DNA from: an uncultured Gammaproteobacteria bacterium
GTDB taxonomy: Bacteria > Pseudomonadota > Gammaproteobacteria > UBA9214
NCBI GenBank assembly: GCA_963773065.1
Contig: CAVYZN010000006.1
Coordinates: 32,001-96,000 of the forward strand
Length of the DNA stretch: 64,000 nucleotides
Reading direction: 5' to 3'
Part shown: positions 1-64,000 of the stretch, piece by piece
Layout of the letters: each line of letters opens with the position of its first letter
How positions within the stretch are numbered: the first letter of the stretch is position 1
Program-made: the position numbers and the translations under genes
The notes under the pieces: model-generated
The model's database searches: none
What the model was told of the DNA's origin: nothing
What the model saw: only the letters and a program-made list of their open reading frames with translations

Positions 1-248
1 TGGTAAAGGAAGTCCGCCGGGTAGGTATTGTTCGCCAGGATCCCACCCACCCGGGCCGCCGCCAGGAACACATACTCCGGCCGCTCCCGGTCGAAAAATT
101 CCCTGACCGCCGCCTGCTCGCGCAGATCGACCTCCCTGCTGGTCGCGGTCACCAGATTGTCATACCCCTCCTGCCGCAGCCGCCGGACGATGGCCGACCC
201 CACCAGACCACGGTGACCCGCAATGTATATCTTTGAATTTTTATCCAT
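1..248 (-). CDS. fcl: GDP-L-fucose synthase, 5' part (runs off the window)
   Basis: Manual translation from ATG at 248: [24 protein letters not shown]...[23 protein letters not shown]; lies downstream of gmd. Confidence 0.93.
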
Positions 249-255
249 GTTGAAT

Positions 256-291
256 AAGTGAGAAGTAAGAAGTAAAAAGTGAAAAACGTGA
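256..291. repeat. Heptamer array (AAGTRAR)n, one arm flanking the four-helix-bundle gene
   Basis: AAGTGAG AAGTAAG AAGTAAA AAGTGAA AAACGTGA; reverse complement of the units at 709-797. Confidence 0.85.
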
Positions 292-342
292 TGGTCTGAT
301 GATTGACAATTTTTCGGTAATTAATGAAGTGTGAACACAGGC

Positions 343-693
343 TTATTCAATTCCCCTGGATACTTGTTGCCTTAATCCAATGATCAATGCTCTCACATGA
401 TTGATGAAGGACAATAAATCCGTTACTTCTGCATACCTGAGTCTTGAAGCTATAATCAGTTGTGTTTCCAACTCCGCCAATGACCCCAGAGATATGCCTA
501 GAAAATTACAGAACTCCTTCTTTCCATTTCTGGCAGCACCTTCACTCAAATTGCTTGGCACCGATACAGCAGCCCGGCGAACTTGAGATGTCAATCCGTA
601 TAATTCATTCCCCGGAAACCCTGCACTCACTTTATAGACTTCTTCAACCAACAGTATTGCCTGTTTCCAGGCTTGCAGATCCTTGTGATTCAT
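343..693 (-). CDS. Four helix bundle protein (23S rRNA IVP-like family)
   Basis: 116 aa with DLQAWKQA..L...VY..S..FP..E.YGLTSQVRRAAVSVPSNLSEG.AR...KEF..FL.IS.GSLAELETQL, the family signature. Confidence 0.92.
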   Translation of the reverse strand: MNHKDLQAWKQAILLVEEVYKVSAGFPGNELYGLTSQVRRAAVSVPSNLSEGAARNGKKEFCNFLGISLGSLAELETQLIIASRLRYAEVTDLLSFINHVRALIIGLRQQVSRGIE

Positions 694-708
694 AACCCCT
701 CCCTGGGT

Positions 709-797
709 TCACGTTTCACCTGCCACATCATTACTCCTCACTCCTCACTTCTCACTTCTACTTCTCACTTCTTACTTCTTACTTTTTATTCTTACTC
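709..797. repeat. Heptamer array (CTYACTT)n, the other arm flanking the four-helix-bundle gene
   Basis: TCACGTTT...CTCACTC CTCACTT CTCACTT CTACTT CTCACTT CTTACTT CTTACTT; overlaps the gmd stop codon. Confidence 0.85.
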
Positions 798-1898
798 ATG
801 ATAATCAAACGTCCTGTAGCCTTCGCGCTTGCACAACTCATCCCGCTCGGCGATCTTGAGATCCTCGCGCACCATCTCCGAGACCATGTCATGCAGCGAA
901 ATCTCGGCCTGCCAGCCCAGCTTATGCTTTGCTTTCGAAGGATCACCCAGCAGGGTTTCCACCTCCGTCGGACGGAAATAGCGTGAATCCACCTCCACCA
1001 GGACGCGGCCGGTCTCGACGTCGATACCTTTTTCAGCCACCCCGGCGCCTTCCCAGATGATGGATATGCCGACCTCCGACAACGCCGCCTCGACAAACTG
1101 GCGCACCGAATACTGCCTGCCGGTAGCGATCACGAAATCATCCGGTTCAGCCTGTTGCAACATCAGCCACTGCGCCTTCACATAGTCCTTCGCATGGCCC
1201 CAGTCACGCCTTGAATCCAGATTGCCGAGGAAGAGCTTGTCCTGCAGGCCGAGCTTGATGCGCGCCACCGCCCGGGTGATCTTGCGCGTCACGAAGGTCT
1301 CGCCGCGGATCGGGGACTCGTGGTTGAACAGAATGCCGTTGCAGGCATAGATGCCGTAAGCCTCGCGGTAATTGACACAGATCCAGTAGGAATAAACCTT
1401 GGCCGCCGCATAGGGGCTTCTGGGATAGAACGGCGTGGTTTCCTTCTGGGGAACCTCCTGCACCTTGCCGAACATCTCGCTGGTGGAGGCCTGGTAGAAG
1501 CGCGTCTTTTTCTCCAGCCCGAGGATGCGGATCGCCTCCAGCAGCCGCAGCGTGCCCAGGGCGTCGGCATTCGCGGTGTATTCAGCGGTTTCGAAGGAGA
1601 CCGCCACATGGCTTTGGGCCGCGAGGTTATAGATCTCGTCCGGCTGCACCTGCTGAATGATGCGTATCAGGTTGGTGGCATCGGTCAGGTCGCCGTAGTG
1701 CAGTACAAAGCGCTGGTCGGGGTCGTGCGGGTCGCGGTAAAGATGGTCGATGCGGTCCGTGTTGAACGAGGAAGCCCGGCGCTTGATGCCGTGGACGCTA
1801 TAGCCCTTGTTAAGCAGCAGTTCCGCCAGATAGGCGCCATCCTGACCGGTGATACCGGTTATCAGGGCCACTTTCGCGGGGTTGGATCGTTTGCTCAT
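792..1898 (-). CDS. gmd: GDP-mannose 4,6-dehydratase
   Basis: [62 protein letters not shown]. Confidence 0.97.
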
Positions 1899-1964
1899 AA
1901 GCTCATTCCATCAGTATTGGAAACAAGAGGGTGTCCGAAATCATGCAAACCCGGCCATGCACCA

Positions 1965-2038
1965 GATGTAGGGTGCGCCGTGCGCACCATTTGTCTCGTA
2001 ACAACCCCTGCTACGGTACGCACGGCGCACCCTACATC
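1965..2038. repeat. GTAG-family REP doublet (REPIN-like)
   Basis: GATGTAGGGTGCGCCGTGCGCACC ... GGTACGCACGGCGCACCCTACATC, an inverted pair. Confidence 0.8.
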
Positions 2039-2059
2039 GATACAAACTCTTTCAGGAGT

Positions 2060-3790
2060 TCACACAAAATTTTCGGTCATCCCGCGCATACCAATCACCA
2101 GCAGTGAGAACAATACCGAAACGGTGAAGAAATTCCAGCGATGATTCATCCTGCTCAGAATCAACTCAGCCCCATAAAACAGGATGATGGTCTTCAGGGC
2201 AACCGCAGTCATGCTTGCATCCACCATACCATTATTGGCCAATACGGCAAGCGCCAGCACCGCCAGTACAATCAGGAAATCCATCGGCGTGACATTGAAA
2301 CTCCCTCCATCGGCATAGCGGATGGACAGGGCGATGCCCGTCAGGAACACTCCAAAAAAGGCGTAGGTGACCGGATCACTCCCGGTCAAATAGACCGGCT
2401 GGTAGGTATTCGTCAGGTACACGATAAAAACGATTGCGACATAGACGAGCAGGCGCAGCGGCAGAAACGGTAGTTGAAATCCGGCCAGCAGACGCACGAG
2501 CAACAGGACAAACAGGGCCGTGGCAGTCAGGGTGAAATCACGCGGAATACTGGTGGCGATGAAAGCCCCCGCCACCATGAACATCGAGATGCTAGCGAAC
2601 ACCAGGCCATAGGCCACGGACAGCAAGCGGGGGCTGTGTCTGGCTGAATGTAAAAAACCCTCCAGGGAAGCCTTTTCATCCTCCTTGCGAATACGCCAGC
2701 CGCTACGCTCGGCCGCAAAAAGAAAACTGAATACGGCTGCCACCACAACAGCATAGATTCCCAGTATCAGAGCATCCGATTCATACGGCATGAGCACCGC
2801 ACAGAATACCAGCAGCGCCTGCACCGAATAGACCACCACCACGGATTCGTAGTGCTGGAACCCGAGATCCAGCAGACGATGATGAATGTGGTTCTTGGTC
2901 GCCCGGAACCAGTTCATTCTGTGGTATATCCGCTGCGCGAAGACGGCGATGATATCCGCGATCGGCAGACCCAGCAGGAGCGCGGGCAATGCCGGGCTCA
3001 GCGCGGGGTTGACCTGCTGCGTCAGCAACACGGCCAGGAACCCGAGCGTATAGCCCAGAAACTGGCTGCCCCCATCCCCCATGAAAATCCGCGCGGGATG
3101 GGTGTTGAATCGCATGAATCCGAACAGACCGCCGATCGTGGTAAGCGCCATCATGGTGACCGTCGTCCCGCCGGCGAGATAGGAAAGATAGACGATACCC
3201 CCGAGACTCAGCATCGACTCGCCACCCGCCAGGCCATCCAGCCCGTCGGAGTGATTGATGGCATTGATCATGCCAACCATCGCGAAAACCGTAAAGGGCC
3301 GACCGATTGATCCGGATACCGGCTCACCCCCCATGAACGGCAGATGGGTAATGAATACGTCACCGTAGTAAACGACCGCGAGCACGGCGATAAACTGGCC
3401 GATGAACTTCACGTAATGGCCCTGTTCCCTGCAGTCATCCATGACACCGAACCCGAACAACACCAACGCGCCGAATATATAGGCTTGCAGTGACTGGTCA
3501 AGCGGCAACAGCAGAACAACGGGCAGTAGCGTACCGAGCACGATGCCCACGCCACCGACGCGGGGGATCGGAATCGCATGCACCTTGCGCAAGTCCGGCT
3601 TGTCCATCATCCCGAGCCTGGGAGCAAGGCGTACCATGATGGGTATCACCACCATGCTGATCGCCAGCGCGACCATCAGCGGCAGGATCAGGGTCAGCGG
3701 ACTTCCGCTGACAACCGACGTTGCACCGGCCAGATCGTCCAGATGAAGGTCGATGACGGGTTCGTTTAATTGATCAATCACGGAGAACAT
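2060..3790 (-). CDS. MraY/WecA-family polyprenyl-phosphate HexNAc-1-phosphate transferase with C-terminal membrane extension
   Basis: DKPDLRKVHAIPIPRVGG, GVMDD, NAINHSDGLDGLAGG, FNTHPARIFMGDGGS, HIHHRL; start moved to ATG 3790 because the longer ORF runs through a REP. Confidence 0.88.
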   Translation of the reverse strand: MFSVIDQLNEPVIDLHLDDLAGATSVVSGSPLTLILPLMVALAISMVVIPIMVRLAPRLGMMDKPDLRKVHAIPIPRVGGVGIVLGTLLPVVLLLPLDQSLQAYIFGALVLFGFGVMDDCREQGHYVKFIGQFIAVLAVVYYGDVFITHLPFMGGEPVSGSIGRPFTVFAMVGMINAINHSDGLDGLAGGESMLSLGGIVYLSYLAGGTTVTMMALTTIGGLFGFMRFNTHPARIFMGDGGSQFLGYTLGFLAVLLTQQVNPALSPALPALLLGLPIADIIAVFAQRIYHRMNWFRATKNHIHHRLLDLGFQHYESVVVVYSVQALLVFCAVLMPYESDALILGIYAVVVAAVFSFLFAAERSGWRIRKEDEKASLEGFLHSARHSPRLLSVAYGLVFASISMFMVAGAFIATSIPRDFTLTATALFVLLLVRLLAGFQLPFLPLRLLVYVAIVFIVYLTNTYQPVYLTGSDPVTYAFFGVFLTGIALSIRYADGGSFNVTPMDFLIVLAVLALAVLANNGMVDASMTAVALKTIILFYGAELILSRMNHRWNFFTVSVLFSLLVIGMRGMTENFV

Positions 3791-3804
3791 CAATTGAGCC
3801 TGTT

Positions 3805-3825
3805 GTAGGGTGCGCCATGCGCACC
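3805..3825. repeat. GTAG REP single copy
   Basis: GTAGGGTGCGCCATGCGCACC, one mismatch to the copy at 1968. Confidence 0.75.
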
Positions 3826-3982
3826 GTCTGGTGCCCGCAACCGTTTCCATGCTGCTGCGATGATGCATCAATATTTATAAGGCAAGCGCCTATTACATCA
3901 CCCTTTGCGCAGAGAAGATTCGGATTAAGGAACAAAAAAGGCAATCCAGCCATTCGATACCCTGTAGCCTCCCGTCACCTGG

Positions 3983-5566
3983 CTACTCGGGTATATATTC
4001 GGAAAGATAAGGATTGACCACTTTTACGAATTCGACCAGTCTGCCATCGGCAGCCGCCAGATCGTCGCCGGGATCGATGAAGGCGGTCAGACGCACCAGC
4101 GCTCCATCCGTACGATTCCTGGTCATGGCATCCCAGAGCAGATACCACTTGACCAGCCATTCATTGGTAATATTACGACCCCGTTGCTGGAACCAGTAAT
4201 AAACAAGCTGGGTAGAGTCACCTTTTTTTATCAACAAACGGTTCACTTCCAACGGCTTGCCGTTGATCTCGACACCATCGATGGCGCGGACGGTATGGTC
4301 CTTGATCAGCCACCCGCCACCGGGGATACAGGAACGCGGTGAATGCGCCGAGGCGCCCGAGCGCTGCGACGCATAGTACGCAATGTAGAAATTTACCATC
4401 CCACCTTCGCGATTGTGGTAATCAGAAAGCAGGTAGTCGTCTAACTTCAAGGCGTCAAGATAGATGCTTTCCAACTGTCCTGGTCGCCCTTCCCAGCCCG
4501 CAATCACTCGCGGGAAGCCATCGAAACCGGCTCGTTCAGGAATCTGCTCGGAGCGTCCCGTCACGGCGACGGTTGCAGCCGTTCCAGCGCCGAGCAGCAA
4601 CAACGCGATCGATAGCCGGAGCAGTTACCCGTCGATGGCGGTGCTGGGCGCCAGATTGCCTTTCCGGGAAATCAAAGCCGAAAATCTCCCCAAACGACTT
4701 CCTATCAGATCCCAGTCGCGACAGCACCCAAATCTCGACGAGCAACAGGCCGACGCATCCCATGAACACGACCCAGCCCTCGAAATAGTGCAGGAATCCC
4801 TCCGCCTGTTTGGGACCGCCGTATTCGACCAGCACGCCGATCACACCGATTCGGAAGCTGTTCATGAACACCGTAATCGGAATGCTCGACAAGACAACCA
4901 CGAAACGCTTCCAGACCGCATCCCGGTAGAAATACGCCGCGATGATGGAGAGGGAAACCAGCGGGAACAGGTAGCGCAAGCCGCTGCAGGCCTCGACAAC
5001 CTGCAATTTGTAGGTACCGAGATCGATGACATTGCCTTCCAGAAACACGCTGATCCCGAACAACCGGATCACCTCCACACCGATCTGCGAGGATATAAGC
5101 TGCAACTGCGAGGATAAATTGTTGTACAGGAAGGGCGGCAGGGGAACCATCAGAAACAACAGCAACAGGGGGACCAGAATCACCCGGAACGCTTTCCAGC
5201 CCATGAGACTGTAAGCGCCCCCCATGAGTGAAAGCAGAAACCCATATTGGGTAACCGAATGCAGGGTACTGAGCTGTCCGGCAAATAAAACGAGCAGCCC
5301 ACCCAGCAGCAACGCCACACCGACCCAGGAACCGCTGAAATCGAGCTGTGAAAGCTTATCCTTGCGCTGCCAGACGAGAAATGCGGCGATGAACGGGATC
5401 ATGAACCCATAACCGTATTCTTCGCTGCCCTCCCACCGCTGAATCATGCTCACCAGCGAGGGATAGGCGGCCGCGACGAGCAGCCCCCCTCCTGCGAGGA
5501 GGAGACCCCAGATCAGCGGGCCGGATTTCAAATAGGTGGTATTACCTTGATCAGCGGCATAGACAT
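3983..5566 (-). CDS. xrtD: Exosortase D (VPLPA-CTERM type) fused to EpsI domain; frameshift near 4600-4640
   Basis: EEYGYGFMIP, GNVIDLGTYKLQVVEACSGLRYLFPL (catalytic Cys), NSFRI, LHYFEGW; overlapping ORF 3983-4603 supplies the EpsI motifs HSPRSCIPGGGW, YYWFQQRGR and RTDGALVRL. Confidence 0.85.
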
Positions 5567-5648
5567 ATATATAAGGAAACAATTTCCCGAGATCGGGAAT
5601 ATCCCGAATACCAGTGGTTTGAAATTAGTTGACTTTACGTGGATGACG

Positions 5649-6059
5649 TCACAATCGAAACTTGATCGGCTGGCCGGGGCATTCACTATACCAGCCGGTC
5701 ACATCGGCAGCCAAGCAAAAACAAGCTGCACAACCCAACGTTATCAGTGCGTTACCTTGACGTTCGTCGAGCATCCGGTGCAACACCGTCTGCTTCGACC
5801 AATGCTCCACCGCGAAGGCGCGGCCGGCCAATCCCAACCGCCGGCGCTCCTCGGGCGAGCGTCCAAGGCGTTCAACCGCAGCCAGAAAGGCCTGTTGATC
5901 ACCGGGCATCACGACCTGCCCGCAACCACTCACCACCTCCGCAACCTGCGACCCCGCTCGCGCCGTGGCGATCACCGGCCGGCCACTCGCCAGCATCGCG
6001 GTGAGTTTTGACGGCATCACCAGATCTTCGGCATCGGCGCGCTGTGGCAGCAATATCAT
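5649..6059 (-). pseudogene. C-terminal remnant of a WcaI-like GT4 glycosyltransferase
   Basis: LLPQRADAEDLVMPSKLTAMLASGRPVIATA; the N-terminal part is missing and the fragment abuts the FkbM gene stop. Confidence 0.75.
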
Positions 6060-6064
6060 TGCAG

Positions 6065-6898
6065 CTACTTATCAATGCAGGCTTTCTTCAAAAAAAGCAC
6101 ACTAAAATTTTGAGTAGGAGGTTTGGCCATCGAACGACCATCGAATGCCACAAAATCCTTAGACTGAAGAAACTCGGGAATCCGGGCATCTTTATACCCG
6201 TCGAGATATACAGCTTTGATTCTGCCCGCTTGAAAAAAGCCCCTCGCTCCCTGCAGCACTTGCCATTCGTGTCCCTCAACATCAATCTTCATTACAATTG
6301 AGTTCCCTGCTATATCAAAGCTATCGAGTCGCTTTACGGGGACGTCTACAGTCCAATCTGGGTCTTGAAAATCTGATGCATCCTGCAAGCTACCAAAGAC
6401 GCCTGATACAGCTCCCTTGGCGAATCGCATACTACCGTCATAGTCCGACAGGCCGATGCATTCAATAATTGTCGCGTTACCTTTCAGCGTTTTTCGCAAT
6501 CTCTTTGCGGTTTCCGGATTCGCCTCAAATGCATAGAATCTGATAGAAGGAAAAACGTGCTGTATTCTTCCGATAATGCCGGAATAGAGACCAACATTCG
6601 CTCCTATATCGATGAATGTGTCACCGCGCTCAAGAATCAGCGCCAGATTAATTATTGAAGCAATCTCATCACGGAATACTATGTTTGATCTCGAATTCTT
6701 GGCGGCTCTTACATAGCCAATCTCCGATATCGTATTGACACATAGCTTACTGCCCGCGATTTCAATTTCTACTTCCTCTTCCTGCAAGAATAATCTGGTA
6801 AGCCAGAGACGCAATCGCGGGTTGCGCAAGAACAATCGCCATATGAGCCAAGTTATGAATTTATTCTTGTAAATGTTCATTCGAGGTCTCCTTTGCAT
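6065..6898 (-). CDS. FkbM-family methyltransferase
   Basis: FIDIGANVGLYS, AFEANP, KIDVEGHE. Confidence 0.9.
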   Translation of the reverse strand: MQRRPRMNIYKNKFITWLIWRLFLRNPRLRLWLTRLFLQEEEVEIEIAGSKLCVNTISEIGYVRAAKNSRSNIVFRDEIASIINLALILERGDTFIDIGANVGLYSGIIGRIQHVFPSIRFYAFEANPETAKRLRKTLKGNATIIECIGLSDYDGSMRFAKGAVSGVFGSLQDASDFQDPDWTVDVPVKRLDSFDIAGNSIVMKIDVEGHEWQVLQGARGFFQAGRIKAVYLDGYKDARIPEFLQSKDFVAFDGRSMAKPPTQNFSVLFLKKACIDK

Positions 6899-7019
6899 TT
6901 CGACGTCGCAAGGCCGTATGGCTTCGGTGAAGCCAAGCGAGTCGTCAGTTACGCTTTATCGGCAGTAAACGCGAACGGGTATTGCCTGGTGACAAAATTC
7001 GGCATCTTGCTTCAGACCA

Positions 7020-7330
7020 TCAATCACTTACTGCGAATAACCAATCCGATTGTGCGCACCTTCCTGGACGCCGTCCCCTCGCGGTAAAGCATTCCGTTTC
7101 TTCGATCGATCCCTCATAGCGCACCGCATTGGCAACATCGATGAGCACATCCCGCAGCAACTCGTTGCGGCACCACTGTTGAAAACGGCGATGCACTGTT
7201 TTGTGGGTGCTTGCTACCAGGTCGACTGGGTGGACGACGTTCCTCCGGAAAATGTTCCCGAATACATTCCCAGTGTTCATCGCTCTGGCGTAGCACAGAG
7301 CCGGGGTCATACGAGATTTTATTCATTTCG
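7020..7330 (-). mobile_element. Degraded IS5-family transposase fragment
   Basis: Two frames: SDEHWECIREHFPEE..P.SRPG and KTVHRRFQQWC..ELLRDVL..VANA.R.EG.IEETECF. Confidence 0.7.
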
Positions 7331-7374
7331 TAATTTTGAGATGATAAGTTTTTAGTAACTGACAAGTTTTAAGA

Positions 7375-8136
7375 TTAAGAATTTTCAAAGGGATTTTTAT
7401 ATAAACCGAATCTCTGCTTTAGGATGTAGTAAAAAAACGGGGTATCATCCACCAGATATCTTTTCCAAAGTCTTTTAGGTTCTTTCATTAACCGATAAAA
7501 CCATTCGAGGCCTAGCTTTTGATATCGCTTCAGGGGCACGCTTGATATTCCCGGCTTCAAAGTCAATGGTTGCGCCTAACGCCATAAAAAGTTTGATATT
7601 TGTAAATCTGTCTTTGTATTTGAAAATCCATTTTTCTTGTTTCGGTGCACCAACACCCACAACTAATACAGTCGCATCTGTTTGGTTAATTTTCTCAATG
7701 ATTTCCGCACATTCCGATTCGCTATTTTCAAAACCAAACGATGGAGAATGTGCACCAACAATAATTGGTCTTCCTGTTCTCTTCATTTATTTTTATCATT
7801 GCTTCGTCGAGCAACACCAGGTGCAGCTCCTAGCAAGAATATCTTTATCAGTGGATTCGATTTGTGATGACTGCAATATAGAGGGAAAAAAGAAGAGCCA
7901 GGAATTACTTCCTTTAGCGGGTTCCCTAAAAATTTAGCACTTAAAAATAGAAGCTTACTGTCGCAAACCACCCAATCGGCATTTAGGTAAATATGGTAGA
8001 ATTCTTTATCTTTTTGTAGCTTGATAAGATGATCGACATTGGGAGTTATCAATACTCCATCAATAAGCTGATCAAGTAATTCCTTAACGCTAATCGAATG
8101 TATCTTAATATTTAAGATTGAGACTGATTTATGCAT
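7375..8136 (-). CDS. WecB/TagA/CpsF-family glycosyltransferase (two frameshifts)
   Basis: Three overlapping ORFs: ITPNVDHL..., IFLLGAAPGVA / VGVGAPKQEKWI, LGATIDFEAG / GLEWFYRL..EPKRLWKRYL; AT-rich. Confidence 0.85.
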
Positions 8137-8194
8137 TCTAAGAGGAAGAACTTGTATGGCTTTTCTACATAATCTAAAGCAGATTGGCATTTCA

Positions 8195-9230
8195 TTAAAA
8201 CTTTAACCAGTCAAATGTGGTCGAATTGTCATTTTTGATTATTTTCGATATCAGACTAAATGACGAGTTACCTTGCCAGTAAAGGTATTTAGTCATCGAT
8301 AATAACCACATATCAGCTACGCTATCGTAGAATAATTGTTCCTTTTGATCTTCCTCAAAATACCAATAAGCCCATTTGTGTATTCCTCCATGATCAATTT
8401 TTGGAATACGCTTCTCAAAGAACAGCATTCTGTCTTGGAAGGTGTTTTTTAGTTTATCAATTAAATCGATATTGTCTGAGCACAAAAATAGTTTTTACCT
8501 GTGAGATCTTCTCCAACTCAGATTTCAATTTTTTAATCAATCTATCTAATTGAGATTTCGGTTTCTTATCCGTATATCTGATATGAACGCCAATAACATT
8601 AGAAAAGTCATTCTCGGTAGCATACTGCTTAAACTGCTGATAGTAGATGTCTTTCAGTTGAACATAATTCAGTAGATTAGAAATTCGGCATAAAGGTCTA
8701 AAATCAGCAAATACGACAATATCCTGATCAAGCCATTTTGGAAGTGCAGCACCTAATGGAAAATTGTCTCCTTTAAGGATATCCCGAACCGCTCCCCAAT
8801 ATCCCTTTTTGTCATTAACTCTTTGGAAAGACTGCAATCCAACCACGTAGCCAAGTTTATAGCGGAATATCAAACCCATCCCAACTTTATACGGAGGGTA
8901 GTTGGCAATCGAAGGCGTACATGCATAATAATTTTTTAATAGTGCATTTGTAATATCTTCTTTATGAAGTATTCGCGGAAATGTAGAAGCCCCATTATCT
9001 ATCGCTTTTAAAATTTCATCGGGCGCATCAACATATGCTACATTTTTTAATTCAAAATATTTAAAGAAAATATTAACTCCAGTTGGGCCAAACATCCCAT
9101 CGCACCAATCCAGATATATGGTTCGTTGCGTTTTTTTTGCATAGGAAATCGCTTTCATCAAGGAAATGAAGCGATTTCCTATACCGCCAACTCCTTTTAC
9201 TATTAGATATTTTTCAGCTTCATCTTTCAT
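8195..9230 (-). CDS. NodZ/O-fucosyltransferase-like glycosyltransferase (one frameshift near 8485)
   Basis: LIVKGVGGIGNR, VIGVHIRYTD, (F)CSDN, ADMWLLS....L...GNSSFS: the motif layout of GDP-fucose-dependent GT-B enzymes. Confidence 0.7.
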
Positions 9231-9256
9231 TTTTACTCTTCTTACTCGCACATTAC

Positions 9257-9763
9257 ATGTGCAGTCTTCTGCTCGATGCGCCGGGTCTCGTCCAGGGCCC
9301 TGGAGGCGTGGGCGATCACATGGAACTTGTCGAAGGTGATCCGGGCATTGGGAAGACTCTCGGCGCAGCCCTTGATGAAGGCCGGCGACATGTCGATGCT
9401 GACCGAGTCGATGGCATCAATGTCGGCACCATGGGCCCGGAGATCCTCGGCGAGCCGCCGGATCGCCTCGGCCTCACGGCCTTCGGTGACGAACAGCACC
9501 GCGCGGCGCTCGGCGTCGGCGGCCAGGGTGACATAGTCGTGGCCGCGGGCTCGCGAGGTCTCGTCGATGGCCAGGCGGGTGACCTCGGAGAAGTCGGCCT
9601 CGGCCAGCGCGAGATCGACATAGCGCCCGCAAATCGCCGCCACCCGATGCCAGCTCTCGCCGGTGAGACGTGCCACCGCCGCAAACGGCATCTCGCGCGC
9701 CAACATCAGCACAAGTGCCTCAAAGAGCAGCGTGAAGCCCGAGAGCTTCCCGGTCCAGCCCGG
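9257..9763 (-). mobile_element. Internal fragment of an ISL3-family transposase
   Basis: GKLSGFTLLFEALVLMLAREMP, LAIDETSRARGHDYVT, VSIDMSPAFIKG, ITFDKFHV; a GC-rich block inside AT-rich genes, with no IS ends seen. Confidence 0.85.
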
Positions 9764-10327
9764 CTATTTTTCTATTTGAGAAAGTTCCCGTTTTTTAATC
9801 AACATAGCAGGGTTGCCCCTTACAACAGTCCATGGTTCAACATTTTTAAAAACAGCAGACCTGGCACCTACAACCGCTCCCTGGCCTATATTAACTCCAG
9901 GTCCAATAAAGGCATCAGCTGCAACCCAAACTTGATCAGCAATAAATATAGGCTGTAAAACCAACCTGTGTTTAGGATCAGAAATATCGTGACTTGAAGC
10001 ACAGAGATAGGTTTTTTGAGATATTGTTGTGTGAGCGCCAATCGTTATTTTCCCTTGATTGTAACAATCAACTTCAGGACCTAAAGTAGAATAAGTTCCC
10101 ATTTCCAAATTCCAGGGAGCCCATATTTTGGCCGTTGCATAAATATATACATGCGGTGCTAATTTGGCGCCAAAAAGTCGAAGTATTGAATTTCTCCAGC
10201 TCGTAAAAAGCCCGAGATTGAATGGACGGAACAGAATCCAATAACAAAGATTCCAAATAACTCGGCCGATCTTATTTTTCGTACTAAATCGAAAATCGTA
10301 TTTGGATAAGTCAACAGATGTTTCCAT
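9764..10327 (-). CDS. WcaF-like acetyltransferase (hexapeptide repeat)
   Basis: LRLFGAK, KIWAPWNLEMG, ISQKTYLCASSHD, VWVAADAFIGPGVNIGQGAVVGARS, GNPA. Confidence 0.9.
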   Translation of the reverse strand: METSVDLSKYDFRFSTKNKIGRVIWNLCYWILFRPFNLGLFTSWRNSILRLFGAKLAPHVYIYATAKIWAPWNLEMGTYSTLGPEVDCYNQGKITIGAHTTISQKTYLCASSHDISDPKHRLVLQPIFIADQVWVAADAFIGPGVNIGQGAVVGARSAVFKNVEPWTVVRGNPAMLIKKRELSQIEK

Positions 10328-10355
10328 GTAATTATTCCAAGAATGAAATCTTGTT

Positions 10356-10547
10356 TTAGTTTTGCTTCGCGATAAGATCTTGATAGAGTCGTTGCATATT
10401 TTTAGTGACCGACTGGATATCGTCCCTTTTCTTCACTAATCGATGGCCATTTTGCCGCATAATTGCGTATAGGCAATATAAACCTTGCTGCAATCGTTCT
10501 ATGAGTTGAGGATCGTCCTCAAGGTAAGGGAAATGGAAAGCAAGCAC
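10356..10547 (-). pseudogene. Probable C-terminal remnant of a glycosyltransferase
   Basis: MRQNGHRLVKKRDDIQSVTKNMQRLYQDL resembles a terminal GT4 helix; no catalytic core is present. Confidence 0.35.
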
Positions 10548-10713
10548 TGAAGTCGACAGGTGTCAGACTACAACATTACTATTGGAGGAAATCTGTGCCG
10601 CATGTCTCCGTCCTCCTAGCATGTACTTCGACTATAAATCTTAACCAGACCTCCTCCCTGCGAATCATTCGAAGGCCTTAAATTCATGCCACCAATAAGA
10701 AGGGAACGGCATC

Positions 10714-11923
10714 TCAGAGGATCCCGCGGTTCTGCATAGACCTGATTTTGATATACATGGTCTGGAAAATGTTCGACAGCAATGAAACTGCCGCCCGCTT
10801 CGAGGTATAGCGCGAGGCAAAACATTCCCGCGTCTTGCCGCGCATGCGCTCGCGCTGCACTGGATCCAAGCTAAGCCAGCGATTGAACATTGCTACGCAG
10901 CCCTCGACCGTGTCCTCATCCGCAATACCCGCTCCGTCAGCGACGATGTCCGCCCAGATGTTGACCGATCTGGAGATCAGCACGGGGACACCGACGGATA
11001 GCGATTCTACCACGGCGATGCCAAAATTCTCCTGGTGTGAGGGCAACACAAACGCCTCGGCGCATTGCAGCGCCCCCCACTTGTCGTCCCCCATGCAGCA
11101 TGCCGGTCCAATAGATGCATTCATCGACGCCCAAACGCCGGCTCAATGCCTTGAGCTCACCGGCATAGCCGCCATCGGCCGGCCCGGCCATGATCAGGCG
11201 CATGCGCCGCGTATCCCAGTCACCCGAATCGCGCAGCCTCGCCACCGACTTGATGAGGATGTCCGGCCCCTTTTTCGGATGCACCCGGCCGAGAAATACA
11301 AACCGTCGAAAGTCCTGCAATGCGGGGTGCCTTTCCAGAAAGGCGGTCCCGTAGTCACGCCCGGGATCCTGGGCGCCCGGTGTGCCGTAGTTGACCACGA
11401 TTTCGTTACAGTCGTAGAGCCAGAATGAATCCCGCGCGAGCATCCGTTCCTCCTCGCAGGTGAACATCACTCCGCGAGCATCGCGCAGGACGGGATAGAC
11501 CGCCCAGGGCCAGAAGAGCCACTTCTTCACGTGCTTTAAAGGGTAGCGGTATTTGAACCACGGATCGAGCATACCATGGGTGTAGACGAAATAAGGCACG
11601 CCCGTTTCGCGCAGCGCGCGCCATGTGCCGAAGCAGTTGTAGCCCCAGATGCCATTCACCACCACACAGTCATAGTTGCGGGCGTTGGCGCGTAGCCACG
11701 GCACAAACCTGGGTGAGTAACCATAGCGCGTAAAAGCCGGCCCCATGGCATGCACGGTGTACGGAAACTCCCGCACCCATCTGCTGGCCGGATCGTCCAA
11801 CGTAAGGAGTTCGATCCGGTGGCCATAGTTCTTATTGATCCGGGATAGCTGCCTGACGCCCTCGATAGGGCCACCCGAAGCCGGGTCCACTGACGCGATC
11901 GAATGGAGTATCCGCAACTGCAT
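10714..11923 (-). CDS. GT4 glycosyltransferase (frameshift near 11095)
   Basis: SVDPASGGPIEG, HGMLDPWF, FLGRVHPKKG; second frame FVLPSHQENFGIAVVESL. Confidence 0.88.
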
Positions 11924-11926
11924 GCA

Positions 11927-12430
11927 TCAACGCCCGTCGATGCGCGAACACGTCGGGCATTCGTTCTGGGGTGTGGCACGATAGGTTAGAAGCTGATCCA
12001 TGGATATCCAGCGTCCGTCACTCCCCTGCAGCGCCCCGCAGCCATGGCAGACATTGAGCAATGACCGCATGGCATCCATCCGCCGACGATGCGCCTCCAG
12101 TGTGCGCTTGAACAACAAGACGAAAATACCGGAAACCAGATAAACTACACCGCGGACAACGCCGTCGTAATAGCGTATCCACTCCTCGCTGTATTCCTGT
12201 CCCGACAAAGCGTTGGACCATATCCACAAACACACGGCCAAAGTGACGCCAACTGCGGTCCCTTTCCAGCCGAAATCCCAGGACAGCGACGCCACTGGAA
12301 TCATGTAGAGGGGAAACAGTCCAAATTCATAGCCCAGCGTGATCTGGCCCAAGAAGACCCACAGGAACCACGTCAAGGGTATCAGGACGCGCATGACGAA
12401 TTTGGACACGGATAAGGGCCGTATATTCAC
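11927..12430 (-). CDS. Small membrane protein, DUF4118-like TM domain plus Cys-rich tail
   Basis: About 4 TM segments (LYMIPVASLSWDFG), then LLNVCHGCG...GRWISMD...ECPTC. Confidence 0.6.
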   Translation of the reverse strand: MNIRPLSVSKFVMRVLIPLTWFLWVFLGQITLGYEFGLFPLYMIPVASLSWDFGWKGTAVGVTLAVCLWIWSNALSGQEYSEEWIRYYDGVVRGVVYLVSGIFVLLFKRTLEAHRRRMDAMRSLLNVCHGCGALQGSDGRWISMDQLLTYRATPQNECPTCSRIDGR

Positions 12431-12585
12431 ACTTCTTCTTCAGAGAGGTCGTTTTGTGGAAGGTGGGTTCAATTCGTTAGGGAAACCACATCACTGCTGT
12501 CCCGTTAACCAAATCAAAAAAGGCTTAAATCACAGTCAACATTCACCGAACGTATGATACGAAGCAAACGCATGAAAAAACAGAC

Positions 12586-12620
12586 TTCTAGCTGTCAGCC
12601 GCTAGGTTCTAGAAACTAGC
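12586..12620. repeat. Degenerate period-7 array NNCTAGN
   Basis: ttCTAGc tgTCAGc cgCTAGg ttCTAGa aaCTAGc at the asnB 3' end. Confidence 0.55.
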
Positions 12621-14418
12621 AATTACGGCCTTCTGTCCCATTTGTCCGATAAAGGTAATGTCCCAACACCACCAGGCTCCACAGACGGGTCCAGTGGAGC
12701 TTTCGGTCCGCAAATCCCCTGCATAGCCGATCAATCACCCGTTCGCTAACCAAACGACAGCTTTTTAGATGGACGATGCCGTGGTTCACGAAGTCGGCCA
12801 GAGGCCCGCGCATCCAGGCATCCATCGGTAGCGCAAATCCCATTTTTCGGCGCTGGTAAACCTCCGGCGGCAACAGATCGCGACAAGCCTCGACCAGCAG
12901 ACCCTTCACGCCTCCAAACCGTCGCTTCTCGGCAGCGGGCAAACCCAGCACGTATTCGGCGAGTTCATGATCCAGCAGCGGCACGCGGAGTTCCAGACTC
13001 ACCGCCATGCTGACTTGGTCCGAATCGCGGAGCAGCATGTCCGCCATGTAGTGGCTCAACTCGGCCCAACTTACCCGCGCAAATTCGTCCGCTAGGTCCC
13101 ACGACGGATCCGCCGGATAAGGCGGTACAGGCAGTCCGGCTTCCCGCAAGAGACGGTTGGTCCAAAACGACCGCCGCCACGCCACAATGGGCGCGATTCC
13201 CCCCGCCGGCAATTCCGCCAGCCGCCGGCCATTGGCCCCCGCCAGGCGCAGCGGCTCCCGCAGGACCGCAGGCACCCGTGCCAGCCAGCGCAACCGGCCG
13301 ATTTCCCCAAAAATCGGATAGCCCCCAAACAGCTCATCTCCGCCGAGACCGGACAGCGCGACCTTGATCCCTGCCTCGGCCACCTTACGGCTGATGATGT
13401 AGGTGTTTATCGCGTCAACCGAGGGCAGGTCCAACACCTGCACGCAATCCAGTACCAGTTGCTGTACTTCGGCGTGATCCAACTGCACGCGCTGGTGACG
13501 GGTGCCGTAGCGACGAGCGATTTGCTCGGCGATGGCGGTCTCGTCGAACCCCGCCTCGGCAAAACCCAGTGAAAACGTGCGCAAGGCACCGGCCGCCGCC
13601 TGCGCGGCCAGCGCCGTGACAATTGACGAATCGATACCGCCGCTCAAGAAGCTGGCCACGGGCACATCCGCCAGCAGGTGCTCTCTCACCGCCTGCTCAA
13701 GCAGGGCTCGCACCCGTTGGGTCGTGCTGTCTCCAGTTTTTACGGGCACATTACGCTCCTTGGACAAAGCTGGCGTCCAGTAGCGCCACTGCCGAATCCG
13801 ACCTTCGGCCGACACCTCCATGGTGTGGGCGGGCGGTAAGCTCGACACCCCGGCGTGCAGCAATGAGGTCCCCGCACACGCGCCGGAACGCACATAAGCA
13901 GCCAGCCCCAAGGAGGAAACCGTGCCGCGCAAATCGGCCGGGAAAGCCCTCACCTCGGAGGCGACCAGCAACTGCGAATCGGTCTGCACGTAATAGAACG
14001 GTTTGATGCCAAACCGGTCCCGCGCCATCATCAACCCGCCGGTGCGGGCATCATACAGCACAAAGGCGAACATCCCTTTCAATCGGCTCAGCATCCCAGC
14101 TCCCCATTGCCGGTAGGAGGCCAGTAACGTCTCCGTATCGCTGTGTCCCCGCCAGGCCCCGCCCAGCTCTCGGCGCAATGCCAGATGATTGTAGATTTCC
14201 CCGTTGAAGACGATGACATTGCCCGTCTCCGGATCGCACATGGGCTGAGCCCCGTTGCCACTGAGGTCTAGAATGGCCAGCCGTACAAACCCGAACCACA
14301 TTCGGTCGTCGGCCGAACGCCACTCGCCACGGTCGTCCGGCCCACGATGTGCCATGCACGCCGGCTCCATCCGCCCGGCTTCTCCCTTGAAATTAAACCA
14401 TGCCAGTATGCCGCACAT
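12616..14418 (-). CDS. asnB: Asparagine synthase (glutamine-hydrolysing)-like amidotransferase, polysaccharide-associated
   Basis: MCGI, HRGPD, RLAILDLS, FNGEIYNH, SDTE, RDRFGIKP, LSGGIDSS, LSGLGGDELFGGY. Confidence 0.93.
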   Translation of the reverse strand: MCGILAWFNFKGEAGRMEPACMAHRGPDDRGEWRSADDRMWFGFVRLAILDLSGNGAQPMCDPETGNVIVFNGEIYNHLALRRELGGAWRGHSDTETLLASYRQWGAGMLSRLKGMFAFVLYDARTGGLMMARDRFGIKPFYYVQTDSQLLVASEVRAFPADLRGTVSSLGLAAYVRSGACAGTSLLHAGVSSLPPAHTMEVSAEGRIRQWRYWTPALSKERNVPVKTGDSTTQRVRALLEQAVREHLLADVPVASFLSGGIDSSIVTALAAQAAAGALRTFSLGFAEAGFDETAIAEQIARRYGTRHQRVQLDHAEVQQLVLDCVQVLDLPSVDAINTYIISRKVAEAGIKVALSGLGGDELFGGYPIFGEIGRLRWLARVPAVLREPLRLAGANGRRLAELPAGGIAPIVAWRRSFWTNRLLREAGLPVPPYPADPSWDLADEFARVSWAELSHYMADMLLRDSDQVSMAVSLELRVPLLDHELAEYVLGLPAAEKRRFGGVKGLLVEACRDLLPPEVYQRRKMGFALPMDAWMRGPLADFVNHGIVHLKSCRLVSERVIDRLCRGFADRKLHWTRLWSLVVLGHYLYRTNGTEGRNC

Positions 14419-14449
14419 TTTATTGGTTACATAAGCCTCTGCTACTACC

Positions 14450-14491
14450 TGCTAGCCTCTGGAAACTAGCGACTAGCGCCTTGCAACTGGG
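14450..14491. repeat. Degenerate period-7 array NNCTAGC
   Basis: tgCTAGc ctCTGGa aaCTAGc gaCTAGc gcCTTGc aaCTGGg upstream of asnB. Confidence 0.55.
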
Positions 14492-14681
14492 GTATTTGGC
14501 CGCCCATCTCCCTTTCCTTGAGTACGATGAAGTATTCGTAGATGGCTTGCAGCATCGCCATCGCATAGGTGCAGCCGGTGCGGCCATCCAAGATCGCACC
14601 ACGCACAAGCAGCATGTAGAAAAACTTGAGCAAGGGGTGGCCAGGCTGGAGAGTATTGGAGGTCTGCATTCTTGTGTCCAA
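14466..14681 (-). pseudogene. C-terminal remnant of a GT2 glycosyltransferase
   Basis: PLLKFFYMLLVRGAILDGRTG..YA..LQAIYEYFI.LK, a typical GT2 tail; the rest is missing. Confidence 0.65.
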
Positions 14682-14913
14682 ACCTGCTGAACCACGAGTG
14701 CCTCGGAAGATAGTCCTTCAGTTATTTTTACCCGTTAACGGTAATTGACATAATATTCAGGTGATTATGGATTGTCTATCTGACTTGGTCCCTCAGTAGG
14801 GTCCGAGAGGTTCGCAGGTGACAGTCATCAACAGACTGAGCAGACAGGATTTTTATCATATTTTGTAGTGTACTATTATCCATAGTCCGAATCCTTCATT
14901 TTAGTTGTTGGCC

Positions 14914-14972
14914 GCCTAACGAATAGCGTTTATCCACCACGCAGATTACAGTAAGTCGAATCGCATCGTGCG
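14914..14972 (-). other. attC-like site remnant
   Basis: Minus strand reads CGATGCGATTCGA-N20-GGATAAACGCTATTC-GTTAGGC (GTTRRRY core); inverted copy at 17191-17241. Confidence 0.5.
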
Positions 14973-15942
14973 AATAGTAAAAAAACATCTCATCTGGAGC
15001 GCTTTGTTGCTCGTGCTTGCGACCATCAACGGTGAAATAGTCGCTCGATATTACCTTGGATTAGGCACACCCCCACTTTACATTCCGCACCCAAGAATTG
15101 AGTACATGTTAAAACCAAACCAGGACCTATATAGGTTTGGCAATCACTTCATCGTCAATCAATATGGAATGAGGACAGAACCTTTTGCTAGTCAAAAAGG
15201 AAATGGCGAATTTAGGATCATGGTTTTTGGAGATTCTGTGCTAAATGGCGGGAGTCAAACAGATCAAGTTGCGTTGGCAACAACCATATTGAAAGACAGG
15301 CTCAGTGAAGCAAATGATAAAAATGTGGTTGTTGGAAACATATCGGCAAGTAGCTGGGGGCCTGGCAATTGGCTCGCATATGCTAAAGAGTATGGGTTCT
15401 TTGGAGCCGACATCATTGCTTTAGTTATTTCAAGCCATGATTATGCCGACAACCCTACTTTCCAAGCCTTAGACAAGAACACTTACCCAACCGAAAAGCC
15501 CATTTCGGCCCTTCTTGAAGGAACCACAAGATACTTGCCTCGTTATCTGACACAGCTAGGCGCTGACAACAAGAACACAACTGAACTTGACCGATTTGCA
15601 GCAGAAGCTAATGAACAAGATGCGCAAAAAGGGCTTAGTGATTTGAGACGCTTTCTGGAACTAGCTAAGAGCAATACAGCCAAACTTTTGGTACTTCAAC
15701 ACTGGGAGAAATCAGAAATTGAAAGTGGTTCTGCTAATCCCGGGAACCAACGTATCAGGATAGTTTGCGAACAAATGGGGATTTCTCCCATATCGTTAGA
15801 GCCCTATTTCCATCGGTCAATCGAAAGTGGAATCAATCCCTATCGCGACAACATTCACCCTAACCAGGTGGGACAGCGACTGATTGCCGAAGCAATCCTC
15901 GCTAATATGCCTAAGGAGCCTATGATATATGAACTTAAGTGA
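14968..15942 (+). CDS. SGNH/GDSL hydrolase-like protein
   Basis: N-terminal TM segment, IMVFGDSV (block I), RDNIHPN..GQ..IAEAI (block V DxxH). Confidence 0.8.
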   Translation: MRIVKKHLIWSALLLVLATINGEIVARYYLGLGTPPLYIPHPRIEYMLKPNQDLYRFGNHFIVNQYGMRTEPFASQKGNGEFRIMVFGDSVLNGGSQTDQVALATTILKDRLSEANDKNVVVGNISASSWGPGNWLAYAKEYGFFGADIIALVISSHDYADNPTFQALDKNTYPTEKPISALLEGTTRYLPRYLTQLGADNKNTTELDRFAAEANEQDAQKGLSDLRRFLELAKSNTAKLLVLQHWEKSEIESGSANPGNQRIRIVCEQMGISPISLEPYFHRSIESGINPYRDNIHPNQVGQRLIAEAILANMPKEPMIYELK

Positions 15943-16646
15943 AGCGACGCTGTAGAATACGCTGCGCTCCCTGAAAATAGCGCGCAACATGCTCGAGGTA
16001 GAACCATTGCAGCGGCGAAGCGCGCCAATAGCGGCGATTGACAAAGAGCACGTCGCTGTTATGTACACGCGAAAACACGACGCACGCGAAGCCAAGTGCG
16101 ATCAGTCGACATTTTGTCTCAGCGACACGCGCGCTACACCGAAGTTCGTCGATAAAATCATGGAACTCGACAGTGATCTGCGGGATCGCTTGCAGCGCGG
16201 AATCGCTGAGCGAGGCGAGCACTTCGAACTCGGCGCCTTCGATGTCCAGCTTCAGCAAGTCTATGCTGGTGATGCCGGCTCGCTGCTTGATGGTTTCCAG
16301 CGTGCAGCCGCTCACAATCACGGCGTTGCTGCCAGGACGGCTATCTTGCGCAAGGTGACTAGCTTCGGGATTGGGGTCTATGGTAAACGACACTTGGCCG
16401 TCTGCGCCCGCGATAGCGCAGTTCAGTTTCTCGATGCCCTCACCGCTTGCCATGCGCTTGAACAACTCCGGATTGGCTTCGACAGCGAGACAACGACAGC
16501 CATAGGAGCGGTGCACTCCTTGAGAGAACTCGCCCAAGTGGGCGCCGAGGTCGATCACGACTGAGTTTGGTCCGAGCATGTCGGCCAGGAAATTGGTGCC
16601 CGCGTATTCTGACTAGGCCGCTTTTGGGCCTCGGCTGTCCGTCCAT
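15935..16646 (-). CDS. FkbM-family methyltransferase (probable frameshift near 16590)
   Basis: VIDLGAHLGEFS, AVEANP, IDLLKLDIEGAE, QITVEFHDF. Confidence 0.88.
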
Positions 16647-16652
16647 TCGTAC

Positions 16653-17165
16653 TCACTCTTTCAAAGCGCCCTTGGCGCACCGCGTTGCCAGGGCCCAGTC
16701 TATCCGTCTCGTGCATCGCCACAAACCGAGCGGCACGAGGTTGGAATGAGGCGGCGTCACCCCCTTGAATAGACAATGATAGGACAAGAAATCGTCATGT
16801 GCAGCTTCTCGGGCAGAATCTACGCCGCGCAGCGTCCAGATGGTCGTATCGCCGATCGACTGAGTGCTCGCCTTTCTGAGCCGAGTATAAGAATAATAAA
16901 CGCCATCTTTCCCCAAGTCCACGGCAAGTTCACAGGCAGCGAACAGCCATTTGCCCCTCATGATGACCACGTAATCGTACAGAGTTCGCCGCGAGCGCCG
17001 GAAATCCATCATCCCCACCTCGACTTTCCGGCCAATCCTGCCATCAGACCAACTGATCGTAAGCGCAAAATAAACCGCACTCTGTTTGCTTTTTGACAAC
17101 AGCAGCATGCCCTCACCGAGCAGCTTGACGCACACCGCCTTTTGAGGCTTACAATCCTCTAGCAA
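16653..17165 (-). pseudogene. Probably chimeric remnant ORF, unknown function
   Basis: 170 aa ORF without recognisable motifs; its stop lies just upstream of the FkbM start, as expected for the tail of a lost upstream gene. Confidence 0.25.
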
Positions 17166-17190
17166 TGGTCACTGCCCGGTTCAGTCCACA

Positions 17191-17241
17191 CGCACCCCGA
17201 TGCGATTCGATCAGTGCAACGGATAAACGCTATTCGTAAGC
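17191..17241 (+). other. attC-like site remnant preceding the methyltransferase gene
   Basis: CGATGCGATTCGA-N10-GGATAAACGCTATTC-GTAAGC; shares 13 bp and 17 bp blocks with 14914-14972 in inverted orientation. Confidence 0.5.
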
Positions 17242-17255
17242 TTCCATTGATAACA

Positions 17256-18023
17256 ATGTTAAATATCATGAAATTACTCGTCCGTAAGTTGATGCCCCAT
17301 TTTCTCCTTAAGCACTATAATCGCTTTAAGCGGCTTAAGGAACAAAGACAGAACCGCAATAAAACCACCGAAGAAGTATTTACAGAGATTTACGAAAAGA
17401 ATAAATGGGGCGGCTCGCAAGGAGAATTCTGTTCTGGCTCCGGAACATCCAATGAACAGATTGTTTCTGCTTACATCTCTCTGGTTACCGAAAAAGCATC
17501 CAGTGAAAACTTTTTTGGTTTGACTTTTGTTGACCTTGGTTGCGGAGATTTCCGCGTAGGCAAACGATTGCTCCCACTATGCTCAAGCTATATTGGTGTC
17601 GATATAGTCAAGCCGCTTATACAAAGAAATCAGGAGATATATGGTAATGCGTTCACACAGTTCATTCACTTAGACATCGTGGAGGATGAATTACCAAATG
17701 GTGATGTATGTTTTGTCCGACAAGTATTGCAACACTTGTCCAACCAACAGATAACTGCCGTTCTCCATAAGCTTAAAAAGTATAAGTGGGTGTTTATCAC
17801 AGAACACTACCCGACTGACAATGATGCGATAAAGCCAAACATAGATAAAATCCACGGGGGCGATGTTAGAGTGTACGCCAACTCTGGCGTCTATCTTACA
17901 ATACCTCCTTTTGAATTGCCTATTTATGAACTGAAAGAGGTATTAGAAGTTCCCGGGGTTGGATTGGGAAAAGGAAATGATCCTGGAGTAATACGTACAT
18001 TCCTTTACAAACCCAGAGGCTAA
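17256..18023 (+). CDS. Class I SAM-dependent methyltransferase
   Basis: VFTEIYEKNKWG...SGSG, VDLGCGDF, YIGVDIV, VRQVLQHLSN. Confidence 0.85.
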   Translation: MLNIMKLLVRKLMPHFLLKHYNRFKRLKEQRQNRNKTTEEVFTEIYEKNKWGGSQGEFCSGSGTSNEQIVSAYISLVTEKASSENFFGLTFVDLGCGDFRVGKRLLPLCSSYIGVDIVKPLIQRNQEIYGNAFTQFIHLDIVEDELPNGDVCFVRQVLQHLSNQQITAVLHKLKKYKWVFITEHYPTDNDAIKPNIDKIHGGDVRVYANSGVYLTIPPFELPIYELKEVLEVPGVGLGKGNDPGVIRTFLYKPRG

Positions 18024-18069
18024 CCCACTGACTCATTCATGCAGCGCAAACAAGTTCAGTGGGCGCCGG

Positions 18070-20322
18070 TTATTTCCCCAACTGAGTCTCATATCCACGT
18101 CGACTAAGTAATTGACTAACAGGTTTCGGCAAACCATAGGCCATGACGTGAATGTTGCCATTGTCGACAAATAAAGCCTGCTCGTTGAGTTGCCGGTCTT
18201 CTTGCAAAAACGTATTCATTAGCACACCCGCTGTAATTTTCCCGAGTGGGACATCGATCGATTTGCTGTTGTACAGAAATACTCGCGTTTTATCGGCCAT
18301 TATGGACGCAGCCGAGGCCCCCCCTTTCTCGAATACACATCCTTCGCAAGTAGACTCATCTGGAAGCATGGCAACATTATTCTTACCCGCGCGAAAATAA
18401 CTATTGACGAAATAAGTTGGCTTGTCACTGCTGATAACGGGAGATCCCCCGTTATTGATAAAATCGGTATTCGCGAAAACCGCGGAAAAATTATTTTTCA
18501 TCGACACCGCAGATTCAGTATTGTCCCTGAATGCACAGTCGATAAATGCATTCAGATTATCTTCTCGCCTTGCCTGCAAATCAATACCTCGGCCAGACTC
18601 CACAAATTGGCAACGATAGAAGACATTCTTGTCCATATAGGACATGCCTGGGGCATCACCGCTGATATATAAGGGATTGACACGCTGCTTTACCCCAGCC
18701 TCCGCGCATCGGATGAAATTCACATTATCAATAAAATTGTTATCCCAGCCATAGATACCATCAATAAATATCCCTGAATCCGACATATCTCGGAACGTAA
18801 CATGAGACAGATATACAAGATTGAACTGAGCACCTGCACCCGCACCGGCAACATCATGGTGTATACCATTTCGCCCGCCTTGTAATGTAAGGTCTGCCAG
18901 AGTAAATGCGGTAGAAGCAGTCTTTTTAATGTGTTCATCGCTGACAATCATGTCGATATTCGGGTTCTTCGCTATGATGGCGGTTCGTGTGGCTCCCTCT
19001 CCGATGATGCCCTGACCAGAACGGAGTCTGATCGGTTTCGTTATGTAATAGATTCCTGCAGGCACCCGCGCGATTCCCTGGGTATCAACCAAGCCCTGTA
19101 GATAACCGGAACTATCGGGTCTACTATCTATACCTACTTTCCAGTCCGGCCCTGCAGGATCGGGAATCGGAGCAAGAACAGGCCTGCTCCAGGAGCTGAC
19201 TGGGAGTTCGTGGTTGACAAACATTCTCTGTAGCTCGGCTATGTCATCCGCAGCGAGGTTCTGCTGACCTAGATTGACTCCGCGTACCAGCACCTCAGGT
19301 TCCGAATCCGTAAAGGCCTTGACGCTGAAGGAATCATGCGCGAGAACACTAATGCTCAGGTTCTGAATATTGGATAAAAAATATCGTCTTACTTGAGATT
19401 GAAGGGTTACCGTAGGATCACCAACCCGACTGATTTTAGTTCCAAAGATCTGCGCTTCATCCGCACCTGCATCCAGGTAATGACCAATACCACTCTTTGC
19501 ATCGCCCCCGCTCGCCGCCATCAGACGCAATGTGCCCGTATTAGTGACGGTCATCATCGCAGGATTCTTTGCTTGCTTGGACCAATTCCACGACTCGGCA
19601 TCGAGACCGGCAAATGTCACATCGTCCTGGCCGTCGACGATAACCCCATCCCCAAGTGGCGTCAGGATATTGAGCCACAGAAAGACATTGGCACCAGAAA
19701 GTCGTTTAGCATCGCCACGCATCTGAATTGCAGGGTATGATGAGTGGGTCATTACGCGAATAAATCGGTTGTTTCTTAGATATCCTCTTTGTCTTGTGTC
19801 GATGTTGAGCTGCGTATTCGAAATGTCGACAAAGAGATTGTCTTCGAGCTTCGCATCCTTGATAGTTACCGGCCCGGTGATGCGGCGAAAGCAGTTACCT
19901 CGAGTAACCTTCTCGGATGCTAAAAAGCTAATCCCATCCGTGTCGACTCCCTGTAAAACAACACCCGTTGCACCATCCGCAACGACTACCCGGCCGATTT
20001 TAGACCCGGAAATTCCATACAGCTCCTGACCACTCGACAATGTAATCGGACCACCGCCCGCTGCGTAGTTACCATGCGGCTCCAGCCTTACTTTCCGATG
20101 CTGATTTAGCATAGACTGGATTTCACCAGCCCGCGTGACCGGTAGCGGATACGCGTCGCGAGGAAGCGCATCGCCACTCCCGTCAAGGCACGGTTCATTA
20201 ATAGGATTATTTAGATCAAGCGCATAAGCCGGAAGAAGGAAAGCGGCGCAGATCGTAAAGATCACCACGATCACGAGTGATCTCAGCAGCCTGTTACGTT
20301 CCTTCAATTCATAACAGCACAT
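18070..20322 (-). CDS. Large secreted right-handed beta-helix protein (pectate lyase 3-like)
   Basis: Hydrophobic signal ending AYA-LDL; DSSGYLQGLVD...VPAGIYYITKPIRL.SGQGIIGEG...T.I; many Asn/Cys-rich beta-helix-type repeats. Confidence 0.65.
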   Translation of the reverse strand: MCCYELKERNRLLRSLVIVVIFTICAAFLLPAYALDLNNPINEPCLDGSGDALPRDAYPLPVTRAGEIQSMLNQHRKVRLEPHGNYAAGGGPITLSSGQELYGISGSKIGRVVVADGATGVVLQGVDTDGISFLASEKVTRGNCFRRITGPVTIKDAKLEDNLFVDISNTQLNIDTRQRGYLRNNRFIRVMTHSSYPAIQMRGDAKRLSGANVFLWLNILTPLGDGVIVDGQDDVTFAGLDAESWNWSKQAKNPAMMTVTNTGTLRLMAASGGDAKSGIGHYLDAGADEAQIFGTKISRVGDPTVTLQSQVRRYFLSNIQNLSISVLAHDSFSVKAFTDSEPEVLVRGVNLGQQNLAADDIAELQRMFVNHELPVSSWSRPVLAPIPDPAGPDWKVGIDSRPDSSGYLQGLVDTQGIARVPAGIYYITKPIRLRSGQGIIGEGATRTAIIAKNPNIDMIVSDEHIKKTASTAFTLADLTLQGGRNGIHHDVAGAGAGAQFNLVYLSHVTFRDMSDSGIFIDGIYGWDNNFIDNVNFIRCAEAGVKQRVNPLYISGDAPGMSYMDKNVFYRCQFVESGRGIDLQARREDNLNAFIDCAFRDNTESAVSMKNNFSAVFANTDFINNGGSPVISSDKPTYFVNSYFRAGKNNVAMLPDESTCEGCVFEKGGASAASIMADKTRVFLYNSKSIDVPLGKITAGVLMNTFLQEDRQLNEQALFVDNGNIHVMAYGLPKPVSQLLSRRGYETQLGK

Positions 20323-20413
20323 AAGTTTTATTCCTATCGCACATTCACCCACGTCGGCAGGCAAATGATTACTCTAAAATTCAGTGGTGTCATAGGATAA
20401 ATACCTAATCACT

Positions 20414-21703
20414 CTAAGTAATCTTGAAATTTTGGTTGAATGAAACAAAAGCGGCGGCGGCCAGTATGCATTCAGATATCAAGATAGCGTAACCGGCACC
20501 CTTCAATCCGAAACCCATTAATAAAATCCAACCCAATAGTAGCGAAAATGCCGAAATAGCAAGGAAGGACAATGCAAATCGGATATGCTTGTTAATGGCC
20601 ATCTGAGCATCCCAGAAGGGCTTCCCTAGAATATGTATTGAAGCCGACACTGTGAGCCCCATGAATAACTGCGTGTTATGTTCAAGTGCCTTGTTAACCC
20701 ACAAATCAATGGCAGTTTCACCCAGAAAATATTCTGATATTGCCGACAATACGCTCACGACAGCAGCGAATTGCAACATTTTGATAACAAGCGCTTTGGC
20801 CTTTCCTATGTCATTAGCACCAAAGGCATACGATAATTCTGGCCAGACCGCACTATTGACTGCGGTTGCAAGTTGAATTGGCACTCGCGTGAAGGTTCTA
20901 TAGACGCTGAACACCGCCACCGCAGCGGAACCTATCATGCTTCCGATAAGCAAAATAAATCCCTGTATTGTAAAAGACAAGCCTAGCGTGAAAGACATGG
21001 ACGCCAATGAGGGGCGTAGCAACATTCTTATTGTCTCCATGCTGGCATAGCGAATACCAAAGCGCAGAGATGAGCCGCTTCTACTGAGGGTCAGCCACAA
21101 ACTGAGGTTGCCCAGCAGCCTTACCAAAAGAAAGGTCAACGCGACTTCAACAACCTTACCACCATTTAGCGCGACAAGTGCTGCCGCGGCCCACTCCAGT
21201 AATCGGATCAAATTGGCTGCTGCAACAGAGAACGGATATCTCTTTAGGGCTCTGAAGGGCATAGCCAAAATGCCAGTCTGCATACTTGAGGCAACGTGTG
21301 TAAATAAAAGCAAGAGGGTGACATTTAATTTCGCACCGGTGATTTTTGTTAAGCCAAGAAGTTTGCCTGGCTCTGTAAACCAGACAATAAGCACCACGGT
21401 AACTAATATGATACTGGACAAAGATGTGACCATGACCCAGGTACTCTGATAAATTGTTTGCATTTGCTGGATTTCGCCCTTTTCTGCAATCAGAGCCAGG
21501 GTGTTTGCAGCAACAAGGGTCAGCCCGATATCGCTTAACACTAGGTAGGCCGGAACGGCCGACAGAGTAATCCATTCACCATATAGCTCTATACCCCAGG
21601 CATGGATCAGTATGGGAACACTGGCAAGCTGAATTAGCAATGTAACTACCTGGCCGAATCCATTAGCACCGATGCCGTGGATGATTCTGCGTTTTGTGCT
21701 CAT
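20414..21703 (-). CDS. Wzx-type polysaccharide flippase
   Basis: About 12 TM segments; QLASVPILIHAWGIELYGEW..L.AVPAYL.LSDIGL. Confidence 0.8.
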   Translation of the reverse strand: MSTKRRIIHGIGANGFGQVVTLLIQLASVPILIHAWGIELYGEWITLSAVPAYLVLSDIGLTLVAANTLALIAEKGEIQQMQTIYQSTWVMVTSLSSIILVTVVLIVWFTEPGKLLGLTKITGAKLNVTLLLLFTHVASSMQTGILAMPFRALKRYPFSVAAANLIRLLEWAAAALVALNGGKVVEVALTFLLVRLLGNLSLWLTLSRSGSSLRFGIRYASMETIRMLLRPSLASMSFTLGLSFTIQGFILLIGSMIGSAAVAVFSVYRTFTRVPIQLATAVNSAVWPELSYAFGANDIGKAKALVIKMLQFAAVVSVLSAISEYFLGETAIDLWVNKALEHNTQLFMGLTVSASIHILGKPFWDAQMAINKHIRFALSFLAISAFSLLLGWILLMGFGLKGAGYAILISECILAAAAFVSFNQNFKIT

Positions 21704-21737
21704 AACACCAGATTCACCATGGGACGGATTCTGTAGT

Positions 21738-22469
21738 TCAATTTTTAATGGCGACTGAAATAAAGTTCTGACTGAATATTTCGTTCGTTACGCCACTTTC
21801 AACCATCATATATGTTCGTAATCCATTCCTTAGCAGACGCCACAGCACACCCCGCAAGAAACCCTTTAGCCCATGAGTGACGGGAACATCTTCGTAACAT
21901 TCAACTTCTGAGAAACCGACCGCCAGCGAGAGCTGCCGTATCGAGTCCTGTGTAAAGGCCGATTGGTGTGTCAGGTCGCCATAACGTACTCGACCAAATA
22001 ATGGGGATGAAGCATTTGGCTGATGCGAGATCCAACGCCCACCCGCGGACAAGGCCCTGCAGACTTCATCTGCAAATGCCAAGAGCTCATCCATTGTCAG
22101 ATGTTCAATAACATCGACTGTAATAATCGCGTCCAGATTACCATCAGGTTCAGACCTTAATGCCCCAAACAAGTCGCTTTGAGCAACGTCCTGTATCCCG
22201 AGCTGCCATGCTCCAGATACTTGCTCAGGTGATATATCCACGCCTCGCATATTTACGTATCCCGCCTCCCGCGCGTAATACACCAAGGCGCCATACCCGC
22301 AACCTAATTCGAGAATACGGGCATAACGATCGGCCGGGAAATGGTTATTCACAAGGGCGCGCAAAAATGGCGCTCTTATTCGTAGTCGGTTGCCAAGATC
22401 GACACCGCTAAGATGCGACTGCACATAACTGTCATAGAGTCGCTTTCTATAGTCTGAACCCATACCCAT
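21738..22469 (-). CDS. Class I SAM-dependent methyltransferase
   Basis: ILELGCGYG, GVDISPEQV, DVIEHL, RYGDLTH..AFT. Confidence 0.88.
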   Translation of the reverse strand: MGMGSDYRKRLYDSYVQSHLSGVDLGNRLRIRAPFLRALVNNHFPADRYARILELGCGYGALVYYAREAGYVNMRGVDISPEQVSGAWQLGIQDVAQSDLFGALRSEPDGNLDAIITVDVIEHLTMDELLAFADEVCRALSAGGRWISHQPNASSPLFGRVRYGDLTHQSAFTQDSIRQLSLAVGFSEVECYEDVPVTHGLKGFLRGVLWRLLRNGLRTYMMVESGVTNEIFSQNFISVAIKN

Positions 22470-22502
22470 ATACCTATGCCAAGGTAATCAGATTGTAATC
22501 TG

Positions 22503-23633
22503 CTACACAGCTACTGATACACCTGTTAGCTTCGCGTATACACCGGCATAGCCGTCAATCATATTCTGTTTTGTGAACCTGGCCGCATTAGCGATAGCAT
22601 CTTCACCGCCGCCACCCCCTTCAACAATAGACTGCGCAATTCGCCTAGCGGCTTCAGTAGGGTTTTTCGGATCAATGTACACAGCACAGCTTCCCCCGGT
22701 CTCCGTCATTGGGGGGCGTACCGAGGTGTACACAGGGCATCCGCAGGCATGCGCCTCTATAACAGGCCATCCAAAGCCTTCGTAGAGTGACGGGAAAAGC
22801 AAACCTCTTGCCATGGAATATAGCGCTCGCAACTCCTCATTGCCGATGTCGGTAAGTTCGATTACGCGTTCTGTCATATTATGCATACTGATATAACCGA
22901 GCATTTCTTCCGTCCATGGCTTGCCAACAAGAACGAGACTTAGATGCGATGTCTCGGGGTACTGCAGTAATTCCAGGAAGATTCGCAATACCCCCATGCG
23001 ATTCTTGTACCAGTGGTTACCCCCGACATGCAGCAAGAATTCGCTATCAGGCATCACTCCGCACTCCGACAAGATATGAATCGCCTGCCTGTAATTCATG
23101 GGTGAATAAGGATAATTCAGACCATTGTATATAACGAAGACTTGCGCAGGATTTATTCCAACCAGTCTCAGCACATCATTCCTGGTCGCCTCCGACACAC
23201 ACGCTATATATGGAGATTTTCTCAGTCCACGTAATATCATCCGCTGATAAATCCGCCCACTCCACCCCGTCATATTCTCTGGATAATCACCCAGTGCGCT
23301 GCGAATAGCGAGTAAATCATGGCATGTAACCAAGGTCGGCTTTGCACTCACCGTAGTGGCATAGACTGCGTTTGAATGATCACAGATATGCACGACATCG
23401 GCCCACTTGACCAGTCTCCGCAAGTTATGAGGGAACAACAGAAGCTTGTCTATATATCCTAGCCATTTTCTCAGCGGCGAGTGATCAGACACAAAACGTG
23501 AAAACACTACCTCAGGCTGAACTACCCGCACATCAATGCCGCGCTCCGCCAGACCCTTTTCAAGAACTTGGCAAAAGCGCGACATACTTTCTTGTTTATC
23601 AGCCGCATAATTCCCTACAAGGAGAACCTTCAT
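22503..23633 (-). CDS. GT4 glycosyltransferase
   Basis: VTCHDL, CVSEATR, LHVGG...YKN, LFPSLYEGFGWPVIEAHACGCPV. Confidence 0.92.
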   Translation of the reverse strand: MKVLLVGNYAADKQESMSRFCQVLEKGLAERGIDVRVVQPEVVFSRFVSDHSPLRKWLGYIDKLLLFPHNLRRLVKWADVVHICDHSNAVYATTVSAKPTLVTCHDLLAIRSALGDYPENMTGWSGRIYQRMILRGLRKSPYIACVSEATRNDVLRLVGINPAQVFVIYNGLNYPYSPMNYRQAIHILSECGVMPDSEFLLHVGGNHWYKNRMGVLRIFLELLQYPETSHLSLVLVGKPWTEEMLGYISMHNMTERVIELTDIGNEELRALYSMARGLLFPSLYEGFGWPVIEAHACGCPVYTSVRPPMTETGGSCAVYIDPKNPTEAARRIAQSIVEGGGGGEDAIANAARFTKQNMIDGYAGVYAKLTGVSVAV

Positions 23634-23719
23634 AAATTAGACTCACTACTGTAACGCGAGGAGCCCGCCGATATTGCCCAGTGTGTATTCGCCGCCTCTA
23701 TGCGTTCGCAAAAGCCCTT

Positions 23720-24877
23720 TCACGCGAGGGAATTGCGGTATATTTCTACTAACTGTTGCACGTATCCGTCCCATCCGTATAACGATTGCATCTTCATTGC
23801 ACCATCCTTTCCCATACGGGCTGCTTTTTCACGATCTTTGTAAAGCACCTCCAGTTTCTCCGCTATGGTTTCCGGTGACCTTATAGGAACCACATAGCCT
23901 GTTACGTCATCCTCGATAAGTTCCGCCGCACCGTTGTTGGTTGTTGTAATAACAGGCAGTCCGCTTGCCATGGCTTCGCCGCAAACTAGGCTAAACCCGT
24001 CCTCCAGTGTCGGTAGAACGAACACAGTCGACTCATTTAAATAATGGTTAAGCCTTTCATTCGGCACGAACGGTATATGCGTGAACAGTCCATCGTAAGA
24101 CTTCATCATCCCATTCATTTCGGGATCCAACCGTCCAATCAGGAGAAGTTCTCCGTCCCCAATAGCCAGACGTTTCCATGCCTCAAGCAAATCCACTTGC
24201 CCTTTTCGGATACTGTTTGCTGCAACACAGATCACACGGAATTTCTTTCCTTCACCACGCGTGGTATTTTCTTTCATCGAAAAGCGAGACAAATTAACCC
24301 CAAAGGGGAGCACATCGATCTTACCCTCGTCAAATCCTTTCTCGACAAATGTACGCTTCACAAAATCCGAAGCCACAAGAAACCGATCACACATCTCGAA
24401 TTCTTCAAGCATTCGTCTCTGCGCCGGGGATCTCTCCAGTCTCTTCCGTATCCTTAGTCGCTCGTATTCCGAATTAAGAACTTCATTCTGGAAATCAGGG
24501 TGAGCATTTACCGGTTCGCCGATAACGAGAGAGCCGTCGGAATGGGCGCGGCGTATCATGCGTCTTCCACCTCCATGGAGCATGAGATGCAGAAGGTCAC
24601 ACGGTGACCAAAAGGCAAGCGACGCGGACTCCCATAATTGCCTATATAGCGGACTTAACGCTTCCAGACCAGGCACCCATGACATACGCAAATGTGCATG
24701 GAGTAGATATTCTTTTATCCATACATTTACCAACTTCTCCGCCGGGATGCCCAACGCTTTTTCACCCGTGGAAATCCTATGCGCATAATAAAAGCGATTC
24801 AGAACACCTAGCCGATACAGATAGGGCACGACGTTGTGATAATGAAACCGACCACTCACCGCCAGATTAACTCTCAT
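23720..24877 (-). CDS. GT4 glycosyltransferase
   Basis: Start MRVNLAVSGRFH overlaps the upstream stop (ATGA); RKGQ, FVLPTLEDGFSLVCGEAMASGLPVITT. Confidence 0.9.
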   Translation of the reverse strand: MRVNLAVSGRFHYHNVVPYLYRLGVLNRFYYAHRISTGEKALGIPAEKLVNVWIKEYLLHAHLRMSWVPGLEALSPLYRQLWESASLAFWSPCDLLHLMLHGGGRRMIRRAHSDGSLVIGEPVNAHPDFQNEVLNSEYERLRIRKRLERSPAQRRMLEEFEMCDRFLVASDFVKRTFVEKGFDEGKIDVLPFGVNLSRFSMKENTTRGEGKKFRVICVAANSIRKGQVDLLEAWKRLAIGDGELLLIGRLDPEMNGMMKSYDGLFTHIPFVPNERLNHYLNESTVFVLPTLEDGFSLVCGEAMASGLPVITTTNNGAAELIEDDVTGYVVPIRSPETIAEKLEVLYKDREKAARMGKDGAMKMQSLYGWDGYVQQLVEIYRNSLA

Positions 24878-26337
24878 TGTTGATTTTCTCGCACGCCAAA
24901 ACGACAAAGATTGATTGAGGCCATAAGCAAACCCGCAAACAGCCAAGCGTAGCCGCAGATTGTGCCATGACCCGAAATCTGCCCGTAAAAGATCACTACA
25001 CCCACATAGCCAAATAACAATACAGGCATGGGGTTACCAGAACGCCGGGCCGCCCACAGTGACTTCGTTCCCAGCACAATCGTCAGCATCACCCGAAACA
25101 ATATAAATAACACGGCAAGCATGGGGCCCATGTCGACAAAATGCCTCGACCAGTCTGTTTCGGCAAGACGAAGCGGTATCGTGCCTGCGACAGTAACGCC
25201 CAATATGGTACCCGCATTGCCTGCTAAACCCATGCCATAACCGAAGAGTGGTACCTGTCCGACAAGACGGAGAAAATCATATACCTCATAGAGCGCACGA
25301 CCGAAGACACCGAAGTGCCCAAACATGCGACTTTCGGATGCAACGCCTTCAAACCACCGTGCTATAAATGCAGCGAATGCCTCTGGATATACCACGGGAT
25401 ATAAGGTCACCACACATATAACAAGCAATATAGGCAGCACTATCGCCCGGCGGGAAACCCTCCCTCTCAATACTACCCCAGCAACCAAACAGCTTAGAAC
25501 AACAATACCCGAATGGATAAACATCCCGCGGTTAATACTAAAGGCCAGGCAAGTTAGGGTCGCAACCGCACCAAAAGCAAGCATGATATTTGAAATAGGT
25601 CTCTGTTTAGCCGGAACAAGCCAGAGAACCAGAGCCATGCATAAACTGCTAGCAACTAGATGCCATGGGCCCACTGCTGCAGTGAATGTCCCATTTGGCC
25701 GAATATGCCCGAGTGAACCACGTAGTCCCCTAAATTGCAAAGACTCATCACTTGCTATACCGGCATTAATAATCGAGTCTGGCGACGAAGCGAATTGTAC
25801 TGCAATAAGAAATGCCATTGGAATGATAACAATGAGCGTCTGCCTGAATAGGCGATAGATATCTTCCCATCTAAATTGTTCCCCGATCAGGAATGCGAGT
25901 GGTATGTATAGAAAATAGTTTCTCCATCCATAGACCGCTAATAACATCATTATTCTGCCACTACTCCCCAGCAACAACTGAATAACTATCCATACAATTG
26001 CCAGCAAGGAAATCAGATATGCAAAAAGCAGCAACGGCCTCGATCTAGGCCACATTCCATTGGCTAGTGCCACAAAATATATATAGAGGACAAAGGGGTC
26101 TCTGATGAAGTACAGGTACTGGGCATATTGCGGCCACACCCATTTACGCAGTACGCCTTCGAAGATCAATAGCCAATAGACTAGAAACACGAGCCTGACG
26201 AGGCGGCGGCGAACGCGCTCTTTAGGCGAGATACCTTCTCTTGGCTTTGACGTTACAGCGAGTGTATTCGGCTTAACAGCCGATACATAACTACTTCTCT
26301 TTTGCCTTTCCAATACTGCGATGTGCTTGTTTGTCAT
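24874..26337 (-). CDS. Wzy-like polysaccharide polymerase
   Basis: Multi-TM; LLIFEGVLRKW, RPNGTFT, SINRG, PLFGYGMGLAGN; first gene of the GT-wzx operon. Confidence 0.7.
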   Translation of the reverse strand: MTNKHIAVLERQKRSSYVSAVKPNTLAVTSKPREGISPKERVRRRLVRLVFLVYWLLIFEGVLRKWVWPQYAQYLYFIRDPFVLYIYFVALANGMWPRSRPLLLFAYLISLLAIVWIVIQLLLGSSGRIMMLLAVYGWRNYFLYIPLAFLIGEQFRWEDIYRLFRQTLIVIIPMAFLIAVQFASSPDSIINAGIASDESLQFRGLRGSLGHIRPNGTFTAAVGPWHLVASSLCMALVLWLVPAKQRPISNIMLAFGAVATLTCLAFSINRGMFIHSGIVVLSCLVAGVVLRGRVSRRAIVLPILLVICVVTLYPVVYPEAFAAFIARWFEGVASESRMFGHFGVFGRALYEVYDFLRLVGQVPLFGYGMGLAGNAGTILGVTVAGTIPLRLAETDWSRHFVDMGPMLAVLFILFRVMLTIVLGTKSLWAARRSGNPMPVLLFGYVGVVIFYGQISGHGTICGYAWLFAGLLMASINLCRFGVRENQQ

Positions 26338-26702
26338 GACTACATGCCATTCTTATTTGAATACCCGCCCATGGCACGGGTACTCAACCTGACTACTTCT
26401 AAGGTTTAAATCGAGGTGTGAAACCAATTGCATTACGCTGCACATCCGTGACAGCAGGGTACAGAGTAATCTGCCGATGAAGTAGCGACTAGTACAATGA
26501 CTAATACAATCACGACTTGATCCTGTCGATTCCTATACGTTCAGTGCCCTGATATAACTACTGAGCACACCCGAAACCGGACGCATGTCCATTGCGGAGA
26601 ACGCTTTTCGTATTGGCAAAGGGTTGCCGGGTTTTCGGCAATTTCACTTTTTCACGCTTCGTGTGCTATGCAAGTAACAAACATAACCACGTCGATGAAT
26701 CG

Positions 26703-27641
26703 CTAAGTCCAACGGGCTCCCAGTGAATCAAGCAGAGACTCCAGTCCTTTATCGATGCCAACCACTGATTCCCAACTCAATATCTCCCTGGCCAGGTCAA
26801 CTGATGATGATGAATTCCTGATGTCACCAGGGCGTTCGCTCTCATACCTTGGCTTGAATTCTGTATTGGTGATTCGGCACATGGAGGCGAGCAATCCGTT
26901 GAGTGATATTTCCCGACCCGTTGCGATATTGATAATCCTGCCAGCGGCCCTGTCTACGGTAGCGGCCTTTATATTCGCCGCCACCACATCCGATACAAAC
27001 ACGAAATCCCGGGTCTGCCCGCCATCCCCGTAGATGACCGGCTGCTCGCCCTTCTTCAGCCGGTCCGCGAAGATCGAAATGACACCGGAATACGGTGAAC
27101 CCGGATCCTGCCGCGGGCCATAGACATTGAAATAGCGCAGGCACACGGTTTCGAGTCCGTGCAGGTGAGTATACATCCGGCAGGCGTATTCCGAGGCGAG
27201 TTTGTCGACGGCGTACGGTGACAGGGGTTTGAGGGGCATATCTTCGCGTTTCGGCAGTTCCGGGAGATCGCCGTAGACCGCCGCGGAGGATGCGATTACC
27301 ACTCGCCTGGCGCCCTGCCGGCGCGCGGCCTCAAGCACATTCAATGTGCCCTGGTAGTTGGTGCGCTGGCTGCCCAGCGGGTCCTGGATGGTTTTGGGAA
27401 CCGAGGCGATGGCCGCTTCGTGGAATACGAGTTCAACGTCTTTCATTGCCTTGTTGACGACGTCGAAGCTGCCGACATCTCCGGTAATGATTTCGAGGTC
27501 GGCGGATTCAGGAAGGTTCTCCCGTTTTCCGGTGGAGTAGTCATCGAGTACGCGTACCCGGTACCCATCGGCCAGCAGGCGGTCGACGATGTGGGATCCG
27601 ATGAATCCGGCGCCGCCGGTGACCAGGGCTAATGTTTTCAT
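26703..27641 (-). CDS. NAD-dependent epimerase/dehydratase (UDP-Glc/GlcNAc 4-epimerase-like)
   Basis: LVTGGAGFIGSH, FHEAAIASV, SSAAVYG, PLSPYAVDK (YxxxK), LRYFNVYGPRQDP.SPYSGVI. Confidence 0.9.
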   Translation of the reverse strand: MKTLALVTGGAGFIGSHIVDRLLADGYRVRVLDDYSTGKRENLPESADLEIITGDVGSFDVVNKAMKDVELVFHEAAIASVPKTIQDPLGSQRTNYQGTLNVLEAARRQGARRVVIASSAAVYGDLPELPKREDMPLKPLSPYAVDKLASEYACRMYTHLHGLETVCLRYFNVYGPRQDPGSPYSGVISIFADRLKKGEQPVIYGDGGQTRDFVFVSDVVAANIKAATVDRAAGRIINIATGREISLNGLLASMCRITNTEFKPRYESERPGDIRNSSSSVDLAREILSWESVVGIDKGLESLLDSLGARWT

Positions 27642-27736
27642 ATGAGTCCGTGAGTTAGATGTTACAGACAATCAGTTTGCAATTGAGTTGGGGAGTTAAA
27701 TACTACCTTTTGGTCTTCAAAGTCACTGATTGTTAT

Positions 27737-27794
27737 CCCCTCACCCTAACCCTTTTATGCCCGTTGTCGTTTGGGTGCTCCCGGTGGGAGAGGG
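27737..27794. repeat. CCCTCACCCTAACCCT-CTCCCGGTGGGAGAGGG-type palindromic repeat, interrupted
   Basis: Both halves are present, separated by a 24 nt insert. Confidence 0.5.
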
Positions 27795-27846
27795 TATATT
27801 TGGATACCGCTTTGCAGGGAGTGGTGACTATCCGGGCCGTCCGGAC

Positions 27847-29148
27847 CTACCGCCCCACGCAGGTGTAATCGAACCCAAGGCTCGTCAGGTGCGCCTTCTC
27901 GTAGACGTTGCGCAGATCGATGAAGGCGTTGCCCTGCATGAGATTCTTCAGCCGGTCAAAATCCAGACCCCGGTACTCATTCCATTCCGTCATCAGGATA
28001 ACGGCATCGGCGCCGGTTATCGCTTCATAGACGTCATTATAATAGCTGACGTCTCCGGGCAGCAGCTTCTTCGCCTCCTCCATGCCCTGCGGGTCATGGG
28101 CATGGATCACGGCTCCCTTGTCGATCAGGTTGGGAAGAATCGCGAGCACGGGTGCATCGCGCATGTCATCGGTTTCGGGCTTGAAGGTCAGGCCGAGTAC
28201 GGCAATCGTCTTGCCTGAGACGCTGCCGCCCAGCGCCTTGCGTATTTTCTTTATCATCAGCGCCTTTTGCGCCGCATTGACTTCCACCGCGGCCTCGACG
28301 ATACGGCAGGGCGTGCCATGTTCCTGGGCGATGCGAATCAGGGCGGTGGTGTCCTTGGGAAAACAGGAGCCGCCATAGCCGGGACCGGCGTGCAGGAATT
28401 TGTTGCCGATGCGTTTGTCCATCCCCATGCCCTTGGCGACCGCATGCACGTCCGCCCCGACGTTTTCGCACAGGTTGGCGATCTCGTTGATGAAGCTGAT
28501 CTTGGTGGCCAGAAAGGCATTCGATGCATACTTGATCAGTTCCGCGCTTTCCAGGTCGGTGACCATGATCGGCGCCTCGATCAGGTTGAGGGGGCGGTAG
28601 AGCTCGCGCAACAGGTTTTCGGCCCGCTCGCTTTCCACGCCCAATACCACCCGGTCGGGGCGCATGAAGTCGCCGATCGCCGCGCCCTCGCGCAGGAATT
28701 CCGGGTTGGAGGCGACATCGAAGTCGGCCGCCGGATTTTCCTTGCGAACGATGCGGGCGACATGGCGCGCGGTTCCCACCGGCACGGTGGATTTATCCAC
28801 GATGACGGTATAACCGGACAGGTGCCTCGCTATCTGCTTGGCCGCCTCATACACATACGCCAGATCCGCATAGCCGTCGCCGCGGCGCGTGGGTGTGCCG
28901 ACCGCGATAAACACCAGGTCGGCTGCTCCGACCGAATCACACGCGGTAGTGAACTTCAAGCGACCCGCCGCCACATTACGCGCCACGAGGCTTTCGAGAC
29001 CCGGCTCGTAGATGGGCATCTCGCCCGCATTCAGGCGATCGATCTTGGTTTGATCGAGATCGATGCAGTTCACATTGGCGCCGAACTCGGAAAAACAGGC
29101 GCCTGATACCAGGCCAACATAGCCGGAACCGATCATGACGACGTTCAT
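27847..29148 (-). CDS. ugd: UDP-glucose 6-dehydrogenase
   Basis: IGSGYVGL, FIAVGTP, KSTVPVGT, SNPEFLREG, GYGGSCFPKD, FKPETDDMR. Confidence 0.95.
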   Translation of the reverse strand: MNVVMIGSGYVGLVSGACFSEFGANVNCIDLDQTKIDRLNAGEMPIYEPGLESLVARNVAAGRLKFTTACDSVGAADLVFIAVGTPTRRGDGYADLAYVYEAAKQIARHLSGYTVIVDKSTVPVGTARHVARIVRKENPAADFDVASNPEFLREGAAIGDFMRPDRVVLGVESERAENLLRELYRPLNLIEAPIMVTDLESAELIKYASNAFLATKISFINEIANLCENVGADVHAVAKGMGMDKRIGNKFLHAGPGYGGSCFPKDTTALIRIAQEHGTPCRIVEAAVEVNAAQKALMIKKIRKALGGSVSGKTIAVLGLTFKPETDDMRDAPVLAILPNLIDKGAVIHAHDPQGMEEAKKLLPGDVSYYNDVYEAITGADAVILMTEWNEYRGLDFDRLKNLMQGNAFIDLRNVYEKAHLTSLGFDYTCVGR

Positions 29149-29184
29149 TATTTGTTCACCTTTTCCTGCATGTTACATTTATTA

Positions 29185-29370
29185 ATGGCCACGGAAACAT
29201 CCGGAAAGTAAAAAGTGAGAAGTGAAAGTAAAGTGAAAGGTAATAGGAAAGAAGCGTGTGTGATACGGAGCATGCGCCGTATTCAACCTGCGTATCAAGC
29301 ACCCGTTCTGCTTATCACTTTTTACTTCTCACTTTTTACTTTCCGTGGGTTCCGTGGATTCCGTGGCCAT
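29185..29370. repeat. Composite inverted-repeat element (MITE-like)
   Basis: Outer IR ATGGCCACGGAA / TTCCGTGGCCAT (12 bp perfect); inner IR GGAAAGTAAAAAGTGAGAAGT (29203-29223) / ACTTCTCACTTTTTACTTTCC (29324-29344), 21 bp perfect. Confidence 0.85.
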
Positions 29371-29424
29371 ACAGAGTGAGGCGATATTATTCACCGTTGC
29401 CGCCGAAATTCACAGCCCGCCATC

Positions 29425-30472
29425 TCAACCGTATTGCCGTTCGTAGTAATGGCGGTAATCGCCGCTGCGCACCCGGTCGCACCAGTCACGGTGCTTGAGA
29501 TACCAGCGGAGGGTTTGGTCGATGCCGCCGCGGAAATCATGCCGCGGCTCCCAGCCCAGTTCCCGTCTGATCTTCGCGGCGTCGATGGCATAACGCCGGT
29601 CATGGCCGGGACGGTCCTTCACGAAGGTGATCAGGTCGCGGTAGTCAGTCTGACCCGGCTGGAATTCATTCAAGCGGTCGCAGACCAGGTTGACGATATC
29701 GAGGTTGCGCCACTCGTTGCCGCCGCCGATGTTGTAGACCTCGCCCGGAACGCCCCGCTCGATCACCGCCTCGATGCCGCGGCAGTGGTCTTCGACATAC
29801 AGCCAGTCGCGCACGTTGAGGCCATCGCCGTAGACCGGGATCGGCCGGCCTTCGAGCGCATTGAGGATCACCAGCGGGATCAGCTTCTCGGGAAACTGGT
29901 ACGGCCCGTAGTTGTTGGAGCAGTTGGTGGTCAGCACCGGCAGGCCCCAGGTGTGGTGATAGGCGCGCACCAGGTGGTCGGCGGCCGCCTTGGAGGCCGA
30001 GTAGGGGCTGTTGGGCGCATAGGCGCGCGATTCCGTAAACGCCGGTTCATTTGCCGCCAGGCTGCCGTAGACCTCGTCGGTGGAAACATGCAGGAAACGC
30101 TGGCCTTGCAAGCCATCCGGCCAGGCTTCCCGGGCCGCCTCCAGCAGGGTGAACGTGCCCTGCACGTTGGTTCTTATGAAGGCCTCGGGTCCCAGGATCG
30201 AGCGGTCGACATGGGATTCGGCGGCGAAATTGACCACCGTGTCGATGGCTTCCTCGGCAAACAGCCCGGCGACGCATGCCCGGTCGGTGATGTCCCCGTG
30301 CACGAACCGGTAGCCCGGTGCCGCCTCGACGTCCGCCAGGTTCTCCGGGTTGCCGGCATAGGTCAGCGCATCCAGGTTGACGACCCGGTCATCCGGGATG
30401 CCGGGCAATCCAGTAGCGGATGAAATTGGACCCGATAAAACCGGAACCGCCGGTTACCAGCAGTCTGCGCAT
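29425..30472 (-). CDS. rfbB: dTDP-glucose 4,6-dehydratase (frameshift near 30410)
   Basis: MRRLLVTGGSGFIGSNF, NLDALTYAGN, NFAAESHVDRSI, HVSTDEVYG, PNSPYSASK, DRPGHDRRYAID. Confidence 0.93.
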
Positions 30473-31335
30473 GCCTGCAACTCCTTCAGCATCCTGTCGA
30501 GACTATCACGCCAGTGCGGGATGGGTGCCGTCAGACAGGGATCTGGATTTTACGGGTATCCAGGACGGAATAGCCGGCCGCCGGGCCGGAGTCGGGATAC
30601 CCGGATGTCGGAATGGCCTCGACGGTATTTGTTTCCAGTGTAAATCCGGCCTCGGTTGCACCGGCAATGATGGCGGTTGCAAACCCGTGCCAGGAGGTAC
30701 TGCCGGCATTGGTGTAATGATACGTGCCGCGAGCCCGGTTCTGAACCAGGGTCCTGATGGCCCCGGCGATATCACGCGCCCAGGTAGGTGAGCCGAGCTG
30801 GTCATTCACCACCCTCAGCGGCTTGCCCTCTCTGGCGACCCTGAGGATGGTTTTCACGAAATTATGGCCATGGACGCCGTACACCCAGGCGGTGCGCAGA
30901 ATGGTTGCTTCGGGCAAAGCGGTCCGAACGGCCTGTTCGCCTTCCCATTTGCTGCGCCCGTAAACGCCGAGCGGATCGGGCTTCGTCTTCTTCACGATAG
31001 GGCCGCGACTGCTTGCCATCGAACACGAAATCGGTCGAAACCTGCAGCACGTTTCCGCCATAGTCGGCGACCGCCTCGGCCAGTCGAGCGGCGCTGTCAC
31101 GGTTGATGACAAACGCCTGCTCCACCTCAGACTCCGCCCGATCCACTTGCGTGTAGGCGGCACAGTTGATGACCCAGTCCGCCTGAAAACGCCGCACCCT
31201 GTCGGCAACCTGTCCCGGGTTCAGAAAGTCCAGTTCCTGACGCACCGGCGCAATGACCTCGTGCCCTGATTGAGAGAACACCCTGAGCACCTCGAAACCG
31301 AACTGGCCGGTTGATCCGGTGACCAGTATCCGCAT
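30454..31335 (-). CDS. rfbD: dTDP-4-dehydrorhamnose reductase (frameshifted)
   Basis: ILVTGSTGQ.G, INCAAYT.VD.AE, STDFVFDG, PLGVYGRSK..GE, LRTAWVYG..GHNFVKT, VVNDQLGSPT. Confidence 0.9.
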
Positions 31336-31906
31336 CAGTCCGCCGGGTAACGGGGAAGATGGTCATCGCTGTCCTTCAGGCGCGGATAGCGGCGATCCTT
31401 GTCAGACAGCACTATAGTCCGGCATTCGAAGCGATGCCGGCCATTCGATACCGATATCCGAGATCGTCCCAGGCAATACCGTACTCATCGCCCGGTGCAT
31501 AGAAATCGGTACATTTATACAACACATCCGCCTGCTCGCTTAACACGCAGAAGCCATGCGCGAAGCCCGGCGGGATATAGATTTGTTTCCGGTTCTCTTC
31601 CGAGAACACGACGCCGGCCCAGGCGCCGAAAAATGGCGAACCCTTGCGGATATCGACCGCCACGTCGAGCACCTCGCCGGTCACCACGCGCACCAGTTTT
31701 CCCTGCGGATGCTTGAGCTGGTAATGCAGGCCGCGCAGCACACCGCGCGCCGAACGGGAATGGTTGTCCTGGACAAAGGTTTCCGGCAGCCCCTGCGACC
31801 GGAATTTCCCGGCATGGAATGTTTCCATGAAGAAACCACGCGGATCCCGGAAGATGTCCGGCTCGATCAGCAATACTTCCGGGTGATCGGTCGCCGTCAC
31901 TTTCAT
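31335..31906 (-). CDS. rfbC: dTDP-4-dehydrorhamnose 3,5-epimerase (frameshift near the 3' end)
   Basis: [52 protein letters not shown]. Confidence 0.92.
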
Positions 31907-32816
31907 CAGGAATAATTTGTCCTGATTCAGGATATCCAGCAGATATTTGCCATAACCGCTGTTTTGCAGCGAGGCCGCGAGTTGTTCCAGCCGGGCGGCA
32001 TCGATATACCCCATGCGATAGCGATCTCCTCGACACAGGAGATTTACCTTGAGCCCCTGGCGCTGTTCGATCGCCTCGACGAAGGTCGCCGCCTGCAGCA
32101 GGGACTCATGCGTGCCGGTGTCCAGCCAGGCGGTGCCGCGCCCGAGCAGTTCAACCTTCAGCGTCATTCTGTTCCAGATAGGCCCGGTTGACATCGGTAA
32201 TTTCCAGCTCGCCCCGCGCCGACGGTGTTAACCCCTCGGCGATGCCAACCACTGCGGGTCGTAAAAATACAGGCCGGTCACGGCGTAATTCGAGCGCGGC
32301 CGATACCGGCTTTTCTTCGATGCCAACCACATGGCCTTCACGATTGAATTCCACCACACCATAGCGCTGCGGTTCACGCACCCGGTAGGCAAACACCGTG
32401 GCGCCCTGGGTCAGATTACCGCGCGCTGCAACACCTTAGCCAGGCCGTGACCATAAAAGATATTGTCGCCGAGTATCAGACAGGAGGGTTGCCCATCGAT
32501 GAACTCCTTCCCGATGATGAACGCCTGCGCAAGCCCACCGGGCGTGGGCTGTACGGCATAGTGAAGATCAAGCCCGAGCCGGCTGCCATCGCCGAGGAGA
32601 ATGCCGAAAGGCCGGCAGATCCTGCGGGGTGGATGATCACCAGGATTTCCCGAATCCCGGCCAGCATGAGCATCGAGAGCGGGTAGTAGATCAGCGGCTT
32701 GTCATAGACCGGCATGAGCTGCTTGCTGACCGCCAGCGTCAGGGGATAGAAGACGCGAACCGCTGCCGCCCGCCAGGATGAATACCTTTCAATTCAGAAC
32801 ATCTACCGCCTTGCAT
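31906..32816 (-). CDS. rfbA: Glucose-1-phosphate thymidylyltransferase (several frameshifts)
   Basis: Pieces: [43 protein letters not shown]...[34 protein letters not shown]. Confidence 0.9.
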
Positions 32817-32914
32817 AAATGCGTATATCAGAAATCACTACAAGCTTAACGGGTGCAGCCGTGTCACCGAAATATATCATTCAACCTGGTGCAAACCGTG
32901 GTTGCCTGATGCAT

Positions 32915-33004
32915 GCCGTGCGCATCGGCGCACCCTACGCTTACCAATCACTCTTTCACTTCTCACTTTTTACTTTCCGTGCCTTCCGTGGTTTCCGTGG
33001 CCAT
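32915..33004. repeat. Half GTAG REP fused to a copy of the right arm of the 29185-29370 element
   Basis: GGCGCACCCTAC (32927-32938), then ACTTCTCACTTTTTACTTTCCGTG...TTCCGTGGCCAT (32958-33004), nearly identical to 29324-29370. Confidence 0.8.
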
Positions 33005-33025
33005 TTAATCGTCTAACAGCCGCTC

Positions 33026-34785
33026 CTAGGGTTCATCCTCCGCCGGCTGGTCATCGCCGAGGTCGAGATAACCCTCGCGCAGCAGGTACAGCATGATCAC
33101 CTGCGCGGCCTGCATCGGGCTTTTATTGGCGGTGTCGATGCGTATCTCCGGTTTCTCCGGCACTTCGTAGGGGTCGCTGATGCCGGTGAACTCGGGGATG
33201 ATGCCCTTGCGCGCTTTCGCGTACAGTCCCTTCCGGTCACGGCTCTCGCACACTTCGAGCGAGGTGGCGACATGAATCTCGATGAAGGCGCCGTGCTGCT
33301 CGATCAGCTCGCGCACCTCGCGGCGCATGGCGGTGTAGGGGGCGATCGGCGCGCACAGCGCGATGCCGCCGTTTTTCGTGATCTCGCTGGCCACAAAACC
33401 GATGCGGCGCACGTTGATATTGCGATGCTCCCTGGAAAAGCCCAGCTCGCTGGAGAGGTTGATGCGCACCACGTCGCCATCCAGCAGGGTAACCGGGCGT
33501 TTGCCGTCTTCGATGAACTTGGCATACATGATCTTGGCCAGGGTCGATTTGCCGGAACCCGACAGGCCGGTAAAAAACAGCGTGAGGCCTTTCCTGCTGC
33601 GCGGCGGATAGACCTTGCGCAACTGGGTAATCACCTCGGGATAGGAATACCACGCGGGGACTTCGAGATTGTGCTCCAGGCAATGTTTGAGATCCCGGTC
33701 GCTAAACTGCACGCCTGCCTTGCGCTGCGCGACGAGCTCATCCCAGGTCACGAACGCCTCCCGCTCGGGCGAGTAACTGCGCTCGCGGATCGGCACCATG
33801 CGGATGGCGAGTTCATGCTGGTATTTCTCCATCATTTCCTGGGCCGCATAGCGCGGATAGAAACGTTCTCCCTCCTGGCCCATGCTGCGGGGAGCCGCAT
33901 GTCCCGGACCGACGATCATGTGCGAGCAGCCGTAGTTCTGCCGGATGACCGCGTTCAGCAGCACTTCGCGCGGCCCCGCCATGCGCACCGCGGCGGGCAG
34001 CAGCGAGAGGATGGCCATGTTGTGCGGATAGTGATGTCGGATGGCCTGGTAACAATGCACCCTGGCGTAGTAGTGCAGATCACCCGGCTTGGTCATGCCG
34101 ACGGCAGGGTGCAGCAGGATATTGGCCTGTGCCTCGATGGCGGCCTGCAGGGTGATCTCACGGTGCAGGCGGTGCATGGGTTTGGAGGTGTGGAATCCGA
34201 CGACGTTCTGCCAGCCCATCTTGATGAACAGGCGCCGCAGTTCCTCGGGGGTATGGCGCAAGATCTCGAAATCAAAATGGGCGGGCATCTGTATGCCTTC
34301 GAGTGACGCCTCCAAGGTAGATGTCATGGACCTGTTCAAAGAGATAACGGACTCCCGGATGTTCCACACTGGTCGTGCCATAAATCTCCCCCGCCTCGCG
34401 CTTCTTGTCCGGCTGCCACTTGTCCTCCACGGTAAGCACCGCCAGCATGAATCCCTCGACGTCGCGCAGCGCCACCTTGCCGCCAGGTTCGATCTTTTCC
34501 GCCTGCTTGGCCGGCACGTCCAGTGTTATGGGGATGGACCACAGGTTGCCGTCCGGGAAGGTGCAGATTATCGATGACGGATTCATACGCCGCACGCCCC
34601 ATGAAGCCGCGCAGCGGCGAGAGACCGCCATTGAGCAGCAACTCAAGGTCGCACTCCTGGCGCCGGTTGAGCGTGATGGAGGCATAGTCACCGGACTCGG
34701 CCTTTATCGCCTCCGCCCGATCCGGATCGACCAGTAAATTACACAATTCACCGCCATGCGGTGCAATCAGATGTTCCATCGTCAT
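33026..34785 (-). CDS. cysC: Bifunctional-type ATP sulfurylase/APS kinase (frameshifts near 34560 and 34310); sulfurylase motifs degenerate
   Basis: N-terminus LIAPHGG, DLELLLNGGLSPLRGFM; C-terminus FTGLSGSGKST, LLDGD.VR, RRIGFVA, RDRKGLY.KAR.G.I.EFTGISDPYE.P. Confidence 0.9.
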
Positions 34786-34943
34786 TGTTCCATTTCCTCG
34801 GTGCGCAAGCCCCGGCTCTCAATTTTTCAGAGCGCCATGAAAACTTTGGTTACATCGTAGTTTCACCGACCTTGGGTTAAGTAGTGTAGCGACGGACCCA
34901 ACAGAATCAAAGCCTTGAAAAGTATTCCCGGGTATTTCAAATC

Positions 34944-35901
34944 TCAATAATTATCCGCCGCGCCCGTGTATCCCGGCCAGCCGGGAGTTCTGCGCAGCCC
35001 CTCCTCCAGCAGAACCCGCGGCCGCCAGCCGATTGCGGCCTGCAGCGCCGTGTGGTCACAGACCCAGTCCCTATGGCGCAGCTCGCGCAGTTTCTCCGGA
35101 GTGAGCATGGGGGCATAACCGAACAGGCGGCTTGCCCGGCGATTCAGATGCGCCGGGATATCGAGCGCCCAGGCGGGTATGCGCAGCAGCGTGTACCGGG
35201 TGCCGGCACACTCGCGCAACGGTAGCCGCGATCTCGGGCCAGTCATAACCCCCCTCCCGTCCGTCATCGAGAGTATAAACACCGTTAGCGGCATGCCCGC
35301 ATTGTATCCAGGTAATAACGGCAGCCGCCAGATCATCGACAAACAGCAGGGAGAAGCGCGCATCGCGTGCACCGGGAACCGGTGCGATGCCTCTGGCCAT
35401 GGCGCGGAACAGCGGTAACAGCTCCCTGTCACCGGGCCCATAGACGGCGGGCGGCCGCAGGGCGATCCAGGCTACCCGGCGTGCTTCGTTGATCAGCACC
35501 TGTTCGCCCCTGAACTTGCTGGCGGCATAAAACGACAGCTGCGGTTCGCGCGCGGCCAGGGACGACAGGGATAGCAGACGGGGCGGCGTGTCCTGGGACT
35601 CCAGGACCAGCAGCAGCCGCATCACACCTTCGACATTGACACGGTCAAATTGATCCTGCGTCGCGCCGCGGACCGCGCCTGCGCAGTGCACCACGACGTC
35701 CGCACCCAGGATCAGGGATTCGAGGGACGCCGTATCCTCAAGACTGCCAAACACCAGGTCGAAATCGCCGGCCTGCAAGGGTCCTGCCTTTTTCATCGAG
35801 CGAACCAGCGCGCGCACCCGGTAGCCTGCCGCGATGAGCTGCCTGGCGATGGTTTGACCGATAAATCCCGTCGCGCCGGTGATGGCAACTGTCTGTGTCA
35901 T
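34944..35901 (-). CDS. NAD-dependent epimerase/reductase, CerR-like (frameshift near 35200)
   Basis: VAITGATGFIG, HCAGAVRG, LSSLAAREPQLSFYAASK..GE, LRPPAVYGPGDRE, MLTPEKLREL.H.DWV; directly downstream of the acyl-AMP ligase, as in sphingolipid clusters. Confidence 0.75.
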
Positions 35902-36060
35902 GGGGGCAGCATCGCCATGCGTGGTAATTGGCCTCGGGTCCGCGCGGCGCGATTGCGGCAACAGGCCGCTTTTCCGTGTGCTTCCGTGGTTGATGACCGG
36001 GTCAAAAAAATAACCGGCCTGGGCCGGTTATTGTTGGATATCAACACGCCCTGCTCTTTG

Positions 36061-37849
36061 TCAGGCAGATTGCTGTTTCAGCACAACGCCCATATCCGCG
36101 AGTTTAGGCACGGGCAACTTGAGTCGCACCGGGTCATGGCGTTCAATGAACTGCTGGCGCGCCTTGGAGCGTGACAGCTTGCCGGAGGAGGTGCGCGGCA
36201 GGGTGTGGGACGGCACCAGTTCGATATAGGTGTCGATACCCAGTTCAAGGTGAACCAGCCGGCTCAGGCGATTGACCAGGCTGGTGCGCCGATCGAGATC
36301 GGAATCACGACACTGTACCACCAGCACACACAGCTCTTCGTACTTCCGGACCCGGCACCGAGAACGCCAGCGCATCGCCGATGTTGACTTCCGGCTGCTG
36401 TTCGGCCAAGTACTCGAGATCCTGCGGCCAGATATTGCGGCCATTGATGATAATGCTGTCCTTCTTGCGGCCGGTGATAATCAGCTTGCCATCCACGCTG
36501 TAACCGATGTCACCGGTATTGAGCCAGCCATCCCCGGACAATGCCGCGGCCGTTTCTTCGGGCGCATTGAAATAGCCCGACATGACGCTGGGACCGCGGA
36601 CAAAGATGGTTCCGCTGCGACGGTCCGGCAATACCGCCCCGTCATCGTTGCGGATTTCAACTTCATATTCCGGTAATGGCTTGCCGCATTCCACAAAGCA
36701 ACGGGGCCGTCCGGGATTCTCCAGCGCATGGATCGGCAGCGCTTCCTGGCAATTCGAATGGTGATCGCCGTCGACGCAATCCGTGGTGTGACCCTGGAAC
36801 AGCGGCGCAAAGCTGACCGCCAGCGAGCATTCCGCCATGCCGTAACAGGCGAGAAAAGCCTTGTCATTGAAACCGGCAGGCGCCAGTGCCTCGGCAAAAC
36901 GCACCAGTGTTTCCGAGCGGATCATTTCCGCGCCAACACCTGCCACACGCCAGTTGCTGAGGTCATACTTGCCGGCTTCGCCAGGACGCAGGCGGCGCGT
37001 GCACAGCTCGTAGCCGAAGGGCGGGCTGAACGAGATGGTCGCCTTGGTCAGGGTCATCAGGTTAAGCCACTGACGCGGCCGCATGGCGAACTCACGGGTA
37101 TCCAGGTAATCGACCGACGTTTGCGCCGCCACTGGAACCAGCACCAGTCCCACGAGACCCATGTCATGGTAGAACGGCAGCCAGGAGAAACAGCGGTCGC
37201 CGGGGCCCATCTTGACGCCATGGCGGATAATGCCGGCCAGGTTACTCATGACCGAACGCTGTTCAATAACAACACCACGCGGGAAACGGGTACTGCCCGA
37301 GGTGTATTGGATATAAGCGATGTCACCCGGTTCGGACGGCTGAAATTCGATGGCCATCTCGGGAAGGTCGTCGAAGGCCTGGGGATCACCGATCAGGCGC
37401 AGGCCCAACCCCTGCCCCGCTTCCTCGAGGAAGGACAGGTAGCCGGTTGGGGCCATGGCAATCTCGGCCTGGCTGCTTTCCAGCAAGCCACGCAACTGGG
37501 TCACAAACGTGGCATGCCCGCCCAGCTTGATGGAGGCCGGTAGCGCCACGGGCACCAGGCCACCGTATTGACAGGCAAAAAAGAACCGCAGGAAGTCCGG
37601 ATTGGTTTCGGCAACCAGTGCGACACGGTCGCCTTTCTGCAAACCCATACCGAGCAGCTTGCGCGCCAGCAGCCGAGCCTCTGTACGCAGTTGCGTGTAG
37701 GGTAACGCAGCATAGAGCTCGCCCCTGCCCGTGTAGAAATTCGCGCCGGTATTACCCTGCGCCGCATAATCCAGGGCAGCGGTAAGCGTTGCGAAATCAG
37801 CGGCACGAAACGGCAGGTCGTGCAAAGTTGGTGTCGATTCTGTCAGCAA
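36061..37849 (-). CDS. Fatty acyl-AMP ligase / acyl-ACP synthetase (frameshift near 36350)
   Basis: AYIQYTSGSTRFPRGV, SWLPFYHDMGLVG, CYGMAE, WLNTGDIG, ITGRKKD.IIINGRNIWPQDLE, LPRTSSGKLSR. Confidence 0.88.
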
Positions 37850-38274
37850 AACAGATTCTTCCCTTGTCGGATATTAATAACCAGTGGCCCTGTTCTGTAC
37901 TGCTGCTGGCATGAGCCGAATTAAACGCGTTAATTTACCGTATTTGCCGATCTATCTTTGAATTTGTTGCAGATAAATCTCGTCTGAATTCGTTACCCTG
38001 AATGCCCGCGCCAGTTAGCCAAAAACGTAGCAGAAACACAACGCTAGTAACCAATTCAGCCACAACCCGGTATATAAGCAGGCGCTATGATGCCTAAAAA
38101 ACACGTAAAACACAAGACCTTTTTAATGTTTCTCAACCTTGAGCATGAAAATTCCCTATTGTTGCTAATCAACAACAATAATGACTTATCAGGTCAGAAA
38201 TGCATGCTGATCATGTTGAAATACAACCACACGGTTACTTCCGAGTCGCCAAAGCTCAAACTGCCAGTTGAGAG

Positions 38275-38289
38275 GCAGGAATTATGCCA
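38275..38289 (-). promoter_or_regulatory. Possible sigma-54 -24/-12 element in the divergent intergenic region
   Basis: Minus strand TGGCAT-AATTC-CTGC (GG-N10-GC); motif match only. Confidence 0.25.
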
Positions 38290-38559
38290 GCTACAGTATT
38301 CCAGTCAAATCCACGCTTTTTTTCATGTTTGGTGGCTTCCGATATGACAGTTACGCACCAGCCCAGTGCATCCCACCGCCGGGAGCACCACAATTGCACA
38401 TTAATGAAACCGGTTTTCCTGCTCATCCCCAGGTAAACGGGCATGGGATCGCAATCCTGGAATCATCAAGCGTCACAAGGGATTTCACCGGTACCGTTGT
38501 GGCGTGCTTCCTGTATGATCATTCACGCTCATGATTAATGAGAAACAGTATCCGCCTTA

Positions 38560-39702
38560 ATGGACACCCCAAGCACCACAGGAATTCATCTCGAAGCGGT
38601 ATCCGGCCGCAGGCAATTGGATGAGTTTATTGGGCTTCCCTGGACGATTTACCGGAGCGATCCAAACTGGGTGCCCCCGCTGTTATTCGAGCAGAAACAA
38701 CGCCTGACTGCCCATAACCCCTTCTTCAAACATGCCCGCTGGCAGGCCTGGACCGCCCGGTACAACGGCCGCCTCGTCGGGCGCATCAGCGCCCAGATCG
38801 ATCGGCTCTACCATGACCGGCACGGCCAGAAGGTCGGTTATTTCGGCATGCTGGAAGCCGAAGACAATACTGAACTGTTCGCCACCCTTCTGCGTACCGC
38901 TGAAAAGTGGCTGCGTGATCAGGGCATGCAGCGGGTAAGCGGCCCATTCAACCTGTCGATCAACGAGGAATGCGGACTGCTGACCGATGGCTTCGATACG
39001 CCGCCCTATATCATGATGGGTCACGCACGACCCTACTATGCTCGGCAGGTCGAGGCGGCCGGCTACGCCAAGGCCAAGGATTTACTGGCCTACCACATCG
39101 CCGCGGACTTCGAAGCGCCGCATATCATGACTCGGCTGGCTGAAAAGGCGGCACGCCGGGTCAGTGTGCGCGGATTACGGCGCAAACAACTCAGGCAGGA
39201 ACTGGAGATCCTGCGCGACATCTTCAACGACGCCTGGTTCAACAATTGGAGTTTCGTGCCCTTTACCGAGGCCGAATTCGCGGATATCGGCGAAATGCTG
39301 ACACTGCTCGTCGATGACGACTTCGTGCAGATCGCCGAGATCAACGACCGCCCGGTGGCGATGATCGTCGCTTTGCCAAACATCAACGAGATCATCCGGG
39401 ATCTGAATGGACGTCTGCTGCCATTCGGCTGGCTCAAGCTGCTGTGGCGCCTGAAGGTCCGCTATCCGACCACGGCGCGCGTCCCACTGATGGGCGTTCG
39501 CCGGGAATACCAGCACACCCCGCTGGGCCCGGCACTGGCCTTCATGGTCATCGACGCCGTCCGCCAGGGAGTGATCCGGCGCGGCATCCGCGCCGTCGAA
39601 TTATCCTGGATACTTGAAGACAATGACGGCATGCGCAACATCATTGAAACCATCGGTGGCAGCGTCTACAAGCGTTACCGCATCTATGAAAAAGACCTCT
39701 GA
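38560..39702 (+). CDS. GNAT-fold N-acyltransferase, bacterial ceramide synthase (bCerS)-like
   Basis: FI.LPW.IY..DPNWVPPL, GRISAQID, GPFNLSINEECGLL.DGF, MMGH..PYY, IFNDAW..NW.FVP, LPNINE, GRLLPFGW, ELSWILEDN..M. Confidence 0.8.
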   Translation: MDTPSTTGIHLEAVSGRRQLDEFIGLPWTIYRSDPNWVPPLLFEQKQRLTAHNPFFKHARWQAWTARYNGRLVGRISAQIDRLYHDRHGQKVGYFGMLEAEDNTELFATLLRTAEKWLRDQGMQRVSGPFNLSINEECGLLTDGFDTPPYIMMGHARPYYARQVEAAGYAKAKDLLAYHIAADFEAPHIMTRLAEKAARRVSVRGLRRKQLRQELEILRDIFNDAWFNNWSFVPFTEAEFADIGEMLTLLVDDDFVQIAEINDRPVAMIVALPNINEIIRDLNGRLLPFGWLKLLWRLKVRYPTTARVPLMGVRREYQHTPLGPALAFMVIDAVRQGVIRRGIRAVELSWILEDNDGMRNIIETIGGSVYKRYRIYEKDL

Positions 39703-39709
39703 CTGAACC

Positions 39710-40523
39710 ATGCCAGACAAGGACCGGCAAAAATCCTATACCGCGATTGTTCTGGCCGGCGAACGCAGCCCCGGAGACCCGCTGGTGGAACACGCCAGCG
39801 CCTGCTGCAAGGCCATGGTCGAGATTGACGGTACCCCGATGATTCTCAGGGTATTGGCGGCCCTCGACAGCGCCACGCATGTCGACAAGTGCATCCTCTC
39901 CGGTCCGATGCATGACCAAATGGCGGCCGAATCCCCCGTCACCCTGCTGATCGAAGCGGGAATCGTCGATTGGTGCGAACCCCGGCCGACGCCCAGCACC
40001 AGCGCCTACAGCAGCGATGCAGCGCATCCCCGACGACATACCCGTGCTGGTGACCACCGCCGACCACCCCTTGCTCACCGCCGAAATCGTCGACCGCTTC
40101 TGTGGCCAGAGCCTGACGCGCGGCGTCGATGCGACAGTGGGGCTGGCGCCTTATGAACTGGTGAAAGCGGCGTTTCCGGACATGAAAAAAACGGTCCTGC
40201 GATTCAGGGACGGGGAGTATTGCGGCTGCAACCTGTTTGCCTTCCTGACCACGGAGGGCCGGCGCATGGCCGATTACTGGCGCCGGGTGGAAACACAGCG
40301 CAAGAATCCGATCAAGATCATCCGGATACTCGGCTGGGGCGCCGTGATCAAGTACCTGCTGGGTTGGCTGACACTGCACGGCGCGATCGAAACCCTGTCA
40401 CGGCGTCTGCATCTCAACCTCGGTGCGGTGATCCTGCCTTACGCTGAAGCGGCGATCGATATCGATTCGGTTGCCGACCACGCTATCGTGTCGGAGAAAC
40501 TCTCGCGGCACCCGAAGCCGTAG
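39710..40523 (+). CDS. MobA-like nucleotidyltransferase (frameshift near 40010)
   Basis: AIVLAG.R...DPL, KAMVEI.G.PM, VLVTTADHPLLT, YCGCNLFAF, RKNP, AAIDIDS..D. Confidence 0.8.
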
Positions 40524-40570
40524 GGTTTGCCGTATGCACGCGCGCATAATGGCCACGTAAAACACGGAAA
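40520..40570. repeat. Degenerate GTAG REP plus left-arm copy ATGGCCACG..AACACGGAAA
   Basis: GTAGGGTTTGCCGTATGCAC followed by AATGGCCACGTAAAACACGGAAA, resembling 29185-29207. Confidence 0.45.
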
Positions 40571-40598
40571 TAATTAAAAAGGACAACGAAGTAATGCC

Positions 40599-41576
40599 TC
40601 ATCGGACAGGAGGGGATGGGCGGGAATATTGGCCGCCTGGAGGAAGCCGGCGAGCGATCTCCACACGGCTCACCGTTTCAGCGACAAACATAGCCTTTTC
40701 GGCTGAATAACCGCGCACCTCAAGCTCAATCTGCCATACTGCGCCTGACTCGCGCACCCGGTAGATGTGGTACTGCGCCGCATGGCCTGTTCTAAGTCCG
40801 ATGGATGATGCCGAAGGAATGCCGAACACCGGCACATGCGTGCCGGGGATCTCGATCCGGCTCTGCACCGAACGGTGCCGGTGTCCGTGCAACACCAGTT
40901 CCGCGCCCTGCCTGGCGATCACGGCGCATAACTGTGCCGCATCCGTCAGCCGCTTGCGCCATTTTTCTTCGCCGGGGACCGGCGGATGATGCAGCAATAC
41001 CACCCGGAACAGGCCTTGCCGCCCGGTCTGTTCCAGCAGCGCATCCAGTCTTTGCAACTGGCTGGCGCCGAGACGGCCCGTTGCCAGCAGCGGCGGGGAG
41101 GGCCGCGCGCTGGACAGTCCGATGAAGGCTACGGGGCCGCGCACACGCAGGGCGGGAAAGACGGTCTCGGCCGTATCCGCCCGCACCCCGCCGAGCGCTT
41201 CATCCGCTACCAGGTAGGGCTCCCAAAGCGATAATCCGAGCGTCCAGGGAACAGACACATAGGCATCATGGTTACCCGGCACGACCGTCACCGCGCGCGG
41301 ACTGCCGAGCGATTCCAGCCAGGTCCGCGCCTGGCGAAATTCATCGGGCAGCGCGATATGGGTGAGGTCGCCGGTGATCACCAAGTGCTCGGGACGGGTC
41401 TGGCCAAGGTCCCGCCGCAGGGCCTCCAGCACCTCGCCGCGGTGTTCGGCCCGGCGCCGCCGGCGCCAGGACAGGTAACCCAGCAGGCGTTTGTTGGCCA
41501 GCTCCCGCCACCTAACCCCGTCCAGCGTAGACAGGTGAGGATCGGATAATTGAGCAAATGTCAGTGTATTCTCCAT
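40599..41576 (-). CDS. Metallophosphoesterase (calcineurin-like)
   Basis: SDPH, ITGDLT, VPGNHD, LHHPP, LHGHRH. Confidence 0.9.
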   Translation of the reverse strand: MENTLTFAQLSDPHLSTLDGVRWRELANKRLLGYLSWRRRRRAEHRGEVLEALRRDLGQTRPEHLVITGDLTHIALPDEFRQARTWLESLGSPRAVTVVPGNHDAYVSVPWTLGLSLWEPYLVADEALGGVRADTAETVFPALRVRGPVAFIGLSSARPSPPLLATGRLGASQLQRLDALLEQTGRQGLFRVVLLHHPPVPGEEKWRKRLTDAAQLCAVIARQGAELVLHGHRHRSVQSRIEIPGTHVPVFGIPSASSIGLRTGHAAQYHIYRVRESGAVWQIELEVRGYSAEKAMFVAETVSRVEIARRLPPGGQYSRPSPPVR

Positions 41577-41624
41577 CGCTTGATAATCTGCTCGTTTGCT
41601 TGCCGTTGCCTGGGCGGTAAACTC

Positions 41625-42672
41625 ATGTCAGACGACTACCTCATGAACAGCACCGAGCCTGCCACCCGAACACCCGACACCGCCGCCGCTGACCTGTCAT
41701 GCAAGGACGGACGTTCAATCGGCCTGATCAGCAACCCCAACAGCGGGCGCAACCGCAAACAACTGCAGGCCATTGAGCGCATTGTCGCAAATCATCCCCG
41801 GATTCACCATTACCCTACCCCCGCCCTGGATGATCTTCCCGTGGCCATGACCGCGCTGGCGAATCAACCCGTAGGGATATTGGCCATCAACGGCGGCGAC
41901 GGCACCGTGGCCCGGGTGCTCACCCACCTGCTGGAGCATGCTCCGTTTGAGCGGCTGCCGCTGATCGCCCTGCTGCCCGGCGGCACCACCAACATGACTG
42001 CGGGCGACGTTGGCCTGCGCGGCAGCCTGCCCGGGGCGGTAGCGCGACTTTGCCGCTGGGCCGACGACAGCGGCGATGAGCACCGCTTGCTGCGCCGTCC
42101 GATCTTGCGGGTAGAGACGGGTGCCGGGCAGCCCGCGGCGTGCGGCATGTTTTTCGGCACCGGCGCGATCATCCATGGCATCGACTACTGCCGGGCCAGC
42201 ATACACACGAAAGGGGTCAGCAACGAAATCGGCCCGGGCCTGGCCATGGCCAGGACGTTTTGGGGCATCATGCGGCGCGACCGGCGTTTTGCCCGGCCGG
42301 TAGCCGTATCCGTGGCGCTCGACGCCGCGCCGCCGGCGCCGGCGCAAGACATGCTCATTCTGCTTGTCAGCAGCCTGGAGAGGCTGTTCCTTGGCATGCG
42401 GCCCTATTGGGGAGAGGAGAATGGACCACTGCACGTCAGCATGATCCGCGCCGGCGCGGACCGCCTGCTCCGCACTCTGCCCGCGCTGCTGCGCGGCAAG
42501 CCGGGCCGCCATGCCGGCGTGACTGCGCGGGTATCAAAGCCACAACGTCGAGCGCGTCCGCCTGATGCTGGACGGACCCTACACGCTCGACGGCGAAATC
42601 TACCAGGCCAGCCGCGCCACGGGGCCGGTGACGATCACCAATGGTGGTACCGTTACCTTCGTCCGCGTGTAA
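41625..42672 (+). CDS. Diacylglycerol/sphingosine kinase-family protein, CpgB (ceramide kinase)-like (frameshift near 42525)
   Basis: ISNPNSGRN, AINGGDGTV, LPGGTTNMTA.D.G; the shifted frame continues PYTLDGEIY...TFVRV* ending at 42672. Confidence 0.82.
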
Positions 42673-42719
42673 ACGGCATTCGTGTCACCAGAAGCCGCAG
42701 TCAATCATTTAATGCAGCA

Positions 42720-43671
42720 ATGAATCATCCCGGCGCAGCAACAACCCCCGTCACCCACCCCGCGCCGCCGGATTCACCGGCGCTGCGCGCCCTGGTTGAT
42801 GCCCTGCTCCAGCGCCATGGCGATGCGGTCAACGCAATCCTGTTTTACGGCTCCTGCCTGCGCAGCGGCGATCTCTTCGACGGCCTGGTTGACCTCTATC
42901 TGATCGTCGACGGCTACACGGCCTTCTACCCGCGCAAGACCCGGGCGCTGGCCAACTGGCTGCTGCCGCCCAATGTGTTTTATACCGAGATCGAGCGTGA
43001 CGGGACGGGTGGTGCGCGCCAAGTACGCCGTGCTCTCGAGCGCCGACCTGCGCAACGGCACCTCGCGGCGCTGGTTTCACTCCTACCTGTGGGGCCGTTT
43101 CACCCAACCCACCGCCCTGGCGTGGTGCCGTGATGAGGCCGCCCGCCGCCAGGTCAATGCGAGCCTGGCGAACGCCCGGCGCACCTTTCTGGAACGGGTG
43201 CTGCCGCGGTTGCCCGCCGCCGGCCGGGTGTGCGATCTCTGGCGGCTGGGCCTGCAATTGAGCTATGGAGCGGAACTGCGGGCGGAATCCACGGGGCGCC
43301 CGGGTGAACTGACGGAGGCGGCACTGGACTACTATGCCGCGGCGACCCGTGAAGCCGCCGCGTCGCTGCGTTACCCGCTGACCCTTGAGGGTGACGGCGC
43401 CGCCATGCGCTATCATGCCGCAGTGCCGGCTCTCAGCCGCGGGCTGAGCCGGCCCGGCTGGGCGCTGCGCACCGCGCAGGGCAAGCTGCTGTCGGTCTTG
43501 CGCCTGCTCAAGGCCCTGTTCACCTTCGAAGGCGGGCTCGATTACCTCGCCTGGAAACTGGAGCGCCATTCCGGGCAGCGGGTTGAAATTCCCTCCCGCG
43601 TGCGGCGCTATCCGCTGATCTTTATCTGGGGTCTTTTCTACCGTCTCTACCGGCGTGGTATATTTCGCTGA
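42720..43671 (+). CDS. CpgC-like nucleotidyltransferase-fold protein (frameshift near 43000)
   Basis: AILFYGSCLR...DGLVDLYLIVD.Y, LLPPNVFY, RAKYAV, LWGRFTQP, LRLLKA.FTFEGGLDYLAWK.ERHSG; follows the lipid kinase. Confidence 0.68.
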
Positions 43672-43690
43672 TTTTTCTGTTCAACGCAAC

Positions 43691-43761
43691 TCACCGCAGT
43701 GACGCAGAGAATTCAAGGAAATAGATGTCCTTTGAAATTCTTCTCTGCGTCTTTGCGGTGA
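43691..43761. repeat. Intergenic inverted repeat
   Basis: TCACCGCAGTGACGCAGAGAA ... TTCTCTGCGTCTTTGCGGTGA. Confidence 0.7.
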
Positions 43762-44022
43762 AATTCTTCTTTGAAAAACAGATTTCAGCCATTCTGGCAA
43801 GGAAGGATCGATGAGTATCACAGAGCGCCTTCGCAAGGCCCGCCGGAAAATCACCTGGAAGAGCGGCAAGTCATGATTCATGGCATGAGCCGCCTGATTG
43901 CCAGGCAGTCACTGATCGGCGCCAACCGGTGTTCGATAAAACGATAGTCCTTCCCTAAGTACCGCGGAGCAGACGAGACCAAATGTACACAATCCCCGAA
44001 ACCCGTCACACATGCCGGAGAA

Positions 44023-44948
44023 ATGCCCACGATACGCAAAAAGAAACGCGAGATGTCTCGTTTCGCTGCTGTTCTTCCTGTCCCGCAAGCAGAAACTCGC
44101 CCTCGATCACTGGCTGCGCGGCCGCAAGGAATACAAGGAAGTCCGCAAGAGCGGACTACGTCATCGTCTCACCGCCCAAATGCGGGCGCACCTGGTTGCG
44201 CCTGATGCTGTCCCGTTTCTTCCAGATTCGCTACGGGCTGCCCGAGGGTGAGTTGCTGGGCTACGACAATTACCACAAAATGAATCCGGCCATACCCCGG
44301 ATACGTTTCACGCACGACCGCTACATCCGGGACTACACGAAAAACCGTGATTCCAAGCGCGACTTTTATCACAAGAACGTGATTCTGCTGGTGCGTGACC
44401 CGCGCGATGTGGCGGTCTCGAACTATTTCCAATGGATCAATACCGTCAACCCCTACAAGAAGCAGTTGCTGAATCTCCCCGAGCATCCGGAGGATGTCCC
44501 GCTATTTGAATATGCGATGACGCGCCAATTCGGCATACCACGCACCGTTGACTTTCTCAATGCCTGGGCAGGCGAACTCGAAAAGATCCGGAACACATCT
44601 GCTGATCCGTTACGAGGACATGCGCGCGGAACCGGCACGCTTACTCGGGAACATTCTGGACTTCATGGGCATTCAGGCATCCGCGCAAGAGATCGACCAG
44701 GTAGTGGATCAGAGACCTCCTTCGAGAACATGAAAAAGCTCGAGCAGGATCAGACGATCACATCGGGCAGCCGCCGCCTGATGGTAAAGGATCCGAACAA
44801 CCCGGATGCCTACAAGGTGCGGCGCGGCAAGGTCGGCGGCTATACGGACTACTTCAGCGATCGGGAAATCAGGGACATCGACCGGCTCATCGCGACGCTG
44901 CCACCCGTGTACGGCTATGCACCCGATGCCGGGCCGGTACACGAATAG
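44023..44948 (+). CDS. PAPS-dependent sulfotransferase 1 (frameshifted)
   Basis: DYVIVSPPKCGRTWL (5'-PSB), LVRDPRDVAVSNYF (3'-PB), RYEDMRAEP, SFENMK, KVRRGKVGGY. Confidence 0.88.
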
Positions 44949-44982
44949 CAATGCCGGGGCGACCGCCGATGAGTTGCAGCAG

Positions 44983-45836
44983 ATGGCCATGAAATTTCTC
45001 CAATCATTCCGGACCTGGCGCCACAAACGGCGCTGGGCGCGCCGGAATATCTATCAACAGCGCAATGCCGATGCCATCGTGGTATCGCACACCAAGAGTG
45101 GCCGCACCTGGCTGCGCATCATGATTTCCTACCTCTATCATCTTGAATATGGCACACCCGCCACCGAGATCATCGCTTTTGACAACCTGCATGCGCTGAA
45201 TCCGGCCATCCCGCGCCTCTATTTTAACCGTGACACCAGGGTACCGACCTTCGCGCAGGGTAGAACTTTTAGTACAGATGGCGAATGACATGAAGGTATT
45301 GTTTCTGGTGCGTGACCCGCGTGATGTCGCCGTGTCATTCTATTTCCACGTCATCAATCGCGCATCCGACCGGGAGTTGATCCGTAAGGGAATACCGCCG
45401 CAAGCGAGATCATTATCGCTGTATGATTTCGTGGTCGATCGCGATCTGGGCATTCCCCGTATCGTCAGTCACTTCAATCGCTGGCACGACGAAATGCAAA
45501 CCATGCCGCATACCATGGTTATGAAGTATGAAGACATGCGCGCCGAACCCGTAACCACACTGGGTCAGGCCATGCGCTTTCTTGACCGCGATTTCAGTCA
45601 CGAAAACCTGGCAAAGGCGGTGGAATTCGCCTCATTCGACAACCTTGCGCGCAAGGAGAAAAGCGGGTTTTTCCAATCCGGCCGCATGCGTCCGATCAAC
45701 CCGCGGTGACACCGGCTCCTTCAAGGTCCGGCGGGGCAAGGTCGGCGGTTACCGGGATTACTTTACGGCGCAACAGAATGAGACCATCGACGCCCTGGTA
45801 CGGGAGCAGTTGCATCCCTGCTATGGATATACCTGA
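44983..45836 (+). CDS. PAPS-dependent sulfotransferase 2 (frameshifted), paralog of the upstream gene
   Basis: DAIVVSHTKSGRTWL, LVRDPRDVAVSFYF, KYEDMRAEP, ASFDNL, KVRRGKVGGY. Confidence 0.88.
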
Positions 45837-45875
45837 GCTTAGACACCGCGCGCTCGTATACTGACCCTCACAGGT

Positions 45876-45987
45876 AGTGCCACGGTCCGGTCGGCTTGCC
45901 GAAACACGCCGGTATACGTCCCTGTAGGCTCGTGTGCCGCCGTCCTGGCGGCACACGTTTTCGGCAAGCCGACCGGACCGTGGCACT
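45876..45987. repeat. Nested perfect palindrome (29 bp outer stem, 11 bp inner stem)
   Basis: AGTGCCACGGTCCGGTCGGCTTGCCGAAA / TTTCGGCAAGCCGACCGGACCGTGGCACT; inner CGTGTGCCGCC-GTCCT-GGCGGCACACG. Confidence 0.85.
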
Positions 45988-46130
45988 CCAGCGCGGCCAA
46001 TGAAGACCGTGGCATGAGACACATGAGACCCTGCCGCCTGTGCATCCGTGAGCCATGGGCCATGTTGACGGGCTGACGGACTAGCCCCTATAGTTTCCGC
46101 GACTTCCTTACCTGGCATGTTCCTTACCCC

Positions 46131-47846
46131 ATGCGTCTACTCCTGACTCTGCTGAGGGCTTACCCCTGGCGGACCGCTTTCGCCCTGGTTTCCATACTCT
46201 TCGCGGGTATCGCCGATGGTGTAAGCATCTCCGCCCTGTTGCCCTTGCTCAATCTCGTTACCCGCGGGAATTACAGGGAAGGCTGCCGCGATACTCACTG
46301 CATCGCCAGGCAGGCACCCGTGTCGAGGCAATGATCCTCAACGGGCTGTCATACCTCGGCCTGGAAGCCACACTTGGGGTATTGCTCGTCCTCGTCGTAT
46401 TGGCCGTTCTTGTGAAAAGCATGCTCTTGCTCCTGGCCAATAACCACGTAGGCTATTCCGCGGCCCACATCACCACCGAACTGCGCCTCGCCCTGTTACG
46501 GGCCGTGCTCGCCACAAGCTGGGAGTATTTCCTGCATCAACCGATTGGAAAGCTCGCCAACTCCATGGCCACCGAGGCAAACCGCTCCGCGCAGTCGTAC
46601 ATATTCGGCGTCACCATGCTGGCAATGCTGTTCCAGGCACTGGTGTACATGGCAATTGCACTGGCCGTCTCCTGGAAGGCGACGCTGACCGCACTGGGGA
46701 TCGGACTCGTCATACTCGCTGTCTCCACATCTGCTGGTGAGAATGTCCAGGAGCGCCGGAAATCGCCAGACCAAAGTCTATAAATCATTGATTTCCCGCC
46801 TGACGGATACCTGCAGTCGGTCAAGTCACTCAAGGCAATGGCGCGGGAGGACCTGGCGGATACCGTGTTGAGCGCGGAAACGGCGAAGTTGAACCGGCCC
46901 TGCAAACGATGTGTTCAGCCGGGAATTACTGGATGCCGTCCAGAGCCCCTTGACTGCCATGGTCATCGCAATGGGTATCTACTCGCGCTGCACATATGGG
47001 CATGCCTTCGCCGCGGTTCTGGTGCTGGTGATACTCCTGGCCCGCGTGCTCGGACAAATGGGCAAGGTACAAAAACAGTATCAGAAGCTGGTCACCAACG
47101 AGAGCGCCTTCTGGTCTTACGTCACGCCATCAACATGCCGAGCAGGCCCGGGAGGTCGGCACGGGAACCGAAAGCCGAAGCTCGAGTCGGGCATCAGGTT
47201 CGGAACGGTATCCTTCGCCTATGGCGAGAAGACGGTATTGCAGAAGGTGTCGATGAGGATACCGGCCAAGTCCCTGACGACGATTATCGGGTCCTCCGGC
47301 GCCGGCAAGACCACCCTGGTCGATCTGGTGATCGGGCTCTACCAGCCCGATGGCGGGACGGTATATCTGGACGACATGCCATTGACGTCGGATCGATCTC
47401 AAGCTATGGCGGCAAAAAATAGGCTATGTACCCCAGGAACAGCTCCTGCTTCACGACAGTATCCTGACCAATGTCACCTTCGGCGATCCGCAACTCACCG
47501 AAGCGGACGCGGAGTATGCCTTGAGGGCGGCGGGACGCCTGGGAATTCGTCAGCGAACTACCGGATGGCATGCAGAGCAACGTGGGAGAACGCGGCGCCA
47601 AACTTTCCGGCGGACAACGGCAGCGCATCATGATCGCCCGCGCCCTGGCGCACCGGCCATCGGTGTTGATACTGGATGAACCGACGAGCGCGCTGGATCC
47701 GGCACAGCGAGTCGATCATCAGCGATACCTTGCGCCAATTACGCGACAATTACACGATACTCGCCATCTCTCATCAGCCGGCGCTGGCAAAATCGGCCGA
47801 TGTGATATACCGGCTGCAGGATGGTCAATTGCATCAGACTTCGTGA
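46131..47846 (+). CDS. ABC transporter permease/ATP-binding protein, MsbA-like (multiple frameshifts)
   Basis: N-terminal TM pieces; [11 protein letters not shown] (Walker A), [42 protein letters not shown]. Confidence 0.85.
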
Positions 47847-47849
47847 GTG

Positions 47850-48114
47850 CGGCCCATCCGGCGAACACTGCCGGCAAAAAGCCATGGCCGTGAGCTGCTT
47901 CGCCACCCTGTGATGTGAGTCGCGCGATAGCAGGACATTTCGCACCCATGCCGAAGCAAAGATGGCGATCCTCGAGTTCATCGAGGTATGGTACAAACCA
48001 CATCGGCGGCATTCATCCCTTGATTATCAATCACGGATCAACTATGAAAGATGACACCAAACCGGCGGCCTTGGGAACAAGTACTAACCTTTCCACTGAA
48101 ACGGGTCAAGCCCA
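47850..48114 (+). mobile_element. IS3-family remnant (integrase C-terminus and right end)
   Basis: FATL..., RTFRTHAEAKMAILEFIEVWY..HRRHSSLDYQS.INYE; terminus TCCACTGAAACGGGTCAAGCCCA. Confidence 0.75.
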
Positions 48115-48337
48115 CCCGGCAGAGCCGGGGGGTTTACCTAACGGAAATTACCGGGAGTAAATTTGGACAGCCGGAGGCTAGCGCCGAGAGGGCGAGACAC
48201 ATCGAAGGGCCGAGCAATCAACTGCCGACACGGGGATATTCAGTCCTGGGCAGGCCATCCATTGGCTATCTTTACGCAACAACTTACCATGACACTCTTT
48301 GCTTGGTTTAAATCACAATTGAGGCGCCGCCAGCTTC

Positions 48338-49276
48338 TCAAATATAGCCCAGTTTACCGAGATCGACATCAAAGTCTTCCGCGAGATGCCGGTTGGACTC
48401 ACTGTACAATGACACAATACTCGTCCTTTGCCGGCTATCCAGTTCAAAACTGAATTTCCTGAACGGTACTCGCTTCAAAACAATCCGCAGCCACCTTGGA
48501 AAACTCGCGATCTTCCAATTGTGCCGATGCAGTTTGTCGAGCAAGTACTCGTTGGCCGTAATGTGATACCCACTGCCCGAAAACGATCGAGGTTTGGTAT
48601 TGAATGATCCTCTGGCAAGGCACTGCTGCGACCTGTGTGCGTCAATACCGAGATACTCCGACAATCGCTGTGTAAATCGATCACGGTCGCCGACAAATTC
48701 CTCGAATGTGAACAGGGTGACCATCTCCTTCCCGAATAGTGTTCTGTAGAAGGCAGCGACCTCGTTGTAAAACAGTGTGGCGAAATAACCCTCTCGCGGG
48801 TGCTCAAGTGAGGCATCAACGAAGCGACGAAAGTCATCAGGAACACGGGAAACTGAGTCAAAAAAGTACGACGGAATAATATCGACCTGCCGTCTGATCG
48901 TGAGCATGACGCAAACATCATAATCGGCGCTGACGGGCTCAGCGAATACTTGTCGGATGCGTTCTGCGGTGCGCCCGATATCATGATCACCATAGCGGGT
49001 GGGGCGCAGAAAGTCCTCATGTGAAAGCATCATGTTACGGCCATTCTCCTGCTTTGCCACGAGACCGGCGAAAGTTTCCTGTAACTGAGGCAGCGCTCGC
49101 TCGAATTGCACCGAGTCTAGTTTCAGTATCTGCTTTTCGAGAGCCAGTAGATCACCGGTAAGCGGCTTGCCCAGATAGCAAAGATCGGGGTGTCGCTTAA
49201 AAAGCTGCTTTTGCAACGTGGTGGTTGCCGTCTTCGGATAGCCGACATGCAGGAAAAATTTCTTGCGGGTTTCCAT
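48338..49276 (-). CDS. Sulfotransferase-family protein 3
   Basis: FLHVGYPKTATTTLQ, LSHEDF, TIRRQ.D...SY, FTFEEF, YSESN..LA. Confidence 0.78.
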   Translation of the reverse strand: METRKKFFLHVGYPKTATTTLQKQLFKRHPDLCYLGKPLTGDLLALEKQILKLDSVQFERALPQLQETFAGLVAKQENGRNMMLSHEDFLRPTRYGDHDIGRTAERIRQVFAEPVSADYDVCVMLTIRRQVDIIPSYFFDSVSRVPDDFRRFVDASLEHPREGYFATLFYNEVAAFYRTLFGKEMVTLFTFEEFVGDRDRFTQRLSEYLGIDAHRSQQCLARGSFNTKPRSFSGSGYHITANEYLLDKLHRHNWKIASFPRWLRIVLKRVPFRKFSFELDSRQRTSIVSLYSESNRHLAEDFDVDLGKLGYI

Positions 49277-49559
49277 GCCCGGTTAGCCTATTGCAACGTG
49301 ATGACAGCCGTGATCAAAGGGATCCATGCCGTTTGAATCGACGAAGGTTGGCAATGTGTGCGAAAAAAGTGAACATCTTCGTAAATTCCAGCGCGTTTTC
49401 AAGCCGGGGGGCAGATTAAACCTGAACTACCAAGTATATGGCAGGGATTAGACAATAATCAGACAGCCGCAGCAAGCCCACTGCAGATGCTCTCGAACCG
49501 CTCGCGTACCATGATATTCTTGCCCACATCGAGTACGACACCACCATTTATAACTCCAC

Positions 49560-49700
49560 GTCATTGACCTTGCCGGCCTGCAGCCAGGTGCGCCTGCACC
49601 CGGGACAGGAGACGATCAGCCAATCGGTACGCCGGAACTTGTACGAGCGACTGGCCTTTCTGCGTGACTTGAGCGGCACAAGTTCTCGATAAGACGCTGC
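49560..49700 (-). pseudogene. Collapsed sulfotransferase remnant
   Basis: Manual translation RRTDWLIVSCPGCRRTWLQAGKVN: a degenerate 5'-PSB motif joined to a GKV-like C-terminal motif. Confidence 0.4.
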
Positions 49701-49762
49701 GGGCAGGTCTTCAGGTTTCAGGGGCAGGCCACCGCGGGTACGGGAAGCCGGTATACGCGGTA

Positions 49763-50575
49763 TCAGGAAAACACCGGTACTCTGGACGCCAGCTGGAATG
49801 TGGCGCGGTCCAGACGCGGCATTTCGTTAAGGTAAGTGGTATCACGCCTCAGTACCACATTGTTTTCTGAACGCAGCTTGCGGTTCCCGCGAATCATGTG
49901 AGACACCCGTTCGAAGGGTTGACCACTGCCGAGCCGCTCCCCGATGGCGTCGAAGTCCAGCCCCAGGCACTCACCCACTGGGCGCAACGCCGCATGCGGG
50001 TTGCTGCAGATATCCTCGTAACTGACACGCACGGCTTTTGCGCCGAGTTGCTCCTCCAGTCGGGAATACTGCCTGACCTGCCACACCCAGTGACGCGAAA
50101 CCGCGGCGACCCGACGTAACCGCTTCCAGCGGGACGTCCCCAGAACTCCGATCCGGAGATCCTTACGGATCCGGGAATACACAACAGCCCGGCCATCCCT
50201 GACAACATGGACCAAGTACAGGTCGATGCCGTCGATGGACTGCAGCAGTTGCGCATAGCCCACGTTGTGGGTGACATCGCCGATAAACGGCCTGCCTGAC
50301 ATGACGCTTATCAATTCGTACAGTCGCGGCAACTTTTCGCTGTCAGGCCAGTCCTGGACCGGCTTGTACCGGTGACGTATTTCCAGCCAGAAGGGACAGT
50401 CAGCGGCCGGGACGCCGCAGGAACAGACATTGGCCGCTCCAAACATGACGCCGTGCGGAAATTCACGCAGCTTTCCGGTAGAGAAAATATCCGGGTGCTG
50501 GCCAAGCATCATATTGAAGATAGTCGTACCGCCATGTGCGGCACCGGCAATCAAGACAACTTTGTGTTTGGACAT
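49763..50575 (-). CDS. Sulfotransferase-family protein 4
   Basis: LIAGAAHGGTT...MMLGQHP, CSCG....DCPFW, HVVRDGRAV..S, VSYEDI..NP, H.IRGN. Confidence 0.8.
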   Translation of the reverse strand: MSKHKVVLIAGAAHGGTTIFNMMLGQHPDIFSTGKLREFPHGVMFGAANVCSCGVPAADCPFWLEIRHRYKPVQDWPDSEKLPRLYELISVMSGRPFIGDVTHNVGYAQLLQSIDGIDLYLVHVVRDGRAVVYSRIRKDLRIGVLGTSRWKRLRRVAAVSRHWVWQVRQYSRLEEQLGAKAVRVSYEDICSNPHAALRPVGECLGLDFDAIGERLGSGQPFERVSHMIRGNRKLRSENNVVLRRDTTYLNEMPRLDRATFQLASRVPVFS

Positions 50576-50874
50576 TGGGCGCAAACGAAGACAACCGAAC
50601 CTGTCAGGGGTCTACATGATAACCGAAAGTCACACTAAGGGGTTTCGCCTTTTTTATTCATGCAATTACGCGGGCTAACAGCTTATAATCACTCGCCTTG
50701 CGATTCATGATACAGACTGTCGCGGGGCAAGCATCATCAACCGACCACCCGGCGGCGGGCTGCCGGAGACACTGCAAGCCGGTTTCATGACCGACACCAA
50801 GGGATAGCGGGACGGACATTGTGCTATGCTCCGCGCTGGCAACACGGGTTCATATCACGCGCAGATTCCACAGC

Positions 50875-51624
50875 ATGTATTTCAACTTCGACAATCTCGA
50901 GTTCCGCTACGAGCCCTACCCCATCGGCATCTCCAGGCCGCTCATGAAACCGGAGGTCTACCGGGAGTTCCTGGACAACTACCCGGAAAAGGAATGGTTC
51001 AAGTACATGGCCAAGCTCGGGCACAAGTATTCCCTGTCAGAGCACTTCGATGCGAAGAAATTCTATCGCTTTCTGCGTGGCAACCCGCTCTGGAACGACT
51101 TCAACACGTGGATCAAGAGCCGCGACTTCGTCAGCCGGGTCCTCGATGCGCTGGCCGAGCGCTCGCTCGATCTGGGCTATGACCCGGACATGTCGGTCGC
51201 CAGGCAGTTTCGCAAGCGGCTGACGCATTGGGGACGCATGAGCTGCAGCGGTGCGCGGCTGCGATCGCGCTTCGAGTTTTCCATGCTGCCGGCGGATGGC
51301 GGCCATATCCTGCCGCACACCGATTCGCCCAACAAGATCGTCACCCTGATCATCTCCATGGTCGGTGACGGCGAATGGGACCCCGCCTACGGCGGCGGCA
51401 CCGACGTCAACCGGCACAAGGACATCAGCCACAATTTCAACTGGACCAACGAGCAGGGCCGGTTTGAAGACATGGAGGTCGTCGATACCTTCGAATTCAG
51501 CCCCAACCAGGCGGTGATGTTCATCAAGACCTTCAACTCCTGGCACTCCGTGCGGCCCATGACCGGCAAGGGCTCAGCGGCCATGCGCAGAACGCTGACC
51601 ATCAATATCGAAGCCTTTGCCTGA
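50875..51624 (+). CDS. 2OG-Fe(II) oxygenase superfamily protein
   Basis: LPHTDS (HxD), GGGT, FIKTFNSWHSV (distal His), RRTLTINI (Arg). Confidence 0.75.
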   Translation: MYFNFDNLEFRYEPYPIGISRPLMKPEVYREFLDNYPEKEWFKYMAKLGHKYSLSEHFDAKKFYRFLRGNPLWNDFNTWIKSRDFVSRVLDALAERSLDLGYDPDMSVARQFRKRLTHWGRMSCSGARLRSRFEFSMLPADGGHILPHTDSPNKIVTLIISMVGDGEWDPAYGGGTDVNRHKDISHNFNWTNEQGRFEDMEVVDTFEFSPNQAVMFIKTFNSWHSVRPMTGKGSAAMRRTLTINIEAFA

Positions 51625-51674
51625 ATCGACCGCCTACTGCCCGCCGTTGAGGGAGCCGCGCCGGGAACTGATGC

Positions 51675-52368
51675 ATGCCCACCTTATTGATCCTCGGTTC
51701 AAAACCCGATCCCGCCCTGCCGCCGGCCGCGAGTTTCGATGCCGTGGCCTGCGCCAACGCCTCCGGCTACTCCGCGGACCGCCACGGCCTGCCGGTACCG
51801 GCGCTTACCGCCATATCGGCGGTGCTGACCTCGGGCATCGGGTCCGGCAAACAGAGCCTGGAAGCCCTGCGCGGATTGCGCACCGAGGCGCTCTACCGGG
51901 TGCCGCAATTCGACAAGCCCCGAAAGACTGTGGAAGAAAATAAAAACCCTGCCGGTCGCCATCAAGACCTCGCCGGTTTTTTTCAAGTTCCGACTCAGAC
52001 AGGCGGATTACCACTGGAACAGCTTCATCAGCCGCGACGTGGCCTTTTACCAGGCGTTGATCGGTACGCTGTGCCGGAATGATCCGGAGATAATGGCGCT
52101 GGTGTCGGAAAAAAAACCGTCTACCGGCGTGATCACCCTCCTGCTCGGCATGTCACTCGGCCGCTATGACCGCTACATCATGAGCGGTTTCAATTTCGAG
52201 CTCACCCATGCCTATGCGGATAATCCCGAGATCCGCCAGCGAGGCACCACGCTGAGCCGCCACACGCCAACGGATTTGCAGGTGCTGCGCCGCCTCGCGC
52301 ACCTCCATGGCACTATCTTCACGACGGAAACGGCGGTCAACTTACAGGCCGGAATCCCCTTCCTGTGA
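51675..52368 (+). CDS. Hypothetical protein with GT29 (sialyltransferase)-like motifs (frameshift near 51940)
   Basis: LILGS...FDAVACAN; KPSTGVITLLLG...YDRYIMSGFNF (S-motif-like); RHTPTD (VS-motif-like). Confidence 0.45.
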
Positions 52369-52481
52369 GACGGCCGTTCAAGGCCGGGGCCGCGCCGCGC
52401 AATGCGCACCGGCATTGAGGCAACGCCGCCGGCCGAATATAATCCCCTCTCCGGTTATCCGCCTGGCAAGGCATCCTTACC

Positions 52482-53421
52482 ATGAAAGACCACGCCGTCT
52501 TCATCCAGACCAACCACAAGCAGATCGTCGGCGCTCTGGTGGCCGAGTATGCGTTGCGGCGCAATTCACGGCACGCCGACGCCTTCGATGTGCGGATCAT
52601 GCACACCCGGGATTACCCGTTTTTCGCCGCCCGCGAAGGCCAGCTCTACCTGCGCGACGGCGTCAAGCGCCCGTGGCTCAACGATGACCTGCAATCCTTC
52701 ACGCCGACGCGCTTCCTGCCGCCTGATCTGATGGGCTACCGGGGCCGCGCGGTGGTCATCGATCCGGACATCTTCGCCATCGCCGACATCTGGGAATTAC
52801 TAACGCGCGACATGAGGGCAAGGCCATCCTGTGCCGCCGCCGCGCCGGACCCAAGGGTCTGGTGGACCGCTGCCTGGCCAGCAGCGTCATGCTGCTCGAC
52901 TGCGCCAAACTCACCCACTGGCGTGTGGAGGAAGCGTTCAACGAACTGTTCGAATTCCGGCGCGACTATCAGCCCTGGATCTGCCTGCGCCTGGAGGACC
53001 GCGACACCATCGGTCTTTTTGAAGACGAATGGAACGACTTCGACCGGCTCACCGCGAAAACCAGAATGCTGCATGTCACGCGGCGGCGCACCCAGCCGTG
53101 GAAGGCCGGGCTGCCCATCGACTGGCGCCCGGCGGAGCGCTTCCGCCTGTTCCCCCCGTGGCCTGGCTGATGCGCGCCCGCCGCCGCCTGTTCGGTGAAT
53201 ACGGCCTGCTCGGCAACTACCGGGAACATCCGGACCTGAACCAGACCCGCCTGTTCTTCGGGCTGCTGAAGGAATGCCTCGACCGGGGCATCGTGACCGA
53301 GGCGATGTTGCGCGAGGAAATGCGCCAGAATCACGTGCGCCACGATGCCTTCCAGGTGCTCGCGCGCACCCCCGACCTGGCCCCTCCCGGCCAGCCACCA
53401 CTCAAACTCTCGGCGGCCTGA
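52482..53421 (+). CDS. GT-A fold glycosyltransferase (GT8-like), two frameshifts
   Basis: SFTPTRFLPP.LMGY.GRAVVIDPDIF (DxD), ASSVMLLDC, EWNDFD, LHVT...TQPWK. Confidence 0.65.
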
Positions 53422-53686
53422 ATTCCGCGCCTTCAGGTCCAGTGAAGCCGTACCCCCGTATCAGTACCCGATGATCCGTCAGATTCCTGACGGCGTCGAA
53501 CGCCGCCCTACTTGACCGGGATCATTCATGCGATTTATGCCCCGGGTGAACGGTGTAACAGACGATGCGGAAATTATAAAAGAGCGCCTGGAGACCGTGC
53601 CGGATGTGCATATCAATAAGATAACCTTTGGTTTATTATAAACTGTTAATATACTTGCGACGCCCATTGGCGCCGAACGGCTAAAA

Positions 53687-53857
53687 ATGCTCGACCTGTC
53701 AGTCATCATCGCGACATACAACCGCCGGCGCACCGTGGAATACATACTTCGGGCGCTGGAGAGGCAGTCGCTGCCCGGCATGCTGACAGTTCCGGCAGCA
53801 GGGTTTTGGGCAAGCCCTGCCACTGTGACTGGCCGGAAATACCTCAAGGGAATATGA
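53687..53857 (+). pseudogene. N-terminal remnant of a GT2 glycosyltransferase
   Basis: MLDLSVIIATYNRR...ILRALERQSL, after which similarity stops. Confidence 0.6.
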
Positions 53858-53861
53858 CAAA

Positions 53862-55130
53862 TTGAGCAATACCGACGACAGGCGGATAAATCTCTGCCTC
53901 GCCTCACCCTTATTTTACCCCACCTATGGCGGCTCGCAGCTGCGTTTTCTCCGTTATCTGCCTGGCTTCAGGGAGCGCGGTATCGATGTGCGGATTGTTT
54001 CGGGAACGCCGACTGTCGAGGATGTGACTGCGGGCGACAGCGCCGAGACCTGGAGCCGCTATCCTGCAGGCGCCGTCCTGCCGGTGGAAATTGTCAATGG
54101 TGCGCCCGTGACGCGCGTGCGGTTGCCCGATAGTGGCGGACTGCGCCGCTCCTTACATTACCTGCGAACCCTGTACCGTCACTGCAGGTTGCACAGGCCG
54201 GACGTGCTGCAGCTCTTTGGAACCCTGAGATACAACGCGGTACCCTGGCTGTGGCGCCTGCGCGCAATGGGCATTCCCTCGGTTTATGCCGTCACCATCA
54301 CCTCGAAGCTGTGCAACCAGCACAAGTCACCGCTGCGCCGCTGGCTGACGATGCGCAAGCTACGCAACCGCGCCCTGTTCAATGCGCTTGACTGCATCAT
54401 CGTCAACAACGCCAAGATGCGCGAGTTGATGCGGGAGATGGGGGTCACAAGCCGTATCGAGGTCATCCGCAACGGCGTGAACCTGCAGCGCTTCCACCCG
54501 GCTGAAAACCGGCAGGATTTCACGCGGATCCGGGAAGCACTGGGTATTGCCCGGGGGGAACTGATGGTGACCACCGTGGGCGCCGTGATGCCCCGCAAGG
54601 GGAGCGACCTGTTGCTGGAAGCCTGGAATCGCGTGCTCGAAAGCATGCCCGGTGTGCACCTGGTATTTGTCGGGCCACGCAAGGACCTTCAGGATCCCGG
54701 CCTGGGGGATTACAGGGCGCGGCTGGAGCAATTGATCGGCGACTCGGGCGCTCCCGGGCAGGTGCATTTCACCGGCCTGGTCGATAATGTTGAATCCTAT
54801 CTGCATGCGTCCGATGTCTTTGTGCTGCCGTCCCAGCGCGAAGGCATGCCGAACTGCGTCCTGGAGGCCATGGCCTGCGGCGTCCCGGTGATTATCACGC
54901 CTTTCTTCGGCCTGTCCGACGACTTGGGCAAGCCGGGCGAGCATTATCTGCTGGCCGATTTCAGCCCCGATTCGCTGGCGGAGGAGCTGCGCAGGCTGCT
55001 GCGGGACCCCGGTCTGCGCCAGCGTCTGGCGGATGCGGCCCTGCAGTGGATCAGGCAGACCATGGACCAGCAAGCCAGCCTCGACCGGTACGCCTCCCTG
55101 TATAAAGAGCTTGCCCGCAAGTACAAGTAG
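53862..55130 (+). CDS. GT4 glycosyltransferase
   Basis: FYPTYGG, IRNGVN, VGAVMPRKG, FVLPSQREGMPNCVLEAMACG. Confidence 0.92.
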   Translation: MSNTDDRRINLCLASPLFYPTYGGSQLRFLRYLPGFRERGIDVRIVSGTPTVEDVTAGDSAETWSRYPAGAVLPVEIVNGAPVTRVRLPDSGGLRRSLHYLRTLYRHCRLHRPDVLQLFGTLRYNAVPWLWRLRAMGIPSVYAVTITSKLCNQHKSPLRRWLTMRKLRNRALFNALDCIIVNNAKMRELMREMGVTSRIEVIRNGVNLQRFHPAENRQDFTRIREALGIARGELMVTTVGAVMPRKGSDLLLEAWNRVLESMPGVHLVFVGPRKDLQDPGLGDYRARLEQLIGDSGAPGQVHFTGLVDNVESYLHASDVFVLPSQREGMPNCVLEAMACGVPVIITPFFGLSDDLGKPGEHYLLADFSPDSLAEELRRLLRDPGLRQRLADAALQWIRQTMDQQASLDRYASLYKELARKYK

Positions 55131-55158
55131 ATCTGTGAGTTCTGAAGGTTCTGCCATA

Positions 55159-56387
55159 GTGAGCGAAAACTCCTGCCATATCGCCATTCTACTGAAATCC
55201 CTGCGGGGCGGCGGAGCGGAGCGCGTGCTGCTGACACTGGCGGCCGAATTCGCAAGGCGGGGACACCGTGTCGAGCTGCTCCTGGGGCAAATGCACGGTC
55301 CGCTAAAGAAGGCGCTTCCCGGGGGCGTCGAAGTGCGCGAACTCGAGGTGTGTTCGCTGCCGCGTCTCGTCCCTGCGCTCGCACGGCTGCCGCGGCAGGA
55401 CTGGGCAGGGTCAGTCGCAATGCTGCTGAAGAAGGTCCCGAAAATCGTTCGCACGCTGCCGGCACTGGAAGGCTATCTCAGGGAGCGGCGCCCCAATGTC
55501 CTGCTTTCTACGCTGCCCAAGGCCAACATCGTGGCAGCCTGGGCCCGCCGACTCGCGGCGACCGACACTGCGCTGGTGTTGCGGGAAGCAAACCAGTTTT
55601 CCGTGGCGCTGAATCCGGACAACAAATTCGACCGGCTGCTGCCGAAGCTTGCGCGCCGCTGGTACTGGGAGGCGGACGGCATCATTGCCGTTTCGGAGGG
55701 GGTGCGCGCGGATCTGGCCGCTACCCTGGCAATTCCGGCCGGCGAGATCGTGCCGATACTCAATCCCGTCGACGCTGTCGCGTATACGGGACCCTGTGCC
55801 AGCAGAGACCGGCGGAAGCGGACGAATGGCCGCCCGCGGAGCCGTTCGTGCTGGCGGTCGGCAAGCTGACGCCACAAAAGGACTACGATACCCTGCTCAG
55901 GGCGTTTGCGCGGGTCCGCGAAAAGCACCCTGTGCGTCTCGTCATCCTGGGCGAAGGCCAGGAAGAGGGCAGGCTGCGGTCACTGGCTGCAGAGCTGGGC
56001 ATTGCCGAACAGGTGCAACTGCCGGGGCACGTCGACAATCCCTATGCCTATATGCGGCAGGCAAGTATGTTCGTGCTGTCGTCGGCCTGGGAGGGCTGCC
56101 CCAATGTGCTGCTCGAGGCGCTGGCCTGCGGAAGCCCCGTTGTGAGTACCGACTGCCCCAGTGGTCCGAAAGAGATACTCGCGAATGGCAAATACGGTAA
56201 ACTGGTGCCGGTCCGCGACGAGGCGGCGCTGGCGTCAGCAATGGAGGCAGTCCTCGATGGCGACGCAATACGATACTCGCCCGCGACTGCTCTCGGGGAT
56301 TACACCATCGAACGGGTTGCGGACCGCTACCTGGAGGTGTTCGAACGCGCCATGGCCGGACAGTCTTCCAGGAGAATACGCCGATAA
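55159..56387 (+). CDS. GT4 glycosyltransferase (frameshift near 55780)
   Basis: LRGGGAERV, IAVSEGV, VGKLTPQKD, FVLSSAWEGCPNVLLEALACG, STDCPSGP.EIL. Confidence 0.9.
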
Positions 56388-57601
56388 TTGTCAACCGCTT
56401 TCTCAACAGAAAACTCGCCCCCTCTCGAACGCAGAAAGTCCTTATCCTTCGGAGCGTCCAGCGTCCTGCAGATAGCATCGGCTAACTTGCATGCATCACC
56501 AACCGGTACCAGCTCTCCGTATTTGCCATTGTCCAGGATTTCGGCAGGGCCGCTGGGGCAATCCGTACTCACAACCTGGCAGCCACATAGCAGCGCCTCG
56601 ACCAGTACATTACCAAAACCCTCATAATCGGACGATAAAACAAACACGGCCGCCCTGTTGAGATAGGCAAACGGATTATCGACAAAACCCGGCATATCGA
56701 AATCAGGTTCCACACCAAGACGCCTGGCTTGCGCAATCAATGCCTGCCGAAGGCATCGTTGTTTATCCGACGTTACATTACCGCCCAGCAAAACAAGGCG
56801 TACATCGCGTTGCTGCCTTACCTTGGCAAATGCATCCAGCAACAGCGGAAAGTTTTTCTCTGCGGCAAAACGACCCATCCCGAGAATGACCGGTGCGCCA
56901 TCTGCCCCGAACCAGGGATGGTCCGGCACCGCCTCGCATAAAACACGTATATCCCGGGTCGCTATGGGATTATAGACACTGGTTACCCGTTCCCGAAGCA
57001 GACCAAGATATTCACTAACATCCTTTTCCGCACCCCGGGAAACGGCAATAACTACATCTGCCTGATGGTAATACCTGCGGATCATGGTCAACCAGTAGTT
57101 ATCAAGCATCTCATTCTCTTCTTTAGCCATTCGGCTCTGGGCGGAATAATTCACATGCACACCGACAGCGATGCGTGTAGCCCCGCCGCGGCTCCGTCCA
57201 GCCAGAACGGCATTGATGTTTGATTTCGGCAAGGCAGACAGCAGCGCTTGCGGTTGACGCGCCTTGAGATATTTGATAATTGCCGTCAGGGACTTGAAGG
57301 TACCGGGAAGCTTGCCCGTGCTGGCGAACATCGCCAGAACGGGCTTTACGCAGCCAGGGTCGACAAAAAATGCAGCAACCACGCCGCGCAATGACGACGT
57401 AGCCCTGAGTTGGACCAGATTGACATTGGGTGGTATCCGGTCCTTCAGTTCCCCTTTCATTTTGCAGACCAGGAGGTCCACGACATAGCCTGCGGAGGCA
57501 AAACCACTCGCCAGGTTCAGAATCACTCTCTCGGCACCACCCCCCGAGAGGTTATCCAGTAGAAAGGCAATACGCACTGGCTGTGTATTTTGGGCGGTCA
57601 A
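56327..57601 (-). CDS. GT4 glycosyltransferase
   Basis: LSGGGAERV, IAVSRG, GRF..EKNF, FVLSSDYEGFGNVLVEAL.CG, STDCPSGP.EIL. Confidence 0.92.
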   Translation of the reverse strand: MTAQNTQPVRIAFLLDNLSGGGAERVILNLASGFASAGYVVDLLVCKMKGELKDRIPPNVNLVQLRATSSLRGVVAAFFVDPGCVKPVLAMFASTGKLPGTFKSLTAIIKYLKARQPQALLSALPKSNINAVLAGRSRGGATRIAVGVHVNYSAQSRMAKEENEMLDNYWLTMIRRYYHQADVVIAVSRGAEKDVSEYLGLLRERVTSVYNPIATRDIRVLCEAVPDHPWFGADGAPVILGMGRFAAEKNFPLLLDAFAKVRQQRDVRLVLLGGNVTSDKQRCLRQALIAQARRLGVEPDFDMPGFVDNPFAYLNRAAVFVLSSDYEGFGNVLVEALLCGCQVVSTDCPSGPAEILDNGKYGELVPVGDACKLADAICRTLDAPKDKDFLRSRGGEFSVEKAVDNYRRILLEDCPAMARSNTSR

Positions 57602-57787
57602 CTGCCGGCTACTCTCCGCTAAATCTGTCCATTACGAGAGCTGACAGTGCATCCCTGTTTGGTAGTGTCAGGAATATTTCGCAGCCACACGGGTCCCGGG
57701 CAGGTCGAGATCCCGCAGCAAATACATTTTGAGGCAGTGTTTCGTTCCTCATTGGATATCGGCAGTGATCTTTATTGTGGAGTGGGG

Positions 57788-59038
57788 TTAGCGTGAATAT
57801 GCCGTGTTCTCTCCTGTATCATGCTCGCTACCCGTATCTGTATCCGCCAGCCTCCTGGATGGCGTTTGATAACTGATCAACAGTGCCAATGGAAACCAGA
57901 AGAGCATCCATTGATCCCGTGGTCGCGAAATAAGGCTATTAACGCCTGTCTGCATGACCAATACGCAAAACACCAGTATAGCGAGAATAGTGAAGTTTCC
58001 AGTCTCTTTGCCGAGGCGATGGGCGTGCCACAAGGCGCTGCCAATCAGCAGCAGTAGTAATCCCATCCCGATTATGCCGCCTTGCCAGAGTGCCTGGAGA
58101 AATGCATTATGTCCGATCCCGAAATCACTTCCATCGACAAGATAACTCATCGGAGTAATCAGTCCCTGGCCAAAAAACGGTGCTTGCCGGATATCCACGA
58201 GCATGGCCTGCCAGATCAAGGGCCGTATACCCGCTCCACGGGTCCATGCCATTTCCAGCGGATTCGGGAATATGGCGATCAGTAACACCAGTGCGCAGGC
58301 TGTCATTATGGCGACCCATGTCTTGTTATGCTTCTCGCCAATAAAGGCAAGAAGGAACAGGGCTGCGAACAGGGACGCGAAGGCGGTTCGGCTTTGACCA
58401 AACCAGATAAGACAGATGAAGCAGAGTACCGCCAGTGTGTACAAGACTCGCGCATATTTCATTTCTGCCTTCAGCCCGTAGCCCGTTGCCAGCAGGGCAA
58501 ATACGCCAAGTACATTGGCGTATTCATTAACGTTGGTCAGGGACCCTATACCCTCTGCCCGGGCCGTCGGGACGCTATGGGTGTGATAAGAGGCGATCAG
58601 GGAGGCCACGGCTGCAACGGCTGCAACGGCTGCAACGGCAATGCAAACGCGGAGCATGTGGTGGAAACCGGTTGGAAAACGAGTGCGCAGTACGTGGGTA
58701 ACCGCAAAAAAGGTCAGCAGGTAAAATGATATGGTCAGCATCTGTCCAAACCGGTAAAGTTCGAACGGGCTACTCCATGCGGCTGTCGTAAGCATATACA
58801 GCATGTACAAGATCGCTATCTTGAATACGGGGTGGTGTCGTGTCTCCCTCAGGCCATCCCCGAGCACAAGAATTCCGGGAATGACAACTGCTTTGGCGTA
58901 GAACCTGTAGTGGTCGTTGTAGTCGGGGAACAGGTAGTAGCCGATGGTGAATAAGAAGTAAGTAAACAATAGCACCCAGAGCATCAGCGGCTTCACTCGT
59001 TGGTAGATGCTGGATGCAGATATCTTCATTGCGTGCAT
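57788..59038 (-). CDS. O-antigen ligase (Wzy_C/WaaL) family protein
   Basis: Multi-TM; GQSRTA, R..IW, PFFGQG, GHNAFLQ....GGIIG. Confidence 0.8.
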   Translation of the reverse strand: MHAMKISASSIYQRVKPLMLWVLLFTYFLFTIGYYLFPDYNDHYRFYAKAVVIPGILVLGDGLRETRHHPVFKIAILYMLYMLTTAAWSSPFELYRFGQMLTISFYLLTFFAVTHVLRTRFPTGFHHMLRVCIAVAAVAAVAAVASLIASYHTHSVPTARAEGIGSLTNVNEYANVLGVFALLATGYGLKAEMKYARVLYTLAVLCFICLIWFGQSRTAFASLFAALFLLAFIGEKHNKTWVAIMTACALVLLIAIFPNPLEMAWTRGAGIRPLIWQAMLVDIRQAPFFGQGLITPMSYLVDGSDFGIGHNAFLQALWQGGIIGMGLLLLLIGSALWHAHRLGKETGNFTILAILVFCVLVMQTGVNSLISRPRDQWMLFWFPLALLISYQTPSRRLADTDTGSEHDTGENTAYSR

Positions 59039-59109
59039 GGCATGCGGATAATATGTTCAATATCCCCATGCGTAAAGCGTGCCGGGCGAGAAGTCCCGTT
59101 CTTTCCATT

Positions 59110-59340
59110 TTACCACCACTTCCAACCCCACCGCGAAAAGAACCGGGCTGCAGAAGTAACAAACATGGCAATATGCCTGCCCCCCTTTCTGGCTGCATTC
59201 CCGCCACTGTGGGTAATACATATTGAGGGTACATAGGCAATGCTTGCAATACCTTTCATTCGCATACACATGTCGAAATCTTCAAAATACAGGAAGTAAC
59301 GTTCATCGAAACCACCCAGCCTTTTCAGTACCTCGGTACG
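59110..59340 (-). pseudogene. C-terminal remnant of a GT2 (WbbL-like) glycosyltransferase
   Basis: Manual translation RTEVLKRLGGFDERYFLYFEDFDMC.R...YVPSICITHSGGNAARKG...RFFSRWGWKWW*. Confidence 0.75.
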
Positions 59341-59524
59341 CCGCAGATCGCAGCCTCGGCCCTCCCGCCTTCGCCAAGCCGATCATCCACCGGCCTCGTA
59401 TACAGTGTTCCCCTGTTCCCCCGAGTTCCGACCCGTTCGAGACCCTTTCCCCGTCTCGGGAAGTCCCGACAACCGGGCCCGACAACCGCCTCTGTAGATC
59501 GAAAAACCCGTTGAATCGCCTACA

Positions 59525-59695
59525 ACCCAGGGCCATGCAGATTGCAATCCCTCCGGTGCGGGGTATAGGCGTAGCGTGCAGAGACCGCTCGTTGGGCAGG
59601 TCAAGAATCCGGATAGGTGAATCAAACCGGGTCAGCCGCCGAGTCAGGGCTGCGGATAGCAGGTCTATCATCCCAGCTACAACTACAACAAGCAT
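59525..59695 (-). pseudogene. N-terminal remnant of a MraY/WbpL-type initiating transferase
   Basis: ILDLPNERSLHATPIPRTGGIAI, then an abrupt loss of similarity. Confidence 0.7.
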
Positions 59696-59773
59696 CTTGA
59701 TGACAATCCTATGGCATGTTCACAATGCGTGGGCCCACATATCACTGACATCGACAAGCGCATCATGGGCCAG

Positions 59774-60184
59774 TCACGCCACCAGTATGACCACGATGGC
59801 GGCCCGTCTCAGCCAGTGCACGAATATACTCGGATGCACCGCGGCCGTGATCGCCGTCGAATCGAACAACATGCGACAACTTACCTGTGCTCCATGTGCA
59901 AGCCTGTCCCGCAGGGTATCGTCGGTCAGGATACGCCGCATGGCTGCAGCGAGCGCGTCGGCAGACCGTGGCTCCACCAACAGACCTGTCTCACCATCCA
60001 CGATCGCATCCACCAAGCCAACAATACGTGTTCCTATTGTGGGAACACCCATGGCGGCCGCCTCGACCACAATAGTACCAAAGCCTTCCCGATAACTCGG
60101 CAGACAGAGGACATCCGCTATGGCCAGTACTCGCTCGGGTTCATCTGTGAAGCCCACATAATGCACGCTCGATTTTGAGCGCAT
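59774..60184 (-). pseudogene. C-terminal remnant of a GT4 glycosyltransferase
   Basis: DVLCLPSYREGFGTIVVEAAAMGVP, DAIVDGETGLLV; N-terminal domain absent. Confidence 0.75.
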
Positions 60185-60484
60185 TCTACAACAACAAGTG
60201 TGTCGCTACTCTCGTGAAGCATTTCGGCCATCCTGTCCCCGAAATGCACTCGACTGACGCGACAGCCGATAAGCCCCGGCACGTCCTGCGGCTGAGAAAC
60301 GCCACAGTGATTTAACGGCGCTATAGGGCTGGCTGCTGCGCCCGCCAGCCCCGCGCCTACCGGGGTGGGCTCCTCGCCTCGGCCTGAGGCCTTCCATGGC
60401 TCGTCAAGTGAGATCGCAACAAGCACAGGATTACCGTTTGGCAATCATTTGACCGGCAAAATCACGCGCTGGTGACCAATACCT

Positions 60485-61233
60485 TCATATGTGGAAGTAT
60501 TCCAGCAGCTTGGCCGGGTACTTGGAGAGAATCTTCAGCATGTTAGTTTTGATGCTATTTTCCCTGCAGGCGCGAAGAACTTCCCGATTAAGCAGGAGAG
60601 TGTTGCGCCAGCCACCTGTGCTGATGCCGCCGGTTCGCATCCGCACCAGCACTTCCGGAAGATGGCGGTAACGCAGCGTGTTTTTTCCGAAGGCACGGGC
60701 AACGAACTCAAAATCGCCTGCGATGCGGTAGTCCGTGCGAAACGCCCCGATCCGTTGGAACAAATCCCTTCGCACAAACATCGCTGGATGGGCTGGCATC
60801 CAACCCCATTTGATGCGTTCTGGTCGAAAACGCGCTGAAGAATAACGACGTAAAGTGCAGCCTGATTCTCCGAACGGAAAAACACCACATCACCGAACAG
60901 GGCGTCTAGGTGCTCACGCTCCATAACCTCAGCCACCGCAGCGAGAACGTTCTGATGGGCATAGACATCGTCGGCATTGAGGAATCCGATCACATCCCCG
61001 CTGGCCAGTGCAATACCCTTGTTCATCGCATCGTAGATGCCATGATCAGGCTCGGAGACGAACTTGCTTACGCACCTCCCGTGCCGCGCCACAACATCCT
61101 GAGTGCCATCAGTGGATGCCCCGTCCACTACGATGTACTCCACCTCGTCATGGTTCTGCGCGGACACCGAACGCAGGGTGTCTTCAATGGTTTGCGCGCT
61201 GTTATGGCAAACCGTGATTATAGAAAATCTCAT
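60485..61233 (-). CDS. GT2 glycosyltransferase, WcaE-like (frameshift near 60850)
   Basis: FSIITVC.N, IVVDGASTDGT, SEPD.GIYDAMNKG, GFLNADD; MPAHPAMF, YRIAGDFE, MRTGGIS. Confidence 0.88.
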
Positions 61234-61263
61234 AACATTGAATCTTTCGGTTCAAGTGCGCGG

Positions 61264-62009
61264 TCATGACACATTTTTCCGGCGCCTGTTCAAGAAATGA
61301 TGAAGGCCGCGCAGAAGCAGATTCCTGGCTAGACGCCAGCGCCAAGTAATTTTTTGCATGACGGGTGCGCCAACCGAGGGACTTAGGTTGCTTCCATGAC
61401 GGCGATAAGCGATGAGCGGCTGGTCGATGTAATGAGTCTTGCCGAAAATTTCATTGACCAAACCAAACCACATATCGTGCATCGGCACATCATCAGGAAT
61501 GGGTAAAAAACGATCCAGCATCGATCGCCGAAAAGCCATAGTGCAGCCGAGATATTTGTTCTTGAGCAGGTTGGGTAAAACACCCGCGACAAAGCGCCCA
61601 CGCTGCGCAAAAAAAGACTGGGCAACGACGCAACCCGACTCGTCAATGATCTGGGATCGCTGACCACAAGCGTTATTTCCGGGTTTAACGAAAACACTGC
61701 GATGATTTTGTCCACCTTTCCTGGCAACCACAGATCATCCTGATCGCTCAGAAACACAATGTCACCCTGTGCTAGCCTCAAGCCCTTCTCAAACGTAGCC
61801 AAAACGCCCAGATTTTTCTCATTGCGATGCACATGCAGCCTGGTGTCAGACAAACTGCGCAACAGTTTTTCCGATTCGTCTTGCGAGGCATCATCCACAA
61901 TCACAAGTTCATCATCCTCCCGCAACTGCGTCAGGATGGAATGCATTTGAGGTAGAAGATGAGCTGCGCCATTGTAAACGGCCATGCAGACGGATATTTT
62001 CATTTCCAT
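61264..62009 (-). CDS. GT2 glycosyltransferase (frameshift near 61640)
   Basis: ISVCMAVYNG, VDDASQD, FLSDQDDLW; GCTMAFRR, MHDMW, YRRHG.N.S. Confidence 0.88.
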
Positions 62010-62012
62010 GAC

Positions 62013-63319
62013 CTACGCGGCACGTCGATCGAAAAACCGGGCCAGCCTTTCACTCCCCCAGGAAGGAAAGTCGCGACTCTGATCGCTGCTCGCCGTCCGA
62101 GCATCCAATGACCCCACGGCAACCATTGCGATCATTACGACTGACATACCAATGGGATTAGTCAGGAAAGGGTTAGTGAAACTCACCACATACACAAAAG
62201 CAGCTGCCATGAAATAGGGCATAGCAAGAGACCGGCGCTCCGCATCGCGGATAACGCGCATTCGCCAAGCCAAATAAACGGCCGGCAGAAACCAGAAGAT
62301 AATTCCTGCTATACCCTGCTTAATAAAACACATTGGGTACGACATCTCGATGATCTGTCGGCCAAAAACATCAGCACCAAAACCTCGTCCGAACAGCACC
62401 GTTATTACACCTGCCATTGCCTTTGGCGCACCTGCCATTGCCTTTGGCGCATCTGCCATTGCTTTTGACGCATCTACCATTGCCTTTAGATCATTCATGC
62501 GTATCGCATTCGATTGCGCTGCAGACGGTAACGCCTCATTGATGCTTACAGCACCCATAACACCCGCAAGCAGAAATCCAGCCGCAAGCGCTGTTCCTTT
62601 GAGCCGATCGTCAGGGCCACCCGTGTAAAAAAACGCCCACGCCGCCAAAACCATAAAAACAGCCAGCCACATGCCGCGCGTCATGGTCAGCGCAATCGTC
62701 AGCAACAGCATCAGCACCGCGCCACTCCAGTTCCGATTTTTTTCTACTATGAAAAAAAACACCCCAACGCCAACATACAACTCCGCCTTGAAGAAAAATG
62801 TGGTGCCCCCCCGAAACAGGAATTCAGCCTCAGCCGTATGGGCAGGGTTCAGCCAATCGTACATTTGCACGGTTGTCAGAAAACCAAATTTCCAGATCGC
62901 CATAACGATCAGATACAAGATTGCGAGGGACAAGGCTGAGAACTTCAAGAGCCTGCCAACGAGCAACACATCATTCACACTACGCACGGTGATAGCGAAA
63001 AACGGCAACAGCAAGAAATAGGCAAGCGGCTTGAAATCTTTGAGCGCCGCCAAGACAGGTTGATTCTCCAGAGTCGAGATGAATGCGGAAACACCACTCA
63101 GGGCAACAAATACCCCAGTCAAGAAAACAAACTCGCGTGGTGTTTTTTCCCGAAGCAAAAGAGCCACCGCCGTATACGCCAACCCAAGACCGAACAACAC
63201 CATGCGCGGAGAAACCAAGCCGGTATCGAACAATCTGCCGCCACCGCCCAAGCTCACTTCAAGAATGATGAGCATCAACAATATTCTTCCGAGAGTCGCG
63301 GGGGGGGCGTGAGAAACAT
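62013..63319 (-). CDS. Wzy-like O-antigen polymerase (probable frameshift in the G tract at about 63300)
   Basis: Multi-TM; LGGGGR, LTMTRGMW, LFGRGFG, TNPFLTNPIG; ATG at 63319 overlaps the upstream stop. Confidence 0.7.
62408..62487. repeat. In-frame 21 bp tandem repeat (about 3.8 copies)
   Basis: CACCTGCCATTGCCTTTGGCG x2 plus two diverged copies; encodes KAMVDAS-KAMADAP-KAMAGAP-KAMAGV. Confidence 0.9.
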
Positions 63320-64000
63320 TATTTTTCCGCTCTTACTGCAAGGGTCGAACGATTCAAACGCAGATGCCTTACCAAGGTGGCTAAAGTGGGAGAGAATAGT
63401 CTGCGTCTATCAGGCAAAACAAACATCTTGATCGCACGCATAAAGAGTCTGAAATCGTAAATCAGGTTTTCTATCGGCGACTTGCAACATCGATAAAACT
63501 GACTTTCCGCCAACAAAATGTTTTTGTATCGGGCAACCGGCATACTCCCCATGCTTCTAACCGATAGCTCATGTGGCAACTCGGCATCCAACACATGAAC
63601 CAGATATCCCGCACGATGTAGTCGATTGAAAAGCCAGTGATCCAAATAATCCAGCCAGAATTCAGGATTAAACCCCCCCATCTCGCGAACCGCAGAAATT
63701 CGCAACAACGTGCCCGAGTTAAGCGCCACGATTTCCCATGGAGCGATACCGCTCAATGTTTTATCGACAGGTGAACCACCCCCCCCACAAAACCCGCGCC
63801 GGAGAAATTATTTTATTTTCCGCCACTAGCTTTGGTGCCAAAGCCGCGCACCGTCGATTACCAGCCAACTCGCGCAGACTGCGCCAGAGCGTTGTCAGGT
63901 AGTCCGGGTCAATCACGGTGTCCTGATCCAACAGCAACAACCACTCATTTCCCTCTTTTTCGGCCATGTTCAAAGCCGCATTGTATGCCGCAACCAAGCC
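63319..64000 (-). CDS. GT2 rhamnosyltransferase-like protein, 5' end outside the window (frameshift near 63780)
   Basis: AAYNAAL, WLLLLDQDT, ALNSGTL, GGFNPEFWLDYLDH, LPHELS. Confidence 0.8.

Follow-up and report, generated by a model that had tools for sequence, protein, structure and literature searches.

Does an uncultured gammaproteobacterium decorate a sphingolipid with sulfate, or do the sulfotransferase genes that lie among its ceramide genes serve other envelope molecules? The question is raised by the segment at 33.0-50.6 kb of the window, the whole 64,000-nucleotide stretch of DNA that was analysed. The original prediction had read this segment as a pathway for a sulfated phospho- or glyco-sphingolipid, with sulfation of the neighbouring exopolysaccharide (EPS) or lipopolysaccharide (LPS) as the alternative. 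The genes named there were all confirmed at the places given. In full, the segment encodes Sat/CysC, a CerR-like SDR, a FAAL, a bCerS-like GNAT, a cytidylyltransferase-like gene, a phosphoesterase, a DAGK-type kinase, a Tam41-fold gene, four sulfotransferases and an MsbA-like exporter (Table 1). Judging from gene content, family and fold assignments, and a mixed gene order conserved across families, we consider it reasonably likely that a sphingolipid locus is split here, with most of it inside the window, and that its product carries sulfate. Because ceramide genes are interleaved with sulfation genes and an exporter, and because this mix recurs in several bacterial families, a sulfated sphingolipid is probably made by this gammaproteobacterium and by members of the other families with the same genes. 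Since glycosyltransferases and a Wzy_C protein are also encoded in the locus, this so far uncharacterised product is probably a sulfated glyco/phospho-sphingolipid.

Table 1. Features of the locus and its surroundings, in window coordinates except for spt
Feature	Position	Strand	Evidence and condition
UDP-glucose 6-dehydrogenase	27847-29148	-	all three UDPG_MGDP_dh domains
Bifunctional ATP sulfurylase/APS kinase (Sat/CysC, PAPS synthase)	33026-34785	-	PUA_2, ATP-sulfurylase, APS_kinase; 2 frame breaks
CerR-like NAD-dependent reductase (SDR)	34944-35961	-	Epimerase/3Beta_HSD/NmrA domains; 1 frame break
Fatty acyl-AMP ligase (FAAL)	36061-37855	-	PF00501; NF006624 708.9 bits (cut-off 600); 1 frame break
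GNAT-fold acyltransferase, candidate bCerS-like ceramide synthase	38560-39702	+	Acetyltransf_1 28.9 bits (cut-off 20.7); intact
MobA-like nucleotidyltransferase (NTP), CpgD/CC_1153-like	39614-40523	+	NTP_transf_3 weak in window fragment; 1 frame break
Metallophosphoesterase (Mphos), CC_1158-like	40599-41576	-	PF00149
DAGK_cat lipid kinase, CpgB-like ceramide kinase candidate	~41550-42672	+	PF00781; frame break near 42520
Tam41-fold nucleotidyltransferase, CpgC-like, proposed CDP-ceramide synthase	~42630-43671	+	frame breaks near 42707, 42996
Sulfotransferase ST1, cytosolic-SULT type	~43943-44948	+	PF00685; frame break near 44150
Sulfotransferase ST2, ST1 paralogue	~44806-45836	+	PF00685 on two fragments; 2 frame breaks
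MsbA/HepA-like half-size ABC exporter, candidate flippase	46131-47893	+	ABC_membrane, ABC_tran; frame breaks
Divergent sulfotransferase ST4	48338-49276	-	invariant motif HxG(Y)PKTAxxTxQ and R..S pair
Sulfotransferase ST3, Sulfotransfer_3 type	49763-50584	-	PF13469, E 1e-11
2OG-Fe(II) oxygenase, divergent from ST3	50821-51624	+	PF13640
GT8-like glycosyltransferase "unk314"	52497-53421	+	no Pfam match; 2 frame breaks
GT4 glycosyltransferase 1	53862-55130	+	Glycos_transf_1 / Glyco_transf_4
GT4 glycosyltransferase 2	55033-56387	+	Glycos_transf_1 / Glyco_transf_4; frame break
GT4 glycosyltransferase 3	56327-57601	-	Glycos_transf_1 / Glyco_transf_4
Wzy_C (O-antigen ligase/polymerase family) membrane protein	57788-59038	-	PF04932
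spt	G000:C6:114739-116028 (same contig, 18.7 kb beyond window end)		452.6 bits to Sphingomonas SPT 2x8u

Ceramide synthesis genes

The ceramide gene set is complete on the contig, comprising Spt, ACP, PPTase, FAAL, SDR and GNAT. The spt gene that a sphingolipid pathway calls for is thus present in the genome; its product scores 231.5 bits against KBL, below its score against SPT. A PP-binding ACP gene lies directly upstream of spt in this genome, in its relative G010 and in G020, and a PPTase gene is nearby. The FAAL, a putative counterpart of the ceramide-pathway acyl-ACP synthetase, is 86% identical to the one in G010. The intact G010 orthologue of the SDR (67-73% identical) matches complex I NDUFA9 subunits in the PDB (E 3.5e-12), and homology of CerR to NDUFA9 has been reported (PMC11087976). 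The GNAT gene is conserved beside FAAL/SDR in 13 of 41 relatives' genomes. The minus-strand acyl-AMP ligase, reductase and APS kinase of the original prediction are thus in place, except that the APS kinase also carries ATP sulfurylase.

About 12 frame breaks are spread across 33-48 kb, with further ones in rmlA, rmlD, the GT8-like gene and one GT4 gene. Were they real, the locus would be decaying and the organism would be without such a lipid, which we hold to be extremely unlikely. Four independent metagenome runs gave contigs, 90-99% alike, with exactly one base fewer at 42707, 42996 and 44150, the predicted break positions in the Tam41-like gene and ST1, and every gene fragment is still 60-86% identical to an intact G010 gene, the aligned pieces being free of internal stops. 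The breaks are also distributed evenly over unrelated genes, as expected of consensus indel errors, and this is what they look like.

Headgroup genes

The lipid kinase and the CpgC-like gene are present in the predicted order, but the 527-aa "kinase" reading frame of the prediction consists of the kinase and Tam41-like genes joined by frame breaks. The kinase orthologue in G010 is intact (338 aa), and kinase and Tam41-like genes adjoin in 78 of 80 loci. Homologues of the Tam41-like protein exceed the PF09139 cut-off (27.7-31.9 bits), its model (pLDDT 87) has Tam41 CDP-DAG synthases as the top five Foldseek matches (E 5.5e-9 to 4.2e-8), and the domain is found naturally fused to DAGK_cat and to CDP-OH_P_transf. 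Sequence family and modelled fold therefore support the CpgC-like identity at that level. Caulobacter CC_1161 is described as carrying a CDP-DAG-synthase domain (PMC11324152); PF09139 gave no match in our Caulobacter control. A CpgA-type CDP-alcohol phosphatidyltransferase was not found in or near the locus, which leaves the step after CDP-ceramide without a candidate enzyme.

The intact G010 nucleotidyltransferase matches NTP_transf_3 at E 1.7e-13, and one homologue also matches IspD and CTP_transf_3. The metallophosphoesterase occurs in 32 of 80 related loci, and CC_1158 is given as a phosphoesterase in Caulobacter (PMC11324152). These two genes and the GNAT gene had not been listed in the original prediction.

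Sulfate activation and sulfotransferases

Sat/CysC, of which the large fragment matches NF004040 at 617.6 bits (frame breaks near 34308 and 34557), is the sole PF01583 match in the genome. The two paralogous plus-strand sulfotransferases are Sulfotransfer_1 genes, as predicted. ST1 is 65% identical to the intact G010 ST1, which retains PKSGRTW and RDPRDV and has SULT2A1 and plant SOTs as its nearest PDB entries (E ~1e-15). Cytosolic SULTs, the type to which ST1 belongs, act on lipophilic alcohols. The two further sulfotransferases of the prediction proved to be real as well. ST3 is recognized by its Pfam domain; ST4 alone gives weak Pfam matches, but 11 of 20 aligned homologues match PF00685, all of the best PDB matches listed for its model (pLDDT 84) are sulfotransferases, and a homologue lies within the sphingolipid block of G164 (E 2e-33). 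Members of the family of the oxygenase beside ST3 are present at 19 of 80 loci, and the module of sulfotransferase, oxygenase and sulfotransferase also occurs in G010. A possible role for the oxygenase could be that of a hydroxylase creating a sulfation site.

Sulfotransferases do not always leave a stable ester. In curacin and olefin synthases, and in retinol dehydratase, sulfation turns a hydroxyl into a leaving group for elimination, and if one or more of the present enzymes acted in this way, the final lipid would be desaturated or deoxygenated rather than sulfated. The only PDB sequence match of ST3 is a polyketide synthase sulfotransferase domain (4gox, E 1e-4), the curacin domain is among the fold matches of ST4, retinol dehydratase is among the PDB matches of ST1, and 1-deoxy and sulfated ceramides are reported to co-occur in the Black Sea lipidome (PMC11334938). 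These matches are weak, however, and ordinary sulfotransferases match better; a thioesterase or decarboxylase partner was not seen, and four sulfotransferases together with a nearby sulfatase (present in G010 and at 5 of 80 loci) favour stable sulfate esters. We therefore regard such transient sulfation as very unlikely.

Exporter and neighbouring genes

The MsbA-like exporter has the domains expected of the predicted transporter, while its matches to the NCBIfam HepA_fam and MsbA models are all far under cut-off. Its homologues adjoin Spt and LptF/G paralogues in G020, G023, G164, G169, G151 and G315. The UDP-glucose 6-dehydrogenase, a possible supplier of UDP-glucuronate, is 80% identical to the G010 gene directly flanking Sat/CysC, and G001 has one too. 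The "unk314" protein shares 62-76% identity with a family that has 82 genes in 39 of 80 loci; its GT8-like assignment is a lead only, since in its nearest Atlas clusters just 10-11% of members have Glyco_transf_8. The third GT4 protein is 40% identical to the GT4 within the G164 block (E 2e-72), and the Wzy_C protein is 30% identical to the one there, its family occurring in 27 of 80 loci.

Linkage of sulfation and sphingolipid genes

The arrangement exceeds chance, since it recurs in other genera and families. In G010 the order is Sat/CysC-SDR-FAAL facing GNAT-NTP-(Mphos)-DAGK-Tam41-LpxO-like-ST-ST, so that Sat/CysC and the sulfotransferases bracket lipid genes only. Housekeeping genes (FCSD, bc1 complex) lie downstream and UDP-glucose dehydrogenase, sulfatase and outer-membrane protein genes upstream; no glycosyltransferase or wzx/wzy gene is adjacent. 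In the complete genome of another family (G164), a single block extends from the reductase to Spt, in the order SDR FAAL, GNAT NTP Mphos DAGK Tam41 ELM1 ST ST4-like ST GT8 GT8 GT4 WzyC ELM1 LptF LptG ABC ELM1 Spt. Across G164, G169, G151, G206 and G315 (four further families), sulfotransferase genes lie between or beside those for GNAT, Spt, the ABC exporter and LptF/G paralogues, and in G164, G151, G169 and G315 they are flanked on both sides by ceramide genes of one block. Sat/CysC adjoins FAAL in G169, a sulfotransferase is 3.5 kb from Spt in G151, and in the Halieaceae G041, G042 and G043 GNAT and Spt lie no more than about 10-25 kb from ST/ELM1 genes. Two cultured strains are among the carriers: Pseudohaliea rubra DSM 19751 and Litorirhabdus singularis IMCC14734.

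Among loci anchored on the Tam41-like gene, a sulfotransferase lies within 10 kb in 31 of 39 full-length loci and in none of the other eight; an ST1-family gene does so in 48 of 80 loci overall. In a class sample of 300 genomes (299 besides the source), GNAT is present in 16 of the others, and in four of the seven with ST against 0.4 expected (Fisher one-sided p 1.8e-4, with kin not independent); all four pairs are 1-11 kb apart. The other 12 of the 16 GNAT-positive genomes have no ST1 match. Within the family sample ST1 is confined to genera with GNAT, and G020 and G023 have sphingolipid genes but neither ST1-family genes nor a nearby Sat/CysC. ST1 and ST2 of the window are flanked by the Tam41-like gene and the ABC exporter, both of which belong to the core of the locus where sulfotransferases are absent. 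The genomes compared also encode many other sulfotransferases.

These distributions bear on the EPS/LPS alternative, in which the sulfotransferases, the ELM1, GT8 and GT4 glycosyltransferases and Wzy_C would decorate LPS core, O-antigen or exopolysaccharide, their proximity to ceramide genes reflecting the clustering of outer-membrane lipid genes. The window does contain three GT4 genes, Wzy_C, rmlABCD, UDP-glucose dehydrogenase and an exosortase EPS locus nearby, an outer-core glycosyltransferase of Acinetobacter belongs to the ELM1 family, and 4 of 80 loci, as well as the G169 block, include Lip_A_acyltrans genes. ST1-family paralogues are found elsewhere too, and in G010 an ELM1-ST pair adjoins a lipid A late-acyltransferase homologue. 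Yet the G010 locus, the five genomes of the four further families and most full-length loci show the sulfotransferases following lipid genes rather than wzx/wzy; ST1 resembles cytosolic SULTs, unlike carbohydrate sulfotransferases, and its family keeps to GNAT-bearing genera. The alternative is thereby weakened, and we consider it unlikely. With spt present and the sulfotransferases linked to lipid genes, the gene-level data support the predicted sulfated phospho- or glyco-sphingolipid.

Proposed route

Each enzymatic step proposed here follows from homology and gene context, and the steps, the sulfate acceptor and the topology are all predictions. The acyl-AMP ligase would load a fatty acid onto the dedicated ACP, Spt would condense the acyl-ACP with serine, the GNAT would N-acylate the product and the NDUFA9-like SDR would reduce it to ceramide. 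A periplasmic location is reported for Caulobacter CerR (PMC11087976), and this makes an entirely cytoplasmic sequence of steps less straightforward. The DAGK-type kinase would then form ceramide-1-phosphate, from which the Tam41-fold enzyme would make CDP-ceramide with CTP. Headgroup assembly could involve the second nucleotidyltransferase, the phosphoesterase and the GT8-like, GT4 and ELM1-family glycosyltransferases (ELM1 being near Spt). Four cytoplasmic PAPS-dependent sulfotransferases, supplied by the adjacent Sat/CysC as the genome's only APS kinase, would form sulfate esters on headgroup hydroxyls and/or hydroxyls introduced by the neighbouring 2OG oxygenase; headgroup, sugar or hydroxylated acyl chain may be the acceptor. 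The MsbA-like exporter would flip the finished lipid, and in relatives its transfer to the outer membrane would fall to the LptF/G paralogues encoded in the same block.

Comparison with known systems

Animal sulfatide is made by a ceramide galactosyltransferase followed by a PAPS-dependent cerebroside sulfotransferase. The present route would likewise lead from ceramide through glycosylation and PAPS-dependent O-sulfation to an anionic surface glycosphingolipid. The enzymes are unrelated, however, with ST1 closest to cytosolic SULTs; ceramide phosphate and CDP-ceramide are probable intermediates of the bacterial route, and an ABC flippase with Lpt-like proteins would handle export. Other PAPS-dependent sulfated envelope glycoconjugates are rhizobial LPS and Nod factors and mycobacterial sulfolipid-1, in which cytoplasmic sulfotransferases similarly modify a glycolipid or another lipid-linked acceptor ahead of its export, but there the acceptors are LPS, chito-oligosaccharide and trehalose lipids. 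In the literature searched we found no report of such sulfation genes embedded in a sphingolipid cluster.

A close genetic parallel by family and fold is Caulobacter crescentus CC_1152-CC_1168, reported to encode Spt, ACP, CerR, an acyl-ACP synthetase and bCerS, the CpgA-D/CC_1158 ceramide diphosphoglycerate pathway and LptC2/F2/G2 (PMC9393093, PMC11324152, PMC12275187, 10.64898/2026.04.12.717747). Both loci have the same ceramide enzyme families, a DAGK/LCB5-type kinase followed by a CDP-DAG-synthase-like protein, a nucleotidyltransferase and a phosphoesterase, and, in relatives of the present organism, LptF/G paralogues inside the block. The present locus differs in lacking the CpgA-type enzyme, in having one nucleotidyltransferase only, and in adding four sulfotransferases, Sat/CysC, the 2OG oxygenase, GT8-like, ELM1 and GT4 glycosyltransferases, Wzy_C and the MsbA-like exporter; the accessible portions of the Caulobacter papers contain no mention of sulfation that we could find.

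Environmental lipidomics of the Black Sea water column has reported sulfate-1-deoxyceramides and sulfono-1-deoxyceramides (PMC11334938). In the accessible portions of that report no genes are assigned to the sulfate-1-deoxyceramides, and the word sulfotransferase is absent from its main text. Those lipids are 1-deoxy forms with the sulfate placed on the fatty acyl chain, and correlations linked them mainly to anaerobes (Desulfobacterota, Bacteroidota and others), unlike the present case. What the two would share is a bacterial sphingolipid bearing sulfur oxyanion groups, detected there as lipids and here predicted from genes.

Gene content of the locus

ORF listing with Pfam and NCBIfam scans bore out the genes originally predicted at 33.0-50.6 kb of the window and added further ones, as collected in the table. 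The gene first read as an APS kinase does carry that PAPS-making domain, but it does not stand alone, being fused with an ATP sulfurylase (Sat/CysC). No specific NCBIfam model was found for the GNAT protein, the kinase, the Tam41-like (CpgC-like) protein downstream of the kinase or the sulfotransferases. The GT8 label of the GT8-like protein comes from an Atlas feature match, with PF01501 found in just 10-11% of cluster members, and the protein had no match in a search of PDB sequences.

Predicted features of the sulfation locus and its flanks, in window coordinates
Feature	Position	Strand	Remarks
rmlABCD, UDP-glucose dehydrogenase, epimerase	26.7-33 kb		Left of the sulfation locus
Bifunctional ATP sulfurylase/APS kinase (Sat/CysC)	33026-34785	-	PUA_2, ATP-sulfurylase and APS_kinase domains; NF004040, 617.6 bits for the larger fragment
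NAD-dependent SDR	34944-35961	-	Epimerase/3Beta_HSD domains
Fatty acyl-AMP ligase (FAAL)	36061-37855	-	NF006624, 708.9 bits (cut-off 600)
GNAT, 380 aa	38560-39702	+	Divergent from the minus-strand Sat/CysC-SDR-FAAL set
MobA-like nucleotidyltransferase (NTP)	39614-40523	+
Metallophosphoesterase	40599-41576	-
DAGK_cat kinase	~41550-42672	+
Tam41-like protein	~42630-43671	+	Downstream of kinase; no Pfam match of its own
Sulfotransferase ST1	43943-44948	+	Sulfotransfer_1; paralogue of ST2
Sulfotransferase ST2	44806-45836	+	Sulfotransfer_1; paralogue of ST1
ABC exporter	46131-47893	+	ABC_membrane/ABC_tran
Sulfotransferase ST4	48338-49276	-
Sulfotransferase ST3	49763-50584	-
2OG-Fe(II) oxygenase	50821-51624	+
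GT8-like gene	52497-53421		Beyond the originally predicted span
GT4 genes (three)	53862-57601		Beyond the originally predicted span
Wzy_C protein	57788-59038		Beyond the originally predicted span

The first part of the window (1-26337) is an exosortase (EpsH)/DUF3485 EPS locus with genes for a GDP-mannose dehydratase, a polyprenyl-phosphate sugar transferase, FkbM methyltransferases, GT4 glycosyltransferases, an asparagine synthase and a beta-helix protein, and an ISL3 transposase fragment lies within it at 9242-9712. The sulfation locus is richer in G+C (0.53-0.64) than this EPS locus (0.44-0.59, mostly near 0.5).

Frame breaks

Clean gene models were available from a relative, G010 (one contig), in which a 338-aa kinase is followed by a 316-aa downstream gene; judged from these models, the 527-aa "kinase" ORF of the window is two predicted genes. 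Mapping intact G010 proteins onto the window placed about 12 frame breaks at 33-48 kb. Four independent metagenome runs gave contigs, 90-99% alike, that have one base fewer at 42707, 42996 and 44150. The latter two are breaks already mapped, in the Tam41-like gene and ST1 respectively, while 42707 falls in the unaligned gap just ahead of the first aligned residue of the Tam41-like gene; deleting one base at each position fuses the flanking frames. Because the metagenome contigs are one base shorter at these points, the breaks are best read as consensus errors or strain-specific lesions and not as decay of the locus.

Other differences were also seen. In contigs of related populations from three runs, 10-114 other letters stand where the window has the spacer from ST2 to the ABC gene (45850-46056). 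In one contig 44143 is followed directly by 45092, so that ST1 and ST2 would become one gene. Elsewhere in the window's genome, on contig C28 (9041-11072 and 13968-15140), an aminotransferase gene occurs twice in near-identical form, 4 kb apart, with the reading of one copy divided between two frames; either a duplication or an artefact of assembly may explain the pair.

Ceramide synthesis genes

The sulfated-sphingolipid pathway originally predicted here depended on an spt gene somewhere in the genome. A genome-wide search for PF00155 gave 17 matches, and Spt lies on the same contig as the window (C6:114739-116028), 18.7 kb past the window end, its product scoring 452.6 bits (E 8.4e-135) to the Sphingomonas SPT 2x8u versus 231.5 bits to the KBL 1fc4. 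An ACP gene (PF00550; C6:114615-114809) is directly upstream of Spt, as it is in relatives G010 and G020, a PPTase gene is 1.5 kb downstream, and two ELM1-family (PF06258) genes and a second GT8-like gene are just upstream. G010 keeps the ACP-Spt-PPTase/ELM1 unit, 1.1 Mb away from its GNAT cluster.

The SDR orthologue in G010 matches complex I NDUFA9 subunits in the PDB (E 3.5e-12), in agreement with the homology to NDUFA9 reported for CerR (PMC11087976), and we therefore take the SDR to be of CerR type. The counterpart of the acyl-ACP synthetase is the AMP-binding FAAL, with a predicted role in ACP loading. GNAT is a candidate bCerS on the basis of its fold, a Pfam score of 28.9 bits against a cut-off of 20.7 and its conserved position beside FAAL and SDR; no NCBIfam model matches it. 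With Spt, ACP, the NDUFA9-like SDR, FAAL and GNAT all located, the five Caulobacter ceramide functions are all represented in the genome, the bCerS member as a candidate.

An EPSP-synthase-family gene (C6:115851-117329 in the window's genome) directly adjoins spt in four genomes from different families (the window's genome, G164, G041 and G043). We rejected it as a PEP-using enzyme of the pathway: since G164, G041 and G043 each have only two PF00275 genes, this one included, it is taken as a housekeeping aroA or murA that is stably linked to spt. The window's genome has three PF00275 genes.

Kinase, Tam41-like protein and headgroup

The Tam41-like family is large, with 3837 matches at E<=0.001 among 7987 candidates and 1213 representatives at 50% identity, of which 369 reach E<=1e-30. 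The cut-off for Tam41_Mmp37 (PF09139) was passed by three of the four tested members (27.7-31.9 bits), member P0001 scoring 18.7 bits. PF09139 had no match in any of 14 control genomes, the Caulobacter control among them. The five best PDB fold matches of a structure model built from 24 sequences (pLDDT 87) are Tam41 CDP-DAG synthases (6ig2, 6ig4, 7ecd; E 5.5e-9 to 4.2e-8, TM 0.49-0.59). Both the PF09139 matches and the fold agree with the statement in the Caulobacter report that CC_1161 (CpgC) carries a CDP-DAG-synthase domain; CC_1158 is given there as a phosphoesterase and CC_1152 as a nucleotidyltransferase (PMC11324152). At family and fold level, therefore, the CpgC-like label holds for the predicted protein.

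Related loci were anchored on this gene with a 9-sequence alignment, which yielded 577 relatives in species genomes, the best 80 of which were used. In 78 of these 80 the Tam41-like gene comes after the kinase, and two natural fusions join the Tam41-like domain to DAGK_cat (P0194, 662 aa) and to a CDP-alcohol phosphatidyltransferase, CDP-OH_P_transf (P0260, 757 aa). The Tam41 fold, together with fusions to the kinase and to the transferase, argues for a CDP-ceramide intermediate and suggests a route from the kinase through CDP-ceramide to transfer onto a headgroup. The kinase itself, a candidate CpgB, has a DAGK_cat domain and a weak PDB match (YegS, E 0.006). The candidate CpgD is the single NTP gene of the locus, which is NTP_transf_3/IspD/CTP_transf_3-like and has as its nearest PDB sequence the uncharacterised nucleotidyltransferase 2dpw. 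No CpgA-type CDP-alcohol phosphatidyltransferase (PF01066) was found on contig C6 of the window's genome or near the loci of G010, G164, G041 and G169; for that reason we do not class the locus as a CPG2 pathway, and its product would not simply be ceramide diphosphoglycerate.

Directly upstream of the kinase, 36 of the 80 loci, mostly in Halieaceae, have a 290-aa family without a Pfam match (for example at L091:8122-8994). Searching the window's genome gave no homologue of it.

Sulfotransferases, PAPS supply and hydroxylases

By family, motif or fold, ST1-ST4 are predicted PAPS-dependent sulfotransferases. When aligned to SULT2A1, the G010 orthologue of ST1 keeps the PKSGRTW and RDPRDVVVS motifs, and its nearest PDB entries (E about 1e-15) are plant SOTs and cytosolic SULTs for hydroxysteroids or bile salts; the cytosolic SULT type acts on small lipophilic alcohols. 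ST2 matches PF00685. ST3 matches PF13469 and has as its only PDB sequence match a polyketide synthase sulfotransferase domain (E 1e-4). PF00685 was found in 11 of 20 homologues of ST4, in which a GxPKTAxxT loop is invariant, and the best fold matches of ST4 among those listed are all sulfotransferases; BLASTP gave no significant match between ST4 and ST3.

The Sat/CysC gene adjacent to the locus is the only PF01583 match in the window's genome and in G010. The one APS kinase gene of each of G164, G041 and G043 lies away from the locus. Hydroxylases are repeatedly found beside the sulfotransferases (the 2OG oxygenase in the window, an LpxO-like gene in G010), and a hydroxylated acyl chain is as plausible a sulfate acceptor as a sugar. 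Sulfatase genes occur near the locus in G010 (L028:4256-11511), where their neighbours encode outer-membrane proteins, FadL-like ones among them, and a DUF1254/DUF1214 protein, and in 5 of the 80 related loci, which hints at turnover of sulfate esters.

Linkage of sulfation genes to lipid genes

The original prediction would fail if the sulfotransferases tracked wzx/wzy clusters and not sphingolipid genes; G010, G164 and most of the full-length related loci speak for linkage to the sphingolipid genes. The order in G010 is UDP-glucose dehydrogenase, Sat/CysC, SDR and FAAL, then divergently GNAT, NTP, (metallophosphoesterase), kinase, Tam41-like gene, LpxO-like hydroxylase and two sulfotransferases, followed by flavocytochrome c sulfide dehydrogenase and the bc1 complex, with no glycosyltransferase or wzx/wzy gene adjacent. 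G164 (one contig) has one contiguous block of SDR, FAAL, GNAT, NTP, metallophosphoesterase, kinase, Tam41-like gene, ELM1, sulfotransferase, ST4-like gene, sulfotransferase, two GT8 genes, GT4, Wzy_C, ELM1, LptF, LptG, ABC exporter, ELM1 and Spt. Sat/CysC also adjoins FAAL in G169, and three Halieaceae (G041, G042 and G043) have GNAT at 56-58% and Spt at 65-66% identity, some 10-25 kb away from sulfotransferase and ELM1 genes.

The 80 loci, which come from Thiohalobacter, Thiogranum, Halieaceae, Halioglobus, Haliea, Woeseiaceae, Porticoccus and others, gave a similar picture by tblastn: an ST1-family gene is present in the retrieved DNA of 48 of these best 80 of 577, and in 31 of the 39 with a full 10 kb on both sides. 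An unbiased census of ORF families around the 80 loci found ELM1 at 56, the kinase at 54, sulfotransferases at 44 (94 genes) and GT8-like genes at 39 (82 genes), followed by GT2 (28), NTP (27), Wzy_C (27), GNAT (25), 2OG oxygenase (19) and LptF/G (15). Among the 299 other genomes of an even class sample of 300 (ST1 at E<=1e-25, GNAT at E<=1e-20), ST1 was found in 7, GNAT in 16 and both in 4, the two genes being 1-11 kb apart in all four; the one-sided Fisher p of 1.8e-4 for this co-occurrence is inflated by relatedness of the genomes. In a fifth genome, G151, a strong sulfotransferase match is 3.5 kb from Spt. In the family sample ST1 was confined to three genera (g1, g2 and g3), all GNAT-bearing, with no match in genera g4-g6 or in 16 other families.

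Some results speak against the link. G020 and G023 have FAAL-SDR-ACP-Spt-ABC and GNAT-NTP...Tam41-like arrangements without any ST1 match, 12 of the 16 GNAT-positive genomes of the class sample have no ST1, and 8 of the 39 full-length loci have no sulfotransferase. Carrier genomes hold many of these enzymes, and paralogues of ST1 occur elsewhere in G010, in a sulfotransferase/2OG oxygenase/sulfotransferase module and in an ELM1-sulfotransferase pair that adjoins a lipid A late-acyltransferase homologue. Given the sphingolipid loci without ST1 and the ST1 paralogues elsewhere, sulfation looks like an optional decoration in a subset of carriers. A less probable reading is a role on the LPS core.

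Export and proposed product

Fragments of the ABC exporter score 22-56 bits to TIGR02203 (MsbA), far under the cut-off of 602, and similarly to HepA_fam, so that its identity as MsbA itself was rejected. We regard it as a predicted MsbA-like type I ABC exporter, an assignment supported by the conservation, in relatives, of its position next to Spt and LptF/G paralogues. Searching the window's genome (91% complete) with those paralogues gave one LptF/LptG pair (C11:270141-272285, 24-31% identical) and no sphingolipid-specific LptF2/G2 pair.

On balance we favour, with moderate confidence, a sulfated sphingolipid as the product of the locus, every enzymatic step being a prediction. A more ambitious proposal, which we put forward tentatively and consider rather doubtful, is an LPS-like molecule on a sphingolipid anchor, sulfated, provided with its own export and common as a surface polyanion. 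The Tam41-like enzyme would convert ceramide phosphate to CDP-ceramide, which the GT8-like, ELM1 and GT4 glycosyltransferases would extend at the cytoplasmic side of the membrane. As many as four sulfotransferases would then poly-sulfate the molecule, and an MsbA-like exporter of its own would flip it; the Wzy_C-family protein might extend it further, and dedicated LptF/G paralogues would bring it to the outer membrane. If so, Gammaproteobacteria that are abundant in marine habitats and sediment (Halieaceae, relatives of Thiogranum and Thiohalobacter, Porticoccus) would commonly carry, as a surface polyanion so far overlooked, a sulfated glycosphingolipid that could partly replace phosphate-rich LPS. 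Sulfotransferase-free versions of the locus occur in other groups (e.g. a Woeseiaceae MAG, L078).

The full-text literature searched, largely from outside subscription journals, contained no description of a bacterial pathway joining sulfotransferases to sphingolipid genes. What comes nearest is a Black Sea study in which sulfate-1-deoxyceramides were detected and whose main text does not contain the word "sulfotransferase" (PMC11334938). Because the carriers include non-pathogenic strains in culture (Pseudohaliea rubra DSM 19751, Litorirhabdus singularis IMCC14734 and Halieaceae bacterium WMMBA7 are cultured carriers), the sulfated sphingolipid that we favour is a directly testable prediction. 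The groups concerned are abundant in coastal water and sediment, and there the use of sulfate for phosphate in surface lipids may bear on the phosphorus economy of the cells and on their recognition by phages or grazers.

Bacterial sphingolipid synthesis has been elucidated only recently, and the Caulobacter phosphoglycerate pathway is, to our knowledge, the anionic headgroup route known so far. If ceramide genes are combined in one conserved locus with genes for PAPS synthesis, sulfotransferases, glycosyltransferases and a dedicated means of export, this would offer, for the first time, candidate genes for the sulfated sphingolipids of marine lipidomes, would indicate a role for the CpgC-type enzyme, and would add a second family to the anionic sphingolipids made by bacteria.
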